Of a DNA stretch of 64,000 nt, positions 1 through 64,000 are shown in pieces. Each line of letters begins with the position of its first letter. Position 1 is the stretch's first letter. The stretch is taken from assembly GCA_963702845.1 (NCBI GenBank), contig OY969763.1:1696001-1760000 (forward strand), in the 5' to 3' direction. A program made the translations under genes and the position numbers. The notes under the pieces are model-generated. The model was not told where the DNA came from and ran no database searches. It saw nothing but the letters and a program-made list of their open reading frames with translations. Source of the DNA: an uncultured Verrucomicrobiae bacterium. Its GTDB lineage: Bacteria; Verrucomicrobiota; Verrucomicrobiia; Limisphaerales; Palsa-1400.

Positions 1-1
1 C

Positions 2-379
2 TGGTGCTTTCTAGCCGGATGCATCGGTGGACCGAGCATGGATGAACGATCGTCTGCGATTTTTGGACGCATCATCGACGCCCAAACTCAAAAGCCCATT
101 GAAGGTGTTCGCGTGCAGCTGCATGACCATCCAAGTCTTCATGCTACAACCGACATCTTGGGGGGATTCCACATCCGTGCGTCGCACAACATCCACCTCA
201 TTTCCTTTTTGGGAATGTGCGGGTCAGATTTTCCGGAAGGAAAAACTTATAGCGCCGAATTAGACATACTTCATCCTGCCTACCAAAGTTTGAAAATCAA
301 CGCAAGGGCTTATCTAAAGGCAACAAACATTACTTACCTCGAATTGCGTGATATTCCCCTCTATCCAATCTCGAAGTAG
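2..379 (+). CDS. Lipoprotein with carboxypeptidase-regulatory-like domain (5' partial)
   Basis: Frame open from window start (FLAGC lipobox-like); GRIIDAQTQKPIEGVRV motif. Confidence 0.55.
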   Translation, partial: WCFLAGCIGGPSMDERSSAIFGRIIDAQTQKPIEGVRVQLHDHPSLHATTDILGGFHIRASHNIHLISFLGMCGSDFPEGKTYSAELDILHPAYQSLKINARAYLKATNITYLELRDIPLYPISK

Positions 380-394
380 TTGATTTTCCAAATT

Positions 395-541
395 TGGGGC
401 AACAGCGTCATCTGCACCACCTCCAAATACACATTGAAAGGATTGACCAGCGGGACCAAGCTCTGGCTCCGCGTCCGCGCCATCGGCGGCAACAACGCCC
501 CCGGCGCCTGGAGCGATCCGGCGACCAAAACTGTTCCGTGA
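395..541 (+). pseudogene. C-terminal fragment of a fibronectin type III protein
   Basis: Reads YTLKGLTSGTKLWLRVRAIGGNNAPGAWSDP* with no start codon. Confidence 0.55.
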
Positions 542-852
542 ACAAGCAAGACGAAATCAAGTTGCCCAGAAAAATAATTTTGGGTGTTGTAGTACCGCTC
601 GGGTTGTTCCTCGGTGCTACGGCAATGCTATTCGAACTGCAAAGCTCGAAAGGACCAGACTCGGGTATAGCTGCAACCGTCAAATTATGGGTAGTATTGG
701 CCCCAGGGCTTCCCTTATTCTTTTTGACCAATTGTTTGTTAATGGTTAGACGTTGGAAAACTGTCGAGGCTTTTTGTTTGGCCGCACTAATCGCTCCCGC
801 TCTTCTTGTGCTAAAAGCAGTTAGCTCCTTCGTCGCGCCTTCGGCAAAGTGA
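538..852 (+). CDS. Small membrane protein
   Basis: Three hydrophobic segments; probable GTG start overlapping upstream stop. Confidence 0.45.
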   Translation: MNKQDEIKLPRKIILGVVVPLGLFLGATAMLFELQSSKGPDSGIAATVKLWVVLAPGLPLFFLTNCLLMVRRWKTVEAFCLAALIAPALLVLKAVSSFVAPSAK

Positions 853-881
853 ATCTGCGATTGAGGTGGGTTACCCAGGGT
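822..881. repeat. REP/MITE-like repeat, subtype 1 (second copy 36198-36257)
   Basis: CTCCTTCGTCGCGCCTT.GGCAAAGTGAATCTGCGATTGAGG.GGGTTACCCAGGGT near-identical at both loci. Confidence 0.7.
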
Positions 882-936
882 TGCGGCGCGGCCCCCAATC
901 CGGCGCCTTCACCGCTGGGCTATAATTATGTCGCGC

Positions 937-1242
937 CTACGGGGCTTTGGAGTGGCTTCGATGAATGGCTGCCGCAATTTTCGCTACACCCCAACCTGTA
1001 GCTATTGCACAAAGAATCCATAGTGACGATGTGATGGTTATTAAAGCGGGGCCTCTTAGATCGTGGTCGCCAGATTTCCAGAGCCCAAACAGCGCCCGAA
1101 TGCCTTCGGCCGTCCAAAGAGCAAGGGGAGTGTCCTCGGCTTTAGTAAGTGGCATCTGAACGGCGAATCCAATTACGAAGAATGCAACGAGTGTTGCGAT
1201 AACAGCAATCCAGCGATTCGTTTTGGAAGTGCGCTTTTCCAC
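937..1242 (-). CDS. Small membrane protein
   Basis: ORF with two hydrophobic segments. Confidence 0.5.
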   Translation of the reverse strand: MEKRTSKTNRWIAVIATLVAFFVIGFAVQMPLTKAEDTPLALWTAEGIRALFGLWKSGDHDLRGPALITITSSLWILCAIATGWGVAKIAAAIHRSHSKAP

Positions 1243-1343
1243 AGGTCTCTTGCGACACGCTGCCGCTTAAATCTAAAGGGTGTCAAAACTTTTTTGTATA
1301 GAAAAATTTGCGGCGGGATACAGTCGGAGGGGTGCCAGATTTA

Positions 1344-1412
1344 TTAACTCCTTCGTCGCCGCTGCGCGAAAGTGAGACTCCGTTTTGGGTGGGTTGGTCC
1401 CGGCACTGAAGG
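1344..1412. repeat. REP/MITE-like repeat, subtype 2 (second copy 10240-10308)
   Basis: TTAACTCCTTCGTCGCCGCT.CGCGAAAGTGA.ACTCCGTTTTGGGTGG.TTGGTCCCGGCAC.GAAGG at both loci. Confidence 0.75.
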
Positions 1413-1560
1413 TGCCGGGCTATAATCATGGCATCCCTATCGGGATTTTGAAGTGTGCTTCGCAATTTCGTGATTCGTGGGTTGAATAGGGTCTGCGAAG
1501 ATTTGAAAAATGAAAACACAGGAGCGCCGCATTTGTTACCAGCTGGTTGCGGGCGTTCAT

Positions 1561-1986
1561 TCATTGATTTGTTGAGAGGAGCAGCGGGAATGTAGATGGT
1601 TGCCGTTGATTTGTTTTTATCTCCCGGTTGTCGATTACCGTTGTCACTGTCCCTGCCAAGATTGTCCATTTAGCGACGCAGTTGGTTTTGGATTCGGCGT
1701 TAAGTGCAAGGTTGGGATAATTGGTTAGCGCTATCGGGGCGGCATTCGTTTTCACGTAGATTGCAAATTCATCGGTGTTGGTCGGCCAGCGCCCCTGTGC
1801 AGCATAGAAATCCCGGACCCCCAACTGTAATGCTATCGAAGGGTTCGGATCGGTTATTTCGTTTAGCGCACGCAACTCCAACTTAACAAGTTCTCCCATT
1901 CCTTCTGCGACTGTGTTGCCCAGGCATCCAGAGCAAAGAGAAGCAATGGCGAGAGCGCAAATTGCTAGCTTTAAGATTTGTTTCAC
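1561..1986 (-). CDS. Hypothetical lipoprotein
   Basis: Signal peptide ending LCSGC. Confidence 0.6.
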   Translation of the reverse strand: MKQILKLAICALAIASLCSGCLGNTVAEGMGELVKLELRALNEITDPNPSIALQLGVRDFYAAQGRWPTNTDEFAIYVKTNAAPIALTNYPNLALNAESKTNCVAKWTILAGTVTTVIDNREIKTNQRQPSTFPLLLSTNQ

Positions 1987-2100
1987 AAATTGATTTAAGG
2001 GGCACCCAAATACCCGCCCTTCGGGCCGATTTAGGCACTTTTGTCGTCCGTGGACAAGGATTTCCAGTGATCAAAGCCTCTGCAAAATATATTTTTCACT

Positions 2101-2117
2101 TGGACAGCTTTTGTCCA
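2101..2117. promoter_or_regulatory. Palindromic operator candidate upstream of WYL regulator
   Basis: Perfect TGGACA-N5-TGTCCA; partial copy at 2051-2066. Confidence 0.55.
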
Positions 2118-2140
2118 AGTGAGGTTGGTAGCATTTGGGG

Positions 2141-3304
2141 ATGAAAATGATAAAAAAGCTACAGATTGGTTCGGTTCAACGCGCAGATTCACTGTTCTCG
2201 GACATGGGCGTGGGGAGTCGAACAAACGAAACAAAACAAACGGTGCGGCTGGATGTCGGTAGAGCAGAGAAGGCGTTGCTGCGGCGTGCACGCAAACAGG
2301 ATGCGGAGCTGGAGCCGGAGCGGGTGCGGCGCGGGCCGCTGGAGCGGATGTTCAAGATTCACCAGGTGATTGCCGATGGCAGATGCGTTAACGCGATGCA
2401 GTTGGCGGCGGAGCTTGAGATCGGGCACAAAACGATTTGTCGGGACATTGATTACATGCGCGATCATTACGCGCTGCCGATCGAATATGATGCGGTGCGG
2501 CACGGGTATTATTATTCGAAGCAGGTGAATGGATTTCCCGGTGCGTCGGCTCTTACGGAGAAGGAGATGTTTGCATGGTTGGTGGCGAACAAAGCGATTG
2601 AGCAGTATCGCGGCACGCCGTTCCATCCGCTGTTGGCGACTGCGTTCAAGAAGATGTTGGCGCAGTTGGATAGCAAGGAGCGGTTTTCAGTTGAGGATTT
2701 TGCAGAGGCGTTGTCGTTTCGGCCGTTTGCGCCGGAGGACGCGGATCTGGAATTGTTCGAGATGGTGACGCGGGCGCGTCGGGAACGGAAGGTTTTGGAG
2801 TTTGTTTATCGGAACGCAGGCGAGAAGGATGCGATCGTGCGGCGGGTGCATCCGTATCATGTGATGTGTTCTGATAATCGGTGGTATTTCCTGGGACATG
2901 ATGAGTTGCGTGCGGATATTCGGACTTTCGCGCTGGCGCGCATGGGGAAGGCGCAGGTTTTAGCTGAGCGGTTCACGCGACCGAATAGATTCGATGCCGC
3001 AAACTATTTTCGCGACAGCCTCGGGATGATGAAGGGTGACGGTGATTATGAGGTGGTGATTGATTTCGACGCGTTTGCAACGGACCAGTTGCGCGGCCGG
3101 AAATGGCATTCAAGTCAGGAGATTACGGAAATGCCGGGCGGCGGATGTAGGCTGCGCATGCGATTGAGCGGGTTGGAAGAGGTCGAGCGATGGGTTTTGA
3201 GTTGGGGGATACGTGCGACAGTCGTGGGTCCGTCGGTGCTGATTGAGCGGATTGGAGAGATGGTTAGGCAATTAGCGTCGCGGTACGTATCGGAGGAACA
3301 TTGA
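2141..3304 (+). CDS. HTH-WYL-WCX transcriptional regulator (PafB/BrxR-like)
   Basis: LAAELEIGHKTICRDIDYMR HTH; RRVHPYH..NRWYFLGHD..IRTFALARM WYL; ERWVLSWG C-terminus. Confidence 0.92.
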   Translation: MKMIKKLQIGSVQRADSLFSDMGVGSRTNETKQTVRLDVGRAEKALLRRARKQDAELEPERVRRGPLERMFKIHQVIADGRCVNAMQLAAELEIGHKTICRDIDYMRDHYALPIEYDAVRHGYYYSKQVNGFPGASALTEKEMFAWLVANKAIEQYRGTPFHPLLATAFKKMLAQLDSKERFSVEDFAEALSFRPFAPEDADLELFEMVTRARRERKVLEFVYRNAGEKDAIVRRVHPYHVMCSDNRWYFLGHDELRADIRTFALARMGKAQVLAERFTRPNRFDAANYFRDSLGMMKGDGDYEVVIDFDAFATDQLRGRKWHSSQEITEMPGGGCRLRMRLSGLEEVERWVLSWGIRATVVGPSVLIERIGEMVRQLASRYVSEEH

Positions 3305-3306
3305 CT

Positions 3307-3397
3307 GTTGAATATCGCTGCTCAGGCACGGCGCGTCGAGGGCTTCGCATGGAAAAGACAGCCAATCGCGCCGCTGCCTGAAGCAGCCTGGTTCGGC
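3307..3397 (-). repeat. attC site (degenerate R')
   Basis: Minus strand GCCGAAC-CAGGC-TGCTTCAGGCA...TGCCTGAGCAGC; R'' complements cassette start GTTCGGC (4010-4016). Confidence 0.7.
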
Positions 3398-3418
3398 TCT
3401 GGCACGGTTATACCGGTG

Positions 3419-4003
3419 CTACCTTGATATTGAAATCCGGCCGCCTTCGTAAACATGGTGCTCTATGTTATGAGGAGGGAGCGCCCCCTCGAAGTCCGCC
3501 TCTTCTCGCTCAAATTGCGGCCTAGCCAAGTCGATGACGTATTTGTAGCGTCGCTCAAGGAAGGCCGCCTCGATGGTAAGTTTGTCACCGTCAACGCTCG
3601 CAACCCGCTCGAACCAGTTTGTCTCAGTGGCTCCAATGTTAGAACCGATATGGCTGTCATGAGCCGGGAAATCCTGGACCGTTCTCGTCGCGGTGTTCGC
3701 CAGGTGAACCATTGCCTGCCCACCGTCAAAATCCTTCCCCGTGACGAACAAAATCAAATGCTTGTTGGTAATCGCCAAATAGCAAGGATCAAGCCCCCTG
3801 ACATCTTTGAAATCGCGCCCCCAAATGGTCAGCACCTCAGTATCGGTAGAACCATGGACGTTGAATAGCTGGATGGTGCTGTGCTCGGTGATCTGAACGT
3901 GGTCATCGCGATACCGCTGGCGTGTGGAATGGGAGCAGCCGAACAACGTCACAGAAAGCGCCGCAGCTACGGTCGCTAGCAAATATCGAGGCGCGATGAT
4001 CAT
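3419..4003 (-). CDS. Cassette-borne lipoprotein
   Basis: LFGC lipobox; bounded by GTTCGGC and attC. Confidence 0.75.
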   Translation of the reverse strand: MIIAPRYLLATVAAALSVTLFGCSHSTRQRYRDDHVQITEHSTIQLFNVHGSTDTEVLTIWGRDFKDVRGLDPCYLAITNKHLILFVTGKDFDGGQAMVHLANTATRTVQDFPAHDSHIGSNIGATETNWFERVASVDGDKLTIEAAFLERRYKYVIDLARPQFEREEADFEGALPPHNIEHHVYEGGRISISR

Positions 4004-4013
4004 CTCGTTGCCG

Positions 4014-4087
4014 AACTATGATTATGCGACGGGGTGCAGCTATAATTTTGATATCCGAACGGTTGGTTCATATTGGTTGAGGAGACC
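4014..4087 (-). repeat. attI-like module family A, copy 1
   Basis: 58-bp core ATGAACCAACCGTTCG...GTCGCATAATCATAGTT directly before the cassette start. Confidence 0.75.
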
Positions 4088-4102
4088 TGGTTAGGCGACA
4101 TA

Positions 4103-4660
4103 TCAGTACACCAAGTTTGCGCCAAAACGGGGAATCTTCCCGTTCTTAACTTCATCTCTCCATCGGTCCAGTTCGACGTTGCCATCCTTCCAAAAGTTCC
4201 GACAGAGTTCAAAATATTCTAGAACTACGTCTCGCTCACCTTTATCGAGAAGGTCCTTGGCGAGAGTCATGTTCGGGCCAAAGCTGTCCATGGTCGGAGA
4301 ACCCGGGCTCTTTCCAGCCGCAAGTAAGTACTTTTTGGCTTCAGCTTTCTTACCGTCGCGCAATGCGAGGCGTCCAAGCACTAAATTTCCATCTTGGATA
4401 GCGTTTCCATAATTCCAGTCACTACGATAATTGGGAGCAGATGAAAGCAATTCTATCGCGTATTTGTTGGCATCTTCGAATTTCGCGTTGTTAAAGCTTT
4501 CTTTGGCAGCTTTATCCAACGCGTGGAATCTCTGTAGGTCCGTAGATGCCGAAGCCAGCTTCTTCGTCGCCGCATCGTATCTCTGTTGTGGTGTGGTCGC
4601 GGAACAGGCTCCGATGCCAATTAACAAGAAGCCCAAGAGGAATACTGTAAAGTATCGCAT
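4103..4660 (-). CDS. Cassette-borne TPR-like lipoprotein
   Basis: IGAC lipobox, helical repeats; GTTAGGC start (4671-4677) matches R'' GCCTAAC (4090-4096). Confidence 0.75.
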   Translation of the reverse strand: MRYFTVFLLGFLLIGIGACSATTPQQRYDAATKKLASASTDLQRFHALDKAAKESFNNAKFEDANKYAIELLSSAPNYRSDWNYGNAIQDGNLVLGRLALRDGKKAEAKKYLLAAGKSPGSPTMDSFGPNMTLAKDLLDKGERDVVLEYFELCRNFWKDGNVELDRWRDEVKNGKIPRFGANLVY

Positions 4661-4674
4661 AAGTGATGCCGCCT

Positions 4675-4776
4675 AACTATGAATATGCGACGGGGTGTCG
4701 CGGTAATTTTGATATACGAACGGCCGGTTCATACCTGATTTTCCGAATGATGTCGTAGGTGCAGACAAAAGCAAGC
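4675..4776 (-). repeat. attI-like module family A, copy 2 (upstream variant B)
   Basis: 58-bp core plus upstream CTTGCTTTTGTCTGCACC..GACATC shared with copy 4. Confidence 0.75.
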
Positions 4777-4957
4777 GGTGAGGGCGGTTCGAACTCTGGG
4801 CAGTGTTTTTTAGCTCCTTCCACGTTCGCTTATTGCCCCAAGCGATTGTGAATGATTTTTTTGGGGTGTCACCCCGTATGGCTGCGCGGTATTTTGTGGA
4901 GGGTGATTGTTGTCTTTGACAGAATATTGTCGGTAAGAATACCGTCCAACTTGTCAT

Positions 4958-5545
4958 ATGAAGCTGAACGCACTCAGCGCAGTGGGATTTCTTTTGGTGG
5001 GCTGCTTTTTTCAAGGCTGCACGAGTGAGTTGTGGGATCAAAAGTGTTGTAAACCGGCGCCCGAGGCAGAGTTGAAACTGTATCGCGTGGGAGATGACGT
5101 AATGGTGCAGTATAATGAGGTGCGGGAGAGGGACGACCATTTGTGGCGGCGGAACTTCTTGTTGAACGCAAACAAGGCAGCGTTGGCGGCACATCGGGCG
5201 CCGGTTTTCTTTGATGCGAAGAGAGAACAGATGGCCGAGCCGATTCCATTGTTTATTCCAGCGCGGACAAATGTGGTGGATCTGCCGATTTACGCGACGA
5301 GTAAGTTGGAGAATGGCGATCCGTTTTTTCTCGTGCGCAACGGGACCCGTTCCGGGCCGTATGGGTTGCCGGTTTATGACGACCCACATTCAGTCACGGC
5401 TGGGAAGATTTTATTAACACCGGTGGCAGTGGCGGGAGACGCGGCGGCAGCGGTGGTGTTGCGGGACTCCGTCGATTGGTCATCGGATGATGGTTTTCAC
5501 GATCATCTGTTTGCTCCGGCGGATTCGCCACGAGCGAGAAGATAG
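4958..5545 (+). CDS. Hypothetical lipoprotein
   Basis: Signal peptide with FQGC. Confidence 0.6.
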   Translation: MKLNALSAVGFLLVGCFFQGCTSELWDQKCCKPAPEAELKLYRVGDDVMVQYNEVRERDDHLWRRNFLLNANKAALAAHRAPVFFDAKREQMAEPIPLFIPARTNVVDLPIYATSKLENGDPFFLVRNGTRSGPYGLPVYDDPHSVTAGKILLTPVAVAGDAAAAVVLRDSVDWSSDDGFHDHLFAPADSPRARR

Positions 5546-5617
5546 GGCGAATGAGCATTCGACCTTGAACGTCGAGCTTTGAGCTGCAAGTCTGTCAGTC
5601 TTTTCGCGCTGAGGCCC

Positions 5618-6283
5618 ATGAATAAATTATTTCTACTGCTGATGCTCGTTGCTGGTAGTTCGAAGGCTGATAGTGCAGCTCTCTTCGATCAGCTTTCTCC
5701 TAAGCTTCGGGGTTTTCTAACGGCGAACGTGGGAGCATCTAATGCGTTGAGTGATGTAGTCACAATACAGCAGACCGCACGTGCCATAACTGTTTTTTAC
5801 TTCTACGCCGGAGACAAAACACGGGCAAAGGCAGGTCATTATTGCACCGGCGAGACATCGGCGGTTATTAATCTGAACGCAGAACTGGAGCCGATCGATG
5901 AGTACACTTGCCTGCTTTTTGAATTAATCAACTTGAGCTGCCAGGAGCGATTTCAAGAGGTCTTCGTCAAAGCGATACAGAAGGAAATTTCCAGAAAAGC
6001 ATATCCAAGGGAAGTGTTGAAGATTGAATTTGAAGCGATGCAAAAGACGAAGGGGCTGCTCCGTAAGCTGAAGCCCTCAGCCAAAGAGGTTGATTCTTCA
6101 GATTCTTATAAAAAATTTTTAAAGTCGGCGGATACGTTTGACGCGTTTTATGCGGAGCTGAAAAAGCAAGCGGCAGATGGGCACTACGATCCTATCAAGA
6201 ACTACGAACGCCAATATGATCTGTACCTCGAGCAATACAAAAACAGCAAGGGGGCGGGTTACCTCAAAGGGGACGGCCCTTAG
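5618..6283 (+). CDS. Hypothetical secreted protein
   Basis: MNKLFLLLMLVAG signal peptide; long ORF. Confidence 0.65.
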   Translation: MNKLFLLLMLVAGSSKADSAALFDQLSPKLRGFLTANVGASNALSDVVTIQQTARAITVFYFYAGDKTRAKAGHYCTGETSAVINLNAELEPIDEYTCLLFELINLSCQERFQEVFVKAIQKEISRKAYPREVLKIEFEAMQKTKGLLRKLKPSAKEVDSSDSYKKFLKSADTFDAFYAELKKQAADGHYDPIKNYERQYDLYLEQYKNSKGAGYLKGDGP

Positions 6284-6423
6284 GCGTTGGATTTTCGACA
6301 CCGTCTGCGGGGTAATCCATGTACAACGGATACCAAAAGCCCACCACAGCGACGGCAATCGTTGCACCTGCAGTCGCTAACGCGCTGAGCCGTCGATCAT
6401 CTGAAAGCCACGCGTTCATTTAT

Positions 6424-6524
6424 TGCTAACGCAAAAACTCAGCACGGCGGGCCACTGACTCAATGATTGTAAAGGCAGCGTCAACCCGCTCCCGCAACGC
6501 GGGGCTGGAGCGCTCTGGTTAGAC
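6424..6524 (-). repeat. attC site
   Basis: GTCTAAC-CAGAG-CGCTCCAGC...GCTGAG-TTTTTGC-GTTAGCA; R'' matches GTTAGAC at 6861-6867. Confidence 0.85.
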
Positions 6525-6531
6525 CACGTGC

Positions 6532-6858
6532 TCATGGCAAACTAATAGCCCATCCGATGGACCCCATGCAATGAACAGCTCCGTAGAGTGACACAAGTGA
6601 AACGAGGGCCGCAATCAATCGAGAGAACCCTCGCAGCCTGAACAGGAGCGACAGACCGCAGTATGAACCGCAAAGTGAGGCTATAAACACGGCGATGCCA
6701 CCGACGAGAAAAACTTTATACAACCAGTCGTATCCATCAAGAGGAGCGAAGCGGAAGAGCAAGATTTCTGCAAAGCCCATCGCCACAACGAAAACGGCGG
6801 CGCAAACGCCGACCTGGAGTTTTCGGGGAGGTGTAACAATAACTTCCGGGGTGTTCAT
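6532..6858 (-). CDS. Cassette-borne membrane protein
   Basis: Three TM segments between two attC sites. Confidence 0.7.
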   Translation of the reverse strand: MNTPEVIVTPPRKLQVGVCAAVFVVAMGFAEILLFRFAPLDGYDWLYKVFLVGGIAVFIASLCGSYCGLSLLFRLRGFSRLIAALVSLVSLYGAVHCMGSIGWAISLP

Positions 6859-6860
6859 CG

Positions 6861-6951
6861 GTCTAACCGTGACGCTCAGCCGCGCGGCGCCAACCGCGTA
6901 CGAAATGCGTGAGGGAAGCAATCGCCGCGTCGGCTGGAGTAAAAGTTAGAT
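6861..6951 (-). repeat. attC site
   Basis: ATCTAAC..CTCCAGCCGACGCG...CGCGGCTGAGCGTCACG-GTTAGAC; R'' matches GTTAGAT at 7308-7314. Confidence 0.85.
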
Positions 6952-6982
6952 GGAGGAACTTGGAGCGGCATAGATGGGGCTT

Positions 6983-7300
6983 TCAATGCATTCCCTGAAA
7001 CAAGCCGTAATAGAGCAGCGCCTGAATAGGAAAGGTGGCGATGTCGAAGGGCACGCTGAGCGGCAGCAGAAGGTAGTACGCCGGATGATCGCCGTGACCA
7101 TCCGTCGCTAGTGCAGTGTCGGGGGCATTCGCACTCGGGGAAGCGCTCGGCTGCCCTTGAGCCTCGCTGCTAAACCTCTCGGGAGGTGGAGCAGGTTTTG
7201 CCATCTGAAGAACCCCCGAAGTTGTGCTCATGTTCCTGCAAACCTCGCACCCAGAGGCGAAAAACAGGCACGCGAGCAGTGGGGTCAAGAGACGTTTCAT
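6983..7300 (-). CDS. Cassette-borne lipoprotein (YceK/YidQ-like tail)
   Basis: ASGC lipobox; LPLSVPFDIATFP. Confidence 0.65.
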   Translation of the reverse strand: MKRLLTPLLACLFFASGCEVCRNMSTTSGVLQMAKPAPPPERFSSEAQGQPSASPSANAPDTALATDGHGDHPAYYLLLPLSVPFDIATFPIQALLYYGLFQGMH

Positions 7301-7307
7301 ACGTTGC

Positions 7308-7412
7308 ATCTAACGATCAAGATGACCGATGATGAGGGGCGCGCCACCGGCTCCGGATTGGAACACGCGGCTGCCCGCGCTCCTCCTCATACGGTCCATC
7401 GCAATGTTGGCC
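7308..7412 (-). repeat. attC site
   Basis: GGCCAAC...GATGGACCG...CGGTCATC...GTTAGAT; R'' matches GTTGGCC at 7909-7915. Confidence 0.75.
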
Positions 7413-7421
7413 ATTCGTGCT

Positions 7422-7892
7422 TTACTCCTCAAGCGAAAAGGCCCCAAACCCACCGCCACAAGGGCCAAGGCCAAATCCAACCGCGCCTCCAACCGTCTGG
7501 TGCCGGCTCTGCGTCGCGCTGACGACGCATCCATCGCGCAAAACAAAGGCCACTTTTTCCCTCCCAAGCGGCAAAGCGATTGGAATCGGAACCAGAACAA
7601 CAGGCATAACTCCCTGCCATATGGGGCTGAACTTATAGGTCCAAATCTCCTCCGAACCGGCGGCTCCAACATGGCCGACGCTCGACGGTTTGCCCCAGTG
7701 GGACTCCAGCCAGTCCGAGGTGTAAACGACGGTGTTCGTCCCTTCTGCCATGATTCGCGGATAAAGACTTGGACAGGCGGTATCTGGAACCACAGGGTCG
7801 CGAACAGCCTCCGTGCGCGATTTCAGAACGCCGGCACCCACACACCCTTGCATAAGTACGCAAAGAGCCAAAAGCGGAACCAGATTTCTCAT
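7422..7892 (-). CDS. Cassette-borne lipoprotein
   Basis: MRNLVPLLALCVLMQGC; WGKP...EIWTY BamE-like pattern. Confidence 0.7.
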   Translation of the reverse strand: MRNLVPLLALCVLMQGCVGAGVLKSRTEAVRDPVVPDTACPSLYPRIMAEGTNTVVYTSDWLESHWGKPSSVGHVGAAGSEEIWTYKFSPIWQGVMPVVLVPIPIALPLGREKVAFVLRDGCVVSATQSRHQTVGGAVGFGLGPCGGGFGAFSLEE

Positions 7893-7912
7893 CGCGACTG
7901 TTATACATGGCC

Positions 7913-7970
7913 AACTATGATTTTGCGACGGGGTGTCGGTATTATTTTGATAGACGAACAGTCGGTTCAT
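7913..7970 (-). repeat. attI-like module family A, copy 3 (core only)
   Basis: Diverged 58-bp core ending ATCATAGTT|GGCC. Confidence 0.7.
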
Positions 7971-8002
7971 AAGCGCGTTTGCTCGATGACTGGGAAATGG
8001 GA

Positions 8003-8374
8003 TCATGTGGTCGGTTTGAGATTGAAAATGATTTCGATGTTCAACATGCCGAAGGCAGCCAGGATGTTGGGGCGGAGGTTCAACGCTCCTTCTGCTGCTG
8101 GAAACGCATAGAGCAACCAAAGCGCATAACTGCAGTCCTTGCTAAATGTGTCCAGCTCTTTCTCGTGGGCAAGAAGCACTCGCTTGACTGCTGCCAAGTG
8201 CTCATCGACGCGCTCGTGCTGGCCAACGCCAAGATCAAATGTGAGAATGTTTGCGTCAATTTTTGCATTTGGCGAAACCGCCTCGACCACCGGCCATGGG
8301 AATTCCTGGATCAAATATTCTGCCCCAATTCGCGAGGAACAGATACTAAACCGGGATTTTACGACGTGTGGCAT
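8003..8374 (-). CDS. Cassette-borne hypothetical protein (DUF4279-like, tentative)
   Basis: Follows attC; C-terminal GALNLRPNILAAFGMLNIEI. Confidence 0.55.
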   Translation of the reverse strand: MPHVVKSRFSICSSRIGAEYLIQEFPWPVVEAVSPNAKIDANILTFDLGVGQHERVDEHLAAVKRVLLAHEKELDTFSKDCSYALWLLYAFPAAEGALNLRPNILAAFGMLNIEIIFNLKPTT

Positions 8375-8378
8375 ATTC

Positions 8379-8482
8379 TCTTAACTCAATTCAGATCAGC
8401 GGCGACGGGCCACTGACTCAAGGAGTGTAAACGCAGCGTCAACCCGCTCCCGCAAAGCGGGGCTGGAGCGGCCTGGTTAGGT
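8379..8482 (-). repeat. attC site
   Basis: Near-copy of 6424-6524; R'' ACCTAAC matches GTTAGGT at 8841-8847. Confidence 0.8.
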
Positions 8483-8830
8483 CGTGTGTTTCGATTGATC
8501 ATGACGGTCAATACACTGATCGCATACCCATCGACCATCGAGTTCGCATCCCGGCAATAAACCGTCGATGGCTTCGAGCTTCGTGCGGTCTGTCGCCCAG
8601 GCAGAACAATAGAAGCAACGTCGCGCATTGGTCCCGAGATCAGGTTTTTCCAAGTATCGGAAATTCGTGCACTGACGACTCCACTCGACTGACTCGGACG
8701 ACAGTGACTGCTGGATCGCTTGCTTCATTCGAGCAGCGATGCGGTCGCGCACCTCTCGCATTTCTGCGTCGTCGCGCGGTGCTTTCACGAGGATGCTCGT
8801 CGATATAAGGATGTCTTGATGCGCGCCCAT
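8477..8830 (-). CDS. Cassette-borne protein with two CxxC motifs
   Basis: CFYC...CDQC; stop codon within R''. Confidence 0.7.
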   Translation of the reverse strand: MGAHQDILISTSILVKAPRDDAEMREVRDRIAARMKQAIQQSLSSESVEWSRQCTNFRYLEKPDLGTNARRCFYCSAWATDRTKLEAIDGLLPGCELDGRWVCDQCIDRHDQSKHTT

Positions 8831-8844
8831 AGTACAGGTGACCT

Positions 8845-8945
8845 AACAATGTTTATGCGACGGGGTGTCGCGGTCATTTTGATATACGAACAGTCGGTTC
8901 ATATCTGAGTTTCCAAAGGATGTCTCTGGTGCAGACAAAAGCAAG
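8845..8945 (-). repeat. attI-like module family A, copy 4 (upstream variant B)
   Basis: 58-bp core plus variant-B upstream segment. Confidence 0.75.
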
Positions 8946-9059
8946 TGACAAGGGGAGCGGATTAGGGCAACGGTGAATCAGTTCACCGCGCGGTACGCGT
9001 CTACCAACAGTTATTGCGCTGTTGGCTTATCGCCTCCCCAACCTTACTGTGCTTTTACA

Positions 9060-9518
9060 ATGCTTAAACACCTTGTCTCTCTGGTCGCTGTTCTCACCAC
9101 AGCGTTCGTTGTGCTGACCGGGTGCGTAAAACCAACCTATGCGCCGTTGAAGTTTTATATTGTCAGCGAACAGCCATTGCAGGGCGGCAATCTGATAGAC
9201 ACTGCGACGCTTCCCAAGGTGGGGTACATTTCCGCAACGCCAGACATGATTGTAACGAATATCCTCGATGTCTACCGGGATGATCACTCCTCATCAACGT
9301 TGACAGTGGTGTTGCATCCTGCGGATGCTATTCTTTTCGGCGCGTTGACCGGAAGGGCAATCTACAAGCGGCTGCTCGTTTCGGTGGGCGATACACCAGT
9401 GACCGCTCCTCGGGTGATGTCAGCGATCCCAATCGGCCGATTTGTCATTGAATTTGCAAGCGAGTCGGACAGGAAGAAAATCCAACCACAACTCGAGAAT
9501 CTTGTTTCCGCTAAGTAA
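9060..9518 (+). CDS. Lipoprotein with SecDF P1-head-like domain
   Basis: LTGC lipobox; KRLLVSVGDTPVTAPRVMSAIPIGRFVI. Confidence 0.6.
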   Translation: MLKHLVSLVAVLTTAFVVLTGCVKPTYAPLKFYIVSEQPLQGGNLIDTATLPKVGYISATPDMIVTNILDVYRDDHSSSTLTVVLHPADAILFGALTGRAIYKRLLVSVGDTPVTAPRVMSAIPIGRFVIEFASESDRKKIQPQLENLVSAK

Positions 9519-9598
9519 AATGACCGTTTCGTTGTTAATGAGCTGAGGCGCATGCGGCGGAATTGATGCGCAGGCGTGAACATTAAAGGTGTTGAACA

Positions 9599-9889
9599 TT
9601 GAAGTTTGAACTGCGAGGCTCGGAGTTTGGAATGATTGTTGCGCGGCGAATCAATTGGTTGCTTACGATTGTCGTTGTTGTGATGTGTTTTGCCGTAAAT
9701 CTTAATGGCGAAGTTTTTGGCTTGAGTGCGCCTACTTCATATTGGTTTGCGACGGCATGTGTCACTACTGGTTTAGTTTGCGTGGGATTCTTGATGGCAA
9801 AGAGAGATTCGTCACTATTGGTTTTTTCCAGCGCAACGATTTACCTTGGGGTTCTTTTTACACTGATCTGCAATCGACTGGGTATATGA
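9599..9889 (+). CDS. Small membrane protein
   Basis: Three hydrophobic segments. Confidence 0.5.
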   Translation: MKFELRGSEFGMIVARRINWLLTIVVVVMCFAVNLNGEVFGLSAPTSYWFATACVTTGLVCVGFLMAKRDSSLLVFSSATIYLGVLFTLICNRLGI

Positions 9890-10227
9890 GCCGTCTTCGA
9901 AAAATATTGTTGCTGGGCGCAGTTGCGGTAGCGGTCGGCGTCGCCGCCCAAGCTCCGGGCCAGACCAATGTTTATTTCGTGGCACCGTATTCCGGAGGAA
10001 CTTCTTACAGACAACTTTGTTCGTTTGAACTCCCATTCCCGCCATACCACTACAAGTTTACACAGCGAAGTCGCTACGAGGACGCGGACGGTTTGGTTAT
10101 CATCGACGTCGGGCATGAAAAGGAACGAGGCGGCGTTCTACGTCGATATCTGGATGTCGAATGCGGCACAGAGTCATTTACCCTGCCACTGGACCGCCCG
10201 CAACCGCTGCGCCAAACGGTTCGGTGA
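9886..10227 (+). CDS. Hypothetical secreted protein
   Basis: Signal peptide; ATGA overlap with upstream gene. Confidence 0.55.
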   Translation: MSRLRKILLLGAVAVAVGVAAQAPGQTNVYFVAPYSGGTSYRQLCSFELPFPPYHYKFTQRSRYEDADGLVIIDVGHEKERGGVLRRYLDVECGTESFTLPLDRPQPLRQTVR

Positions 10228-10984
10228 TATTCGAACGAGTTAACTCCTTCGTCGCCGCTCCGCGAAAGTGACACTCCGTTTTGGGTGGTTTGGTCCCGGC
10301 ACCGAAGGGCGTGTTGCCGAATCTGGAATTGGTGACGATGGACGCAACCCCAATTGGGGTAGAGGTGTTTTTTGGTCGTGTTACCCAGGGTAGCCCAGCA
10401 CTTTGCCGTGCGCCTTCAAAGTATTGGGCAACCTTGGGCTAAGTGATGGAACCGCGTTGCGGTTCTGGTGGGCGAAGAAGTGGAAAATGGGATCCCCTGT
10501 GCATTTGACCGCAAATTGACCAGGTCAAAACGCGTGTTTCTTCTTTGTTTTCAACGGGTTGTCGCGTACGGGGTGTTTACATTTTGACCGCTGTTCCCGG
10601 GCTTGGGTTTCCTCTTTAACGTGGGATTGTGAATAATTTTACCGAAAAATCTTGGGGCGACACCCCGTAACTGTCCAACCCCCCTCTGTAAAATGGACGG
10701 CATGAAAACAAATGTCTCACGACAACCAGAGTGGTGGGCGGCACTGCCCGAATCGGAAAAAGCAGTCCTGCGGAATGTAGTTAACGCAATTCGAACACTA
10801 AGAAGAAGCAGGTCCCCGCAGATAGCCGGCGCGGCTCAGAAATGGGATGCGAGCATCTGCTGCTTTATCAAGACGCGGTTAGTAAATCGGCGCGGCAAAC
10901 GCTCATTTGACTCGTCGGCGCCCGCCTCCTCGGCCGGTCCGGCTTCTGCCTCCGGCAAACTCCTTTCGCCGGTTCCCAACCGGC

Positions 10985-11425
10985 TCAAGTCCCACGCAAC
11001 AATCGGGCGTAACCAACAAGGTGGCGCTGGAGCTCGGCATTAACTGGACATTGACTGCGTAACCACTCTATCGCGTCCTCAACATCTTTTGTAAGACGGA
11101 CACCATCATGTCGGCCAACTTTTCCAGCTTCTTCAGCGGTGCCGTGAATTTTTATCTCTACCAGATTAGCGCCGAGGATGTTGGCGGCTCTCGCTGGATG
11201 AAGCGCGTCGGTGCAGCGGGCGGCGATGATCTCAGCCTGGGCCTTGGAGTCGGCGGCGAAGACTTTGAGTATGGCGACGAAATGCTGATTGCTGAAATCC
11301 TGGGATTCGCCGCTCAACACGCGGCTGATGTAGCTGCGGGAGACTCCGGACTGGCGGGAAATGTCGGAATGGGTAATGCCGCGTTCGTCGCTGATGCGTT
11401 GCAGGGTGGTTCCGAGAAAGCTCAT
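10985..11425 (-). CDS. XRE-family HTH repressor
   Basis: RGITHSDISRQSGVSRSYISRVLSGE; divergent from the early operon. Confidence 0.85.
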   Translation of the reverse strand: MSFLGTTLQRISDERGITHSDISRQSGVSRSYISRVLSGESQDFSNQHFVAILKVFAADSKAQAEIIAARCTDALHPARAANILGANLVEIKIHGTAEEAGKVGRHDGVRLTKDVEDAIEWLRSQCPVNAELQRHLVGYARLLRGT

Positions 11426-11768
11426 TTAGAAGTTGAGGGTTTTTGGTTGAGTGTTGAGTGCCGATCGGCGGCGACATTTTTTTGCATTGCGATGCGCAGT
11501 TTATGCGCCTGTGACGCAATTGCAACGCTTGGGCTGACAACAATTTGCGCGCAAACGGAAGCAACGAGCCGCAAATCACAAAAAATTCGCGTCAACATTT
11601 TTTCAAAACTTTTTTCATGCGCGAAAAGTGTAGCGCCTTTCGCTTACTTGCGCGTCTTTTCGCGAATCTTCGCAAGGGGTTTTCAGCAGCAAAAAAGAAA
11701 ATTCAAAACGTGCGCTATAACTGGCTCGTTCGCCAAAACAGTAGCGCGATAGGTGAAGCAATTTAATT

Positions 11769-12005
11769 ATGAAAACGGAAAGTCAAACACAAGTGGATAA
11801 CGGGACCGCTCCTGCTGAGCCTTATATCAATAAGCAGGAACTCGCCAAACGAATGAACAAAAAGCTGCGCACGGTGGATAACTGGATGCGGCGCGGAATG
11901 ATTCCCTACTACAAGATCGGCCATTCCGTGCTCTTCAAGTGGAGCGAAGTGGATTCGCACCTCGGATCTACCTGCCGGAAAACGGGGTTTTCATCCACCT
12001 GTTGA
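11769..12005 (+). CDS. Excisionase/AlpA-like HTH protein
   Basis: YINKQELAKRM..RTVDNWMRRGMIPYYKIGHSVLF. Confidence 0.85.
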   Translation: MKTESQTQVDNGTAPAEPYINKQELAKRMNKKLRTVDNWMRRGMIPYYKIGHSVLFKWSEVDSHLGSTCRKTGFSSTC

Positions 12006-12016
12006 AAACAAAGCAG

Positions 12017-12457
12017 ATGAACTCAAGAAACAAAGGCAAACGCGGAGAGCGATTGTGGCGCGATGAATTGCGCGCCAACGGTTACACGGCGCGGCGCGGC
12101 CAGCAATTCTCCGGCTCGCCTGATTCGCCCGATGTGATTTGCGATGCCTTGCCGTGGATTCACTTCGAAGTCAAAGCGGTTGAGAAGTTGAACATCGAAG
12201 ACGCGATGGATCAAGCGCGGCGGGACGCGGTGGCACCGAAAGCCCAATCAAAAACTCCAATCGTCGCGCACAAGCGCAGCTTCCGCGCGTGGCTCGTCAC
12301 GATGGATTCCGAAACATTTTTCAAATTTCTGCGCGGCGAGCTTCCGCTCGACGGCACGGCGCTTCGCGCAAAAAGCGACGCGTCGGAACCCCGCGCAGAT
12401 CAACAAACCCCAAATCCTGAAAGGAAAGATAATACCAATGAAGATCAAACAGTCTGA
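12017..12457 (+). CDS. Phage Holliday-junction-resolvase-like PD-(D/E)XK protein
   Basis: MNSRNKGKRGER...SPDVI...HFEVK. Confidence 0.75.
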   Translation: MNSRNKGKRGERLWRDELRANGYTARRGQQFSGSPDSPDVICDALPWIHFEVKAVEKLNIEDAMDQARRDAVAPKAQSKTPIVAHKRSFRAWLVTMDSETFFKFLRGELPLDGTALRAKSDASEPRADQQTPNPERKDNTNEDQTV

Positions 12458-13199
12458 AAATTACGAACCGTGCCCCGAATTTACGGGTCGCGCGGTTTGT
12501 GTAGATGTAACCCCGCTGCGCAAGCAGCAAAGCGAATTCGGCGAACGCAACGTGTTCAAGGTCGTTTTCGAGGTCGACAAGGAGCGCGAGGACAAAACGC
12601 GCTTCGCGGTCTGGTCCAAGAATTTCACGCCGACGCTGAATGAGAAGGCGAACTTCCGCAAATTCCTGCGCGGCTGGTTCGGTCGCGATCTCACGCAAGC
12701 TGAGTTGAGCGATTTCGATACGGAAACGCTGATTGGCAAGACCGCGAACCTCGTCGTCCTGCATGAGCACAAGGACGGCAAGGTTTACTCGAACATAATC
12801 GCCTGCACTCCTGATAAGAGCGGCAATCCGCTGCAACCCTCCGGGACGTTCGTCCGCAGGAAGGACCGCACTGATGAACCCGAGCAATCGGAGCCTGCTA
12901 GCAATGGCGCGAACGGTAGCAGCGCTGGCGGCGCGTATCGCCGTTCCCAGCAACCTGCGAACAACGGTGCGTCCGTTGATCACTCTTCGGTAAAGGTACA
13001 CGTCGGGCGCTGCGCCGGTTTGGAGTTGCGCGACTTGAGCGCTGAACAAGTGAGCGCGCTCGCTGATAAATGGCTGCCGGGCGCGAAAGCGGCACCGAAG
13101 CAAACCGCCGATGACAAGCGGCTGATTGCTGCACTCGCATGGTTCGTTGATCAAATCGAGGCCGCGACGGTCGCTGCCAAGGACGACCTCACCTATTAA
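12438..13199 (+). CDS. Phage replication-region protein (possible ssDNA-binding)
   Basis: Operon position; TLNEKANFRKFL..W.GR motif typical of phage early genes. Confidence 0.55.
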   Translation: MKIKQSENYEPCPEFTGRAVCVDVTPLRKQQSEFGERNVFKVVFEVDKEREDKTRFAVWSKNFTPTLNEKANFRKFLRGWFGRDLTQAELSDFDTETLIGKTANLVVLHEHKDGKVYSNIIACTPDKSGNPLQPSGTFVRRKDRTDEPEQSEPASNGANGSSAGGAYRRSQQPANNGASVDHSSVKVHVGRCAGLELRDLSAEQVSALADKWLPGAKAAPKQTADDKRLIAALAWFVDQIEAATVAAKDDLTY

Positions 13200-13266
13200 C
13201 CCATGACGCCAAGGTCATGCGGGGTCAGTCACACGACTGGCCCCGCGTTCTTGGGGAGGAATTTTT

Positions 13267-14103
13267 ATGACACTTATTGAACGACAAGCGCCGAGCCACT
13301 GGTATTTGCAGGATGGCCGGCCATTCCATCAAATCGCAAAGAAGGACGGCAGCGGCAACCGCGCCGTCACGCTCGCCGATGCACGCAAGGTGCTCGCGCT
13401 TCCGAGCGTCACAAATATTTTGGGCGTGCTCGCCAAACCTGGGCTCGATGCTTGGAAGATCGAGCAAGGCATCATGGCGGCGCTGACGCTGCCGCGTAAT
13501 GCAGACGAACCGCTCGATACGTTTGCTCGTCGTGTCGTCACTGACATGAGCGAGCAGGTTGAGAAGGCGGCTGATTTTGGCACGGCGATTCATGCGGCGT
13601 GCGAGGCTTACGCAATCAACAAGGAACTTCCCACCGACCAAGCGGTGCTTGGATTCATCCGGGATTGGGTGCGGTGGTTCGATGAGAATGTGGAGCGCAT
13701 TGATTGCGTTGAGCAAGTCGTGGTGCATCCAACGGCGCTTTATGCCGGTCGCGTCGATATGATCGCCAAGATCAAGGATCTCGGCTGGTGTGTTGTTGAT
13801 TTCAAAACGCAGAAGGTGAAACGCTCGGCCAAGGGCGAGCCAAAGGCTGCGTTCTACGAAGCTTGGCCGCTCCAGCTCGCGGCATATCGGCAAGCGGCGC
13901 TTGCATCCAGTGGAAAGTACCTCACGGGACTAGTCTCAGTTGTAATCGACAGCGTCGAACCGGGTCCGGTTCACGTCAAAGTCTGGGCCGACAACATCGA
14001 CTACATGAAGGTGTTCAGCGCGGCGTATATGGCGTGGAGATACATCAAGTGTTACTCGCCGAACGAGACGGCGTTCAACTCGCCGAATCCTGAACTCAAT
14101 TAA
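13267..14103 (+). CDS. PD-(D/E)XK exonuclease (RecB/Cas4-like, phage)
   Basis: LPSVTNIL; GTAIH; YAGRVD..VVDFKT; QLAAY. Confidence 0.85.
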   Translation: MTLIERQAPSHWYLQDGRPFHQIAKKDGSGNRAVTLADARKVLALPSVTNILGVLAKPGLDAWKIEQGIMAALTLPRNADEPLDTFARRVVTDMSEQVEKAADFGTAIHAACEAYAINKELPTDQAVLGFIRDWVRWFDENVERIDCVEQVVVHPTALYAGRVDMIAKIKDLGWCVVDFKTQKVKRSAKGEPKAAFYEAWPLQLAAYRQAALASSGKYLTGLVSVVIDSVEPGPVHVKVWADNIDYMKVFSAAYMAWRYIKCYSPNETAFNSPNPELN

Positions 14104-14504
14104 CGACGTAAAAACGTTGAGAGGAATCTGCGAATGCAACTGACCTTTTTATCTGATGCACCGAGTGCGTCGTACAAACGTCGGCCCGGCGCCAGCAATG
14201 GCGTCAGGTCGTCGTCTGGAAGTTCTTTGATCAATGGTTCCTCGGAAATCGTGCGCCACGGAAGCGTTGTCATCGCATCGTGGAAAGATTCTGACGCAGC
14301 ACGCTGCTCCGGGGTGAGTGCCGCAATCGCTTCTGAGTCACGCAAACAGTCGAACAAATCCCAAAGCCGGAAAAAAATGGCCGAATCTTTCGTGCCTGCG
14401 GGCCACCCCCTCCGATTCACGTCACGCGGGTGTAGCTCAAGAAGAAAGCTTAACGGAAGCCGCGGTGCGTGCATGACCGCTTCTTTTTGTTCCTTTGAGA
14501 GCAT
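14100..14504 (-). CDS. Hypothetical protein antisense within the early operon
   Basis: Fills the gap between nuclease and helicase. Confidence 0.5.
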   Translation of the reverse strand: MLSKEQKEAVMHAPRLPLSFLLELHPRDVNRRGWPAGTKDSAIFFRLWDLFDCLRDSEAIAALTPEQRAASESFHDAMTTLPWRTISEEPLIKELPDDDLTPLLAPGRRLYDALGASDKKVSCIRRFLSTFLRR

Positions 14505-14572
14505 ACCTGCGGGAAGTATTCGCGTTGGATTGCCGCGCGCAACAACAAACCTTTCGGCCCTCTCCTGACTTT

Positions 14573-15883
14573 ATGAATACTTGGCACAACTTCGACGCAG
14601 ACGTGGAGGCCGCCGTCACTGAGGAAAAACGTTTTCTCGGCGCGGCGCACGGCGGGCGCAACGTGTTCCTTACCGGCATGGCCGGCACGGGCAAAAGCAC
14701 GTTGCTCCGAAAGTTCATTCAGGAATGCGCGCGCAAAGTCGATGTCACCGCGCCAACGGGTGTCGCGGCGCTGAACGTGTCGGGTATGACGATTCACCGG
14801 TTTTGCGGGATGATGCTCGGGCCGCAACTTGGGCAATCGAACGAAGATTACTACGGCGTGCTTCGTCGCGATCCGCGCAAGTCGATCCTCGCCGGGTTTA
14901 ATCGGGTGAAGCGATGCGAGATCCTCGTCATCGACGAAATCTCGATGCTGCCAGGTCGGCAGTTGGATTTTATCGAATATCTGTTCCGGCGATTGCGTGG
15001 AAGCGACGAGCCGTTTGGTGGCGTGCAGGTCATCGTGATTGGTGACTTTCTCCAACTGCCACCCGTGCGCACACTAGCGTGTGGGCCACATGGCGAAGAG
15101 CTCCCTTACGATTGGGCGTTTCAATCGCAATCGTGGGAACGCGCAGAGTTCAAAACGATCATTCTCGAAAAAGTGCGGCGGCAAGATGAGCCGAGCTTTG
15201 TTCGCGCATTGGGGAATTTCCGCGTCGGCAATGTTTGGGGAGAAACGGCGCGGATTCTGCAATCGCGCATTCGCAATTTTCCGCCCGCGAATTTGACGCG
15301 GCTCTACACGCACAACGTGCAAGTGGACAAGTGGAACGAGTTTCAGCTTTCCGAATTGCCTGGCGTTGAAACGGTCTTGGTTGCGGAGCAAAGCGGCCCT
15401 GAGCAGCAACGGGAGTTTCTGAAAAAGAATTTGCTCACACCTGAAACGCTGCGGTTGAAGCTCGGCGCAATGGTGATGTTCACCATCAACCGGCAAGCGG
15501 GGCTTGCATCCAATAAGCCCCTGTTCGTTAACGGTCAGATTGGGATTGTTGAGAAGGTTGGACAGTCCGTCGTCACGGTGCGCACTGCGAACGGTGACGA
15601 AATCGAGGTTGAGCCGTTCACGTGGCGTTATGCGCAAGATGATCCTGAGTCGGGCTCATTCACGCAATTTCCGCTGCGGCTGGCGTGGGCGATGACGATT
15701 CATAAATCACAAGGTCTGACGTTGGACGCCGCGTATTTGGATATCCGCGCGGCGCGCGACCCTGGGCAAGCCTACGTCGCGGTGTCGCGGGTGCGATCAC
15801 TGGCCGGCTTGCATTTCAAAGATTGGTTTAAAGGAGTCCACGTGTCGCCCGAGGCGATTCGTTTTTACAAGGAGAGTTTATGA
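14573..15883 (+). CDS. Pif1/RecD-like SF1B helicase
   Basis: GMAGTGKS; APTGVAA; IDEISM; GDFLQLPPV; WAMTIHKSQGLT; YVAVSR. Confidence 0.93.
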   Translation: MNTWHNFDADVEAAVTEEKRFLGAAHGGRNVFLTGMAGTGKSTLLRKFIQECARKVDVTAPTGVAALNVSGMTIHRFCGMMLGPQLGQSNEDYYGVLRRDPRKSILAGFNRVKRCEILVIDEISMLPGRQLDFIEYLFRRLRGSDEPFGGVQVIVIGDFLQLPPVRTLACGPHGEELPYDWAFQSQSWERAEFKTIILEKVRRQDEPSFVRALGNFRVGNVWGETARILQSRIRNFPPANLTRLYTHNVQVDKWNEFQLSELPGVETVLVAEQSGPEQQREFLKKNLLTPETLRLKLGAMVMFTINRQAGLASNKPLFVNGQIGIVEKVGQSVVTVRTANGDEIEVEPFTWRYAQDDPESGSFTQFPLRLAWAMTIHKSQGLTLDAAYLDIRAARDPGQAYVAVSRVRSLAGLHFKDWFKGVHVSPEAIRFYKESL

Positions 15884-16230
15884 TTACAGCGAAGAACAAA
15901 GATATAAAATGGTTCAGGAGTTTGCAGTCCGACGAGCAGGGACGGCCAAAATGGGTGTTCGTGGGCATCGGTCCAAACGGTGAGTTTTGGGTAAAGCAGT
16001 GTGAGGTTCCTTATCTCGGAGATGATGTCTGGGACCAAGCGGAAGATCACTCGCAGCCACTGGTGCTGATTCAGCGCGGGAATGTTTACGTGAATGTGGC
16101 GTTCGCAGCCGAGCTCACGACGAGCGAGTTCACCAGAGGGGAAATAACAGGTTTTATCGCGACGATGATGAAAGTTCTGCAACCGGAGCGTGATTCACAT
16201 GAGGCGATTCGGTTTTACGAGAGGAACTGA
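15880..16230 (+). CDS. Hypothetical phage protein
   Basis: ATGA overlap with helicase stop. Confidence 0.55.
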   Translation: MITAKNKDIKWFRSLQSDEQGRPKWVFVGIGPNGEFWVKQCEVPYLGDDVWDQAEDHSQPLVLIQRGNVYVNVAFAAELTTSEFTRGEITGFIATMMKVLQPERDSHEAIRFYERN

Positions 16231-16484
16231 CCGAATGAACCACGAGGTGAAAACTCGGTTACGCGATTACAGCCATGCATCGAACGCTGTGCGCGTTTGT
16301 TTCATACGCGGAAATAATAATTCGATTGATTTGATTGTCGCGGTTGCGACGGAGCTTATGAAACACCGACGGCGAACAACGCGTCGACAGGGTAAACGAG
16401 ATGACACGGTTCGGTTCGTCAAAGTCGACGTCCTGAACTTCGCAAACGAAGTTTTCATTACTGTCAAACAGTGAGTAGTCGGCC

Positions 16485-18473
16485 ATGAACGCAATATCAA
16501 ATACAGATGCCGAGTCGGCGAGGCAACCTGATTCCAGAAGTTTGGCACAGGTGACGGCGCTTCTCGGCGAAGATGTTTTCTTCGTGCCATGCGAATGGGG
16601 AACAAAGCGGCCGCTGGTCACGTACGTGGCGCGACCGTTCGAAGCGACGAAGACGGATGCGTATCGCGCTATCTTTTCGGCGCGAGAAACAAACATTGCC
16701 GTTTACCTTGGGAAGATTTCGGGCGGGCTGTGTGCGATTGATTTTGATTCGGACGCAGACCTTGCGACGTTTCTCGCGCTCAATCCGAAACTGGAAACAA
16801 CGACGCGATCGCGCGGCAGTCGCGGCGCGATGTTGTGGATCCGCATTCAAGGTGATTTTCCAAAGAGCTGCAATCCTGAGCACAAGCATTTCGAGTGGCG
16901 AGCGGATGGGCGGCTTTCAACTATTTACGGCCGGCATCCGGCAGGCATGGATTACCAGCTTGTCGTTGATGCCGTGCCTGTGTCTTTGCCTTTCGCCGAG
17001 ATCGTGTGGCCGAAGGAATGGGAACTGCCCTGGCTGAATGGGAGCGATGAGAAACTACGCGAGCGGCACGGTGAACCGTTTTACACGAATGACAAGGGTG
17101 CACTGACGGGAATCAACGAGGAGTATTGGGCGGGATTGCACGCGGCGGAGCATGAGATTCTTTTCGAGCCTGAAGAGTTGGAGTTCTACGACTACAAGTC
17201 GGAGACCGGGCTGTACGAAGTGGAATCCATAGACGCGGTGCGAAACAAGATTTCCAGTCGCATGCTGGAAGCGTCGCGGCAAGCGAAGGTGTTTGATCTG
17301 CAAAAGAAACGCACGGCTAAGACGCTCAATTCTATCATTTCGCATCTGCGCGGGATTGCGGAAAAGCGCGATGCGTTCAAGGAGAAGCGAAAAACGATTC
17401 ACCTGGCGAACGGCGTTGTTGTGTTCAATGGCACCGACGCGGAACTGCGGCCGTTCTCTCCTGACTTCCGGTCGCGCAACCGCTCGCCGATTGCGTTCGA
17501 TGAGAACGCAAAGTGCGATCGGTTTCTGAATGAACTGGTCTTGCCTGCGGTGCATCCCGAGGACGTCGGTCTATTGCAGCGATTTGCCGGCCTGATGCTG
17601 CTCGGGCACAACCGAGCGCAGCGGTTTTTGATTTTAGACGGTGAAGCCGGGCGCGGCAAAACGCAGTTTGCGAACGTCATGCAAGGCTTGGTCGGGATGG
17701 CGAACGCGACGCAACTCCGAACGAAATACCTGGGCGAACGTTTCGAGCTGTATCGGTATCTGAAAAGGACGCTGCTGGTCGGCGTCGACGTGGAAGCGGA
17801 TTTTTTGAGCACGAAAGGTGCGGCGATTCTGAAAGGGTTGGTTGGCGGCGATTGGTTCGACGCCGAACAGAAAGGCGGCACGGGTTCTTTTCAGGTGCAA
17901 GGCACGTTCAACGTGTTGATCACGTCGAACGCGCGGCTGCGCGTTCGTTTACAGGGGGACGTGGGCGCTTGGCGTCGTCGTTTGAACATCGTGCGCTACG
18001 AAGCGCCTCCGCCTCCGCGTAAGATTCCAGACTTTGGCGGTTATCTGGTCCGCACGGAAGGCAGCGGCATTTTGAATTGGGCACTGGAAGGCGCGCAAAA
18101 GGTTCTCACCGAAATTCCCGATGAAGGGGGCGACTTTGTTCTGACTGCGCGTCAGCGCGGCATTGTGGATTCGTTGCTCGCGGAGAGCGACAGTTTGCGG
18201 TGCTTCCTCCAGGACCGGCTTATCGCCGACACTTACGGGGATCTGACGGTAAGCGAGATTGTTGAGGCTTATGCTGCGTATTGCCCAGAACGGCATTGGC
18301 ATCCGATGCCGATCACGGAAGTGCAGAGCAAGCTCGAAGGGTTAATGCTTGAAATGTTCGGCGTTACCAAACGGCACGACGTCACGCGCGATGATAAGAA
18401 CCAGCGCGGATTTAGCGGCGTGAAGTTCGTTGCACAAGCGGACAGCGCGGAAGCGGAAAGGCTCGCGATATGA
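16485..18473 (+). CDS. Primase-polymerase fused to D5/P4-type SF3 helicase
   Basis: NIAVYLG..LCAIDFD prim-pol; GEAGRGKT Walker A; GAWRRRL. Confidence 0.88.
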   Translation: MNAISNTDAESARQPDSRSLAQVTALLGEDVFFVPCEWGTKRPLVTYVARPFEATKTDAYRAIFSARETNIAVYLGKISGGLCAIDFDSDADLATFLALNPKLETTTRSRGSRGAMLWIRIQGDFPKSCNPEHKHFEWRADGRLSTIYGRHPAGMDYQLVVDAVPVSLPFAEIVWPKEWELPWLNGSDEKLRERHGEPFYTNDKGALTGINEEYWAGLHAAEHEILFEPEELEFYDYKSETGLYEVESIDAVRNKISSRMLEASRQAKVFDLQKKRTAKTLNSIISHLRGIAEKRDAFKEKRKTIHLANGVVVFNGTDAELRPFSPDFRSRNRSPIAFDENAKCDRFLNELVLPAVHPEDVGLLQRFAGLMLLGHNRAQRFLILDGEAGRGKTQFANVMQGLVGMANATQLRTKYLGERFELYRYLKRTLLVGVDVEADFLSTKGAAILKGLVGGDWFDAEQKGGTGSFQVQGTFNVLITSNARLRVRLQGDVGAWRRRLNIVRYEAPPPPRKIPDFGGYLVRTEGSGILNWALEGAQKVLTEIPDEGGDFVLTARQRGIVDSLLAESDSLRCFLQDRLIADTYGDLTVSEIVEAYAAYCPERHWHPMPITEVQSKLEGLMLEMFGVTKRHDVTRDDKNQRGFSGVKFVAQADSAEAERLAI

Positions 18474-19072
18474 GTCTGGACGTTTCGAAGCTGGAGAAGG
18501 TTGTCGATCTGGCGAACGGCATGAAGCGCGCGCGTTGTCCGGCCTGTGCTGAAACAGGCAGCGACAAAACCGGTGTGCATCTTCGCGTCTATCCCGATGG
18601 CCGATTCGGTTGCTGCGTGCACCCACAAGACAAGGAGCATCGGAAGCGAATCTTTGCCCTGGCCGGCGAGCGGACGACTGCGCAACGGCGCGGGATCGTC
18701 GTCAAGGTGGCGGCGGTCAAAATCAGTCAGCCGGTAAAGTTGCGAATTCTTGTGCAAGTTGGGCAGTCGTTTGCGGCGGACGCTTCGGACGCCTCTTTGC
18801 AAGTCGAAATGACTTCGGAAAATTGTCGGACGGCTCGGACGGGTGAAACGAAGTCCAACGGCGAAACTGTTGAAGAATCTCGGACGCTACGGACGGGTTC
18901 TCTTTACTCTTTTAACGGGGCAGAAAAAACAGAAGAAAATAATAGTAATACGCTAAAAGACTTTCGCCCCCCCGTCCGTAGCGTCCGAGAGTGTCAAACG
19001 GATGGAACTGTGGTGGACGAAACAGACGCCGAAATTTTAGAAAGGATGGAAAGCGATGCCTCTCCCTTTTGA
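18470..19072 (+). CDS. Zn-finger-containing phage protein
   Basis: RARCPAC...HL...FGCC. Confidence 0.6.
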   Translation: MSLDVSKLEKVVDLANGMKRARCPACAETGSDKTGVHLRVYPDGRFGCCVHPQDKEHRKRIFALAGERTTAQRRGIVVKVAAVKISQPVKLRILVQVGQSFAADASDASLQVEMTSENCRTARTGETKSNGETVEESRTLRTGSLYSFNGAEKTEENNSNTLKDFRPPVRSVRECQTDGTVVDETDAEILERMESDASPF

Positions 19073-19661
19073 ACAGCAACCCCGTGAGTCGGATAAAGCG
19101 TTTGCGGCGTTCAGTTTGTATCTGAGCGATGGTCCGCAACGGTCCGCCGAGTCGGTAGCAAAGAAGTTAGCAAAGAGTGCACACCTTGTGCGGAGGTGGG
19201 CGAGCAAGTTCGATTGGGTGGCGCGGGTGAAGGCGCATGCGGCGCATTTGGCGATTGTCGAACGGGAAGCGACGGAGGCTTTGACTCGCGGCAAGGCGGC
19301 GGAATGGGTCAGCCGACAAGAGGCGCATCGCGAGGAGGAATGGAAGATGCGCGGGGAGTTGATCGAGCTCGCGCGTGAGGCCATTGCGCGATGGAAGAAA
19401 GCGCCGCAACGGTGTGGCACGCTGGAAGGCATCGCGCGACTGCTGGATTTGGCGAGCAAGCTGGGGCGGTTGTCGTCGGGCATGGCGACGGATCGAACGG
19501 AAGTGAGCGGCGAACTGACGGCGACGCTGAAGCTCGAGTTCGTCCAGGCACTGGATGAGGTCTACGGGACGGCAGTGCCGTCGGCCATTCTGTCCCCTGC
19601 TCCCGCGATCGACGCCGAAGTTGTTACGGAACCGAAAGCGTTGCCGGAGGCGAAGAAATGA
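19056..19661 (+). CDS. Probable terminase small subunit
   Basis: ESDKAFAAF..RWASKFDWVARV HTH directly upstream of terL. Confidence 0.7.
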   Translation: MPLPFEQQPRESDKAFAAFSLYLSDGPQRSAESVAKKLAKSAHLVRRWASKFDWVARVKAHAAHLAIVEREATEALTRGKAAEWVSRQEAHREEEWKMRGELIELAREAIARWKKAPQRCGTLEGIARLLDLASKLGRLSSGMATDRTEVSGELTATLKLEFVQALDEVYGTAVPSAILSPAPAIDAEVVTEPKALPEAKK

Positions 19662-21052
19662 GTTCGGTTAAGGCGTATCTGATGGATGGGCGCAAGGCTG
19701 GGTGTCCGCGCGACCAGATGGAGAATTTTCTGAGGGCAGAGATTCACCTGCAAGCGCGGCAGTTGGCGGCGTCAGCGGCCGCGCGGTTTTGTGACCGGCG
19801 AGACGGGCCGACGGCGATCGGCTACGGCGGTGCGCGTGGCGGCGGCAAGTCGCATTGGTTGCTCGCGCAAATGGGCGCTGACGACTGTCAACGCGTGCCT
19901 GGGCTGAAGTGTTTGCTTCTGCGCAAGGTCGGTAAGGCAAACGTGGAGCATTTCGAAGATCTACGGCAACGGCTGTTTTCAAAACTGCCGCATGAATTTT
20001 CGGCGTATCGAGGCGTGCTCACGTTCGCGAATGGTTCGCGCATCATCGCCGGGCACTTTCAAAACGAGAAGGACATCGACGCGTATCTCGGTCTCGAATA
20101 CGACGTGATTGGGATCGAAGAAGCGACGACGTTGTCGTCGCGAAAGTATCAGGACATTTCGACGTGCTGCCGCACGAGCAAGCCGAACTGGCGGCCGAGG
20201 ATTTATTCGACGACGAATCCCGGAGGCGTCGGGCATCAATGGTATAAGGCAAAATACATCGTTCCGTTTCGCGACGGAAAGGAAACGGAGACGCGATTCA
20301 TTGCGGCGCGCGTGGCGGACAATCGTTACAACAATCCTGAGTATGTGCGGGTTTTGGAAGGGCTGCCAGCATGGCAACGGCGGCTTTGGTTGGATGGCGA
20401 TTGGGATGTGGCGGCGGGACAGTTCTTCACGACGTTCCGGCGCGAGGTGCATGTCATTGACGATTTCGATGATAAGCGGGCGCGGGAATGGTTCTGTGCG
20501 CTGGATTATGGTTTTAACCATTACACGGTCGTTTATCTCGGCTGCACGGATGGCGACGGGAATATGTTCGTTGTGGATGAACATGCGGAACGGCTTTGGT
20601 TGCCGCAACGGCATGCACTTGCGATCAAGGCGATGGTGCAACGGCGGACAATCGGAAATCGCAAATTGGAGGTTTCAGATTTGAAACGGTTCGTCGCCGG
20701 CGCGGATGTGTTCGGTCGACAGAGCGACGGCACCACGGTCGCGGCGCAGTATGCGCGCGAAGGAATCACGCTGCGTTGTGCGAACACGGATCGTGTGAAT
20801 GGTTGGGCTGAGATTTTGCATCGTCTGGGGGATGCCGACGCGAAGATCAAGCCGACTCTTTTTATTCATCGGCGATGCGCGCGGCTGATTGATTGTCTGC
20901 CGGCGCTGCAACGCGATCCGAATCGGCCGGAGGATGTGATGAAGGTGGATGCGGATGAAGGAGTCGGAGGCGATGACACCGCCGATGCGTTGCGTTACCT
21001 GGTCGCGACGAAGTCGCGCGTGGTTGTTCAACGGAAGTTGAGGGGGCTCTGA
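19658..21052 (+). CDS. terL: Terminase large subunit
   Basis: YGGARGGGKS; IGIEEAT; TTNPGGVGH; LDGDWD; LDYG; DDTADALRY. Confidence 0.93.
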   Translation: MSSVKAYLMDGRKAGCPRDQMENFLRAEIHLQARQLAASAAARFCDRRDGPTAIGYGGARGGGKSHWLLAQMGADDCQRVPGLKCLLLRKVGKANVEHFEDLRQRLFSKLPHEFSAYRGVLTFANGSRIIAGHFQNEKDIDAYLGLEYDVIGIEEATTLSSRKYQDISTCCRTSKPNWRPRIYSTTNPGGVGHQWYKAKYIVPFRDGKETETRFIAARVADNRYNNPEYVRVLEGLPAWQRRLWLDGDWDVAAGQFFTTFRREVHVIDDFDDKRAREWFCALDYGFNHYTVVYLGCTDGDGNMFVVDEHAERLWLPQRHALAIKAMVQRRTIGNRKLEVSDLKRFVAGADVFGRQSDGTTVAAQYAREGITLRCANTDRVNGWAEILHRLGDADAKIKPTLFIHRRCARLIDCLPALQRDPNRPEDVMKVDADEGVGGDDTADALRYLVATKSRVVVQRKLRGL

Positions 21053-21137
21053 AGAAAAAACTGAAGACTGAGGGACTGAGGACGGAGCGGCGGCGGGCCA
21101 CTGACTCGTGGATTGTAAACGCAGTCCCGACTCCTAG

Positions 21138-21416
21138 TTAGCTAACTTTGTCATGAAATTTATGGCGCACGATATGGATAATGCCGCACGACACCAAGCA
21201 AAGTGTCCATGCGAAACACAATCCGGATGCTCCAAGGCATACGTAAGCAAACCCATTTACTCGCCACTCGGCAGCACGCCGCTGAGCCTCGGTTCTTTCG
21301 ACGACCTTACCGTCAGGCGTAATATATCTTTTCGCGGGGGAGTATGGCGCAAGCGCCATGGTCGCAAAAAAGAACAGCCCGATCGAAAGAACCAACCATC
21401 TTAATGGGCGTTTCAT
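21138..21416 (-). CDS. Cassette-like membrane protein
   Basis: Two TM segments; partial attC at 21085-21143; family-2 module upstream. Confidence 0.6.
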   Translation of the reverse strand: MKRPLRWLVLSIGLFFFATMALAPYSPAKRYITPDGKVVERTEAQRRAAEWRVNGFAYVCLGASGLCFAWTLCLVSCGIIHIVRHKFHDKVS

Positions 21417-21432
21417 CGCGTTTTGTGTGGCT

Positions 21433-21481
21433 AGCGGTTAATATACGACGATTGTTCGCATAATTCTGATAGGCGGACAAG
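21433..21481 (-). repeat. attI-like module family 2
   Basis: CTTGTCCGCCTATCAGAATTATGCGAACAATCGTCGTATATTAACC-GCT|AGCC. Confidence 0.5.
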
Positions 21482-21587
21482 ACTGTTGTGCTGAGGCAGG
21501 CGCGAAAGTGCGGAGTCCAGAGGTTGCAAATCTCTGGCGTGGATGCGAGCCTCACTGGCCCCTGGAGGCGGCGAAGATGATGTAGCG

Positions 21588-21656
21588 GATGCGTTGCGGT
21601 ATTTGGTCGCGACGAAGTCGCGGGTGGTGGTTCAACGGAAGTTGAGGGGGTTGTGA
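21588..21656 (+). pseudogene. Second copy of terL 3' end
   Basis: Encodes DALRYLVATKSRVVVQRKLRGL*, same peptide as 20984-21052. Confidence 0.85.
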
Positions 21657-21706
21657 CCGACAAGGTTGAAGGATGAAGGCCAAAGGATGAAGTTTTGGAA
21701 TCGAGG

Positions 21707-21758
21707 CTTGTTCTCGTATCGAAAATGTGCGAACGGTTGTCAGATATAAACGTTAGGC
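21707..21758 (+). repeat. attI-like module family 2, plus strand
   Basis: CTTGTTCTCGTATCGAAAATGTGCGAACGGTTGTCAGATATAAAC-GTTAGGC ending 12 bp before the next ATG. Confidence 0.6.
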
Positions 21759-21770
21759 GTCTGCGACACC

Positions 21771-22142
21771 ATGAAAACATACGGAACACTACTCGCGATC
21801 TGCTGCGCCTCGGTGCTCACTCTGGTATCTGGTTGTGGGCAGAAGCCGAAAGATGCACTAGTGATGCAGCAGCAACAGGCCCAAGAAAGTATTGCGCAGT
21901 TTCGGCGAACTTTTGCAGAAAAGGATGCCACCGTCAAAGTGGGCACTACACTATCAAACGCTATAGTAGTCTTTGGGAAACCTATTGCCTTCACCAATGA
22001 TGACAGATCGGTGGAGGCGCACTTCGCGTTCATGCCTTACGGTTTATCCTATGTAAAATACGGCACTTTGACCAATGGGTTTACACTGCTTGTCTCAAAC
22101 GGCATTATCGTGCGAAAGGCTTATTCGTTCACAACGGACTGA
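21771..22142 (+). CDS. Cassette-like lipoprotein
   Basis: VSGC lipobox; degenerate attC at about 22146-22206. Confidence 0.7.
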   Translation: MKTYGTLLAICCASVLTLVSGCGQKPKDALVMQQQQAQESIAQFRRTFAEKDATVKVGTTLSNAIVVFGKPIAFTNDDRSVEAHFAFMPYGLSYVKYGTLTNGFTLLVSNGIIVRKAYSFTTD

Positions 22143-22324
22143 GTGCCGACTGATTGTGCACTACAGCAAATGACGGCGGGTTGTCGTTGAGTTTGGGTCG
22201 TTAAGGCGGAGTCCAGAGGTTGCAAATCTCTGGCGTGGAGGGTGCGAGCCGCACCGGCCACTGGAGGCGACGTGAGTCTCCAAAACGGATGGCTCGCGCC
22301 ACGGCGGACGCGAGGCAAAATGGG

Positions 22325-22714
22325 CTATCCGCGACTGGCCGCGCAGGTTTGCGGCTTGGCGTCGCGATCGGCGGTGTAGATGAGGGGTTGGCCGCAGGCG
22401 TGGCAGGTCTTCCAATAGGTGCCGGCGTCGCGATCTTTCTGACTGCGGCAATACCAACGGATGCCGCATTGGGCGTGTTCGTCTGGACTGCGGTATTTGT
22501 GCGCGCTGGCACGCTGGAAGCGGCGGTGGTTCTTGGCGATTTCTTCCTCTGCGTTGCGTTTCTCGCGCTGGATGTTGACGAGGATCTTCGCGGCCTGCTT
22601 GGCTTCGGTGCGAGCCGCACGTGCCTGCTGTTCGGCGGCGCGTTGGGCTTCGCACTTCGCGGCTTCGGCCGCAACGGCGACGGCTTCGAACGGCATGAGG
22701 GATTGTTGAGTCAT
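22325..22714 (-). CDS. Hypothetical protein with CxxC
   Basis: Coiled-coil N-terminus; CHACG. Confidence 0.45.
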   Translation of the reverse strand: MTQQSLMPFEAVAVAAEAAKCEAQRAAEQQARAARTEAKQAAKILVNIQREKRNAEEEIAKNHRRFQRASAHKYRSPDEHAQCGIRWYCRSQKDRDAGTYWKTCHACGQPLIYTADRDAKPQTCAASRG

Positions 22715-22759
22715 ACGCTGGAATGGCTCGCGCCCTGGGCGGACGCGAGCCAGGTGGGA

Positions 22760-23122
22760 CTATGCTGCTGCGGCTTCTACTTCGATGGGCGGATGTGCCT
22801 CATTAATGAGCTCAAGCTTTCGCTCGGCAGACATGACACGCGCGAGAGAGGAAGCGCGGCGGAAGTCGTAGACACCGTAAACGGTGTTGATTGGCTGGCC
22901 GTTATCGTCTCCGACATAGACTGACCAACGCTGCACGGCTGTGCCGGTTTTGTCTTTGGTTTGTTCCGGTCCGCGAAAGAAGACTGCTCTGAATGTCTGA
23001 CTACCTTGCTGTGCGATCCGGTTCATGAGCCCTGGCGTTTCTGTGTTTTGATTTTGTGTATTTGTTTTCATGTTCTTTTTTTTGACTGCTCTGCTGTGCG
23101 CTCTCGGACTGTCGCCCTTCAT
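22760..23122 (-). CDS. Hypothetical protein
   Basis: Plausible composition; true start probably MKTNTQ. Confidence 0.5.
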   Translation of the reverse strand: MKGDSPRAHSRAVKKKNMKTNTQNQNTETPGLMNRIAQQGSQTFRAVFFRGPEQTKDKTGTAVQRWSVYVGDDNGQPINTVYGVYDFRRASSLARVMSAERKLELINEAHPPIEVEAAAA

Positions 23123-23361
23123 CCGAAAGAGGCCGCGCGGGCAGGCGGGCAGTGGAAGTAGTCTTCAGAAGGCGCCACGTTGTCCCCTGACGAAAAGCGG
23201 CCCGGTGAGGGCGATGGTCGAGTGGCTAGCAGAGGGTTAAAAGGAACCAGACGGTGTCTGGACTCACTTTTTCTGGACTTAATTAGGGCTCAGGGGAATG
23301 CCAAGCGGCAACTGAGCGTGGCAACAAATCGCAGAAAGAGTGCGCAGCGAGGGCGGATTTC

Positions 23362-23643
23362 TTATCGTCCGGAAGCGATGGTGATCGCAGAGGCGACAAT
23401 CGCCGTGACGGCGAAGGCGAGAAAACACCATCCAATTACTCTAATCCGAGGGCCAACCAGCATTTGTTTGGGTTCGTGTTTGAGGCTGAACCAAAAGCAG
23501 ATGGGACCAAGCAAAGCAGGAACGAGTCTGTACCATCCGCCGACTGAAGTACAAACGAGGAAAAGGACAATTAGGACTAAGCTAAGAAGCGTCCATCGCT
23601 TGTTGGTCAGAGTCACAGGAACAGAATATCGTAACTGTTTCAA
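23362..23643 (-). CDS. Small membrane protein
   Basis: Three hydrophobic segments. Confidence 0.5.
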   Translation of the reverse strand: MKQLRYSVPVTLTNKRWTLLSLVLIVLFLVCTSVGGWYRLVPALLGPICFWFSLKHEPKQMLVGPRIRVIGWCFLAFAVTAIVASAITIASGR

Positions 23644-24546
23644 AGGTGAAAGCGTGAAAGCGGAGCGAGCGACTGCAGCTGAGTCTTAGCGACCCCGCCT
23701 GTTTGCGTTCACGCTGCGGAGTGAGGGCGTGGCGTGAAGAATGCAAAACGGATTGGCGCGCGCACTGCAGGCCGATGGCGGGGAAGATCGGCCGGCCGCA
23801 TGTGAGCGTGCCAAGCCGTTTTCCCTGCGTGGCATAAGGCAATATTGTGCGACAAATCCGGTTCGCATCAGTGGGTCTCGCGGGTCCCGCTGGTGCGATG
23901 CGTTATTTCGCAACGGATTTTCGTCACAATGTTTCTTATGTCTTAGCAGTGGTTCGCAAGGCAGACGCCCAGACGCGCAGGTGCGAGCCGCACCGGCCAA
24001 GCCGAGTATCGTAGCGTCTGCCGGTTTCTTCATGCCACGCTAGAACGGAGCTTAGCAATTCTCGCGGGGTCGCATCGTGCGGTCTCGCGGTGGTCGCGAT
24101 CTCTGACGTGTGCGCGGAAGTCGAGGATGTCGCCGGCGTTCGATGGGTGTTAGCACACGGCCACTTGGGCGAACGGTAAGGCGATACCGCAGGCTTTTGC
24201 GCAGAGGTCAGACCAAATTTGGGAGCGTGCGCATGACTGCGACGCGGCGGAGGCCAGCGAGCTTGCGAGCGTTTCCGAAGCTAGTTGCAGTGATGCGTGA
24301 GCTCTTGGGAAATGCTTTGCCAGTCTCCATAAATTTGAAACGTCGGAACGGAGCGGCAACGGAAGAGCTGATCGGCGGAGTTGTTCGTCGATTGGCTCTG
24401 GAGTGTTAGCGGAGTGGAGCGTTTTTAATTTGTGGAGTCTGGCTCTTCGGGGCTGCGCAAGGGTGAGGACAACGACGGTGCTTGCACGATGGAGCGACAT
24501 CGGCAGCGACAGTCGAGTCGATGGCGTCACTCTTGTGCGGCAGGGG

Positions 24547-25104
24547 CTACTTGTGAAAGGCAGGGTTTTTTAGTTTGATTCGGCCAAGAACATTGGACCG
24601 GGCCATATTGTTCTCATTGTAAAATGACATTTCCAATGTCTCTTCGTTCGTTGGGCATTCTGGCCAGGTGATGGCAACGATGCCCGGATGGTTCAGCCAT
24701 CGCCAAGCATGCAATTTCCAAGCGGCCATTATTGTGTAGGGCTCCCCGGGATCCTGGACGGCACACCATGTCCGGCGAGAGCGATCGGGCTCGTATGGAT
24801 TTTCGCTGAACCAAAACACTGCCTCACCCGGGCCCGTATGGAATGGAATCGTATTCGTTTGCATGAAGAGTCGTGGGAAAACTTTCGAGCTCAAGAGGCT
24901 CAGCTTTTGCAAGGCGCGCTTTGCTGGGTTTTGGTTCAGCCACATTTGACTGCGGACGTCGTATGTCGCCTCTATTAGTTTGAGCGTCGGTCCGTTAGGG
25001 ATCGTGATCGTTACCTGGTTAAGTTGAGTTAACCACAACAGAGCAGCGATTCCCACGGCGAGGGCGCAAATAGCCACCAGAGTAAATTGGGTTTTGCGCC
25101 GCAT
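24547..25104 (-). CDS. Membrane-anchored hypothetical protein
   Basis: N-terminal TM; long ORF. Confidence 0.6.
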   Translation of the reverse strand: MRRKTQFTLVAICALAVGIAALLWLTQLNQVTITIPNGPTLKLIEATYDVRSQMWLNQNPAKRALQKLSLLSSKVFPRLFMQTNTIPFHTGPGEAVFWFSENPYEPDRSRRTWCAVQDPGEPYTIMAAWKLHAWRWLNHPGIVAITWPECPTNEETLEMSFYNENNMARSNVLGRIKLKNPAFHK

Positions 25105-25812
25105 GAAAGGAGGTTGGCAGAACAGGGAAAGAGTTCAAGCCGGTGACTAGGTTTAGTCGGAGAACTGAGATTTGAAACGGCTAAGCAGTGAATCGCCTTA
25201 GCGATTCGACTGCGTGCCAGAGTAACCCAGCGTCGGGGTTGGTGGTGTCTTTGGGCGTCTTTGTCTTTGGGGCGAGCCGGTAGGCGAGGCGGTTGTCTTT
25301 ACGGGTTCGCGTTGGCGCGCGTTCCCTAGCGGGGGAGGGGGCGAAGTGTTGCTAGCTATTCCGAGCGCGCCTGCCCCCTCCCCCAGCAGCCCGCGTCGAC
25401 CGCGATTAGCGGAACTGCGACGTGGTCTGGGGGAGGGGGCGCGGGGGCGGGAGCGGGGAGCGCGCGAGGGGGGCAATGCGCTGGTGCGCGAGGGGGAAAA
25501 TGGGCGGGTGCCGCCGGCGTGCGGCGGGGAAATCAAGGCGGCGAGAGACGCTGGATTATATGAGCAAAGCGAACCGATGTTGTCTTTGGTGGCGCTGTCG
25601 GACGGTTGAGGCGTTTGGTTTGGGTGGAGGGCTAACTGATGCCGAAGGTTCGTACCAGCTTGAGCGACTGGCGGCTGCGCTGCTCTGTGCGCGCGAGTCG
25701 CGCCTCCCTATGTGGAAAGCAGCGCAGATGACAGGCGCGCAACTGACTTTGTCTTTGTGGGTCGTCGAGCTGCCAATAAGCGTTCGAATCACCGAGAGCG
25801 GACGCGAACGAT

Positions 25813-26382
25813 TCAGCTCACCGATGGTGGCGGCAAGATGTGCTCACGAGTTGTGCGCCAGAGCTGGCGAAGCACTGGCCACGCACCGCAGGCGACAATG
25901 GCAATACCCGACACTAGGATTACACCGGCCATGTGCAGCCGCCCCGGCTCCAAGGTGCGTCCGGCTGTGTCAAAGCCTCTATAAGCGATCAGACTGCCGG
26001 CCAGGATAGCTATCCGCTGAAAGAAAGCGAATCGACAGAGCACGAGGGCTATCAATGGGACGCAGGTGAAAATGAGAATGCTGGATATTTCCCAATAGGA
26101 TGGAACCCAGCAGGCGTCCATGTAGCCGCAAATAAGATAGGTCGTAAATAGAAACAGAAGAATCGATATTGCCCTCCGAGCAATACCCATGCGGGGAAGA
26201 TCACGCCATCCCAAGGCGAATGCTACAAAATAGGCGATTCCCCCGGAAACCATCTCAATCGATGCGAAGTCCTCCATACCGCGGTAAGCGGCACGAAAGA
26301 AGAGAGCCTGCGACCAAGTCCCAGCGGCAAAGACGAAAAGCGTGGTTGAGTGCCAGAGCCGCTGTTGTGCTTTAGATTGCAT
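25813..26382 (-). CDS. Cassette-borne multi-TM protein
   Basis: Follows attC 26393-26488; reads into a degenerate attC ending GTTCGCG near 25803. Confidence 0.6.
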   Translation of the reverse strand: MQSKAQQRLWHSTTLFVFAAGTWSQALFFRAAYRGMEDFASIEMVSGGIAYFVAFALGWRDLPRMGIARRAISILLFLFTTYLICGYMDACWVPSYWEISSILIFTCVPLIALVLCRFAFFQRIAILAGSLIAYRGFDTAGRTLEPGRLHMAGVILVSGIAIVACGAWPVLRQLWRTTREHILPPPSVS

Positions 26383-26392
26383 TCGTGTCCGC

Positions 26393-26488
26393 ATTTAACG
26401 ACAAGCTGAGCCGCGCCGGACCAAACACCGTGAACCGCGAAGCGGAACTGTCGGCGCAACCGGCGTTGGCTCCAGTGCTGTGTTAGGG
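26393..26488 (-). repeat. attC site
   Basis: CCCTAAC-ACAGC-ACTGGAGCC...GGCTCAG-CTTGTC-GTTAAAT. Confidence 0.85.
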
Positions 26489-26495
26489 CGCTTGG

Positions 26496-26909
26496 TCATT
26501 GTGGTGGCATCCTCTCAAGGATCTCGACACTCTTAACAATCCGACAAGCATCGTCAGAGTATGAAATTCTTGCTCGGTAATTCTGATAGCCACAACGTCG
26601 CGACGAGCCTTGCAGCCGATAAATCTTACCGCGTGGCTCATCGGATGCCTGCAAAGGTCCGACAATGTTGGAAAACATGATGTGACCGCAATTGTCGCCA
26701 TGCGCTTTCTCGTAATCCCTCATCGCCCGCTTGTAAAATTCCACGTTCTTCTGAAACTGCCTCTCCGCATCGTCCAAACTCGCAATCGCCTGTCCTGCCT
26801 CTGAATTGCGGGAAACTCCAATCTTGGTGACGCCCGACTGGCAGCCAGTGATAACAACTGCGGCGGCGCAAAATGAAAGTAAGATGAACTTGTGGTGCGT
26901 GTTTGACAT
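26496..26909 (-). CDS. Cassette-borne lipoprotein
   Basis: ITGC lipobox; starts after GTTAGGC. Confidence 0.7.
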   Translation of the reverse strand: MSNTHHKFILLSFCAAAVVITGCQSGVTKIGVSRNSEAGQAIASLDDAERQFQKNVEFYKRAMRDYEKAHGDNCGHIMFSNIVGPLQASDEPRGKIYRLQGSSRRCGYQNYRARISYSDDACRIVKSVEILERMPPQ

Positions 26910-26915
26910 CGGCCT

Positions 26916-27086
26916 AACTCTGATTATGCGACACGCTGTCGCGGTCATTTTGATATACGAACGGTTGGTTCATATTGGTTGAGGAGATTATTGTTATGCT
27001 GGCGCTGCGAATCAAGCGCAACACAACGCGCTCGCGAGCACGGCGACGACATGCCGGAGATCCGCGATTGGAAGTGGAGTGCGTAG
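26916..27086 (-). repeat. attI-like module family A, copy 5 (short xfp tail)
   Basis: Core; TTGATT-N17-AATAAT; REHGDDMPEIRDWKW fragment on + strand. Confidence 0.8.
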
Positions 27087-27158
27087 CGGCAGACCAACGA
27101 GGCGCTATTTATCAATTTAGCTCGGGAGGTTTCACACAGGCTCGCGACTTGTTAGGCG

Positions 27159-27566
27159 TCATTGGAATTGGCCCGGTCCAAGCAGATAACGATAAAAGCC
27201 TGGATACTCACTGCGCAGCAGCGGAATGACGACAGCCGGAGCGTGAGTCCCACAATTAAACCTCTTCCTTTTCACGTAAACAATGGCGGAACGTGAATCT
27301 GACGAATCCAACTCAATGCGACCGCCCGAGTCGCGCATGTCCTGACTCAAATGCTCTGGTTCGTAGTCCAACATCACGAGCACTCTGCCGTCAGCCAACG
27401 TAAGGCGATTGCTCGACACAGACGTAATGGCAATCGAATTGGTGAGCGGATCGTTGTTGAGCGGGATGGGACGATAAAAACTGACGCCGACCGTGACTGC
27501 GAGGAAGGTGAAGAGAGTTACGATACCGACTGCGCCCCAAACCGTAACTCTGACGATGTGTTTCAT
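27159..27566 (-). CDS. Cassette-like membrane-anchored protein
   Basis: Ends just before GCCTAAC; family-2 module upstream. Confidence 0.65.
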   Translation of the reverse strand: MKHIVRVTVWGAVGIVTLFTFLAVTVGVSFYRPIPLNNDPLTNSIAITSVSSNRLTLADGRVLVMLDYEPEHLSQDMRDSGGRIELDSSDSRSAIVYVKRKRFNCGTHAPAVVIPLLRSEYPGFYRYLLGPGQFQ

Positions 27567-27573
27567 TACGCGT

Positions 27574-27624
27574 AAGAATTAATCCGCGACAACAGTTCGC
27601 ATAGTTTTAATCCGCGAACAAGGG
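27574..27624 (-). repeat. attI-like module family 2
   Basis: CCTTGTTCGCGGATTAAAACTATGCGAACTGTTGTCGCGGATTAATT. Confidence 0.6.
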
Positions 27625-27729
27625 TTTTTAGGGTCGAGGTTCAAAGTTCCGACGTTTCGTGTGGATAACGCAGCGCAGATGACAGGCGCGCAACTGACTT
27701 TGTTATTTAACCACTAACGGTGTTTGTGG

Positions 27730-28371
27730 TTATTTCGCAAGGAGCGGTTTCAGTGCGGCCTCGATTACGGCAAGGTCACGAGGGGTGGCTTCAATATACA
27801 AGGAGTTGATACCGTCAGCATAAAAGTGCGTTGCTGAGGACCAATCGATGTTTATGGTTTTCAGCCATTTGTTCAGATTGTCGTTGAAAGCAACATCGCG
27901 ATGTTTGCCGCCTTCCGGGAGCGAAAACCTTTGCAACAGGTACCTGACCTGTCGAGTCGAAATTCTTTCCACTGCAGTTCGCCGCTACTCGCGCTGTTTC
28001 GTTGTGTGCGCATTGCAAGCCACTTTCCGGTCGCAGCTGATTTCGGGGGGTCCGTCGGTAAGATATCTTCAGGGGCGGAGTAATTTTTTATACTCGCGTT
28101 CTTCACGAGCTGCGGCCCTGTTTCTGTAGTTAGCTTCTTTCACCAAATCCAGATAATACCCGGCGGCTTTGTTCTTTGGGTCAAGTTTCAACGCGAGTTT
28201 AAGGGATTCCGCAGCATCCGCTAACTTGCCCATCTCGTATTGCTGTTTACCTTTTAGGACCAGCGCTCGAAGGGGTTTGTCTTGAATCGGATTAGCAATG
28301 GCATTGGTGATTTCGGCCCGTGCAAAAATCGAAGTGAGGAAGAAAATGACCGCGAAACTCCACGTTTTCAT
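27730..28371 (-). pseudogene. Split TPR/secretin-N-like gene fragments
   Basis: YEMGKLADAAESLKLALKLDPKNKAAGYYLDLV then LYIEATPRDLAVIEAAL in another frame. Confidence 0.4.
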
Positions 28372-28465
28372 TTTTCCAAGGGTGCCTGTCGCCGGCCGAA
28401 GAGTCAACGAGGCGGTTTGTTGGTGTGTCGCTGTCAGGTGCGCTTGTCGTCGATGTTGTTTTGTG

Positions 28466-28873
28466 TTAACGCAGCGTAGATGACCTCATAGGAAAAAGCC
28501 GCAACAATGCTAGCGAGCCGATTATGCTCGCTGCGACGCCCGCAGATGCGAACGCAACGAAGGGTAACGCCTCCCCGATTGAAAGACCGGCAAATAGGGG
28601 CAGAGCTACAACGACGGCGTAAGTCCCAATCACCGAGGGCAGCAAGTCAGACAGAGCCTCGGCGCTAAACCCCCTGCGCCCGATGAAACCTCCGCAAAAG
28701 AACATCACCAGAACGGTAAGCATAAAGGCTTCGGGAGCATGGTTACGGCCGTCCCTGATATTTCCCAGCGGTACGAAGGCCACAAAAATTAACCCTGCAG
28801 CGACAGCCGCCAGAATGGCGCCCGTAATGAATCCGAGCGCGTTTCTAAAGAATGATGGTTCGCGGATGTTCAC
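28466..28873 (-). CDS. Cassette-borne four-TM protein
   Basis: Starts after attC R' GTTAAGC. Confidence 0.7.
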   Translation of the reverse strand: MNIREPSFFRNALGFITGAILAAVAAGLIFVAFVPLGNIRDGRNHAPEAFMLTVLVMFFCGGFIGRRGFSAEALSDLLPSVIGTYAVVVALPLFAGLSIGEALPFVAFASAGVAASIIGSLALLRLFPMRSSTLR

Positions 28874-28879
28874 TGAATG

Positions 28880-28973
28880 GCTTAACGGCCCGGCTCAGGC
28901 AGGCCGGGACAACGGTGTGGGATTGCTAACAGACGCCCGATCCCGGCCTTGCCTGCAGCCCGGCTGGTTTTAC
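28880..28973 (-). repeat. attC site
   Basis: GTAAAAC-CAGCC-GGGCTGCAGGCAAGGCCGGGA...TCCCGGCCTGCCTGAGCC-GGGCC-GTTAAGC. Confidence 0.85.
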
Positions 28974-29318
28974 CTGTTTCTTGAACTCATGGCTGCTCGC
29001 TCGCGACACTGCCTCATATAGTTCACCGACCGTAAACTCTCTAACTCGGCCAGAACAAAGGCCCAAGAAATCCAAACCTTCCGGGTGAAACAAAAACTCG
29101 TCCGGTGCCAAGCCGAAGGTATCTCGGAATCCGCGCTCCTCAGAGGATAGCACTACATCGAACCGTGACTGGACCTCCTTTAAGATATCCACGCCGTCAT
29201 CCCCGGTAACACCCAAGTCCTTCTCGAACTTTGTCGATGGTACGATCGGAGTCTTGTCCGACAAGCCAGTGAACTCGCGGACGAACTTGACGAACTTTTC
29301 AAAGCTTGGTGCGCCCAT
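28926..29318 (-). CDS. Cassette-borne DUF1493-like protein
   Basis: DLGVTGDDGVDILKEVQSRFDV..FHPEG..FTVGELYEAV. Confidence 0.65.
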   Translation of the reverse strand: MGAPSFEKFVKFVREFTGLSDKTPIVPSTKFEKDLGVTGDDGVDILKEVQSRFDVVLSSEERGFRDTFGLAPDEFLFHPEGLDFLGLCSGRVREFTVGELYEAVSRASSHEFKKQVKPAGLQARPGSGVC

Positions 29319-29339
29319 CGATTCCTTTTCCTTCGGTAT

Positions 29340-29510
29340 AACTATGATTATGCGACGAGGTGTCGCGGTAATTTTGATATACGAACGGTTGGTTCATATT
29401 GGTTGAGGAGACTATTGTTCTGCTGCCGCTGGGAATCAAGTTTAACACAACGCGCTCGCGAGCACGGCGACGACATGCCGGAGATCCGCGATTGGAAATG
29501 GAGCGGGTGA
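29340..29510 (-). repeat. attI-like module family A, copy 6 (short xfp tail)
   Basis: Core, promoter-like segment and xfp fragment. Confidence 0.8.
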
Positions 29511-29516
29511 CCGCTT

Positions 29517-30203
29517 TTATGGGTAGCGCTTGAACACCGGATTGGTAGTCATGCCAAACTGGTTTATGATCGGGGGAATTTTTCCGCCGACGTGTTCCTG
29601 CGAGGCGATTTCATCCACCACAATATTTTGCACCGACGTGTTGGTATTCCCTTTTAGACATTCAAACACTTCCTTACGCTGTGTGTCTCCGCGAATCGAG
29701 AGGTAGATGATCGGTGCTATGTTATCTCGTTGGGCTGGCGAGTTTATCACACGTATCCACACGAAAGGATACTCGTCGTTAACTATTCTCTCAAAGGGAG
29801 ATGGCCCCATCCAGGCTCTTGGCACCAGAATATCCTTTTCGTGCAACCACGTTGGATGGTTCAGAAGCTCAGCAATGTTGCCCAGCGTCATTCCACTGTG
29901 GAAGTGACGAGCAAACATCTGTAGAACTGCGCGACTACGATGATCCACACTATATTGAGGATTGTTAGCGATGTCGTTCCAAAACTTCGGCGGCTCGTTT
30001 GTCAAACCAGAGTCCCGAAGCAATCCCAAAGCCGAAAGCAAGTTATTCGTACTCGCATGGACGTCTGCGATCTTCTTTAGAGCGGTGTGAAATTGCCGTT
30101 CCTGAATATGGGAGTTGGTGGTCGATTGTGCTTCTTGCGGTGTAACGCACCCGCCGAGCAGCAGCAATGCACCCGATAGCAGAACCTTAAGCGCGACTTT
30201 CAT
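29517..30203 (-). CDS. Lipoprotein
   Basis: LGGC lipobox; family-2 module directly upstream. Confidence 0.7.
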   Translation of the reverse strand: MKVALKVLLSGALLLLGGCVTPQEAQSTTNSHIQERQFHTALKKIADVHASTNNLLSALGLLRDSGLTNEPPKFWNDIANNPQYSVDHRSRAVLQMFARHFHSGMTLGNIAELLNHPTWLHEKDILVPRAWMGPSPFERIVNDEYPFVWIRVINSPAQRDNIAPIIYLSIRGDTQRKEVFECLKGNTNTSVQNIVVDEIASQEHVGGKIPPIINQFGMTTNPVFKRYP

Positions 30204-30248
30204 TAACTTGCGCCAACAGTTCGCATAGTTTTAATCCGCGAACAAGGG
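30204..30248 (-). repeat. attI-like module family 2
   Basis: Near-identical to 27574-27624. Confidence 0.6.
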
Positions 30249-30360
30249 GTTTTTGAGGTTCAAGGTTCAAACTTCCGGCGCTTCGTGTGGATAACGCAGC
30301 GCAGATGACAGGCGCGCAACTGACTTTGTCTTTAAGCAGCGTTGGAATTACCAAGAGCGG

Positions 30361-30457
30361 ACGCGAACGCTCAGCTCGCCGATGGCGGCCCCTGCTCGGC
30401 GCCCGATTTGTCGGACGGCGCCGTTGGGCAGCCACCCGGTGAAGCACCGGCTTCGAC
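30361..30457 (-). repeat. attC site (degenerate R'')
   Basis: GTCGAAG..CTTCACCG...GGGCCGCCATCGGCGAGCTGAGC-GTTCGCG. Confidence 0.6.
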
Positions 30458-30811
30458 ATCCTGTGAGGAAATTACACGTGGGGTGAAGGGCTTCCTCACC
30501 CACAACTCTCGCTCGGTAAAGGTAAACCTGTACTCAACCTTATCTCTGTCAACAATGCGCAGCCAGTTGTGGCCTGTCCGGCCCGTTGAGGGCATGTGGG
30601 AGACGAATCTGATCGACTCACCATCGTAGCCAACGTCGTAGATTATGAACTGCTCCCCATCGAAGGGGTCAATTCCCGTGACACGAAACTGTCCATCGGC
30701 GACTGAAATCGTGTATTCGGTGCGGGGATAATCGCAGGAATCGTCTGGGCACATGGCAACCCACGTCCCACAAAGCGGATGATCGGGCGTAACTGGATAA
30801 ACGTATGACAT
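30371..30811 (-). CDS. Cassette-borne hypothetical protein
   Basis: Between two attC sites; reads into its own attC. Confidence 0.65.
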   Translation of the reverse strand: MSYVYPVTPDHPLCGTWVAMCPDDSCDYPRTEYTISVADGQFRVTGIDPFDGEQFIIYDVGYDGESIRFVSHMPSTGRTGHNWLRIVDRDKVEYRFTFTERELWVRKPFTPRVISSQDVEAGASPGGCPTAPSDKSGAEQGPPSAS

Positions 30812-30819
30812 GGGACTAT

Positions 30820-30918
30820 GCCGAACGCTGGAACTCACACACGTCGGACCAAACGACGCTGACCGCGAAGCGGAACTGAGAGTGCCATCCGGCGTTGTGT
30901 GCAGTGATTTTGTTAGAC
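30820..30918 (-). repeat. attC site
   Basis: GTCTAAC-AAAAT-CACTGCACACAACG...CGTGTGTGAGT-TCCAGC-GTTCGGC. Confidence 0.85.
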
Positions 30919-31119
30919 ATCGTTTTTCTTTCGTCCAAGCAGTGCATGAACAATGGTGAAAATTATCCAGGCACACGCAATAGTAATGGCTGGTCCGTAA
31001 AACATTTCGGATGTCGAAAGGCCATTAACCAAATCCAGAGAGCGCAACAGTGCGAGCATCCCGACGCCAACAGCGTAAAGAACAAGCGAAAGCGGTAAAG
31101 CGATCTTCAAAAGTTTCAT
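30913..31119 (-). CDS. Cassette-borne two-TM protein
   Basis: Stop codon within R''. Confidence 0.65.
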   Translation of the reverse strand: MKLLKIALPLSLVLYAVGVGMLALLRSLDLVNGLSTSEMFYGPAITIACAWIIFTIVHALLGRKKNDV

Positions 31120-31134
31120 ACGCTCACGAGGGCT

Positions 31135-31305
31135 AACAATGATTATGCGACGGGGTGTCGCGGTAATTTTGATATACGAACGGTTGGTTCATATTGGTTG
31201 AGCAGACTATTGTTCTGCTTCCGCTGCGAATCAAGCGTAACAGAACGCGCTCGCGAGCACGGCGACGACATGCCGGAGATCCGCGATTGGAAGTGGAGCG
31301 GGTAG
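31135..31305 (-). repeat. attI-like module family A, copy 7 (short xfp tail)
   Basis: Core, promoter-like segment and xfp fragment. Confidence 0.8.
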
Positions 31306-31399
31306 CTCCACACGAACAAGGCGCAATCTATCAATTTAGCTCGGGAGGTTTCACACAGGCTCGCGACTTGTTAGGCGTCAAAGCACCAGACATAAGTTC

Positions 31400-31849
31400 T
31401 TACTCATCTACACAGCGAACTGCTTCAACGACCTCTATTCGGAAACAGCGAAATGACATCCTTACACCCGCACCTGGCTCAAAACTCACAATAAGATATG
31501 GAGGCAATCTCTCACCGTTTGTGAACGTGCCGCGCTCTTGAGTGTTGATGGACAACTCAACTATCTGGTTGATGTGGTCAAAGCGATCCATCTTAAAATC
31601 ATCTACATCGTGAAAGCGCAATGTGACCAGAACATCGTGGCCAGAATGTGTAGCTCCTCGTTGCGTGGCTCCCAATACTCGAAGCTTCGCTGTCACGACA
31701 GGAAAGACATTGCGGTCATCCCAATCGCCCGGCTTCACGTCGCCGCGCCACAAGTGCAAGTCAAAAATCTCCGCATCATGGAATGACGGCCATTCGCCAA
31801 AAAACGCCGTCAGCTTTTGGCTATCTTGAACAACTGATTGGACGTGCAT
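31400..31849 (-). CDS. Cassette-borne Imm50-like immunity protein
   Basis: FFGEWPSFHDAEI...VTLRFHDV...FDHINQI. Confidence 0.7.
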   Translation of the reverse strand: MHVQSVVQDSQKLTAFFGEWPSFHDAEIFDLHLWRGDVKPGDWDDRNVFPVVTAKLRVLGATQRGATHSGHDVLVTLRFHDVDDFKMDRFDHINQIVELSINTQERGTFTNGERLPPYLIVSFEPGAGVRMSFRCFRIEVVEAVRCVDE

Positions 31850-31858
31850 GGGATTGGT

Positions 31859-31951
31859 GCTTAACAACTCAGCTCAGCGGCGGCGGGCCACTGACTCGAG
31901 GATTGTAAACGCAGCGTCCTCCCGCCGTCGGCTGGGGCGCTCTGGTTAGGC
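31859..31951 (-). repeat. attC site
   Basis: GCCTAAC-CAGAG-CGCCCCAGCCGACGGCGGG...CCCGCCGCCGCTGAGC-TGAGTT-GTTAAGC. Confidence 0.88.
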
Positions 31952-32209
31952 TGCGGTGGTCGTATGTTTTTCATCTGATGTCTTCTGTCTCTTTCTGCGC
32001 ACCAGGTAATGAATCAGAAAGCAAGTTGCTGACAAAATAATCACAATCAAGCCGTAACCAAGTGAACCGAGCATGGTGCGAAATGCAACAAATCCTGCCG
32101 TTTCGCTGTCAGCGTGAGGCGAGAAGTCAAAAAACGCGCGAAAGCGAGTGATTGCATGAGTGATAATCACCGCAGACAAAACCAACAGACTGAAAGCTAA
32201 AGTTTTCAT
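31946..32209 (-). CDS. Cassette-borne two-TM protein
   Basis: GTTAGGC start matches R'' GCCTAAC exactly. Confidence 0.7.
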   Translation of the reverse strand: MKTLAFSLLVLSAVIITHAITRFRAFFDFSPHADSETAGFVAFRTMLGSLGYGLIVIILSATCFLIHYLVRRKRQKTSDEKHTTTAA

Positions 32210-32296
32210 GCGCTCGGTGCAGCCTAACTATGATTATGCGACTGGGTGTCGCGGTGATTTTGATATACGAACGGTTGGTTCATATTGGTTGAGCAG

Positions 32297-32325
32297 ACTA
32301 TTGTTCTGCTGCCGCTGCGAATCAA
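32297..32325 (-). promoter_or_regulatory. Pc-like sigma70 promoter candidate (also in copies 5-7, 9, 10)
   Basis: TTGATT-N17-AATAGT pointing into the cassette. Confidence 0.55.
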
Positions 32326-32338
32326 GCGCAACAAAACG

Positions 32339-32497
32339 GATCTCTTCGCCGACGTGATCGACCGCCTGCCGCAACTGGGCGCGCGGGCCGCCTACGCCAA
32401 ACAGGCCATCCAAAACAAACTCATGAAACACAAACATTACATCCGCGAGCACGGCGACGACATGCCGGAGATCCGCGATTGGAAGTGGAGCGCGTAG
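32339..32497 (+). pseudogene. xfp: 3' fragment of phosphoketolase gene
   Basis: ADVIDRLPQLGARAAYAKQAIQNKLMKHKHYIREHGDDMPEIRDWKW* resembles the XFP C-terminus. Confidence 0.8.
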
Positions 32498-32514
32498 GGA
32501 AAGTGCGAAGCAGC

Positions 32515-32606
32515 GTCTAACGATCCAAGCTTAGCGACCCGGCCCACGGGACGCGTGGATGGCAACCGGAGCGCACCGGACGGGTTCGCTGCGTGCATGG
32601 TTAGGC
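32515..32606 (-). repeat. attC site
   Basis: GCCTAAC-CATGC-ACGCAGCGAACCCG...CGGGTCGCTAAGC-TTGGATC-GTTAGAC. Confidence 0.8.
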
Positions 32607-32867
32607 CGCGTCCTCTTCAAGCTCCTGAATAAATCTCCGCATTACCTGCACGCCACCGTCGCCACAGTAATTGCCCGGTTGTTCAGGCGGAAATTCAGCG
32701 TCGAGCAAGTCACACCGCTCGCGGATTGCTTCCAAGCGCGGGTCATCGAAAGTGTCATGAACAAAACTATCCCACTCCCACGGGGCTCCTGTGCCGTCCA
32801 AGAATCGCACCAAAACGCCGCGAACATCTTTGGCTGTCTTCTTCCGGCGATGACCGAATAGTTTCAT
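32601..32867 (-). CDS. Cassette-borne small acidic protein (CdiI-like, tentative)
   Basis: FLDGTGAPWEWDSFV...DPRLEAIRERC. Confidence 0.65.
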   Translation of the reverse strand: MKLFGHRRKKTAKDVRGVLVRFLDGTGAPWEWDSFVHDTFDDPRLEAIRERCDLLDAEFPPEQPGNYCGDGGVQVMRRFIQELEEDAA

Positions 32868-32883
32868 GGCGTGTGCACGGCCT

Positions 32884-33134
32884 AGCTTTGATTATGCGAC
32901 GGGGTGTCGCGGTCATTTTGAAATACGAACGGTTGGTTCATATTGGTTGAGGAGACTATTGTTCTGCTGCCGCTGCGAATCAAGCGCAACTGGGCGCGCG
33001 GGCCGCCTACGCCAAACAGGCCATCCAAAACAAACTCACGGAACACAAACATTACATCCGCGAGCACGGCGACGACATGCCGGAGATCCGTGATTGGAAA
33101 TGGAGCGCGTAGGGAAAGTGCGAAGCAGTCTAAC
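32884..33134 (-). repeat. attI-like module family A, copy 9 (medium xfp tail; core GCT)
   Basis: Same GTTAGAC boundary as copy 8. Confidence 0.8.
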
Positions 33135-33153
33135 GCGGCGTCGTCCCACCGTC

Positions 33154-34810
33154 AGATGTCATGAAGGGTTGAGTCGCAGCCCCACACGGGGTCACGATGT
33201 TTTTGAAAATGAAAACATATTTACTCAAACCCCACATGACAGTCCCAACCCTAACCAGCGTGCCTGCCGCGGGCAAGCTGGCAAACGTGCCGCCGCGCCA
33301 GCCTTTGCCACGTCCTGTGCTGCTTGCCGGCAAACCGGCTCTCAAGCTTGGCCTGGACGTGCATCTGGAGTTCATCATGGCGGTAGCCCAACGTGATCAC
33401 GCTTCACCCCAAGCGCCACGCAAATTCAGCCGTGAGCAACTCATCGCCCAGGTTCAGAAGTGGACCAGCGAAGGCCTGCAAGTTTTCTGCGTGCAGGAAA
33501 GCTGTGGGTTCGGCTTCGTGCTCCATCGCGAACTGGTCGCCGCCGGTGCGCAAAGTTTTTTGATCACGCCGATTGCCCTCAACGGCCAGCGCAAGACCGA
33601 CAAGCTGGACGCGCGCGCTCTTTGCCTGCGCCTCTCTCGCTGGGTTGATGGCAACATCAACGAACTTGCACCCATCCGCATTCCTTCGGACAAAGAGCAG
33701 CGCCAGCGCGAAGGCACGCGACGAAGACAGTTCCTCAACAAAGCCATTCGCATGCTCGCCAATCGCGGTCACGGCCAAGCCGCCGAATACAGCCACGTCA
33801 AACTGCCCCATCGCTGGTGGGGAGCGCGCAACTGGAAAAAACTTTCCACCCTCGATCCGTGGCTGCTCAGTGTTCTCGAAAAGCTCCGCGAGGTCCTCGT
33901 CGCCATGGAGACACAACGGCAGGAACTGGAAGAGGAACTGATTGCGCGGGTCAAAGAACAACCACGGCCCAAGGGCCTTGGCGAGATCACTCTTGTGACA
34001 CTGGAAGGCGAAGTGTGCGACTGGCAGCGCTTCCACAATCGCAAACAGATTGGCAGCTACACCGGATGTTGCCCGGGCGAACACAGTTCAGGAGGCAAAC
34101 GGCGCGTCGGCAGCATCGATCGCATGGGCAACGGACGAGTCAGAGCGATCCTGGTGGAAGCGGTCTGGCGTTTTCTGATGTGGCAACCGGGGTGGAAGGC
34201 CGCACTTAAAATGAAAACCAAACTTGCCGCCGGCACGGCCATGAAGAAGAAAACTGTCATTGCCCTTGCCCGGCAACTGGCCGTGGACCTCTGGCGCTGG
34301 CGAACCGGCCGTTGCACCATGGCAGACCTCGGCTGGGTCGGCGTGTGAACCACATTTAATTTTTTCGTGAGTAGAACCTCCAGAGTTAAGAGCGTGAAAC
34401 AATTTGCGATCGGGCGAGTCCAGTCCGTAGCTTCAGCTGGTGAACCTTGCGTTCATCCGTCCGTTAGAAGGGGCGGACTCCCCGGTCGCCGCAGTCAGGC
34501 AAGTAAGACACAGTGGGCGTTGAGTCTTATCTCAACTGTCCGGATAGGAGCTGGTGCGGGACAAACTCCCGACACACAAAACGCGGCGACACCGATGCAG
34601 CAAACTTCACGCAACCTGCTTTGAGAGAAATAAGAAAGGAACTTTGAAGAGGAACAGATAAGCGGAGACTCGAGAAGAACAACAGGTGCGGATTGAACCA
34701 ATGTCCAACCGCCTGCCGCGCGCGACTGCGCTTCGTTCCACTGCGCTCCGCGCGATCAACCCCAAAAAAACTATCATCGACGCACACTACGTATTGACAA
34801 ACCTCATAGG
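33154..34810 (+). mobile_element. IS110-family, IS1111-type insertion sequence inserted in an attC
   Basis: Flanks rejoin to CCCACCGTC|CGCTGGAGCGCTCTGGTTAG; imperfect subterminal IRs 7 and 3 bp from the ends; about 460-bp noncoding right end. Confidence 0.85.
33197..34348 (+). CDS. IS110-family DEDD transposase/recombinase
   Basis: LGLDVH; QESCGFG; KTDKLDA; GCCPGEHSSGG; ALARQL. Confidence 0.93.
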   Translation: MFLKMKTYLLKPHMTVPTLTSVPAAGKLANVPPRQPLPRPVLLAGKPALKLGLDVHLEFIMAVAQRDHASPQAPRKFSREQLIAQVQKWTSEGLQVFCVQESCGFGFVLHRELVAAGAQSFLITPIALNGQRKTDKLDARALCLRLSRWVDGNINELAPIRIPSDKEQRQREGTRRRQFLNKAIRMLANRGHGQAAEYSHVKLPHRWWGARNWKKLSTLDPWLLSVLEKLREVLVAMETQRQELEEELIARVKEQPRPKGLGEITLVTLEGEVCDWQRFHNRKQIGSYTGCCPGEHSSGGKRRVGSIDRMGNGRVRAILVEAVWRFLMWQPGWKAALKMKTKLAAGTAMKKKTVIALARQLAVDLWRWRTGRCTMADLGWVGV

Positions 34811-34826
34811 CGCTGGAGCGCTCTGG

Positions 34827-35165
34827 TTAGTTTTCATCATCTGGATACTGCTTTTGCAAAAAGCAGCAGGTCAGTTGAGCAAGTACAACAGTAATACCTG
34901 CATATACCCAGCCAAATATCACCAGAGCAAAAACCGCCGGGCCTTCGGGGACCCATGACCAAACCTCGCGGGCCAGGTTGCGACTGAATGCAGCGCAAAT
35001 AAGGGGGATGCCGAGAGACCAGAGAGCAAATGTCACAATCAGAAGACCCCAACACAGAAAAAAGGCCCACTTTACAGAACCGCCACGAACGATACGCCGG
35101 AACGGGATTATGCCAGCGATGATGGCTGGTGCGTAAGCGAAAATGATCTGAGCAACAGTCTTCAT
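34827..35165 (-). CDS. Cassette-borne three-TM protein
   Basis: Stop within R'' AACTAAC; cassette start ATTAGTT. Confidence 0.7.
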   Translation of the reverse strand: MKTVAQIIFAYAPAIIAGIIPFRRIVRGGSVKWAFFLCWGLLIVTFALWSLGIPLICAAFSRNLAREVWSWVPEGPAVFALVIFGWVYAGITVVLAQLTCCFLQKQYPDDEN

Positions 35166-35179
35166 CAGCTACGACAACT

Positions 35180-35408
35180 AATAATGATTATGCGACGGGG
35201 TGTCGCGGTCATTTTGATATACGAACGGTTGGTTCATATTGGTTGAGGAGACTATTGTTCTGCTGCCGCTGCGAATCAAGCGCAACTGGGCGCGCGGGCC
35301 GCCTACGCCAAACAGGCCATCCAAAACAAACTCATGGAACACAAACATTACATCCGCGAGCACGGCGACGACATGCCGGAGATCCGCGATTGGAAGTGGA
35401 GTGCATAG
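35180..35408 (-). repeat. attI-like module family A, copy 10 (medium xfp tail; core ATT)
   Basis: Near-identical to copy 9. Confidence 0.8.
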
Positions 35409-35807
35409 CGCAGGTTTGTATGCGCGGGCATCATCGAGAGCAGAGGCAGGTGACGGGAACCAACGGCCAAAACTGGTTAGCGGAACAGGTACCGACAGAG
35501 GTTGATTACCCATCGGTTTCTTGGACCCGGATGACGTTCAAGACGCCACGGGTCGAAGGCACGCTCGATATTGTTTCAGCGAGAGCTCACGTGTTGATTC
35601 ATTAGCGATGCAGAATCAAAGTTCAACGACCTCAGTCGCGGGCGGAAAATGTGGCGGGTTCAAAAAAGCACGGGTGGGCATTCCGGAATCGGTATCCGGA
35701 GCTTGGGCGCGACGTGTCCTTCCTTCGTTCGTTTGTACAGATCCCTCCGTTCAATTGCACAGCGGCTCCGTACCTGTTGTACGGCGGCTCTGTAAGATAT
35801 CCCTACC

Positions 35808-36095
35808 TTATGTTCTCTTAAGGAATGAAACCTGATTCGCCTTCGCGATGTCGCCGGTTCGGAGTCGTGTAATCAACTTCGTCATTTCTGAATCTTGAAG
35901 CTCGCGGTATCCGGGGTCCTTATCTCTGATCTCCTCGTCGGCAATGTAATGATGCAAGTCGGCAAACAGATCCTTAAGTTCAGGCATCTTTAACGCCGCG
36001 AGATTATGGATCTCATCGCAAGCATCCTGACCTCCAATCTCGCCTTTCTGTAACCGGGATAGGAAGAGGCAAAGTTGTTCTATCTCGTGATTCAT
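35808..36095 (-). CDS. Small acidic protein (immunity-like, tentative)
   Basis: LHHYIADEEIRDKDPGYRELQ; family-2 module upstream. Confidence 0.6.
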   Translation of the reverse strand: MNHEIEQLCLFLSRLQKGEIGGQDACDEIHNLAALKMPELKDLFADLHHYIADEEIRDKDPGYRELQDSEMTKLITRLRTGDIAKANQVSFLKRT

Positions 36096-36106
36096 CGTTT
36101 ATACCC

Positions 36107-36157
36107 AGCAATTAATCTGCGCCAACAGTTCGCATATTTTTAATCGGCGAACAAGGG
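36107..36157 (-). repeat. attI-like module family 2
   Basis: CCTTGTTCGCCGATTAAAAATATGCGAACTGTTGGCGCAGATTAATT-GCT. Confidence 0.6.
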
Positions 36158-36452
36158 TTTTAGCGCAGGTTTGGTGGCACTTGCTGAAGATGGTTGCTAA
36201 CTCCTTCGTCGCGCCTTAGGCAAAGTGAATCTGCGATTGAGGCGGGTTACCCAGGGTAGAGCCCCGCATCCCTCCTCAACACCTGGGCTGGATGGTTCAA
36301 CCCGCTTTGGGGTTGTCTGAAACCCTGTCAAAACTTTTTTTCGCCAAAAATTTTCGCGTTGGTTCGCGAAGAGTGTACGGAGATTCGCGTTGGTTCGTGT
36401 CGTCTAGTGGCCTTCAAAAGCTTTCTGAAAAACGTGTGCTACAAATGCGCAC

Positions 36453-38069
36453 GTGCCGGTTAACTCTACACACATCAAATATGACGCAAGCGTATCCGCA
36501 TGGATTCGGGCGCGCGATATTTTGGCTGGTGAGGATGCCGTCAAAGCTGCGGGCGAACGTTATCTGCCGAAGTTGGATTCGCAATCGGATGACGAATTCA
36601 AAGCGTATCGCGATCGCGCTTCGTTCTTCAATGCGACGGGCCGCACGCTCGATGGTTACAGCGGGTTAATTTTTCGGCGCGCGCCTTTTGTCAAAATTCC
36701 TGAAGGTCCTTCCGGACGGGCACCATCCGGAGGGGCTCCATCTGCGCTCGCTTCCGCGCTCGGGCAGTTCGTTAACGACTGCGATATGCTGGGCACGTCG
36801 CTGACTGGCTACGCAAAGGATTTGGTCACTGAGGTTATCGGCGTAGGCCGAGCCGGGACGTTGGTTGATTGGGAAGGTGATTTTGAAAACCGCGCCTATG
36901 TCTCACTGTATCAGGCTGAGCAAATCATCAACTGGCGAGTGGAACGTGTAAATGGTCGCAATTTGCCAACGTTGATCGTGTTGTCGGAAGTGTTAGCACA
37001 CGGCCACATTGCAGCCGGCGGCGTTGGCACAGATGAATTTGCTCCTGAGGTTGTGGAGCAGATTCGTGTGCTCAAGTTGGTTGGTAGCAGCGCCACGGGC
37101 CAATCAGAAAACACGGACTCACACGGACGAGCACAGACGAACACGAACAAAAAGAGTGGTAAGCGAGCGATGGCTTATCAGGTTGAGATCTGGCAGGCGT
37201 TGGCAGGTAGCCAGCAGGGGCAGAAGAAAAGTGGCAAGGCGGAATGGACTTTGATTGAGACGCGCACGCCGTTGCGCCTTGGTAAACCGCTGCCGCTGAT
37301 CCCGTTTGTTTTTCATGGACCGCGCAATTCTTTGCCGGCTGTCGATAAGTTGCCGCTGACGGATTTGATCGCGGTGAATCTGGATCACTACCGGCTCAAT
37401 GCCGATTACAAGCACGGCATGCATTTTACCGCATTGCCGACGGCGTGGGTGAGTGGTTTCGATAAAAGTGAGCCGCTGCGCATCGGTTCAAGCACTGCCT
37501 GGCATTCGGAAGCGCCGGGGGCAACGGCTGGCTTCCTGGAATTTACGGGCCAAGGGCTCACCACTTTCGAGCGCGCGATGGATCGTGATGAAAAGCTTTT
37601 GGCGGTGCTTGGTTCGCGGTTGCTGGAGTCGCAGAAGCGCGTTGGTGAAACGGCGCAGGCAATCGAGCTGCGGCAGAGCGGCGAGAACAGCGTGTTGGCG
37701 AATGTGGCGACGAGTTTGAGCGAGTCGCTGACGCAGGTTTTGCGCTGGGTTTATTGGTGGAATTCCACCGAAGAAACTCCCGAGGCGCTGACTGACAATG
37801 TTGTTGTGATGTCGCTGAACACGGATTTCACGACGGCCGGGATGGATAGTAATGAGCTGCGCGAAATTGTCGCGGCTTGGCAATCAGGCGCAATCAGCCA
37901 GGACACGATGCTGGAGCTTTTCCGGCGTGGAGAAATTTTGCCGGATGGGCGCTCGAATGAAGACGAGGTGGCTTTAATTGGGGCGGCCGAAGTTAACCAC
38001 CAAGACACCAAGGCATCAAATAGCGGTGGGAGTGAGTCTCTCAGGCCGAATGTTGGCGTCGCTGGGTGA
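36453..38069 (+). CDS. Phage portal protein (DUF4055-like)
   Basis: GERYLPKL..YRDRASFFNATGRT; IPFVFHG; NLDHYRLNADY. Confidence 0.88.
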   Translation: MPVNSTHIKYDASVSAWIRARDILAGEDAVKAAGERYLPKLDSQSDDEFKAYRDRASFFNATGRTLDGYSGLIFRRAPFVKIPEGPSGRAPSGGAPSALASALGQFVNDCDMLGTSLTGYAKDLVTEVIGVGRAGTLVDWEGDFENRAYVSLYQAEQIINWRVERVNGRNLPTLIVLSEVLAHGHIAAGGVGTDEFAPEVVEQIRVLKLVGSSATGQSENTDSHGRAQTNTNKKSGKRAMAYQVEIWQALAGSQQGQKKSGKAEWTLIETRTPLRLGKPLPLIPFVFHGPRNSLPAVDKLPLTDLIAVNLDHYRLNADYKHGMHFTALPTAWVSGFDKSEPLRIGSSTAWHSEAPGATAGFLEFTGQGLTTFERAMDRDEKLLAVLGSRLLESQKRVGETAQAIELRQSGENSVLANVATSLSESLTQVLRWVYWWNSTEETPEALTDNVVVMSLNTDFTTAGMDSNELREIVAAWQSGAISQDTMLELFRRGEILPDGRSNEDEVALIGAAEVNHQDTKASNSGGSESLRPNVGVAG

Positions 38070-39062
38070 GTGAGTGGGTCGATTTCTGATTTCCTGCTTC
38101 GTGCAGTGAATGTGATGTGCCAAGCTTCTGGTGTGAGCAGACGGTTGAAAATGTTGGTGGTGGCCGGGTGTGCGTTGGTTGCAGTCGTTGCCGTTTGCTT
38201 TTTCTGCTTTCGCGAAAATGAGCCTTCCTACAATGGGCGGACGTTGAGTGAGTGGTTGGAAGAAATCACGGTTTCGCGTATCGCAGTGACAGAGCAACTC
38301 GAGGAGCAAAAGGCAATCGAAGCCGTGCGCGCCATTGGAACGAACGCTTTGCCATTCTTCGTGAAGTGGAGCGGCTATGGCTCTACTCCTTTGGAAGCGG
38401 ATCTGGTCAATGTTGGCCGCTGCATACCCGGAATACGCAATACTTCTGTTTTCCGCAGAATTGCCTTCCGTCACGTGAAAAAACGCTCTGCAGCTATTAA
38501 GGGATTCAGGATTTTGAAAGACAAAGCCGCGCTCGTGGTGCCGGAACTTATAACTCGATTGAATCGCACAAAAAACTATGAAAAGGCATTGGGCGTTGCG
38601 TCTATGCTCCAATGTGTCGGCGAACCCGCAGTACCCGCTCTTATTAAAGCAGCAGAATCTGGGAGTCTCGAGCACCGCAGTGCAGCAATGTACGCATTGT
38701 CGGGCATGGGAACGTTTGCCTGTGATGCTGTTCCAGCACTTTTGGAAATTGGGCGCAACCTTTCCGATCCAGCACATAACGAGGCTGCCGCGACCGTTGG
38801 GAAAATGGCAGGGTGCTCGGACCAGGCAATTTCCACCTTTTCCAACATGCTGGCGTCCGCCACACCTGGAGACCGAATTTGCGCGCTTATCGGCCTCACA
38901 ACTTTTGTGAGGTGGCAAGGAGCAACTTCTATCCAGCAAACTGTGCCGGCAATTAAACTCGCACTTGAAGACTCCGATATAGGTGTGCGGTATTGGGCAA
39001 AAGAAGCTCTGACGGTGATCGCGCCCCAAGCCCTGACCAATAGCGCATCGAGCAATAACTAG
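38070..39062 (+). CDS. Membrane-anchored HEAT-repeat protein (start uncertain)
   Basis: EPSYNGRTLSEWL; AIGTNALP; AVPALI repeats. Confidence 0.8.
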   Translation: MSGSISDFLLRAVNVMCQASGVSRRLKMLVVAGCALVAVVAVCFFCFRENEPSYNGRTLSEWLEEITVSRIAVTEQLEEQKAIEAVRAIGTNALPFFVKWSGYGSTPLEADLVNVGRCIPGIRNTSVFRRIAFRHVKKRSAAIKGFRILKDKAALVVPELITRLNRTKNYEKALGVASMLQCVGEPAVPALIKAAESGSLEHRSAAMYALSGMGTFACDAVPALLEIGRNLSDPAHNEAAATVGKMAGCSDQAISTFSNMLASATPGDRICALIGLTTFVRWQGATSIQQTVPAIKLALEDSDIGVRYWAKEALTVIAPQALTNSASSNN

Positions 39063-39068
39063 GAACAA

Positions 39069-39992
39069 ATGACTGGCCGCCGAAAAAAATTTCTCCTGGC
39101 CGCGTGCGGTGTGGTTGCAGTTGTGGGTGTTTGCTTCTTCTGTCTTCGTGACAATGAGCCTTCTTATAATGGGCGGACGTTGAGTGAGTGGTTGGATGAA
39201 TGCGAGGAGCTTGGATTCCAAGAAATCGCCGACATGCCAAAGTTGAAAGATGCTGTGACTGCTGTTCGCGCGATCGGCACAAATGCTCTGCCCCGGCTGC
39301 TCGCTTGGGAGGCAAAGGACGAATCTCCGAGTCAGAAGTGGCTCGGTCGGCATATTCCCAGCCCGTTGAAGCAACCCTGGTTGGAAAAGCTCATTAGCGG
39401 CGATGCCGCCCACAAGAATATGATCGCCGAAATCGGATTTCAAATTCTTGGAACGAACGCTCTTCCCGCTTTGCCGCAATTGGAGGAAAGATTCACTAAA
39501 GGTACGAATGGGACCCAAGTTTTGGGGAGTGCGTATGCGATGGCTTACATGGGACGTAATGCGTTCGACTTCTGTCTGAGGACAGCGGAATCCGGTGGAA
39601 CGAACTTGCACGTTCGAGCAGCGATTGTGGCCATCGGTCAAATGAATTACCTGGGGACGAACGCGATGCGGGCCATGCCAGTGCTCCTTAACGCAATGAA
39701 AAATACGAATGACCTTAGAGTCGCGCGCGCTGCAACGCTCTCTGCATCGGGACTCGGTTTGATGCCAGAACGAGTACTTCCCGCAGCGACAAACCTTTTC
39801 CAATTAGGAGATGCTTCCACAAAGGCCAATGTTCTCCTCGGCATAAGGTTCCTGAGTAAGCACGTTGCAATCCCAAGGGATTTTCTTCAGCAAGCGCTCA
39901 CCGATCCTGATCAAGCGGTCCGTGGTTTCGCGACCAACGCTACACGCGAAGCCGCGCCTGAGATGCTTACCAACAGCGTCCCGGCTCGCTAG
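39069..39992 (+). CDS. Membrane-anchored HEAT-repeat protein (paralog)
   Basis: Same N-terminal motifs; ALTDPDQAVR. Confidence 0.8.
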   Translation: MTGRRKKFLLAACGVVAVVGVCFFCLRDNEPSYNGRTLSEWLDECEELGFQEIADMPKLKDAVTAVRAIGTNALPRLLAWEAKDESPSQKWLGRHIPSPLKQPWLEKLISGDAAHKNMIAEIGFQILGTNALPALPQLEERFTKGTNGTQVLGSAYAMAYMGRNAFDFCLRTAESGGTNLHVRAAIVAIGQMNYLGTNAMRAMPVLLNAMKNTNDLRVARAATLSASGLGLMPERVLPAATNLFQLGDASTKANVLLGIRFLSKHVAIPRDFLQQALTDPDQAVRGFATNATREAAPEMLTNSVPAR

Positions 39993-40181
39993 GTTCGTTC
40001 CATTCCGGGATTTTCATATTGGCTTCGCAAGAGCGGACTAGCGTCAACAACATTTTGCGAATTTATTGTGCGCGTCTGTGCGCGGCAAAGCGCGTACGTG
40101 CGCGCAGGTGCGTGACGAAATTTGGCTGAATCAGCCCTCCCGTAAAATTTCTAAAAACCCGTGCTAAAACTGCATCCAGTT

Positions 40182-40988
40182 ATGGCACTTAAATTCAAAT
40201 TTAATTCGAAGAGCGAAATTCCGGCTGAGTTGGCGGCGCATTATGTCGAGCGCGATGGCGCTTGGGTTTTGGAAGCCGACGGCTCTGCTGACGTGTTGGC
40301 ACACGGCCACGATGCCCTCAAAGCCCGGCTCGATGAGTTTCGCCAGAGCAATTTGGCGTTACTGAAACAGATCGAAGAGCAAAAGACCCGATTCGACGGG
40401 ATCGATCCGGATGAGGTGCGAAAGCTCACTGACGAAAAGCGCCAACTCGAAGAAGCGCAACAGTTGAAAGCAGGCGAGTTGGAAAAGGTTGTCGAGAATC
40501 GCGTCAAAGGCATGAAAGCGGATTGGGACAAGCAACTCACCACTCTCACTTCGGAGCGCGATTCGCTCAACGCGCGCCTGACTGCGATTCAGATTGATCA
40601 GGGTGTGGTTGGCGCTGCGACGAAACGCGGGCTTCGTCCAACCGCGTTCGCTGATATTACGGCGCGTGCGCGAAATGTTTTCAAGTTGGTGAACGGTGCG
40701 CCACGCGCATTCGAGGCTGATGGCCAGACTGTGCGTTACGGCAAGGATGGCGTAACGCCGATGACTTTAGAGGAGTGGGTGGATTCGCAAGTTTCCGACG
40801 CTCCTCACTTGTTCGAATCCAATGCTGGTGGCGGTGCCGCTGGCGACGCTTCCGGTGGAGGCGCTGGCTCACGACAAGGTCGGTCCGTCAAAAATCCCTT
40901 CCGCAAGGAAAGCTGGAATTTGACGGAGCAAATGAGACTGCAAAAAACTGATCCGCAACTCGCCGCGCGCTTACAGGCGTCGGCGTAA
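40182..40988 (+). CDS. Capsid scaffold protein
   Basis: Coiled coil; APHLF..GGG; KNPFRKESWNLTEQ; precedes the capsid gene. Confidence 0.75.
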   Translation: MALKFKFNSKSEIPAELAAHYVERDGAWVLEADGSADVLAHGHDALKARLDEFRQSNLALLKQIEEQKTRFDGIDPDEVRKLTDEKRQLEEAQQLKAGELEKVVENRVKGMKADWDKQLTTLTSERDSLNARLTAIQIDQGVVGAATKRGLRPTAFADITARARNVFKLVNGAPRAFEADGQTVRYGKDGVTPMTLEEWVDSQVSDAPHLFESNAGGGAAGDASGGGAGSRQGRSVKNPFRKESWNLTEQMRLQKTDPQLAARLQASA

Positions 40989-41018
40989 TTACGGGTCACA
41001 ACCGGAGAAATAACGTTT

Positions 41019-42029
41019 ATGGCAAAGACAGCAGTGGCGGACATTATCATCCCCACAGAGTTTGAAAAATATGCGATCGAGCGCACGGCTGAATTGGCGG
41101 CGTTCGGTGAGTGCGGCATTGTCGAGGCATCGCCTGAGTTCGATGCAATCGCGGCCGAAGGTGGACGCGAAGTTAAAATGCCGTTTTGGAAGGACCTTTC
41201 GGCGACGCGTCAGCTTCTGAGCGATTCGGCAACGCTCGCGGTTAATAAAATCGGCACTGATCAAGATGTCGCGCGTATTCACAATGACGCGCAGGTCTGG
41301 TCTGTGAATCACCTGGCGAAAGTCGTTTCGGGTGATGACCCGATGCAGGCGATTGTGGACCTGGTCGCGCAGTATTGGGCGCGCACGGATGAAGGCCTCG
41401 TCGTGTCGTGTCTCAAGGGCATGTTCGCGGCGGGTTCGATGGCGGGCAATTTGCTCGCGATTCATTCGGAGTCGGCGGCTGGCGCTGCTTCGTCGACGAA
41501 GTTGACTGGTGCGACGTTCGTGGATGCTTGCGCGAAGTTGGGTGATCGTGCTGATCGACTCACTGCCGTTGCGATGCACTCGGCAACTGAAGCTGCGTTG
41601 CGCAAGCTCGACTTGATCGACTTCATCCCGGACAGCGAGGGCAAGCCGCTCTTGCGCGTGTTCCAAGGTCGGCGTGTTGTTGTCGATGACAACTTGCCCA
41701 CTCGGGCTGGCACGACTGATGGCACGGTCTACACGACCTACTTGTTTGGCCAGGGCGCGTTTGCGAAAGGCTCGTCGAAACTGGATTCGACGCCGCTGCA
41801 AGGTGGTATCGGCACTGAAGGTGTCGAGATTGCGCGTGCTCCTTTGGATAGCGATACGATTCTGATCAATCGTCGCCGCTATCTCTTGCATCCGCGTGGT
41901 GTGAAGTTCACCAGCGCTTCTGTTGCTGGCGATTCTCCGACCAATGCGGAGTTGGAAACCGGCGCGAACTGGACCCGCGTTTGGGAAAACAAAAACGTCC
42001 GCATCGTCGCGGTGACTCACAACAATTAA
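41019..42029 (+). CDS. Major capsid protein
   Basis: VKMPFWKDL; SGDDPMQAI; AVAMHS; GRRVVVDD; LLHPRG. Confidence 0.88.
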   Translation: MAKTAVADIIIPTEFEKYAIERTAELAAFGECGIVEASPEFDAIAAEGGREVKMPFWKDLSATRQLLSDSATLAVNKIGTDQDVARIHNDAQVWSVNHLAKVVSGDDPMQAIVDLVAQYWARTDEGLVVSCLKGMFAAGSMAGNLLAIHSESAAGAASSTKLTGATFVDACAKLGDRADRLTAVAMHSATEAALRKLDLIDFIPDSEGKPLLRVFQGRRVVVDDNLPTRAGTTDGTVYTTYLFGQGAFAKGSSKLDSTPLQGGIGTEGVEIARAPLDSDTILINRRRYLLHPRGVKFTSASVAGDSPTNAELETGANWTRVWENKNVRIVAVTHNN

Positions 42030-42101
42030 CAAACCGGGCGCCGACCCCGCACACCGCACGTGGTGTCGGGGTGGCGCTCCTCCACCTTCGAAAGGAAATT
42101 T

Positions 42102-42335
42102 ATGGGTAAAGAGATTCCCAGGAGTTTTGAAAAGATTCGGAGCGGCGAGCAGCTCAACTTGAAAAGCCGCGGCTTTACAAATGTTGCTTCGCTTACGGCG
42201 GCGGGCGTCACTGCTGCAAAGAATGCCGGCGCGTTGATTTACCTCAGCGCGGGCGGCACTGGTTCTGTGGCGTGCCTCGCAATTTCCGACGGCACGAATT
42301 GGAAACAGGTTGCGATTGGAGCGAACGCCATCTGA
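42102..42335 (+). CDS. Small phage structural protein
   Basis: LAISDGTNWK motif; follows the capsid gene. Confidence 0.6.
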   Translation: MGKEIPRSFEKIRSGEQLNLKSRGFTNVASLTAAGVTAAKNAGALIYLSAGGTGSVACLAISDGTNWKQVAIGANAI

Positions 42336-42355
42336 GTGTTAGCACACGGCCACCT

Positions 42356-42538
42356 ATGAAAATTGAACAAGGTTTATATCCAATCATCCGGCGTGTTCGA
42401 CGGCCGCTGATTCCTACTGATGCCGGCACGGCTGCTCCTGCGGTCGTGCCGGCGAAAGTCGACGAGCCTTTCGCACCTACGCAACCGCCGAAACCTGAAA
42501 CAAAAGCAGATGCCCCGCCGACGACCTCAGATGATTGA
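42356..42538 (+). CDS. Small hypothetical protein
   Basis: YPIIRRVRRPL; operon position. Confidence 0.45.
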   Translation: MKIEQGLYPIIRRVRRPLIPTDAGTAAPAVVPAKVDEPFAPTQPPKPETKADAPPTTSDD

Positions 42539-43286
42539 TGCGTCTCCAGTTTCGGCCAAAGCCGCCGTGTGGTTTGCGATGCAGCAGCAGCGTCGGCGTC
42601 GTCGCAATTCTTTGGCGGCGGGCGGACCAGCACTGGCGAATGTTCCGGGTGATTGCGTGTTGCGATTGAAAGCGAGCACGCTGGATTTAGGTGATGATGA
42701 TTCGATTGCCTTTTGGCCTGATCTGAGCGGCAACGCAAATGACGTTTCGCAAATCACGGTTTCGCAACAGCCGACATTTCAGACAGTGACGTTCGCGGGG
42801 AAGACGTTTGCTGTTGCGCGTTTCGATACTGTCGATGATGGGATGGAGACGCCGGTCGTGATTTCTGGTGCGTTTTCGATTTTCACGTTGTGGAGGTTGG
42901 CGGATGCCGATGTGTTTAGCGGCGCGATTCTGTCGTCCGCTTCAGCCGACTGGACCGTGGGCAATATCAATGGGCAGATGCTTTGTTACTTCGAAGGATG
43001 GAGCGCCGCTACAACCGTCAACGATTCGGATTTCTATTTGGTAGAGGCGCGCATCGTTCCTGGGAGCAGTCCGGAAAACATTTATTTGAACGGTGTGCAG
43101 GTTGGGATGAGTGGCGGCGGGTCGGGGGTGCCTTATCAGATAATGTTGGGAGCATCGGGCGGCAACGGTTATCCCGGCAATTGCGATTGTGCGGAGATTC
43201 TTATTTACGATCGCTTTCTCTCGGACGATGAGGCGGCCGGCGTGCGCGCGTATTTCCAGGAGGAATACAACTACTTGAAATTATGA
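42531..43286 (+). CDS. LamG/concanavalin-like virion protein
   Basis: WPDLSGNAND; IYLNG; AEILIYDRFLS. Confidence 0.65.
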   Translation: MIDASPVSAKAAVWFAMQQQRRRRRNSLAAGGPALANVPGDCVLRLKASTLDLGDDDSIAFWPDLSGNANDVSQITVSQQPTFQTVTFAGKTFAVARFDTVDDGMETPVVISGAFSIFTLWRLADADVFSGAILSSASADWTVGNINGQMLCYFEGWSAATTVNDSDFYLVEARIVPGSSPENIYLNGVQVGMSGGGSGVPYQIMLGASGGNGYPGNCDCAEILIYDRFLSDDEAAGVRAYFQEEYNYLKL

Positions 43287-43600
43287 GCGTGCGCTATCTC
43301 GTCATTATTCCCGCTGCGGATCAGTCGCAAGCAAATGCTCTGTCGAAATCAGAATTTGATTCCGATGGCGGTGAGAAAACTTTTTCGATTGGTTTGTCAG
43401 TAACGGGCAAGCCGCCGGCAACGCACTATTGGTGCTCGGCTTTGTTTTTTCGAACGGGACCTGAGCGTTTGCTTGCTGCCAAAGCGATTTTTCCTGATGC
43501 CGTTGTTGTGGACTACGACGGCGCAACGGATCCCGGCTTTCCGCAACGCACGATTGCGGGGCTTGGGTTGAAACAGATTGTGACGCTACCGGATAGATAA
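43283..43600 (+). CDS. Hypothetical phage protein
   Basis: ATGA overlap with upstream gene. Confidence 0.55.
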   Translation: MSVRYLVIIPAADQSQANALSKSEFDSDGGEKTFSIGLSVTGKPPATHYWCSALFFRTGPERLLAAKAIFPDAVVVDYDGATDPGFPQRTIAGLGLKQIVTLPDR

Positions 43601-43601
43601 T

Positions 43602-44186
43602 ATGGCGCTAGTTCTCGTAAAAGAAGATGGGACCGGTTTGGCGAGCGCGAATTCTTACGCGAGCGCCGCCGACGGCGATGCCTATCACGATGGGCATTTG
43701 TACGCGACGGTCTGGACTGGCGCGACGACGGCGAACAAGGAAAAAGCGCTCGTGTTCGCGACTCGCGTCATTGATTCGCAGTATCGGTTCCATGGTCTTC
43801 GCACCGTTGCCGGGCAAGCTTTGCAATGGCCTCGGTCCGATTGTCCTGATCCTGATGCGACGCCTGATTCCAGTGGCATCGCGGTTTTTGCGAGCGATCA
43901 GATTTCAGTCGCGCTGATCAATGCGACCTGTGAAATGGCGCGCGCGTTGTTAGCTACGGATCGAACGGGCGCTCCGCTTGGCGAGGGAATTGATACGACC
44001 CAGACGTCGGCCTCGAGCGCGAGTAATGACGGAACAACTTCGAGCAGCGTCAGCAATAGTTCGATGACTCGATACAGCAAGGTCGACACGCGACCGATGA
44101 TTTCTCAAGCGGCACAAGCGTTTCTCTCAAAGCTCGGCGATTTGCCTGGTCGAGCGAGCGGTGCGGTGCAGTTGGTCCGAGTTTGA
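43602..44186 (+). CDS. Head-completion/adaptor-like protein (DnaT-like phage family)
   Basis: EDGTGLASANSY; QALQWPR; ATCEMA. Confidence 0.7.
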   Translation: MALVLVKEDGTGLASANSYASAADGDAYHDGHLYATVWTGATTANKEKALVFATRVIDSQYRFHGLRTVAGQALQWPRSDCPDPDATPDSSGIAVFASDQISVALINATCEMARALLATDRTGAPLGEGIDTTQTSASSASNDGTTSSSVSNSSMTRYSKVDTRPMISQAAQAFLSKLGDLPGRASGAVQLVRV

Positions 44187-44195
44187 AAGGAGACG

Positions 44196-44522
44196 ATGAC
44201 GAACATGAACGCAACTGAATTTTTGAAAGCGGTGGATCATGCGGCGGCGATGAATGACCGGTGGTTATTTTTGGCGGCGTTTTGCCTGCTGCTGTTGTTG
44301 TGCGGCCTGGTGATTTATTGGCTCGTGCGGCAATTGCAGAGCTTGATTGCGGACCACAAGGAGCTGCGCCATGAGCACCACGCCGCGCTGCAGCAAATCA
44401 TCAACACGCAAAATGAAACGGCGTTGAAACTCGCCGTCTGCCTGGACCGTAATACGGCCGCGTTACAGGAATGCAGTTTCGAACTTCGCAGATTTCAGGG
44501 TGCGAGCCGCACCGGCCATTAA
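44196..44522 (+). CDS. Single-TM coiled-coil protein (holin-like, tentative)
   Basis: One TM plus coiled coil; SD-like GGAG. Confidence 0.55.
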   Translation: MTNMNATEFLKAVDHAAAMNDRWLFLAAFCLLLLLCGLVIYWLVRQLQSLIADHKELRHEHHAALQQIINTQNETALKLAVCLDRNTAALQECSFELRRFQGASRTGH

Positions 44523-44532
44523 AAAGGAGAGT

Positions 44533-45249
44533 ATGAGAAGATTGATTCTATCGTTCGCCGCACTCGCGCTTGTCGCCTGCGGCACAACTAAACCGCTTAA
44601 GCCCGGTGTGGCGCGCATTCAATCGAACGTCGGGACCAACGGCGTTCGCGAGTTCGTCGCCGATTTGAAGCAGCCGGAAAATCCGGCGCAAAGCGCGACT
44701 CAGAATTTTGAGCGCACAACGGAAACTGAGTTGCCGATCCCGGCGCAGAGCAGGGTGCAGGAAGTATTCATCACGCCGGCAGCGCAGCCTGGTGGTGAGC
44801 CGGTGAAGCAGGAGAAAACAATCGTGCTATCTGCACCGACGGTGCAAAAAACGCGCGTCAGCGAAAAGGCGGGCACGATGATTGGTGCAGCGCAAAAAGA
44901 CACGGCGCGGGAATTCGGCGCAAAGCTCGCCAGTTTGAAAGGTGTTGTTTGGGTTGGGCTCGGTCTGTTTCTGTTCGGACTGGCATCGCTTTTCTATCCA
45001 CCTCTGCGCGCAATTGTCGGCAGCGTCACCACAAGCCTAGCGATGGTCGGCGGGGGAGTCGCTCTAATGATCTTGCCGTCACTGATCGTCGGCAACGAGT
45101 TGCTGATTCTTTCCGCTGTAGCGCTCAGCGTTGGCGGCTGGTTTTTTGCTCATCGTCACGGGCAATTGCGTGGAACAGTCGATGCCCAAAATAAAACGAG
45201 TGTGGCCGGCGTGGCGGAAGCGACCGTTTCGCGGCTGATGGGAAAATAG
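44533..45249 (+). CDS. Lipoprotein with C-terminal TM segments
   Basis: LVAC lipobox; three TM segments; SD AGGAG. Confidence 0.65.
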   Translation: MRRLILSFAALALVACGTTKPLKPGVARIQSNVGTNGVREFVADLKQPENPAQSATQNFERTTETELPIPAQSRVQEVFITPAAQPGGEPVKQEKTIVLSAPTVQKTRVSEKAGTMIGAAQKDTAREFGAKLASLKGVVWVGLGLFLFGLASLFYPPLRAIVGSVTTSLAMVGGGVALMILPSLIVGNELLILSAVALSVGGWFFAHRHGQLRGTVDAQNKTSVAGVAEATVSRLMGK

Positions 45250-45450
45250 CGACGGAACACCGCTGAAAAAGCCTAACAATTCCTAACGAGAAAATTGCAT
45301 TTCGCTGTTCAAACGTGCATGTCGCCAAAAAGTTCTACGAGAAATTCAGAAACTGAAAACACGCAAAATATGCAATAAAGACGGGCCTAAATGCACGTTC
45401 ACGAAAACTAAGACACAAAATTTCTTCTTCCTAAAAATTACGGTATTGGC

Positions 45451-45473
45451 TTCAACTCCCGCCGCCTCCACCA
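45451..45473 (+). other. att site: duplicated 3' end of tmRNA (ssrA) or a tRNA
   Basis: TTCAACTCCCGCCGCCTCCACCA (T-loop to CCA) without the 5' T-stem, at the phage/host boundary. Confidence 0.8.
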
Positions 45474-45597
45474 TTTTCTGCGGTGGCAATTATTGCCGCG
45501 GCGTAGTTCCGCTCCACGGAACGAAGGCGGGCTAAACTTTTGAATTGTCCTGCACATCATGTGCGGCAATCTTCGCCCCATGCTAAAATTCTGGTGC

Positions 45598-45770
45598 GTC
45601 TACATCCTACAAAGTGTATCGACCCCAGAAACCTACTACACCAGCCTCACCGAAGACCCCCAGTGCCGCTTAGAGACGCACAACCATGCGAACTTTCGTC
45701 GACTTCCGCACACAAACCCTGACGCATAAAAACCGGAATAGCTTTTACTGACCAAGAGAGTGCCCGTGAT
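45598..45770 (+). pseudogene. GIY-YIG nuclease remnant
   Basis: VYILQS..YYTSLTEDPQCRLETHN then frameshift/stop. Confidence 0.6.
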
Positions 45771-45839
45771 CTTTCACCAACATGACCTCAATTGGTCGTG
45801 CAGTTGACAACCAGTGGTTTCACACCTACAACAGTTGCT

Positions 45840-46763
45840 ATGGAACTCAGACCCCGCCTGGCGTTTTCATTTTTGTTGGCAGCACTCGTTGGTTTTTCCT
45901 GCGGCCGGGCGGAGGCGCAACCGAAGAATGTTCCCGACGTAAAACTCGGCCTCGTGTTGGCCAAAACGAACGGCAATCTCGTTATTCAGGCAGTCCTCGG
46001 CCAGGCTGTCTACGACGCGGGTCTTCGGCCGCGACAGATCATTAAACAAATCGACGGACGTTCGACGGACGATTTGAGCGTTGAGCAGGCCGTTGAAGCG
46101 GTGAAAGGGCCGGTTGGCTCTCGATTGACTTTGACGATCGTGAAACCAGGACAATCGAAGCCGGTGGAGATTGAGATAACTCGCGGGCCGTATATCACAT
46201 TGAAAAGTGTAACGGACCGTGTCATCGAAGGGGGCATTGGTGTTATCGGTATCCGGTCATTTGAAATGGATTGCGGATCGAAAGTTGCGACCATTCTCGA
46301 AAGTTTTCGCAACAAGCAATTGAAGGGGCTGGTTCTAGATTTGCGCGATAATGGCGGCGGTTATTTGCAGGGAACGATGGCCGTTGCCAATCTGCTGCTT
46401 GATAAAAAATGCGTGTTATGGATCACGAAACGTAACGGCAGAGAAGAAACCGAACATTCTACACCAGTCCACGGCTGGGACGGGCCCATCGCTGTTCTGG
46501 TTAATGAGGCTACGGCAAGCGGTGCGGAAATTTTGGCTTCAGCTCTTCAGTTGAACGGGCGTGCAAAAGTTGTGGGTCAAAGGACATCGGGCCATGCTTC
46601 GATATCCACGAGATCGGCCACCGGTTCTGTCGTCAAGATTGGTGAATATTACAATTCGCGACGGCAAGCTATAGATGGCCACGGTGTTACACCAGATATT
46701 GCCTTGGATGTGAATCTTTCGGAGGACGTGACTTTGTCTCGCGCTACAACAGTTCTGAAGTGA
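45840..46763 (+). CDS. S41 C-terminal processing peptidase with PDZ domain
   Basis: LVLDLRDNGGG; TASGAEI; GVTPD. Confidence 0.9.
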   Translation: MELRPRLAFSFLLAALVGFSCGRAEAQPKNVPDVKLGLVLAKTNGNLVIQAVLGQAVYDAGLRPRQIIKQIDGRSTDDLSVEQAVEAVKGPVGSRLTLTIVKPGQSKPVEIEITRGPYITLKSVTDRVIEGGIGVIGIRSFEMDCGSKVATILESFRNKQLKGLVLDLRDNGGGYLQGTMAVANLLLDKKCVLWITKRNGREETEHSTPVHGWDGPIAVLVNEATASGAEILASALQLNGRAKVVGQRTSGHASISTRSATGSVVKIGEYYNSRRQAIDGHGVTPDIALDVNLSEDVTLSRATTVLK

Positions 46764-46785
46764 TTCTCGGCTTCCCCAAGTTGAG

Positions 46786-48303
46786 TCAATCCCGCACAAA
46801 CACCTGCGCTTCTAAAACATGCCCCTCGCTGCCAACAGCGTGACGGCCAACACCTTTCCATCCGAGCTCCTGCGCCCAATTCCACGTTTCTTGCGGCAGC
46901 GGACTGCACATCACAATGCGACCGTGCGGCATTATTTTCGTAGCGTGTTGCAGCAGATGCCGAAGTAGCCACGCGGTATTGCCGCCTTGAATCTTTCGGC
47001 CGTAAGGCGGGTTAGTCAGCAAAACGTTCACGGCCGCTAACTTCAATTTCAATGCATCCCCAAGCTGCAATTCAACGCGCTCAACTCCTTGCAGGTTTCG
47101 GCGAGCTGCGTCTAATGTCGCTGAATCACGGTCGCTGCCGATGAGTCGGGCGTACGGCCCGGCCTTCGCGCGTTCGGCTAACTCCGTGCCCGCTCCACAA
47201 AAAGGATCCCACACAACATCATTGGCGCTCGGCTGACTCAGCGCCGCAAGAGCTGCCGCCAGTGGTGGATGGGTCATTGCCGGGATGCTTGCCTGAAGAT
47301 ACTTGAAACGGGTGTCGGGCCAAAATCGTGGCAGCAATTCGAGTTCGGTCGCTTTTGGCCGCAGTTCCCACACCGCGCGCTCCGGACTATTCGGGAGATC
47401 CGGGACACTTCCTTGCGCGGCGCGGACGTAATCGAGCAGTTCGCCGCGCGAAGCGTTCGGAATGTTCAGTCTCCACGTCGCCACGCCTTGGGTTAATTGA
47501 CGAAGCAAAGCGCCTGCCGGACCAGCAAGGGCGGCCGCGAATGCTTCCTGCCCGGACAATCCCGACTGCCACGCAACGCGCAGCACTGCTTCACTCCACA
47601 AACGACATTCAAACAAGCTGTTCAAACTCCCATGTAGTTCCGCGTCGATCTGGCCGGCGGACGATTCCCGTGCGTTACGCACAGTGGAGGGAAGATTCTC
47701 GAGCAGCAATTCGCCCAGGCCGCTACGACAACGTAAACGCACTCCAGCCCTGGCCAAAACTTTATCGCCATCCACTCGTCCTTCGCCTGAACTAGCTCGC
47801 AATTTCCGTGAGGTAATCGCAAATAAAGCGCGCGCCACTTCACGTTGCACCAACGGTGCCTGGCTCGGACAAGACTTTAAACTCGATTCGCTTTGCGAAC
47901 TCCCGACGCGACCGAGAGAGGTGGCGAGCACGCGCAATTGGTCATCACGCTTTTCATCTTTCCACAAATCGAGCAATGTCGATTCGGTCTGTGCGTTGAT
48001 GCCGAGGTGTCCGAGGCACGTGATTAAACTGCGACGTTCAGCGCCGTCGTGCGTTCCGAGATGATCGATCAGCAACAGTCGCGTAGACGTGCTGTCCTCC
48101 AAACCGCCGGCTTCGGCGATTTCACCGAGCGTTCTCAGCGCCGCGCGATATTGCGACACGTTTTCCGGAGCCTTCACCGCCGCCAGCAAGGTTGGGACTA
48201 CGGAACTTCCACGCGCCACGAGACGGCGCCGCGCACTGCCTGCGACCTTATCGTCGTCGCTGGCAAGTTCGTGAATCCAAACGCTAATCTCCGGTACGCT
48301 CAT
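46786..48303 (-). CDS. HEAT-repeat plus SAM-dependent methyltransferase (RlmL/Trm14-like)
   Basis: WDPFCGAGT; TNPPYG; N-terminal HEAT repeats. Confidence 0.8.
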   Translation of the reverse strand: MSVPEISVWIHELASDDDKVAGSARRRLVARGSSVVPTLLAAVKAPENVSQYRAALRTLGEIAEAGGLEDSTSTRLLLIDHLGTHDGAERRSLITCLGHLGINAQTESTLLDLWKDEKRDDQLRVLATSLGRVGSSQSESSLKSCPSQAPLVQREVARALFAITSRKLRASSGEGRVDGDKVLARAGVRLRCRSGLGELLLENLPSTVRNARESSAGQIDAELHGSLNSLFECRLWSEAVLRVAWQSGLSGQEAFAAALAGPAGALLRQLTQGVATWRLNIPNASRGELLDYVRAAQGSVPDLPNSPERAVWELRPKATELELLPRFWPDTRFKYLQASIPAMTHPPLAAALAALSQPSANDVVWDPFCGAGTELAERAKAGPYARLIGSDRDSATLDAARRNLQGVERVELQLGDALKLKLAAVNVLLTNPPYGRKIQGGNTAWLLRHLLQHATKIMPHGRIVMCSPLPQETWNWAQELGWKGVGRHAVGSEGHVLEAQVFVRD

Positions 48304-48391
48304 GTCACCGAGCCTAACACGGATCGCGCCCGCATCCAGCGAAACGACGGAATCTCTGGACGCAGTATTCTGGTCGTTGGGCGACTGATTC

Positions 48392-50356
48392 TTAACGGTT
48401 ATAAATGGGGAACGTGTTCGCTAGCAGCAGCAGTTCCGGAGGCGCCGGTGACAAGTTCGGTAACACCACGCGCACCTGTGAGCGATAGGCCGCCAGTTTC
48501 TCTCGCAACGGACCCAAATCGTCCACTTTTTCCCAGTGCAATTTGTTCAGGTCCAGGACCAGCCGGCTCTTGCTCCGCGCCAGTGAATCTCGAATGCGCT
48601 GCCCGAGTCCGTCCGCGTCCGACGACGACAAAGCGCCCTCGAGCCGCATCCAAACCTGTTGCTTCGCATGTTGCAATTCCACTTGCACCGAGAAATTCGG
48701 GCTCGCGACTTTGGCGTGAAATTCTTCCCACAAATGAAATGCGCTCCATGCTTTTTCCGGCAGACGATACGTCGTGCGAATTAATTTCGGATGTTGAAAG
48801 AGGTTCAGCTTTAAAGTCAGTCCGGTCCAGATCGCAGACGCGACTGCCATAACAGATTTGATTCTGTCTTGCAGAGTCGCGCTGCCCAGCTCGTTGTGGA
48901 TGCGCTTCTCCACATCGCCAATCCAGCGTCGCACCGCACGATTTGGCCCGAGCAATCGGCCTGGGAGAAACACCGGATAAGCGTAGCGCAATTCATGGGC
49001 GAAATATTCGGTTTTCTGCCGCAGAACCGGATTCGGCGAGTCCTTCAGTTTCAAATATCCAAGGAAACGCGATTCGAGCACGCGATAAATGCTCGGGCCC
49101 AGCCGTTGGAAATCCTGTTCAAAGCACCAGCGTTGAATGTCCTCAATCTGCTCGGGGGAGAGCGTCGGATGTTTGATCATTGTGCGAAACCCATCGGCGC
49201 GACGGTAGAATAGATCTTTGTCCGTCGTATAACAGTCGTGCAACAAGTTGTCTTTGATGATCCGTTCGTGAAACGGTGTGCCGGGCACCGGTCCGTAAAT
49301 CAGAAATTGCGCCAGCGACGGTTTGAGTTTCATCAACCCATCCAGCTCCTGCGCGACAACTTCCTGGTTCTGATAATCAAACCCGATAATCATCGAGGTC
49401 AGCACCGTGATGCCGTGCTCGCGGAACTCATTCAGAATCTCGTCAATTGGTCGACCTTTCTGCTTCGCGTAATTCGAGCGCGTGCCTTCGTAACCAATCC
49501 AAAAACCATCGATGCCCATTTCCAAAATTTCTTCGACCGTATATTGGCTGATCGCTTTGATACTGGAAAAAGCGAAGATCGACAGCTTCTTGTCACTGGC
49601 GATCACGCAGTCGCGAAATTCCATCGCGCGCTTTTTGTTCAGCAAAAAGTCTTCGTCTAAAATCAGGAACACCAGGCTCGGATCCATGTCCAGGTAACGC
49701 TCGGCTACCGCATAAATATCCTTTCCCGACGGCAAGAGCTTGATGTGTTTGCGCGAGAAGAAATGTGAGGTGCAACAAAAGTCGCAACCGTTGGGGCAGC
49801 CCAGTCCGGCAAAGATTTTTCCTGTGCCTGAAACTTTCCAGCCAAAAACTTTCAGCCAGCTCACAATCAGCGGTTGCTTGTAGGGCATCGGAATTTCCGG
49901 TTCACCCAACAGTTTCCGAAACCACGCGACACCTTCCTCGCGGCATATATAATCCGCATACGGTTTGAGCACGTCGTCTTTTGAGATCGTGCCATAACCG
50001 CCCAACACGATCTTGCTCTCTGGCGCGTATTGGCGAATCAAAGCAACCATCTCCTTCATCTTGTGCATGACCGCCATCAAAAACGAGATGCCCACATAAT
50101 CGTAGCCCTTCTTCAATTCGCGGATGAATTCCTGCTTTGACGGGTATTGCAACACGACCGTCGGCGCATCCAAATTCTCCGCGATATAATCGAGCGAAAA
50201 ATGGACGTTGACCGTGCGCGGACTGAAAAGCCCTTGCGCGCGTGTCACCTGGCGATACAGCAGTTCATAGCCGACAGACGGTGCGTCACCATATTCTGGC
50301 CCGATTGGACGGCAGATGCTTGTTAGTAGAATTCGTTTCGTATTGGACTTCGGCAT
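48392..50356 (-). CDS. B12-binding radical SAM protein with STAS-like C-terminus
   Basis: GCPNGCDFC; PVPGTP; RLVLDLNKL. Confidence 0.88.
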   Translation of the reverse strand: MPKSNTKRILLTSICRPIGPEYGDAPSVGYELLYRQVTRAQGLFSPRTVNVHFSLDYIAENLDAPTVVLQYPSKQEFIRELKKGYDYVGISFLMAVMHKMKEMVALIRQYAPESKIVLGGYGTISKDDVLKPYADYICREEGVAWFRKLLGEPEIPMPYKQPLIVSWLKVFGWKVSGTGKIFAGLGCPNGCDFCCTSHFFSRKHIKLLPSGKDIYAVAERYLDMDPSLVFLILDEDFLLNKKRAMEFRDCVIASDKKLSIFAFSSIKAISQYTVEEILEMGIDGFWIGYEGTRSNYAKQKGRPIDEILNEFREHGITVLTSMIIGFDYQNQEVVAQELDGLMKLKPSLAQFLIYGPVPGTPFHERIIKDNLLHDCYTTDKDLFYRRADGFRTMIKHPTLSPEQIEDIQRWCFEQDFQRLGPSIYRVLESRFLGYLKLKDSPNPVLRQKTEYFAHELRYAYPVFLPGRLLGPNRAVRRWIGDVEKRIHNELGSATLQDRIKSVMAVASAIWTGLTLKLNLFQHPKLIRTTYRLPEKAWSAFHLWEEFHAKVASPNFSVQVELQHAKQQVWMRLEGALSSSDADGLGQRIRDSLARSKSRLVLDLNKLHWEKVDDLGPLREKLAAYRSQVRVVLPNLSPAPPELLLLANTFPIYNR

Positions 50357-50535
50357 AATGCTTGATTGAGCAAGGTGTAAGCGCCGCTCAGTGGCTCAAA
50401 GAGAGTCGTAATGGGGCAGTCACTCCAAGGCAAAACAAGCAGGCACGGAAGCCAATCAGATGTCAAAGAGTGCTTCGAAAATTTGCTCACCCTCCGTTGC
50501 TTCACGATGAACAACGCAAGTTTAGCTCTTACAAT

Positions 50536-51018
50536 TTAATGTCGCTGTATGAGCAGCTGCTCCGTGCGTTTGAGCAACTCAATCTGTGCAGGATTGATTT
50601 TCTCCACTGCCTGACGCATGCCAAAAAACTCCGCCCGATCAATTTCCGGAAACGAAACTTTTTTCCCCGACCGCGGAGGCCACTCGATCTCAACATTCGT
50701 TTTGCACTGGAACGATGCCGATTCGCAATCGCCTGCGAACGCCCAGGCGTGGACGATCTTGCCGGCTTTTTGTCTTATTGAGCCGAGTGGTTGAAAGGGA
50801 CCGGTTGGAGTGAAGCCGAGTTCCTCATGGAATTCGCGTTGCGCGGCGGTGAGTGGGTCTTCATTCTCGCTGAGCTCGCCCTTGGGGATTGTCCAGGCTC
50901 CGTCGTCTTTGTTTTTCCAAAAAGGCCCGCCGGGATGGGCGAGCAGCACCTGCAAAACGCCCTCGCGAATGCGAAACATCAGTAGCCCTGCACTTTGCTT
51001 CTTCACCGATTCAACCAT
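50536..51018 (-). CDS. NUDIX hydrolase
   Basis: HPGGPFW; PKGE..AAQREFHEELG. Confidence 0.92.
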   Translation of the reverse strand: MVESVKKQSAGLLMFRIREGVLQVLLAHPGGPFWKNKDDGAWTIPKGELSENEDPLTAAQREFHEELGFTPTGPFQPLGSIRQKAGKIVHAWAFAGDCESASFQCKTNVEIEWPPRSGKKVSFPEIDRAEFFGMRQAVEKINPAQIELLKRTEQLLIQRH

Positions 51019-51081
51019 ACACGTTGCAACAGAATTTTAAATTCTGTTTACAAACCATCGCAATTTCCGTTGGATAGCGCT

Positions 51082-54000
51082 GTGAGGTCAACCAATAGCG
51101 GGCCGCTATTACTTCGGCTCTTTGTTATCATTTTCCTCGGCTGGACTGTTTTCAGCGCACGCGCGCAATCAAACCTGCTTCTCATGGTCAGTCCGCCTGG
51201 TGAATTGGTGGGACAAGGTTTGACATTCGTAACAACTAATCAGGCGGATTTCAGTGTTAGTATTCCGACGGGCTGGCCGTCTGGCGTTCGCGCTCACGGT
51301 TTCGGCTACGATTTTATCTTCAGCGGACCAAACGCAAATATTCCAGGCATCGCCAGCTATTCAAATGCAACGAAATGGCCAAACATTGGCAGCGCCACCG
51401 CCGGGATGTACATCGCTACTAACGCAGCAACGTGCACGAATATATGTGGAAACTTCCAGATTCTTGAGTTTCACGCCACCTCTAACGCTGTCATCGACCA
51501 TTTTTGGATCAAATTCTCCCAAGTCTGCGAATGCGGTTCGGCGCCGGCTCTTTCTGGTGAACTCCGGTACAACTCACAACTCGCTCCATCGACTCCGCTG
51601 CCGCACACGTGGCATGTCCCGGCTGAGTTCCCAACCATCCAAGACGCGATGGACAACGCCAGCATCTACGCCGGCGATACCATCCTCGTCGGACCCGGCA
51701 TCTACAATGAATCCGTCTACTTCGGCGGCAAACGTGTCCGTCTCATCAGTTCCGACGGACCGGGGCAGACAGCCATTGTGGCGCCACCAATTTATGGCGG
51801 GCCTGCTGTAACAATGGATGGAGGCGTCAACTCCAACGCACTGCTCTGTGGTTTCACCATTTCAAACAGTGACCTCGGCGTATTGATAGCGTTGGGATGC
51901 AGCCCGGTCATCTGTTCGAATCTGATTCTCGATTGCGGGTCCGGAATTGATTGTCTGGGATCGCCAATTGTTCGAAACAACTTCATCAAAGATTACTACG
52001 GGGCTACGGTAAGAATTTGGGGCGGAGAGGCGCCTGTTTTCGAAAGTAATGTTATTGAGGGTGGCCGGGCCATTGAGCAGTTCAATGGTGGTCATCCGAT
52101 CATTCGCAACAACATCATCCGTTTCACTGGCGGCGAAGGATTTTATGGCGACGGCGATCCGGACATCATTCAAAACCTTATCGTAGGAAACGGCTATTTT
52201 GCCGTGCAATACTTTAACGATCCCAACACGCGCGGCCCTTCATTGATTCAAAATACCATTGTCAATGGCACGGGGTGGGCTGTAGCGATTAACGGTAATA
52301 ATGTTGCCGTTGTTAATAACATTATTGTTAGTGCGGAGCCGTTGAATGCGGTCTCTGGAACGGTTGCCGGTAACGACCTTTTTCCCTCTAACTCGATAGC
52401 TGCACTCTATATCGGTCAAAACGGCAATATCTCGGTCGATCCCGCCTTTGCCTTCGCTCCATCGCAGGATTTCCACTTGCTACCCGATTCACCGTGCGTA
52501 AATGCCGGTGTGAATACAAATATAATGACCGCGACCGATCTTGATGGCCGACCGCGCGTCAATGGGAGCGCCATTGACATGGGCGCTTTTGAATTCCAGG
52601 CCGCACATTATGTCGCCGCCGGCGCCGGTAATCCGGTTTTTCCATACACCAACTGGGCGACGGCAGCTTTGACCATTCAAGACGCCATCGATGCAGCGAC
52701 ACCCGGCGAACCGGTCATCGTTTCCAACGGTGTTTACAACATCGGCGCAAACATCGGTCTCGACGGCCAGTCGAGTCGCCTATCGGTTACCAATGCGCTC
52801 ACACTCCGCAGCGTTTCAGGCGCGGCATCAACCATCATCGACGGCGGAAACTCCGGGCGTTGTGCCACACTCGCAGATGGAGCGGCGTTGGTCGGTTTCA
52901 CCTTGCAAAACGGTTTTGCCACAAACGGTGGCGGTCTGCTCGGTGCCAGCACGAACGCCTTTGCGCAAAGCTGCATTCTTTCTCAAAATAATTCGCTCAT
53001 AGCGGGAAGTGGCGCCTACACGTGTAGCTTGTTGGATTGCGCCCTCACGGACAACCTGTCAGCCGCCCCCACCGTCATTGGGAACGCGGCTTATGGCAGC
53101 TACATTAGCAACTGCGTCGTTTCACACAACGACGGCTCTGCCGTTTCAACCATCGATGCGAGCACGCTTATTTCGTGTGTCGTTAACAGCAATTCAGCCA
53201 CGGCCATCCTTTCTTCCACTGCCGATAACTGCACGTTTGCAGCCAATACCAATGGCGGCGCGAGAAATTCCGTGCTCCGCAGTTGTGTATTGACCGGTAA
53301 CATCGCCACCTCGGGAGGCGGTGCCGCATCATCTATTCTCACCAACTGCCTCTTGGTCGCCAATGTGGCCGCGCAAGAGGGCGGGGGAGCCGCTGATGGT
53401 TCGGTTCTTGCAAATTGTACCGTGGTCGCGAACAGCAGCGGCCAAACCGGTACCGGTGGCGCCGGCCCGTCCTGTCAGGTCTTCAATTCAATCATTTATT
53501 TCAACACCAACGGCAATTACACCGGCAACGGTGCCTCATACTCCTGCATCACACCGTTGCCAGCGGGATTCGGCAATTTCACCAATGACCCTGCTTTCGC
53601 CGATCCAGCTAACGATTGGTCGCTTCAATCCAACTCGCCCTGCATCAATTCCGGCGACAATTCCGTCCTATTGCGGCCGTCATTTCCACTAAGTCTGATT
53701 TACCACGCATGGGCGAATCCGTTTTATGACCTTACCGGCAATGTACGACTTGTGGGCGATACTGTTGACGTTGGAGCCTACGAATTCCAATCGCCTGTCT
53801 CCGCCATCAGTTATGCATGGCTGTTTAAACACGGCCTTCCAACCGACGGTTCCACCGACTATCTCGACAGCGATGGTGACGGAGCGAGCAATTGGGAAGA
53901 GTGGCGTGCAGGAACCGATCCGTTCGACCCTTCGTCTAACCTCAATATTCTTTCCATCAAATATTCTGACCTTGGTCGGACGATCACGTGGCGTACCGTT

Positions 54001-54159
54001 GTCGGGAAGAAATATTTTATTCGGTACTACTTGCCGGACCGATACATCCCGTTCCGTCCGCTCTACTCCAATATCCCCGGCCAGGAAGGCACGACCAGCT
54101 TCACCGATACAAACCAAATCTCCAATGGCCAGATGTTCTATCGTTTGGGCGTTCAGTGA
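51082..54159 (+). CDS. Secreted right-handed beta-helix repeat protein (start uncertain)
   Basis: VPAEFPTIQDA; SPCVNAG; IDMGAFE; DSDGDGASNWEEWRAGTDP. Confidence 0.85.
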   Translation: MRSTNSGPLLLRLFVIIFLGWTVFSARAQSNLLLMVSPPGELVGQGLTFVTTNQADFSVSIPTGWPSGVRAHGFGYDFIFSGPNANIPGIASYSNATKWPNIGSATAGMYIATNAATCTNICGNFQILEFHATSNAVIDHFWIKFSQVCECGSAPALSGELRYNSQLAPSTPLPHTWHVPAEFPTIQDAMDNASIYAGDTILVGPGIYNESVYFGGKRVRLISSDGPGQTAIVAPPIYGGPAVTMDGGVNSNALLCGFTISNSDLGVLIALGCSPVICSNLILDCGSGIDCLGSPIVRNNFIKDYYGATVRIWGGEAPVFESNVIEGGRAIEQFNGGHPIIRNNIIRFTGGEGFYGDGDPDIIQNLIVGNGYFAVQYFNDPNTRGPSLIQNTIVNGTGWAVAINGNNVAVVNNIIVSAEPLNAVSGTVAGNDLFPSNSIAALYIGQNGNISVDPAFAFAPSQDFHLLPDSPCVNAGVNTNIMTATDLDGRPRVNGSAIDMGAFEFQAAHYVAAGAGNPVFPYTNWATAALTIQDAIDAATPGEPVIVSNGVYNIGANIGLDGQSSRLSVTNALTLRSVSGAASTIIDGGNSGRCATLADGAALVGFTLQNGFATNGGGLLGASTNAFAQSCILSQNNSLIAGSGAYTCSLLDCALTDNLSAAPTVIGNAAYGSYISNCVVSHNDGSAVSTIDASTLISCVVNSNSATAILSSTADNCTFAANTNGGARNSVLRSCVLTGNIATSGGGAASSILTNCLLVANVAAQEGGGAADGSVLANCTVVANSSGQTGTGGAGPSCQVFNSIIYFNTNGNYTGNGASYSCITPLPAGFGNFTNDPAFADPANDWSLQSNSPCINSGDNSVLLRPSFPLSLIYHAWANPFYDLTGNVRLVGDTVDVGAYEFQSPVSAISYAWLFKHGLPTDGSTDYLDSDGDGASNWEEWRAGTDPFDPSSNLNILSIKYSDLGRTITWRTVVGKKYFIRYYLPDRYIPFRPLYSNIPGQEGTTSFTDTNQISNGQMFYRLGVQ

Positions 54160-54310
54160 CCGTCCCTTCGAGCGATTTCTGCCGAGCCGGACGGGAATGC
54201 CCACCCCCTCAATTGAGGGGCATCGCAGCTCGTGAGTGGGTGATTTTTGCGGTGTTTTTCCGAAAAATTTTTTGCATTCAACCGCCACTTACCCTCACGA
54301 TGTCCCGTTC

Positions 54311-55840
54311 ATGAACGACGCCAACTCAACCGATGCTCTGCTACGCGCCCGCGGTGTCAGCAAAAGTTTCCCGGGTGTGAAGGCGTTGCAGGAGGTCGAT
54401 TTCACCGTCCGCACCGGCGAAATCCACGCTCTCATGGGCGAAAACGGCGCCGGCAAATCCACATTGATCAAAGTCCTGACCGGGGTTTACCGCCGCGATG
54501 CCGGCGAAATTTATTTAGGCAACAACCTTATCGACCCGCGCACACCGGACGAAGCCCAACGCCTCGGCATCAGTACCGTCTATCAAGAGGTCAATCTCGT
54601 CCCGCACCTGTCCGTCGCCGAAAATATCTGTCTGGGCCGCCAAAGCACACGCCTGGGGTTGTTGAAGTGGAAAGAGATTCGCGAGCGCGCCGAAAAAGCT
54701 CTCGCGCGACTCGGCATCCAACTCGACGTCACCGAAACTCTCGCGAACAATTCAATTGCCATCCAACAACTCGTCGCCATCGCGCGCGCTCTCGATACCT
54801 CGGCACGTCTTCTCATCCTCGACGAACCGACCTCCAGCCTTGATGAAGGCGAAGTTGATCGCCTGTTCGGTATCATGCGCAAACTCAAGGGCGACGGCCT
54901 CGGTATCATTTTCGTCACCCACTTTCTAGACCAGGTCTACGCCGTCTCTGACAAAATCACGGTCCTGCGCAACGGCAAGTTCGTCGGCGAATATCTGGCG
55001 GCATCCCTCCCGCGCGTCCAGCTCATCTCCAAAATGATGGGCAAAGAACTCTCCGAGTTCGACCTCTCTCGTGGTAGGGAGGATCGCGCCGCGTCGTCCT
55101 CTTCGCGCGCCCCATTACTCGAACTCAAAGGAGTCGCGCGCAAAAACTCCATCAAACCCATCGACCTGCAAATCGGAGTAGGGGAGATAGTCGGCCTCGC
55201 CGGGCTTCTCGGCTCTGGCCGCACTGAAACGGCTCGCATCGTTTTCGGTCTCGATCCCGCCGAGACCGGCGAAATCCTCCTCGACGGCAAACCCGTCCAA
55301 TTGAATTCCGCGCTCGAAGCCATTTCGCACAAACTCGGCTTCTGCCCCGAAGACCGCAAACTCGAAGGCATCATCCCGAACCTGTCCGTTCGCGAAAACA
55401 TCATCCTCGCGATGCAAGCCGGTCAGGGCTGGCTAAAATATCTTTCGCTGGCGCGCCAAAACGAGATCGCCGAACAATTCATTCGCGCGCTCAACATCGT
55501 TACGCCGAGCCCCGAACAATCCGTTCGTCTGCTCAGCGGCGGCAACCAACAAAAAGTCATTTTGGCCCGCTGGCTCGCCTCACGTCCGCGCTTATTGATT
55601 CTGGATGAGCCCACGCGTGGCATCGACGTTGGCGCAAAACTCGAAATCGAAAAACTGATGGCAAAGCTCACCACCGAAGGTATGGCGATTTTATTCATTT
55701 CGTCCGACCTCGAAGAAATGGTCCGTAACAGCCATCGCGTCGTGGTGTTGCGTGACCGCCAGAAAGTCGCAGAGCTTTCGCGCGACCAAATTTCAGAAGC
55801 CAACATCATGCACGCCATTGCGGCAACGGAGGGCAAATGA
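54311..55840 (+). CDS. ytfR: Sugar ABC transporter ATP-binding protein (YtfR-like)
   Basis: GENGAGKS; two NBDs; LSGGNQQKV. Confidence 0.88.
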   Translation: MNDANSTDALLRARGVSKSFPGVKALQEVDFTVRTGEIHALMGENGAGKSTLIKVLTGVYRRDAGEIYLGNNLIDPRTPDEAQRLGISTVYQEVNLVPHLSVAENICLGRQSTRLGLLKWKEIRERAEKALARLGIQLDVTETLANNSIAIQQLVAIARALDTSARLLILDEPTSSLDEGEVDRLFGIMRKLKGDGLGIIFVTHFLDQVYAVSDKITVLRNGKFVGEYLAASLPRVQLISKMMGKELSEFDLSRGREDRAASSSSRAPLLELKGVARKNSIKPIDLQIGVGEIVGLAGLLGSGRTETARIVFGLDPAETGEILLDGKPVQLNSALEAISHKLGFCPEDRKLEGIIPNLSVRENIILAMQAGQGWLKYLSLARQNEIAEQFIRALNIVTPSPEQSVRLLSGGNQQKVILARWLASRPRLLILDEPTRGIDVGAKLEIEKLMAKLTTEGMAILFISSDLEEMVRNSHRVVVLRDRQKVAELSRDQISEANIMHAIAATEGK

Positions 55841-56856
55841 GCGCCAAACCCGTCAATTTTTCGTCGACATGGTCGAGCCTGAAGTGGCCCGCGCTCGCGC
55901 TCGCCTTGGTGCTTGTCTTCAACCTGTTCCTGACGCCGGGCTTCTTCCACCTGACGTTTCGCGACGGCCGCGTTTACGGCAGTCTCGTTGATATCATCAA
56001 CCGTGGTGCGCCGGTCATTTTGCTGTCGCTAGGGATGACGCTCGTGATTGCAACCGGCGGCGTAGATTTGTCGGTTGGTGCAGTCATGGCGATGACCGGC
56101 GCAATTGCCGCCGTGTTAATCACCAAGAACGTAACTTCTCTATTCGTGATCATTGGACTGCCGCTGATTATTTCCATCATTGCTGGCGCATGGAACGGTG
56201 CGCTCGTTGGTTTCGTGGGTGTGCCGCCAATCGTCGCCACACTTATATTAATGGTCGCCGGACGGGGTATTGCTCAACTGCTAACCAATGGTCAGATCAC
56301 GTTCCACAACGAAACCTTCGCCTACATCGCTCGCGGCCATTGCCTCGGGCTGCCATTTCCAATCACCCTCGTCGTGGTTGCGTTTGTCATCCTGCTCGTC
56401 GCAACGCAAAAGACCGCTGCCGGTCTGTTCATCGCCGCCACGGGCGATAACGAACTCACCAGTCGCTGCGCCGGCCTCCACACACGACGCGTTAAATTAT
56501 TCGTCTACGTCGTCTGCGGTTTCTGCGCTGGTGTCGCTGGACTGATTCCAGCCGCCGACATCCAACAAGCCGACGCCACCCATGCTGGCGAATGGCTGGA
56601 ATTGGACGCGATTCTTGCGACCGTTATCGGCGGCACAGCGTTGACCGGAGGCCGTTTTTCTTTAGGTGGCTCACTGCTCGGCGCGCTACTGATTCAAACT
56701 GTTACGACCACAATTCTGACGCGCGGCGTTCCGTCCCAATTGACGCTTGTCGTCAAAGCCCTGGTAGTCGTGAGTGTGTGCCTGTTGCAATCCGACAAGT
56801 TCCGCACCTTCACGGTCGCCACCGCCCGCTTCAAGCGAAAGGCGGTGCCGCAATGA
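55837..56856 (+). CDS. ytfT: Sugar ABC permease (YtfT-like)
   Basis: GGVDLSVG; ELDAILATVIGGT. Confidence 0.85.
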   Translation: MSAKPVNFSSTWSSLKWPALALALVLVFNLFLTPGFFHLTFRDGRVYGSLVDIINRGAPVILLSLGMTLVIATGGVDLSVGAVMAMTGAIAAVLITKNVTSLFVIIGLPLIISIIAGAWNGALVGFVGVPPIVATLILMVAGRGIAQLLTNGQITFHNETFAYIARGHCLGLPFPITLVVVAFVILLVATQKTAAGLFIAATGDNELTSRCAGLHTRRVKLFVYVVCGFCAGVAGLIPAADIQQADATHAGEWLELDAILATVIGGTALTGGRFSLGGSLLGALLIQTVTTTILTRGVPSQLTLVVKALVVVSVCLLQSDKFRTFTVATARFKRKAVPQ

Positions 56857-57815
56857 ATCTACGCACCATCAAACGGAATATCCCCTTCGCGGCCACCGCC
56901 GTCGTGGCTCTGATTCTATATCTGGCCGCCGGCCTGCATTTTCACGGCTTCATGTCGATGGGCGTGTTTAAAAATTTCTTTTCCGACAATTCGTTCCTCG
57001 GCATCGCCTCAATCGGGATGACGTTCGTGATCCTGTCGGGCGGCATCGATCTTTCGGTCGGCGCCATTGTCGGCCTGAGCAGCGTCGTCATCGCGATGAT
57101 GATGGAAACGCACCACGTCAGCCCGGTGCTCTCGGTCGTGACCGTCCTCGGAGTCGGCGTCGTCCTTGGAACGATCATGGGCGCACTGATTCAACTGTTC
57201 GCACTGCCTCCGTTCCTCGTCACCTTGGCTGGAATGTTTTTTGCGCGTGGGCTTGGTCTCGTTCTCCAACCCGAATCAATCACCATCAACAGCTACGATT
57301 CGTTGCTGGCGCACTGGTCATTGCCATTGCCGCTCACCGCTGTGATTTATCTCGCGATGTTCGTCGTTGCCCTGGTCATTGCTCATTTCACCAAATTTGG
57401 CCGAAACGTTTATGCCATCGGCGGCAACGAGCAATCCGCCATGCTCATGGGCTTGCCCGTCGGTCGTACCAAAATCAGTGTCTATGCGTTTAGCGGTTTT
57501 TGCTCTGCGTTGGCGGGCATTGTTTACACGCTCTACAGCCCCTCCGGTTACGCGCGCGCTGCGGATGGTCTCGAACTCGACGCCATCGCCGCCGTCGTAA
57601 TTGGTGGCACGTTGCTCACCGGTGGCGTGGGATTCGTCGCTGGCACTTTTCTTGGCGTCCTGATTTTTGGAATCATTCAGAGCGCAATTATTTTCCAGGG
57701 AACTCTGAGCTCGTGGTGGACCCGTATTGCTGTCGGCGTGCTTCTGCTAGTGTTTATCCTCCTCCAAAAAGCGCTCCAGCTAAAACGCTTCACAATTAAG
57801 GCGGTGTCCAAATGA
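56853..57815 (+). CDS. yjfF: Sugar ABC permease (YjfF-like)
   Basis: GGIDLSVG; ELDAIAAVVIGGTLLTGG; SSWWTRI. Confidence 0.85.
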   Translation: MNLRTIKRNIPFAATAVVALILYLAAGLHFHGFMSMGVFKNFFSDNSFLGIASIGMTFVILSGGIDLSVGAIVGLSSVVIAMMMETHHVSPVLSVVTVLGVGVVLGTIMGALIQLFALPPFLVTLAGMFFARGLGLVLQPESITINSYDSLLAHWSLPLPLTAVIYLAMFVVALVIAHFTKFGRNVYAIGGNEQSAMLMGLPVGRTKISVYAFSGFCSALAGIVYTLYSPSGYARAADGLELDAIAAVVIGGTLLTGGVGFVAGTFLGVLIFGIIQSAIIFQGTLSSWWTRIAVGVLLLVFILLQKALQLKRFTIKAVSK

Positions 57816-59026
57816 AAACACGAATCGCTCTCTGTTTCCTGTTTGCGACGGTGATCGCGGCACTCGCGTTGCCGCCCGTTTCCGAACTGCCGGCGCGCTC
57901 TGAACTGCCTGATGCTTTGACGATGTTCGACGGGACGAAAGTGACTTCGAAAAGTGCGTGGCTGAAAAAACGCCGTCCTGAACTGAAGGACTTATTTCAG
58001 CATTACGAATACGGCCAGCTCCCGGCTCCGCGAAAGATCACGTCGCATGTCGAACTAACCGACACCAACTGCTTCGGTGGCAAAGCGACATTGAAGTTGG
58101 TGACCATTCGTTTCGGCCAACCCGAACCGCACATCGACCTGATGGTGGTAACGCCGAATCACAATCGCAAACCCGCCCCTGTGTTTCTCGGCATGAACTT
58201 CAGCGGCAATTTTGGGCTCGTCACAAATACATACGTGCCACTCCCGCGTGGTTCGATCCGTGGCAAAGTTCCAGTAGAAGAGAACCGTGGGAAGTACGTC
58301 GACGTTTGGGCCATCGAACAATCGATCGATCGCGGTTATGCTGTGGCAACACTTTTTTGTAACGACGTCGAACCAGACGAGAAAGATCCTACGAATGGCG
58401 TTAGAGAACTGGTATTCGATCAAAACACCGGCACGATCGCCGCATGGGCCTGGGGGCTGCATCGTTGTGTCGATTATCTCGTCACCAACCAGCAAATCGA
58501 CAAACATCGCATCTTCGTCGTGGGCCATTCACGGCTCGGCAAAACAGCGATTGTCGCCGCCGCGTTTGATGATCGCATCGCCATGGCAATCCCATTGCAA
58601 TCCGGAACAGGCGGCGGCGCTCCGAGCCGAGGCAACAAGCAATCGGAATCGGTCACGCGGATAAACACAACGTTTCCTCATTGGTTCAATGCGGAGTTTA
58701 AGAAGTTCAACGATCAACCGGAACGTCTGCCGTTCGAGCAGCATTGTTTGATCGCGTTGTGCGCGCCGCGTCCGGTGTTGGTGAGTTGTGCCGCTGGAGA
58801 CCTTTGGGCAAATCCCGTTGGCCAGTTTGAAATGGTCAAAGCCGCCGACAAAGTTTATCGGCTCCTCGGCACCGACGGCTTCGTCGCGACGAAAATGCCC
58901 GAGATGAACCGCGTCATCGACAGCACACTTGGTTATTTCATTCGTCCCGGAAAACATTCGATGACCAAACTCGATTGGAACGCGTTCCTGGACTACGCCG
59001 ATAAACACTTTGGTAAGCCAAAATAA
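57812..59026 (+). CDS. CE15 glucuronoyl-esterase-like hydrolase
   Basis: AWAWG; GHSRLGK; APRP; DLWANP. Confidence 0.85.
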   Translation: MKTRIALCFLFATVIAALALPPVSELPARSELPDALTMFDGTKVTSKSAWLKKRRPELKDLFQHYEYGQLPAPRKITSHVELTDTNCFGGKATLKLVTIRFGQPEPHIDLMVVTPNHNRKPAPVFLGMNFSGNFGLVTNTYVPLPRGSIRGKVPVEENRGKYVDVWAIEQSIDRGYAVATLFCNDVEPDEKDPTNGVRELVFDQNTGTIAAWAWGLHRCVDYLVTNQQIDKHRIFVVGHSRLGKTAIVAAAFDDRIAMAIPLQSGTGGGAPSRGNKQSESVTRINTTFPHWFNAEFKKFNDQPERLPFEQHCLIALCAPRPVLVSCAAGDLWANPVGQFEMVKAADKVYRLLGTDGFVATKMPEMNRVIDSTLGYFIRPGKHSMTKLDWNAFLDYADKHFGKPK

Positions 59027-59152
59027 GGACGAACGCATGGTATTAGCATTCATAATCCGGGCGAAGTTTCTCTTATACCTGACCAAGTTCATTGACGTAT
59101 GAGCGAATGCATAATTAGATTCCCTCACACTGATTTCGATCGGTAAGAAGAA

Positions 59153-59867
59153 ATGATAAACTTTTTGCGCAACCTATTTTGCTCGTCGCTCGGCAAGAAG
59201 TACATCATGTCGATCACCGGCTTCGCGCTTGTTGGCTTCGTGGTCGCTCACATGATAGGCAATCTTCAGGTATTCCTTGGAGCGGAAGCGATCAATCGAT
59301 ACGGACATTTTCTACAGAGCAACGTGGAACTGTTGTGGCCCGCGCGGATTTCGCTAATCGTGATTGTCTTGCTCCACATCTGGTCGGCGTCGCGATTGAC
59401 CATTGAAAATCGCGCCGCGCGTCCGGTCGGTTATGCTGAATGGAATCCGACCGTCGCAAGCTACGCATCGCGCACGATGATGATGACCGGTTTGATCGTC
59501 GCCGTTTTTCGTCATTTACCACATTCTCCATTTCACGGTGATGGTACAGGCGGTGAACCTGCTGCATAACCACAGCGATTTCGCGCACGATCCATATTTT
59601 GTCGATGCCCAAGGTCGTCACGATATTTATCGAATGATGGTCGTCGGGTTCCGCCAACCGCTGGTTGCGTTGTTTTACATCATCGCCGTTGGCTTGCTTT
59701 GCCTACATCTGAGTCACGGCATTTCTGCGATGTTTCAATCGCTCGGCTGGAAGAAGCGCGCCTACGCACGCTTCCTCGACAATGCGGCGCAAAGTTGCGG
59801 CATGGATTTTGTTCCTCGGTTACATCTCCATCCCTTTTTCGATTTTAGTGCTCCATTTCGGAGGTGA
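59153..59867 (+). CDS. sdhC: Succinate dehydrogenase cytochrome b subunit (frameshifted as given)
   Basis: GKKYIMSITG; HMIGNL; LHLSHG..FQSLG split over two frames. Confidence 0.85.
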
Positions 59868-59873
59868 CGTGCC

Positions 59874-61786
59874 ATGAAGCTTGATTCAAAAATTCCCGCC
59901 GGTCCGCTCGCTCAAAAATGGGATAAGCATAAATTTGATCTCAAGCTGGTAAACCCGGCGAACAAGCGGAAGTTCGACATCATCGTCGTCGGGACTGGTT
60001 TGGCTGGAGCTTCCGCCGCGGCGACGCTCGCGGAACTTGGCTACAACGTAAAAGCGTTTTGCTATCAGGACAGCCCTCGCCGCGCGCATAGCATCGCGGC
60101 ACAGGGCGGTATCAATGCCGCCAAGAATTACCAGAACGACGGCGACATCATTTACCGGCTTTTCTACGACACAATTAAAGGTGGTGACTTCCGCGCCCGT
60201 GAAGCGAACGTCTACCGTCTGGCGCAAGTCAGCGTCAACATTATCGACCAGTGCGTCGCGCAGGGCGTTCCGTTTGCGCGGGAATACGGAGGGTTCTTGG
60301 CGAATCGTTCTTTCGGTGGTGCACAGGTCTCGCGCACGTTCTACGCGCGCGGCCAAACTGGCCAACAACTTTTGCTCGGAGCGTATCAAGCTCTTTGTCG
60401 TCAAATTGGCGCGGGCAAAGTGAAGATGTATCCGCGCACCGAGATGCTGGATCTGGTGCTCGTCAACGGTCATGCCAAAGGCATCGTCGTTCGCGACATG
60501 GTTACTGGTGAGATTTCGTCGCACGCAGCCGATGCGGTCGTTTTGGCGACCGGCGGTTACGGAAACGTTTTTTATCTTTCGACAAACGCCAAAGGCTGCA
60601 ACGCCACAGCAATCTGGCGCGCCTACAAAAAAGGCGCCGCGTTTGCGAATCCCTGCTACACGCAGATTCATCCAACCTGCATTCCAGTCAGCGGCGATCA
60701 TCAATCGAAACTGACGTTGATGTCCGAGTCGTTGCGTAACGACGGTCGGGTTTGGGTTTCGAAGAAAAAGGGTGACACGCGAACGGCAGATCAGATTCCG
60801 GAAGACGAGCGCGATTATTTTCTCGAACGCAAATACCCGAGCTTCGGCAATCTCGCGCCTCGCGATATTTCTTCACGCGCTGCCAAAGAAGTTTGTGATG
60901 AGGGCAGGGGAGTTGGTCCAGGTGGACGCGGCGTTTATCTCGATTTTGCAGACGCGATCAAACGGATCGGCGAACAGGCTGTGCGCGAACGTTACGGCAA
61001 TCTTTTCGAAATGTATGAAAAGATCACCGGCGAAGATGCATACAAAATTCCGATGCGCATCTATCCCGCGGTCCACTACACCATGGGTGGTCTTTGGGTG
61101 GATTACAATTTGATGAGCAGCATTCCCGGGTTGCTTCGTTCTCGGCGAAGCGAACTTCTCCGATCACGGTGCAAACCGTCTCGGTGCAAGCGCACTGATG
61201 CAAGGCTTGCCGACGGTTACTTTGTTTTGCCATATACGATTGGTGATTATTTCGCGACGGCGAAGCAGCCGAAGCCCAAAACCGATTCCGCAGAGTTCAA
61301 ACAGGCGGTTCAACAGGCGACCGATTTGACGAAGAAGATGCTGTCGATCAACGGCAAACGGACGGTTAATTCCTTCCATAAAGAACTCGGCACTCTGATG
61401 TGGGAAAACTGCGGGATGGCGCGAACTGAGAAGAGCCTCAAAGAAGCGCTGCAAAAAATTCCGGCGTTGCGAGAAGAATTTTGGAAGAACGTGAAGGTTG
61501 CTGGTTCGAGCGACGAATTGAACCAGAACCTCGAACACGCCGCCCGAGTGGCGGACTTCCTCGAGTTCGCCGAACTGCTATGTACCGATGCGCTGAATCG
61601 CAATGAATCCTGTGGCGGCCACTTTCGTTCCGAGTATCAGACCGAAGAGGGCGAAGCCAAACGCGACGACCAGAACTACGCATATGTTGCCGCGTGGGAA
61701 TATGCTGGGCCAGGTAAAGCCCCGATCTTGAACAAAGAACCGCTGGTGTACGAAGAAGTGCACATGAGCACGCGGAGCTATAAGTA

Positions 61787-61787
<1 letters not shown>
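59874..61787 (+). CDS. sdhA: Succinate dehydrogenase/fumarate reductase flavoprotein
   Basis: [25 protein letters not shown]; compensating indels at about 61135-61207. Confidence 0.95.
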
Positions 61788-62564
<777 letters not shown>

Positions 62565-62570
62565 TTCAGC

Positions 62571-62768
62571 TCAGCGGGTTAAAAGACCGTCGGCTTCCAT
62601 TTGGCGGACGAGATCCTTTTCCGCCATTACCCAATCGTCCAGCGTCAACGTCTCGGTATCGAGTTTGTCGCGGTACAGTTCGAACGCGTGCTGGCGGACC
62701 TGCCCTGCAGTGATCCCTGGTGTGAACGGTTTAGGTTGAGGAATACCTTTTTGTTCGGATTTTTTCAT
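62571..62768 (-). CDS. Small conserved protein (DUF2934-like)
   Basis: VRQHAFELY..DWVMAEKDL. Confidence 0.6.
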   Translation of the reverse strand: MKKSEQKGIPQPKPFTPGITAGQVRQHAFELYRDKLDTETLTLDDWVMAEKDLVRQMEADGLLTR

Positions 62769-62779
62769 ACCTGGACCTT

Positions 62780-63247
62780 TCATGAAAAACATACCCCCGT
62801 GCCGAAGCTTTGCAACCGCCACTTATTGTCCGCTCCAAGACATAAAAGGCGGAAGGTTACGCACGATCCCAAAAACGACCACGACAACCAGCAGCATCCA
62901 AAGCCAGTATGCGGGAGGTTGATGGATTTGCCGGTTACCTTAAGAATTCCTATCCAAGCGAACACAGGCAGCAGCACGATATACAATGGGTTGAGATGAA
63001 AAGCATTGGTCAGGTTTCCGTGTAACAGTTGATGCGTTGCGCGCAAACAACCGCACGCGGAACAAGACCAACCTGTCAGATGCTTGAATGTGCAGCCCGG
63101 GTAAAAACTGGAATGTTGCGGGTCGAATGCGAACAAAACGATCGCAGCGCCTATAAGTGGCAGTGCCGCAAGCCACACAAGCCGCCTCGCATTGTTAGAG
63201 GTCTGACTGGATTCGATCTCGGGCGGAGCTAATGGTTCAGCGCTCAT
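62780..63247 (-). CDS. DUF2752-like membrane protein
   Basis: CTFKHLTGWSCSACGCLRA..LLHG..AFHLNPL. Confidence 0.75.
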   Translation of the reverse strand: MSAEPLAPPEIESSQTSNNARRLVWLAALPLIGAAIVLFAFDPQHSSFYPGCTFKHLTGWSCSACGCLRATHQLLHGNLTNAFHLNPLYIVLLPVFAWIGILKVTGKSINLPHTGFGCCWLSWSFLGSCVTFRLLCLGADNKWRLQSFGTGVCFS

Positions 63248-63271
63248 ACGTTCCGAGGCTCCCTTCGGATT

Positions 63272-64000
63272 CTACGAAGCGAGGTCCTTCAATTTTTGCA
63301 GTGCCTTGCCGCTGTCGATAATGTCGGCGGCGTATTCCCAGCCGACAGCAACTGACTTGGTTTTGCCGGCCACAAACAGAGCCGCTGCGGCATTCAAGAG
63401 AACGGCATCACGCTTCGGTCCGCGTTCATCCCCTCGGAATAAGCGTCGGATAATCTCCGCATTGGCAGTGCGGTCGCTACCGGCGAGGTCTTCCAATGTC
63501 GCAGGTTGGAGCGGGAGTTCGTCATGCGCCATAATCGAAGACGAGAAACCGCGTTCGTGATAAAATTCGGCGATGACGTTGTCACCAAGCGTGGAGAGTT
63601 CGTCGAGGTAAAACGACTTGAACTCACCAACGCGAATTCCGCCGGAAACAACCATTCCACGTCGTATGCCAAGAGTCTGTAACACGCGCGCCATCGGTTC
63701 GCACAATCCTGGTTGCGGGACGCCGATGAGTTGCGCAGTCGGGCGAGCAGGGTTTAGGAGCGGCCCGAGAAAATTAAAAATCGTGCGCTGACCTTTTTCG
63801 CCGCACAGTTTTCGAACCTGAGCAATGTTCTTGAAGGCCGGGTGATAGTTTGGCGCGAAGAAGAATGCAAAATGATGTTCGCGCAATGCTTGTGCGGCTG
63901 TTTCGGGTTGGTGATCGACTTTGACACCGAGGGCTTCCAGGACATCAGCGCTCCCACATTGCGAGGTGATGGCGCGATTGCCGTGCTTGGCCACCGGCAC
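63272..64000 (-). CDS. trpD: Anthranilate phosphoribosyltransferase (5' partial)
   Basis: VAKHGNR..GSADVLEALG; RTIFNFLGPLLNP; LDELS; NAAAAL. Confidence 0.95.
   Translation of the reverse strand: MPVAKHGNRAITSQCGSADVLEALGVKVDHQPETAAQALREHHFAFFFAPNYHPAFKNIAQVRKLCGEKGQRTIFNFLGPLLNPARPTAQLIGVPQPGLCEPMARVLQTLGIRRGMVVSGGIRVGEFKSFYLDELSTLGDNVIAEFYHERGFSSSIMAHDELPLQPATLEDLAGSDRTANAEIIRRLFRGDERGPKRDAVLLNAAAALFVAGKTKSVAVGWEYAADIIDSGKALQKLKDLAS

Follow-up and report, generated by a model that had tools for sequence, protein, structure and literature searches.

An uncultured Limisphaerales genome carries dozens of copies of a short repeat with an integron attI-like core. The most plausible reading is that each copy forms the 3' end of a small mobile cassette of the attI type, in a genome that encodes no integron integrase. 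Integrons are bacterial gene-capture systems in which attI is a double-stranded docking site, where the integrase IntI joins attI to the attC of a cassette at G|TT, and integron models assume a single attI beside intI. To our knowledge, integron mechanics have not been studied in the Verrucomicrobiota. The window analyzed here is a stretch of 64,000 nt from this single-contig, 6.03-Mb genome, and its features are collected in Table 1.

The first-pass annotation had listed ten copies of a 58-bp unit in the window. When the typed 58-mer was searched with up to three mismatches, 5 sites were matched (0 expected from 100 shuffles), while the repeat families D1 and D2 jointly take in all ten. The core extends over 63–66 nt and consists of two imperfect palindromes followed by an R box; the spacing of the palindromes presumably misfits a LexA or Cheo-box. 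With a profile of the 66-nt core, designated type A, nhmmer gave 30 matches in the genome, every one at E <= 2.8e-15, and the window holds ten of them at the positions already listed, all on the minus strand. The type A copies are 91–98% identical to one another and have therefore spread recently. A second attI-like family, type B, has about 36–44 copies, which brings the genome's total of attI-type junctions, both families combined, to some 66–74 in 24 clusters. The impression that an attI platform had been amplified is thus borne out as far as copy number is concerned: of 60 relatives, 59 have 0–2 attI motif matches. We counted the exact two-site motif 12 times in this genome and once among 185,579 species genomes scanned, that match being a Limisphaerales MAG, and two metagenome pattern scans gave no match. 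For type B, a DNA search of the 60 relatives returned one weak match in each of two same-genus genomes (67–73% complete). Judging from these sequence searches, the amplification appears to be particular to this genome.

Support for calling the unit attI-like comes from homology of the core to the intI-adjacent attI of a related genome. In the Limisphaerales relative G048, 48 nt align with the type A core without gaps when the core is read in the intI sense, and this counterpart lies in the sequence that separates the junction of the first cassette (CCTAAC) from the intI start codon. The local alignment score was 46–56, against 14–15 ± 2.4–2.8 for shuffles, and 0 of 2000 shuffles matched it. 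The G048 IntI reaches 275.9 bits on TIGR02249 (cut-off 265), and an attC follows the first G048 cassette. Similarity to the family-level attIs of G025, G027 and G018 is marginal (0–31 of 2000 shuffles reach the score); the attI homology of type A comes mainly from one genome, G048. The G048 homologue holds the attI position beside intI; a 115-nt type A DNA query found no match in 60 relatives. A reading of the left flank as an intI 5' remnant was rejected, as only 1 of 28 local alignments with four relatives' intI starts stood at <=2/500 shuffles, which is the chance level.

The same unit does not resemble an attC, as the first-pass annotation had also held. It shows neither R''-L''/L'-R' end-to-end inverted repeats nor L''/L' pairing, and minimum-energy and centroid folds of three copies gave two local hairpins and no end-to-end stem, with z from -2.3 to +1.05. 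For the attC sites we relied on a covariance model, R1, built from this genome, since a strict ungapped scan missed most attCs. At E <= 1, R1 picked up neither type A nor type B sites. It did find 10 window attCs, of which 3 had not been used in training, as well as 10 attCs adjoining intI across five genomes of relatives. Structural support for these sites is good, with 87.7% of cells paired against 30–36% in slid controls and compensatory change in 17 of 22 pairs, so the true attCs described between other cassettes are indeed there. By position, the unit has no intI beside it in the window or the genome; by crossover, it ends at the G|TT of a GTTRRRY box and the flanks diverge right after. 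The attI box names used here are those of PMC12901181.

Table 1. Features of the window (positions count from its first letter).
Feature	Position	Strand	Remarks
attC, last of low-coordinate array	3307..3397	-	R1 71.5 bits; R' degenerate (ATT); alignment A1
Type A core	4014..4078	-	joins preceding cassette's R'' (GCCTAAC) after 3 nt; GTTCGGC/GCCGAAC exact
Type A core, left-flank lineage (ii)	4675..4738	-	GTTAGGC/GCCTAAC exact
attC, outside training set	6424..6524	-	R1 35.7 bits
attC	6861..6951	-	R1 69.2 bits
attC	7308..7412	-	R1 44.5 bits
Type A core	7913..7975	-	GTTGGCC/GGCCAAC exact
attC, outside training set	8379..8482	-	R1 25.4 bits, E 3e-4
Type A core, lineage (ii)	8845..8907	-	heads 3.3-8.9 kb array; GTTAGGT/ACCTAAC exact
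Phage terminase large subunit	19658..21052	+	Pfam Terminase_6N E 2.4e-4, below curated cut-off
Type B attI-like site, weaker	21436..21482	-	nhmmer E 5.6e-7
Type B attI-like site	21707..21750	+	repeat family D11
attC	26393..26488	-	R1 66.2 bits
attI-type cassette, deletion variant	26916..27086	-	core 26980-26916; xfp piece q14-67 + q173-285
Type B attI-like site	27574..27628	-	repeat family D6
attC	28880..28973	-	R1 74.2 bits
attI-type cassette, deletion variant	29340..29508	-	core 29404-29340
Type B attI-like site	30202..30252	-	repeat family D6
attC	30820..30918	-	R1 75.8 bits
attI-type cassette, deletion variant	31135..31305	-	core 31199-31135
attC, outside training set	31859..31951	-	R1 58.7 bits
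Type A core, reference copy	32226..32290	-	crossover G|TT 32228-32226; nhmmer E 3.7e-20
attI-type cassette, full length	32226..32510	-	TTAGAC, antisense xfp 3'-end fragment, ~50-nt flank, attI core ending G
attC	32515..32606	-	R1 63.8 bits; end-to-end stem
attI-type cassette	32886..33125	-	core 32948-32886; crossover mutated to GCT
IS110-family insertion sequence inside an attC	33150..34810 (approximate ends)	+	transposase ORF 33197-34348; Pfam Transposase_20 E 4.6e-16
attI-type cassette	35181..35408	-	core 35244-35181; crossover mutated to ATT
Type B attI-like site	36107..36162	-	nhmmer E 6.1e-18; crossover degenerate (GCT)
Phage portal gene (DUF4055)	36453..38069	+	Pfam DUF4055 E 1.1e-39; flanks head of 21-36 kb array

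What lies immediately beyond the core has the hallmarks of a cassette junction. Similarity among the type A copies stops at the GTT and the bases beyond vary from copy to copy, with the GTT itself intact in 26 of 30; the other four read GCT (window 32886), ATT (window 35181) and AGT, and one is truncated. Behind each of the 30 copies lies an ORF of 40 or more codons with an ATG start, which begins 7–25 nt past the G (7–24 nt past the junction in the ten window copies). The reverse complement of GTTNNNN stands at the end of that ORF exactly in 16/30 and with one mismatch in 6/30 more, and the remaining 8/30 lack an R'' match close to the first ORF. By chance, an exact 7-mer would fall inside a 40-nt window with a probability of about 0.002. 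A one-mismatch GTT/R'' scan that admitted GTG/TTG starts was too noisy, and exact matches or ATG starts were used instead. Within the window the complement is exact at 4014, 4675, 7913, 8845 and 32226, and has one mismatch at 26916, 29340, 31135, 32886 and 35181. The reference copy at 32226, for example, is followed by an ORF at 32209-31946 with the R'' GCCTAAC at 31951, and the core at 7913 comes directly after an ORF (8374-8003) with no intervening attC, giving an attC-ORF-attI architecture. Both the similarity ending at GTT with R'' complementarity beyond the next gene and the conclusion that the unit marks G|TT cassette junctions, as claimed by the first-pass annotation, are therefore sound.

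The sequence shared between copies, on the other hand, lies upstream. A flank of ~50 nt is common to 23 of 30 type A copies, and most flank-bearing copies also carry an antisense fragment of the 3' end of xfp, commonly with an internal deletion (q67/q173 in the coordinates of the 285-nt unit 32226..32510, our blastn query against the genome). Downstream, the 350 nt differ in every copy, attC-like stretches excepted. The plus strand at 32285-32497 matches Pfam XFP_C positions 153–202 (E 3.7e-11). Full-length copies start at an attC R' (GTTAGAC or GTTAAAC): in the window, the attC at 32515-32606 lies directly upstream of the 285-nt unit and ends GTTAGAC, and a second such upstream junction is found at genome position 4311369-4311461 (R1 80.5 bits). 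The unit is thus bounded by G|TT, with an attC R' before it and the attI core at its 3' end, as in ΔattI-type cassettes. As the core moves with its upstream and not with its downstream sequence, it is better called the 3' site of an attI-type cassette inserted in larger arrays. The idea that each copy heads its own array is not supported.

The xfp fragment points to where such a unit may have come from. An intact xfp gene lies at genome position 2198664-2201087 (Pfam XFP and XFP_C), where an attI core, one cassette and an attC that ends GTTAGAC lie in succession before the xfp 3' end. The xfp piece matches the sequence just past the last attC of the array at 2.185–2.198 Mb, which abuts the intact gene, and for that reason the unit most likely arose there. 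It would have formed by excision between this last attC and a nearby attI, giving a short, mostly non-coding unit with cassette boundaries but with attI in place of attC. IntI-mediated recombination at G|TT would then have carried it into the cassette junctions of many arrays, prophage-borne ones included, and every inserted copy would leave an attI-type junction ahead of whatever cassette comes next, which would account for the R'' complementarity noticed earlier. We consider it probable that the attI core was captured in this manner into cassette-like units ending in attI, and that IntI inserted these at many junctions. The core is found in four or more distinct left contexts, and a single attI-cassette origin leaves these unexplained. 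On reading the copies, we saw no clean G|TT where the xfp piece meets the flank, and no paralogous cassette was represented in both states, one copy preceded by the module and another lacking it.

The first-pass annotation had treated positions 3307 to 36157 as one system. Instead, the minus-strand attCs cluster at 3.3–8.5 kb and at 26.4–32.6 kb with no IntI, as in a CALIN, and the ~9–21 kb between consists of phage replication and terminase genes. The 21–36 kb array ends against the 3' end of the terminase gene, of which the genome has seven full-length paralogues, and the IS110-family element inside it is present in 6 genome copies at 95–100% identity. At the head of this array, a type B site (36107..36162) lies 290 nt upstream of the portal gene and divergent from it, and 4 of 5 related prophages have a type B site at the equivalent position relative to portal. 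At the other end, a duplicated piece of the terminase 3' end (21564-21656) precedes the type B site at 21707..21750, after which come GTTAGGC and an ORF at 21771-22142. Type B homologues are found between intI and the first cassette in G025, G027 and G015, and beside intI 5' remnants at 6 further loci; in the present genome, 15 of 36 strong type B sites have crossovers that are no longer GTT. Junctions of the attI type are present inside at least five related prophages, which encode their own ~450-aa phage-type tyrosine recombinases. A 34-nt perfect repeat gave no tRNA call. In IMG/VR, a related portal gene was found at 11 loci, with a terminase-portal gap of 3.3–6.5 kb in 9 of them, and these 11 loci contained no R1 attC, no type A or B site and no IntI. 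Integron content is therefore not general to the phage family among the loci examined.

A different account of the same copies would be a working distributed integron, as the first-pass annotation had proposed, in which every attI copy is an active entry point with its own Pc promoter and an integrase acts in trans, encoded on a plasmid, by a phage or on some replicon missing from the assembly. The attI identity of the unit, the largely intact crossovers with a distinct cassette after each copy, and the near-identity of the copies would all suit such a system, and about half of known CALINs lie in intI-less genomes (PMC4889954). That no intI lies nearby was stated correctly, but the absence extends further than the window: neither an intI gene nor a pseudogene turned up in the whole single-contig genome, the window included. 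The best genome match to TIGR02249 had 85.9 bits (cut-off 265), tblastn with the IntI proteins of six relatives returned two Xer-like genes only, at 28–32% identity, and nowhere does an intI with the integron-specific domain stand next to attI and cassettes as in a complete integron. An integrase acting in trans thus finds no support in this genome. The upstream flank does contain a conserved TTGATT-17 nt-AATAGT, and one of the ten window copies passes the threshold of a promoter scan with a match in that flank; however, the other nine fall below it, and promoter-like sites are not enriched (9 found vs 7.8 ± 3.3 expected), so that neither a Pc platform nor independently expressed first positions is borne out. 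Since no IntI is encoded and some crossovers are mutated, the set of attI copies most likely represents a recent relic, or else could be used only once an integrase comes in from outside, and we regard a working distributed integron as unlikely.

It is very unlikely, in our judgment, that the unit represents a promoter-operator or other regulatory module, or a MITE or IS end, spread by a non-integron recombinase such as the tyrosine recombinases of the prophages. The two palindromes of the core could serve as operators, many copies lie within prophages that encode such enzymes, and the several left contexts of the core would fit as well. Against this, the limits of the unit fall on integron cassette junctions, with a complementary R'' in the cassette that follows, the core is homologous to an intI-adjacent site, and Rfam had no family at the gathering threshold for the unit; the copies, read by eye, show neither target-site duplications nor terminal inverted repeats, the sole pairing being a 5-nt TATGA/TCATA. 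Lower still do we rate an unusual attC class or other single-strand recombination site, conserved in sequence as the homogeneous attCs of sedentary chromosomal integrons are (PMC12901181): the unit does sit at cassette boundaries, end in GTTRRRY and start with TATGAAC, whose TATGA could pair with a TCATA just before the GTT, but the folds, the missing L''/L' pairing, the silent attC model and the G048 homologue in attI position beside intI all speak against it.

The attI-type cassettes proposed here have precedents, and what is new is their scale and their phage setting. In mobile integrons of classes 1 and 2, ΔattI-type (or 'unusual') cassettes have a 3' site derived from attI (Partridge et al. 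2009 as cited in PMC12901181; Gonzales Machuca et al. 2026, PMC12901181), and are described as being excised and inserted by IntI1. As in those cassettes, the 3' site here is attI-derived, the arrangement is attC-X-attI or attI-X-attI, and the crossover is G|TT. In the account given there, ΔattI-type cassettes mostly have 14–18 nt of attI, with one case reported to have a complete 65-bp attI1 on both sides, and carry a resistance gene once per integron, beside intI. In contrast, our genome has the whole 63–66-nt core with a non-coding gene fragment as passenger, in 30 plus 36–44 copies and 24 clusters, and no intI. A second precedent is the CALIN of the Shewanella prophage M16-3, at whose head stands an attI of its own (Qi et al. 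2023, PMC9892861). There too, an intI-less second copy of the lineage's attI opens a cassette array within a prophage, with terminase and tail genes flanking the CALIN; M16-3 is described with two attI copies and an intact intI in the same prophage, whereas our genome has two attI types in dozens of copies, lacks intI altogether, and shows attI both within arrays and heading them.

CALINs are defined as attC clusters without an integron integrase (Cury et al. 2016, PMC4889954), and 95% of them were reported to have no intI pseudogene nearby. The attC-bounded arrays of this genome, with no intI near them, resemble CALINs, although the definition of a CALIN uses attC only. According to its description, IntegronFinder detects attI solely by an exact match to classes 1–3 (PMC4889954), and attI-type junctions like these would therefore go unreported. 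The integron platforms of Limisphaerales (G048, G025, G027, G013 and G015) share with our genome the attI family, the attC family (R1) and the layout GTTAGGC-short leader-ATG; they differ in having the attI motif 1–2 times, adjoining intI or an intI 5' remnant. Insertion of cassettes at genomic secondary sites, attG (bioRxiv 10.1101/2022.09.11.507474), could be a route by which cassettes came to lie outside a platform, for example at the 3' ends of xfp and the terminase gene. The attG work, as described, deals with attC cassettes at non-att sites and not with a spread of attI itself.

A broader possibility, which we put forward tentatively and with some doubt, is that attI travels as a mobile cassette of ~110–290 nt that seeds docking sites in arrays and in a family of prophages, there always upstream of the portal gene, forming a genome-wide, multi-entry capture network for any incoming integrase of the right clade. 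Two concrete attI sequences are now available, and the cognate IntI clade is present in relatives, the G048-type and G025-type IntI sharing 77% identity. If the sites are usable now or were so recently, attI itself can spread as a cassette, arrays may have many entry points, and accessory-gene hot spots of phages could come to serve as integron platforms, operated by the IntI of a host or by a foreign one. If the network reading is true, phages and chromosomes could share one cassette pool without carrying intI.

The repeat unit reported in the first-pass annotation is real. A profile of its 66-nt core recovered all ten minus-strand copies in the window, each with similarity ending at the GTT, and 30 copies in the 6.03-Mb single-contig genome (all E ≤ 2.8e-15), which bears out the claim that the unit, here called type A, has been amplified. 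The 58-mer itself matched five sites at ≤3 mismatches and none in shuffles, and repeat families D1 and D2 combined account for all ten reported sites. Beyond the GTT, which is lost in 4/30 copies, the bases vary among copies, and an ATG ORF begins 7–25 nt after every one of the 30. The complementarity claimed between the GTT box and the end of the next gene held for all ten window copies (five exact, five with one mismatch) but only partly genome-wide: the exact reverse complement of GTTNNNN ends the first ORF in 16 of 30 copies, frequently providing its TAA stop, six more have one mismatch, and in eight no such box was found there.

Type A is not an attC, the site carried by cassettes. DNA folds of three copies gave two small local hairpins each and no end-to-end stem. 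We aligned 13 sites following cassettes in this genome to build an attC covariance model, R1; in this alignment 87.7% of cells are paired, as against 30–36% with the partner slid, and compensatory changes appear in 17 of the 22 pairs, so the structure has strong support. R1 matches ten minus-strand attCs in the window, three of them outside the training set, and, as an independent control, detects ten attCs adjoining intI, the integrase gene, in five related genomes. Neither type A nor the type B modules described below gave an R1 match at E ≤ 1. Because R1 finds attCs here and beside the relatives' intI, but not the modules, the arrays are true integron cassette arrays and the type A unit is something else. 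The unit thus neither folds nor scores as an ordinary attC, just as the first-pass annotation had set it apart from the true attCs between other cassettes.

We then looked to relatives for an attI, the docking site beside intI. Among 61 genomes searched (60 relatives and this one), 16 carry an integron integrase above the TIGR02249 cut-off, this genome not among them; within the same family the count is 4/30. The relatives' intI loci were retrieved and the DNA upstream of intI was inspected. In G048, from the same order and another family, ~75 nt separate the first-cassette junction from the intI ATG, and type A, read in the intI sense, aligns with this stretch ungapped over 48 nt, scoring 46–56 against 14–15 ± 2.4–2.8 for shuffles (0/2000 reach the score) and 11–15 for the reverse-complement control. 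Both share a layout of CCTAAC, a palindrome around CGAC-N-GGGTGTCG, TTTTGATAT and a second palindrome. The type A motif also occurs in one public record, titled Limisphaerales MAG, and similarity to the family-level attIs of G025, G027 and G018 is marginal only. On sequence grounds, type A is attI-like, as originally proposed, with an intI-adjacent counterpart in G048.

A second attI-like family, type B (repeat D6, ~55 nt), ends in ATTAATT followed directly by GTTRRRY and resembles the intI-adjacent attI of family-level relatives. Five copies lie in the window, and nhmmer gave 44 matches in the genome as a whole, 36 at E < 1e-8. Well-preserved copies score 26–40 against the attIs of all eight relatives tested (shuffles ~14 ± 2.4; 0/1000 reach the score); for the degenerate window copy at 27628 the similarity is not significant on its own. 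The motif ATTAATTGTTRRRY occurs eight times here versus 0–2 times per relative genome (one has four); in the relatives it adjoins an IntI N-terminal remnant in six of eight motif-bearing loci examined. The GTT is kept in 21 of the 36 strong copies, and in 7 of these 21 the first ORF is followed by an exact R'' match. Type B is found in several left contexts, each multi-copy.

Features in and around the cassette arrays (window positions unless marked genome)
Feature	Position	Strand	Remark
Type B site	21436-21482	minus	nhmmer
Type B site	21707-21750	plus	nhmmer
Type B site	27574-27628	minus	repeat D6 / nhmmer
Type B site	30202-30252	minus	repeat D6 / nhmmer
Type B site	36107-36162	minus	nhmmer
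Full-form type A unit	32510-32226	minus	285 nt; first 171 nt = antisense xfp 3' end
Intact xfp gene	genome 2198664-2201087
66-nt sites	31311-31376, 27092-27157	minus	GCCTAAC to GTTSGTS
Prophage-like element	11108-21052, 36453-45249
Terminase	19658-21052		Pfam match weak
Portal gene	36453-38069
IS110-family element	~33150-34810	plus	transposase ORF 33197-34348
34-nt direct repeat	21510-21543, 22206-22239		perfect
69-nt repeat D5	821-889, 1344-1412, 10240-10308, 36197-36265		minus-strand end GGAGTTARC
Imm50 cassette	31400-31867	minus	E 1.8e-10
WYL/WCX-domain regulator	2135-3304	plus

Most type A copies extend upstream of the core. A ~50-nt 5' flank is common to 23/30 copies and the xfp piece is present in most of these, while the 350 nt downstream, attC-like stretches excepted, differ in every copy; what moves with the core is thus its preceding sequence. 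The plus strand of the xfp piece in the full-form unit matches Pfam XFP_C (E 3.7e-11), and a common variant lacks unit positions q67–173. Full-length copies start directly behind the R' of an attC (GTTAGAC or GTTAAAC), and R1 confirms this upstream attC at window 32515–32606 and genome 4311369–4311461. The unit's boundaries are thus those of a cassette (TT...G), yet its terminus is an attI. The same architecture, cassette boundaries plus an attI 3' end, is that of ΔattI-type cassettes, which IntI1 is reported to be able to excise and insert (PMC12901181). At the intact xfp locus an attI core is followed by one cassette, an attC that ends in GTTAGAC and then the xfp 3' end; the full-form unit is a circular permutation of this junction, which points to the array at 2.185–2.198 Mb as its likely source. 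The join between xfp piece and flank shows no clean G/TT and the core has at least four left contexts, so the history is more complex than a single event. There are also hybrid sites that join an attC R'' to an attI module 3–18 nt further on (window 4096–4014; genome 4286405). The two 66-nt sites precede two attI-type cassettes; they gave no R1 match and may be short attCs.

The closest known cases are these ΔattI-type cassettes, Shewanella prophage M16-3, in which a CALIN (an attC cluster lacking an integron integrase) has an attI of its own at the head (PMC9892861), and CALINs generally, half of them in intI-less genomes (PMC4889954). In a limited literature search, amplification of attI to tens of copies did not come up.

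The window also contains a prophage-like element encoding HTH, PD-(D/E)XK nuclease, PIF1 helicase, primase-polymerase, terminase, portal and DnaT-like genes. Its terminase and portal are separated by 15.4 kb of cassettes, the 21–36 kb array lying between them on the opposite strand. Full-length terminase paralogues number seven in the genome. Five elements have terminase and portal together, and in four of these five a divergent type B site lies 146–290 nt upstream of the portal. Ten terminase 3' fragments are scattered across the genome, several adjoining type B sites; in the window, the terminase's final 93 nt (20960–21052) are duplicated 600 nt downstream at 83% identity (21564–21656), immediately before the plus-strand type B site. 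In this they resemble the xfp piece carried by type A. Taken jointly, type A and strong type B sites fall into 24 clusters. Related IMG/VR phages have a variable terminase-portal gap of 3.3–6.5 kb too, with no detectable integron sites in the gaps examined.

Several other elements accompany the arrays. The IS110-family element lies inside an attC in the window. It is present in six genome copies (95–100% identity), and cassette arrays hold several of these, a pattern reminiscent of the attC-targeting IS1111 group. The 34-nt direct repeat with its hairpin (CCAGAGGTTGCAAATCTCTGG) brackets a plus-strand cassette; no tRNA was called in it, and the same hairpin stands ahead of four type B sites in other parts of the genome. 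Repeat D5 does not match the attC model; 35 nt separate its copy at 36197 from the type B site that follows, a composite repeated at two other loci. Among the cassettes, one codes for an Imm50 immunity-protein domain; almost none of the remaining ORFs has a Pfam match, and many of them open with lipoprotein-like signal sequences. The WYL/WCX regulator borders the end of the 3.3–8.9 kb array, and a 95% identical paralogue sits beside arrays at 4.31 Mb.

Lastly, we examined how these sites might be served. The lack of intI noted near the arrays extends to the genome: the best TIGR02249 match reaches 85.9 bits, where the cut-off is 265, PF00589 matches comprise two Xer-like and several phage-type recombinases, and tblastn with the IntI of six relatives returned only the two Xer-like genes (28–32% identity) and no intI remnant. 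The suggested integrase in trans is thus unsupported by this genome, although the assembly may lack a plasmid. Nor did the supposed Pc platform or expression from it find support, as promoter-like matches showed no enrichment (9 against an expected 7.8) and a single module flank passed the scan. Several related genomes (G030, G025, G011, G016, G021, G015; loci L061–L066) retain the attI with no more than the first 30–130 codons of intI, which makes truncated platforms a common feature of the family.

Follow-up and report, generated by a model that had tools for sequence, protein, structure and literature searches.

What fills the space between the terminase and portal genes of this island, and how did it come to be there? 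In the stretch of DNA analysed here (the window, 64,000 nucleotides from an uncultured Verrucomicrobiae bacterium), 15.4 kb separate the end of terL at 21052 from the start of the portal gene at 36453, boundaries that the original prediction had read from the letters and that PHROG and Pfam assignments confirm (Table 1). It had also put about 20 small genes in this interval, mostly antisense to the phage genes, and this holds: going by open reading frames (ORFs) alone, there are ~24, with ~22 on the minus strand and 2-3 on the plus strand, the latter including a lipoprotein-like ORF and the transposase gene of an insertion sequence (IS).

Results

An accessory region in a capsid-gene island

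The element that carries the interval is an island at tmRNA, ~55 kb long, with a tmRNA-derived direct repeat at its two ends; the left copy of this repeat lies 9.9 kb before the start of the window. The island's genes comprise an integrase, replication genes, terS, terL, portal, scaffold, capsid and adaptor, and no tail, baseplate, fibre or lysis genes were found among 40 (PHROGs) or 81 (Pfam) island proteins, searches that small or novel genes could escape. Packaging and head genes of its own, an integrase, att sites and no detected tail genes are the features of a capsid-forming satellite, and because no tail genes were found, the predicted gene content supports a satellite-like rather than a phage-like nature for the island.

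The gap falls into two parts, with accessory genes native to the island family at 21.05-25.8 kb and a cassette array at 25.8-36.1 kb. The native part matches sister islands A, C, D and E as well as G002 at the nucleotide level, and its conservation across relatives, as seen by tblastn, is patchy; its ORFs gave zero family matches in Pfam, PHROG, PADLOC and NCBIfam. Within it, the 3' end of terL occurs a second time (repeat D7), presumably as a scar of recombination or insertion. Metagenome contigs from related organisms, obtained from four DNA sequencing runs that contained only small shares of the stretch, weakly connect 20946 with 21569; module-to-module joints in short contigs of this kind were not trusted as evidence.

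Outside this genome, all 27 terL-portal pairs are non-adjacent, lying 1.15-7.4 kb apart, so the premise that the two genes normally adjoin is false for this island family. In the relatives the space is taken up by genes for methylases, restriction, anti-restriction and other such accessory functions, and the comparison marks it as an accessory hot spot general to the island family. The covariance model described below found attC sites in none of these 27 gaps, a zero count that was accompanied by a positive control and that attC types differing from the ones in this order could escape. Because none of them holds attC, cassettes are no family-wide feature of these islands. The comparison of terL-portal pairs proposed with the original prediction is negative for the relatives and positive for three of this genome's five sister islands (W, D and E), with the same modules around different cassettes in D and E.

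Table 1. Features in and around the terL-portal interval, with positions in the window and supporting matches
Feature	Position	Strand	Evidence or remark
Second cassette array, same island	3307-7412	-	attCs 3307-3397, 6861-6951, 7308-7412
Partial D1 copies in second cassette array	~4014, ~4671, ~7913, ~8842
terS candidate	19056-19661		upstream of terL; PHROG phrog_6299 1.8e-18
terL, terminase large subunit	19658-21052	+	PHROG phrog_2 E 2e-25; Pfam Terminase_6N weak
Native accessory region	21053-25800		patchily conserved; minus ORFs and one plus ORF
Minus ORFs of native region	21138-21416, 22325-22714, 22760-23122, 23686-24033, 24150-24530, 24547-25104	-
Lipoprotein-like ORF of native region	21771-22142	+
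Second copy of terL 3' end (D7)	21564-21656	+	93 nt; 83% identical to 20960-21052
Integrase-less cassette array (CALIN)	25813-36161	-	15 cassette ORFs, predicted attC sites, D1/D4/D5 modules
attC	26393-26488	-	model R1 29.0 bits, E 2.3e-5; end-to-end hairpin
attC	28880-28973	-	model R1 38.8 bits, E 5.6e-8; overlaps 3' end of ORF 28926-29318
attC	30820-30918	-	model R1 34.4 bits, E 8.5e-7
attC	31859-31951	-	model R1 40.8 bits, E 1.7e-8
attC	32515-32606	-	model R1 54.1 bits, E 4.9e-12
Sixth attC, split by IS	33128-34832	-	halves ~33128-33153 and ~34809-34832; from flanks of 6 IS copies
IS110/IS1111-family IS	33154-34808	+	transposase 33197-34348; Pfam Transposase_20 4.6e-16, weak DEDD_Tnp_IS110
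D1, short forms	26894-27088, 29318-29505, 31113-31305	-
D1, long form	32204-32497	-	D1 core 32204-32332, xfp fossil 32347-32497
D1, xfp fossil with internal deletion	32862-33112	-
D1, same deletion form as the 32862 copy	35158-35410	-
D4	36110-36161	-	52 nt; directly upstream of minus ORF 35808-36095, adjoins portal
D4, further copies	21436-21487, 27577-27628, 30201-30252
Cassette ORF, Imm50 (immunity protein 50)	31400-31849	-	Pfam PF15594 1.8e-10, 41.4 bits against cut-off 27.1
Portal protein	36453-38069	+	PHROG phrog_145 2.6e-110; Pfam DUF4055 1e-39
Right attachment repeat	45451-45474	+	24-bp copy of tmRNA gene 3' end

Predicted attC sites and the cassette array

A plain scan for the pattern RYYYAAC...GTTRRRY returned 12 pairs per strand, which was too few and too ambiguous, and a covariance model was therefore used instead. 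This model (R1) was trained on 10 attCs linked to an integron integrase (IntI) in five other genomes, and 24 pairs make up its consensus fold, of which 10 show compensatory changes. Run with filters off, it gave eight matches in the window at E <= 1.3e-3, all eight on the minus strand; the best plus-strand match in the window reached only E 0.22. Five attCs lie inside the interval, over a span of 6.2 kb (E 4.9e-12 to 2.3e-5), all on the minus strand, so that an independently trained model recovers the several attC sites claimed at the outset. They have the expected architecture of inverted outer boxes around an imperfect inner helix with unpaired bases, and two of them fold end to end (32515-32606, z -2.0; 26393-26488, z -1.1) with energies modestly better than those of shuffled sequences. 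The former agrees in plan and in most letters with IntI-linked attCs of G039 and G029, and the latter is similar to those of G013 and G018. Every attC site in the interval has a co-oriented ORF upstream, and the stop codons of ORFs 31946-32209 and 32601-32867 fall within the first box (GCCTAAC) of attCs 31859-31951 and 32515-32606, respectively. The cassettes are single-copy and the modules between them repeated; several cassettes have no detectable attC. Two stretches considered as decayed attCs, 27092-27157 and 31310-31375, are doubtful remnants (model E 1.5), the first of them having no fold (z +0.9). We conclude that the right-hand 10 kb of the interval is a genuine CALIN with predicted attC sites.

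The same island carries a second array, and the whole genome holds at least 38 attC matches at E <= 0.01 (150 of 4469 candidates scored), clustered in arrays at no fewer than 10 scattered loci. An integron integrase was sought in this genome and not found: no score with TIGR02249 exceeds 86 bits, where the cut-off is 265, and tblastn with the IntI proteins of two relatives returned only Xer-like matches of 27-33% identity. Across 41 genomes (40 relatives and this one), IntI exceeds the cut-off in seven and attC matches occur in 29. The set that marks a complete integron, intI, attI and Pc beside an array, was not found.

A sixth attC is interrupted by an IS with a ~460-nt non-coding tail downstream of its transposase gene. 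This IS has six copies in the genome: four lie inside attCs at one position with both halves kept, a fifth keeps the right attC half, and one (95% identical) is outside any attC. A DEDD/IS110-family transposase, a long downstream non-coding part and a fixed position in attC are the properties of IS1111-type attC-targeting elements. ISKpn4 and ISPst6 are described as IS1111-family elements that target attC in the passages of PMC11187229 that cite Post and Hall 2009 and Tetu and Holmes 2008. In the terms of those passages of PMC11187229, the window's element is like them in its DEDD-type transposase, its long non-coding downstream part and its one fixed attC position; it is a different IS, likened by description, and the one copy of six outside an attC sets it apart.

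Imm50 is the only family assignment above cut-off among the 15 cassette ORFs, next to a sub-threshold TPR match (Pfam), and the 24-26 cargo proteins gave no credible match in PADLOC, NCBIfam or PHROGs. Acquired interbacterial-defence arrays, as reportedly described by Ross et al. in 2019, are said to be composed for the most part of immunity genes and to lie next to a recombinase. A rAID-like immunity island was dropped as a reading because only one of the 15 ORFs matches an immunity family; nor is a recombinase linked to them. Cassette ORF 29517-30203 has a second genomic copy at 1975 kb, of the coding part only and without attC, which was of no help as a guide to cassette ends.

Repeated modules and the xfp fossil

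D1 occurs six times in the interval, as modules of 110-290 nt that each lie directly upstream of a cassette ORF. Eleven attI-like modules had been claimed; the repeats are real, six copies of D1 and four of D4 making 10, and what fails is their name, which has neither homology nor an adjacent integrase behind it. The attI label is unsupported because the genome has no integrase and there is no homology to the attI of relatives, whose attI regions share with D1 and D4 only 10-16 nt matches at chance level. D1 being without attI similarity, it is therefore solely the position of its GTTAG boundary that points to a crossover-site role. The 29 copies of D1 in the genome show identity >= 0.8 up to GTTAG and ~0.3 beyond, and their consensus ends in GTTAGGC; a perfect GTTRRRY is present in only two of the six interval copies. 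Integron crossovers take place between the G and the TT of this core. A same-strand attC follows within 250-700 nt in 21 of the 29 genome copies, and in the interval the D1-ORF-attC unit is complete in all six cases, the IS-split site included. As an attC, D1 itself has zero model matches at E <= 10 and folds into two local hairpins only. It was not found in any of the 40 relatives, where its xfp part alone matches their real xfp genes.

Variants of D1 differ by deletions at microhomologies of 3-6 nt, and the same deletion variants precede differing cassettes from one array to another. The long form carries in antisense the final ~50 codons of the phosphoketolase gene xfp as a fossil (XFP_C 3.7e-11), which is 98.7% identical to the host xfp as against 83% to the xfp of a same-genus relative. 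In the host chromosome, 19 nt separate the end of the full gene, at 2198664, from the last attC of a cassette array. Blocks of xfp fossil, D1, ORF and attC repeat head to tail, and they are joined at the xfp/D1 boundary, not at attC.

A sigma-70 scan gave nine sites where 8.1 were expected and flagged one D1 copy, which leaves the putative promoter function of D1 unsupported; on the plus strand, D1 has a terminator-like hairpin. D4 and D5 have no integron features, and D4 is also found in sister islands A and C, which have no strong attC match (C has one weak match of 44 nt). A palindrome pattern search stayed at chance level. Homology between D1 and D4 was rejected as not significant (153 of 2000 shuffles scored equally high), as was GTTGGTTCR upstream of portal as a control link between D1 and the head genes, seven of its nine matches being D1 copies. 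An early idea that D12 (34 nt) is a tRNA fragment was also dropped; a tRNA scan of the window detected none.

Discussion

The space between terL and portal is very probably the accessory hot spot of its island family, colonised in this genome by a CALIN. The cassettes probably derive from the host's own chromosomal cassette arrays, because the 150-nt fossil borne by the long D1 forms matches at ~99% the host xfp, which abuts such an array. They could have been transferred by IntI-type recombination at the crossover cores while IntI was available, by homologous recombination between shared modules, or by both. Because the cassettes oppose the head operon and share no common Pc promoter, D1 and D4 may be suppliers of promoters or leaders. 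The array is presumably static today, since the genome is without IntI; if the island is packaged, it would deliver cassettes to hosts able to use them through an IntI of their own. A phage or satellite as cassette vehicle, as first proposed, stands to the extent that the cassettes lie inside an intact-looking integrative capsid element, but the empty count in the 27 gaps speaks against a family-wide role.

A stronger version would make the island an adapted vehicle, in which D1 copies are working attI-like docking-plus-promoter sites served by IntI in trans, each D1 takes up and expresses a cassette of its own, and packaging spreads the library. The sharp stop of D1 conservation at the crossover core, the regularity of the D1-ORF-attC unit, the identical deletion variants before different cassettes and the intact att repeats and head genes would all suit it, but we consider it unlikely in a genome without IntI, with a module that is unlike real attI regions and, its xfp part excepted, found in none of the 40 relatives, and with no cassettes in the relatives' 27 gaps. 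Carried further, D1 as a portable attI-like core plus promoter or leader, in 29 copies, would amount to a 'poly-attI' integron with a separate entry point and expression signal for every cassette, and parts of its library would be carried from cell to cell by satellite islands and unloaded by a resident IntI, an idea we hold to be speculative and rather doubtful.

The head-to-tail blocks with their joint at the xfp/D1 boundary, the microhomology deletions and the confinement of D1 to this genome could also mean that D1-bounded units moved without IntI, through another recombinase or through homologous recombination and duplication, as a separate mechanism that reused old attC-bearing genes. 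This is quite improbable, given that the arrays have no linked candidate recombinase, that the tyrosine recombinases in the islands' vicinity are placed at the att ends and that no core sequence is common to the two parental sites. Could the interval have no relation to integrons at all, and be simply a group of small phage genes among which promoters and terminators recur? The lack of integron features in D4 and D5, the occurrence of D4 in islands A and C and the terminator-like hairpin of D1 would agree with this, but five sites on one strand throughout matched by an independent attC model, with E down to 5e-12, and an IS that targets attC make it scarcely credible.

Sedentary chromosomal integrons have arrays with homogeneous attC sites. 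The present array is like them in its many cassettes without annotated function, its one clade-specific attC type and its stop codons at or inside the first attC box, but it is without IntI, attI and Pc, belongs to a set of at least 10 scattered loci and has several attCs decayed or missing. Capsid-forming satellites (cf-PICIs) are roughly 10-15 kb in size. The island has their integrase, replication, terminase, portal, scaffold, capsid and adaptor genes, no detected tail genes and several copies per genome, whereas it spans ~55 kb with large accessory regions and is not known to have a helper phage. T4-type phages reportedly have promoter-stem-loop 'mobile regulatory cassettes', said to have been described by Arbiol et al. 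in 2010. There too, the small variable genes of a phage hyperplastic region have short repeated regulatory modules on their flanks; in contrast, the modules here end in an integron core and the genes carry predicted true attC sites.

CALINs in phages are already published, in the survey of Qi, Rajabal, Ghaly, Tetu and Gillings (2023; PMC9892861). Its passages on phage-borne arrays give 17 CALINs, 3 integrons and 1 In0 in 10,705 phage genomes, numbers because of which such arrays can be called rare, as the original prediction had it, and report that temperate Vibrio phages captured pieces of host chromosomal integrons (PMC9892861). Like the CALINs in those passages, ours is an IntI-less, attC-bounded array in a virus-like element, with cargo mostly of unassigned function. 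It differs from them in its Verrucomicrobiota host and in a carrier without tail genes, in its place in a family-wide terL-portal hot spot that recurs with cassettes in three sister islands of one genome, and in the alternation of cassettes with D1 modules that end in a crossover core (PMC9892861).

The locus points to a possible transfer route, on which cassettes of host chromosomal arrays enter head-only islands at their accessory hot spot, with packaging of these islands as a possible further step. Plasmids and transposons are regarded as the main carriers of integron cassettes. The history of these cassettes is traceable, as the fossil of the xfp tail would record where they came from. If D1 is functional, it would show that cassettes can be expressed and exchanged without the classical platform of a single attI and Pc.

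Results

A cassette array between terL and portal

Island W, the island in the window, is one of five related islands of this genome with both terL and portal; the genome holds two more terL copies. In W the two genes lie where the original prediction placed them (PHROGs, with weaker agreement from Pfam), and the 15.4-kb gap between them does hold the antisense small-gene cargo that it described: by ORF reading alone, the source of both gene count and orientation bias, there are about 22 minus-strand ORFs and two or three on the plus strand, among them the gene of an IS transposase and a lipoprotein-like ORF (21771-22142). The gap falls into two parts. The first, 21.05 to about 25.8 kb, is 70-90% identical to sister islands and to the same-genus genome G002, with patchy conservation at the protein level; in the second, which runs on to 36.1 kb, matches are confined to short repeated modules, and the sequences between them are unique. 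The last 93 nt of terL (20960-21052) are present again 604 nt downstream (21564-21656, 83% identity), and a 34-nt hairpin repeat occurs twice (21510-21543 and 22206-22239) and also beside the terL ends of other islands; together these look like the scar of a module exchange just after terL.

The second part of the gap is a true integron cassette array, without an integrase in the genome. In relatives, the DNA adjoining IntI genes contains hairpin sites of 93-108 nt with GCCTAAC-like and GTTAGGC-like boxes at their ends, and an alignment of ten such sites from five genomes, this genome excluded, gave the covariance model R1, whose consensus fold has 24 pairs, with compensatory changes in 10 of them. 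With filters off, R1 matches the window eight times at E <= 1.3e-3, always on the minus strand; the top plus-strand match has E 0.22. Five matches (E 4.9e-12 to 2.3e-5) fall in the gap, confirming the several attC sites predicted there. The site at 32515-32606 shares most of its letters with IntI-linked sites of two relatives (G039 and G029), that at 26393-26488 is similar to sites of two genomes of the same family (G013 and G018), and in two ORFs the stop codon lies within the first attC box.

Packaging and head genes, attC sites and the inserted element in the window
Feature	Position	Strand	Evidence	Remark
attC	3307-3397	minus	R1, E 1.3e-3	left array, outside gap
attC	6861-6951	minus	R1, E 3.7e-7	left array, outside gap
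attC	7308-7412	minus	R1, E 2.9e-5	left array, outside gap
terS candidate	19056-19661		PHROGs	
terL	19658-21052		PHROGs; Pfam weaker	
attC	26393-26488	minus	R1, E 2.3e-5	in gap
attC	28880-28973	minus	R1, E 5.6e-8	in gap
attC	30820-30918	minus	R1, E 8.5e-7	in gap
attC	31859-31951	minus	R1, E 1.7e-8	in gap
attC	32515-32606	minus	R1, E 4.9e-12	in gap
IS110/IS1111-family element	~33154-34808			splits sixth attC of gap
portal	36453-38069		PHROGs; Pfam weaker	
scaffold	40161-40988		PHROGs; Pfam weaker	
major head protein	41019-42029		PHROGs; Pfam weaker	
Ad1 head-tail adaptor	43602-44186		PHROGs; Pfam weaker	

The genome's top TIGR02249 score, 86 bits, is below the cut-off of 265, and tblastn with the IntI proteins of two relatives returned Xer-like matches only (27-33% identity). 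Among the 41 genomes searched (40 relatives and this one), IntI exceeds the cut-off in 7 and R1-type sites at E <= 1e-5 occur in 29, so integrase-less arrays are common in the order. Genome-wide, R1 finds at least 38 sites at E <= 0.01 among the 150 of 4469 candidates that were scored, clustered in about ten arrays. Two dense, classical-looking arrays of about 4.5 kb each, at genome 1597000-1601600 (L025, eight attC matches) and 175500-180100 (L026, seven), lie outside the five islands. Island W has a second array (3307-8900), flanked by a WYL-domain regulator gene (2135-3304) and the replication genes, with the three left-array attC matches and four partial copies of the D1 module; island D is laid out likewise.

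The inserted element of the gap has six copies in the genome: four inside attC at an identical position, a fifth with the right attC half, and one elsewhere. Other IS1111-family elements with attC sites as their targets have been described (PMC11187229). If the element has a guide RNA that matches attC, its 460-nt downstream non-coding part would be where to search for it.

Among the cassette ORFs, one matches Imm50 (Pfam) and another matches TPR below threshold; the rest matched no family in Pfam, PHROGs, PADLOC or NCBIfam. A crude hydropathy rule flags 8 of 15 for a hydrophobic segment at the N-terminus, multiple membrane spans or a lipobox; it leaves unflagged a ninth (28069-28371) whose N-terminus is signal-like by eye.

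Repeated modules and an xfp fossil

The D1 module has a 110-nt core, and its long form reaches 290 nt. It occurs six times in the gap and 29 times in the genome, invariably directly upstream of a same-strand ORF whose start codon comes 5-25 nt past the D1 end. A same-strand attC follows 250-700 nt after 21 of the 29 copies (18 model matches and three IS-split sites) and after all six in the gap, the IS-split site counted; away from loci scanned without filters, the attC list behind the larger count is incomplete. Column identity is at least 0.8 up to '...CATAGTTAG' and then drops straight to about 0.3, a boundary that falls where the crossover core of an integron site lies. It is this single feature that makes an attI-like nature of D1 a possibility. 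The attI-like label of the original prediction is otherwise not borne out: D1 does not resemble the attI regions of integrons in relatives, and the genome has no integrase. D1 was found in none of 40 relatives, and a perfect GTTRRRY is kept in only two of the six gap copies. Nor does D1 behave as an attC, giving no R1 match and folding over its last 73 nt into two local hairpins with no end-to-end hairpin.

D4, a 52-nt module without an integron core, has four copies in the gap, just upstream of minus-strand ORFs, and in each of the five islands precedes the ORF adjoining portal; its resemblance to D1 falls short of significance. A simple sigma-70 scan of the modules gave 9 sites with 8.1 expected, which neither supports nor excludes promoters. 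A 41-50 nt repeat, D5 (25660-25742, an imperfect palindrome; 27660-27710; 30286-30333), is also present in the island of G002. It has words in common with the middle of attC 31859-31951 and may be an attC remnant.

Long D1 forms include the final ~50 codons of a phosphoketolase gene in antisense orientation (Pfam XFP_C, 3.7e-11). The single full-length xfp gene of the genome (genome 2198664-2201090) ends 19 nt from the last attC (2198555-2198645) of a chromosomal array whose last cassette also has D1 in front. The window fossil is 98.7% identical to the tail of this gene, whereas the xfp of the same-genus relative matches it at only 83%, which places the origin of the fossil in this lineage. 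It has since spread along with D1 and is present at about ten loci. The shorter forms of D1 derive by deletion, with 3-6 nt of microhomology at their joints, and identical derivatives precede different cassettes in different arrays. Cassettes appear to have been exchanged between chromosomal arrays and islands, perhaps by IntI-type crossover between the G and TT of GTT cores while IntI was present, by homologous recombination between shared modules, or by both; a search for a common core at the xfp/D1 joint found none. The real xfp (locus L023, genome 2183025-2201090) adjoins a mixed cassette region, and beyond that region lie two genes of another phage, one for its terminase (Terminase_6N/6C) and one Mu Gp27-like.

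The gap in sister islands and relatives

Portal relatives occur in 48 of 301 genomes of the order. In 37 stretches from the order, 17 terL-portal pairs have gaps of 1.15-7.4 kb, with no attC in 477 kb under default filters, which recover all eight window matches; 11 IMG/VR contigs contributed nine pairs (gaps 3.3-6.5 kb; no attC in 156 kb), and G002 one (3.7 kb; no attC with filters off). The premise that terL and portal are normally adjacent thus fails for this family, with none of the 27 pairs outside this genome adjacent. Nor has any of these gaps a detectable attC. This is one of two outcomes, the other being an inability to excise or package, that the original prediction had named together as refuting a cassette vehicle. 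Within this genome the gaps measure 5.9 (A), 15.4 (W), 5.4 (C), 11.2 (D) and 4.2 kb (E), with five attC sites in W, one and a weak one in D, one in E, a weak 44-nt match in C and none in A, all of them antisense to terL. Relatives' gaps are also mostly antisense (13 of 18, by a crude ORF measure) and encode two N6/N4 DNA methylases, an Mrr nuclease, ArdC with a metallopeptidase, a PLD nuclease, a HEPN protein, SRAP, an IrrE/HTH pair and four DUF6573 proteins.

The carrier island

Island W spans about 55.4 kb (genome 1686067-1741474), its left end 9.9 kb before the window, between 24-bp direct repeats at the 3' end of the tmRNA gene (genome 1686067) and at window 45451-45474; a tyrosine recombinase gene adjoins the tmRNA end, and island D has a 24-bp repeat of its own. 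W encodes replication proteins (PD-(D/E)XK nucleases, a PIF1-type helicase and a primase-polymerase/D5 protein) as well as packaging and head proteins, and PHROGs and Pfam scans between its ends found no tail, baseplate or lysis genes. Two paralogous HEAT-repeat genes (38070-39992) lie between portal and scaffold, which are adjacent in islands A and D, making the pair another insertion in the head operon. To the left of the window (locus L022), just inside the integrase end, lie genes for a Zeta-toxin-like kinase (8288-8875) and for a 757-aa AAA ATPase that has a pentapeptide repeat (10139-12409); both may be defence or addiction genes.

Discussion

Of the original interpretation, the cassettes are real, but the adjacency premise and the attI label find no support. 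Qi et al. (2023; PMC9892861) report 3 integrons, 1 In0 and 17 CALINs (cassette arrays without integrase) among 10,705 phage genomes, with parts of host chromosomal integrons captured by temperate Vibrio phages. The array described here belongs to that kind. It differs from the CALINs of that account in its host phylum, in a carrier in which no tail genes were found, in its recurrence across three sister islands, at a hot spot common to the family, and in the D1 module ahead of most cassettes.

The terL-portal gap of this island family is an accessory hot spot, and the carrier island is a plausible candidate vehicle for cassettes. More speculatively, envelope proteins together with one immunity-type protein would fit roles in exclusion or interbacterial defence.
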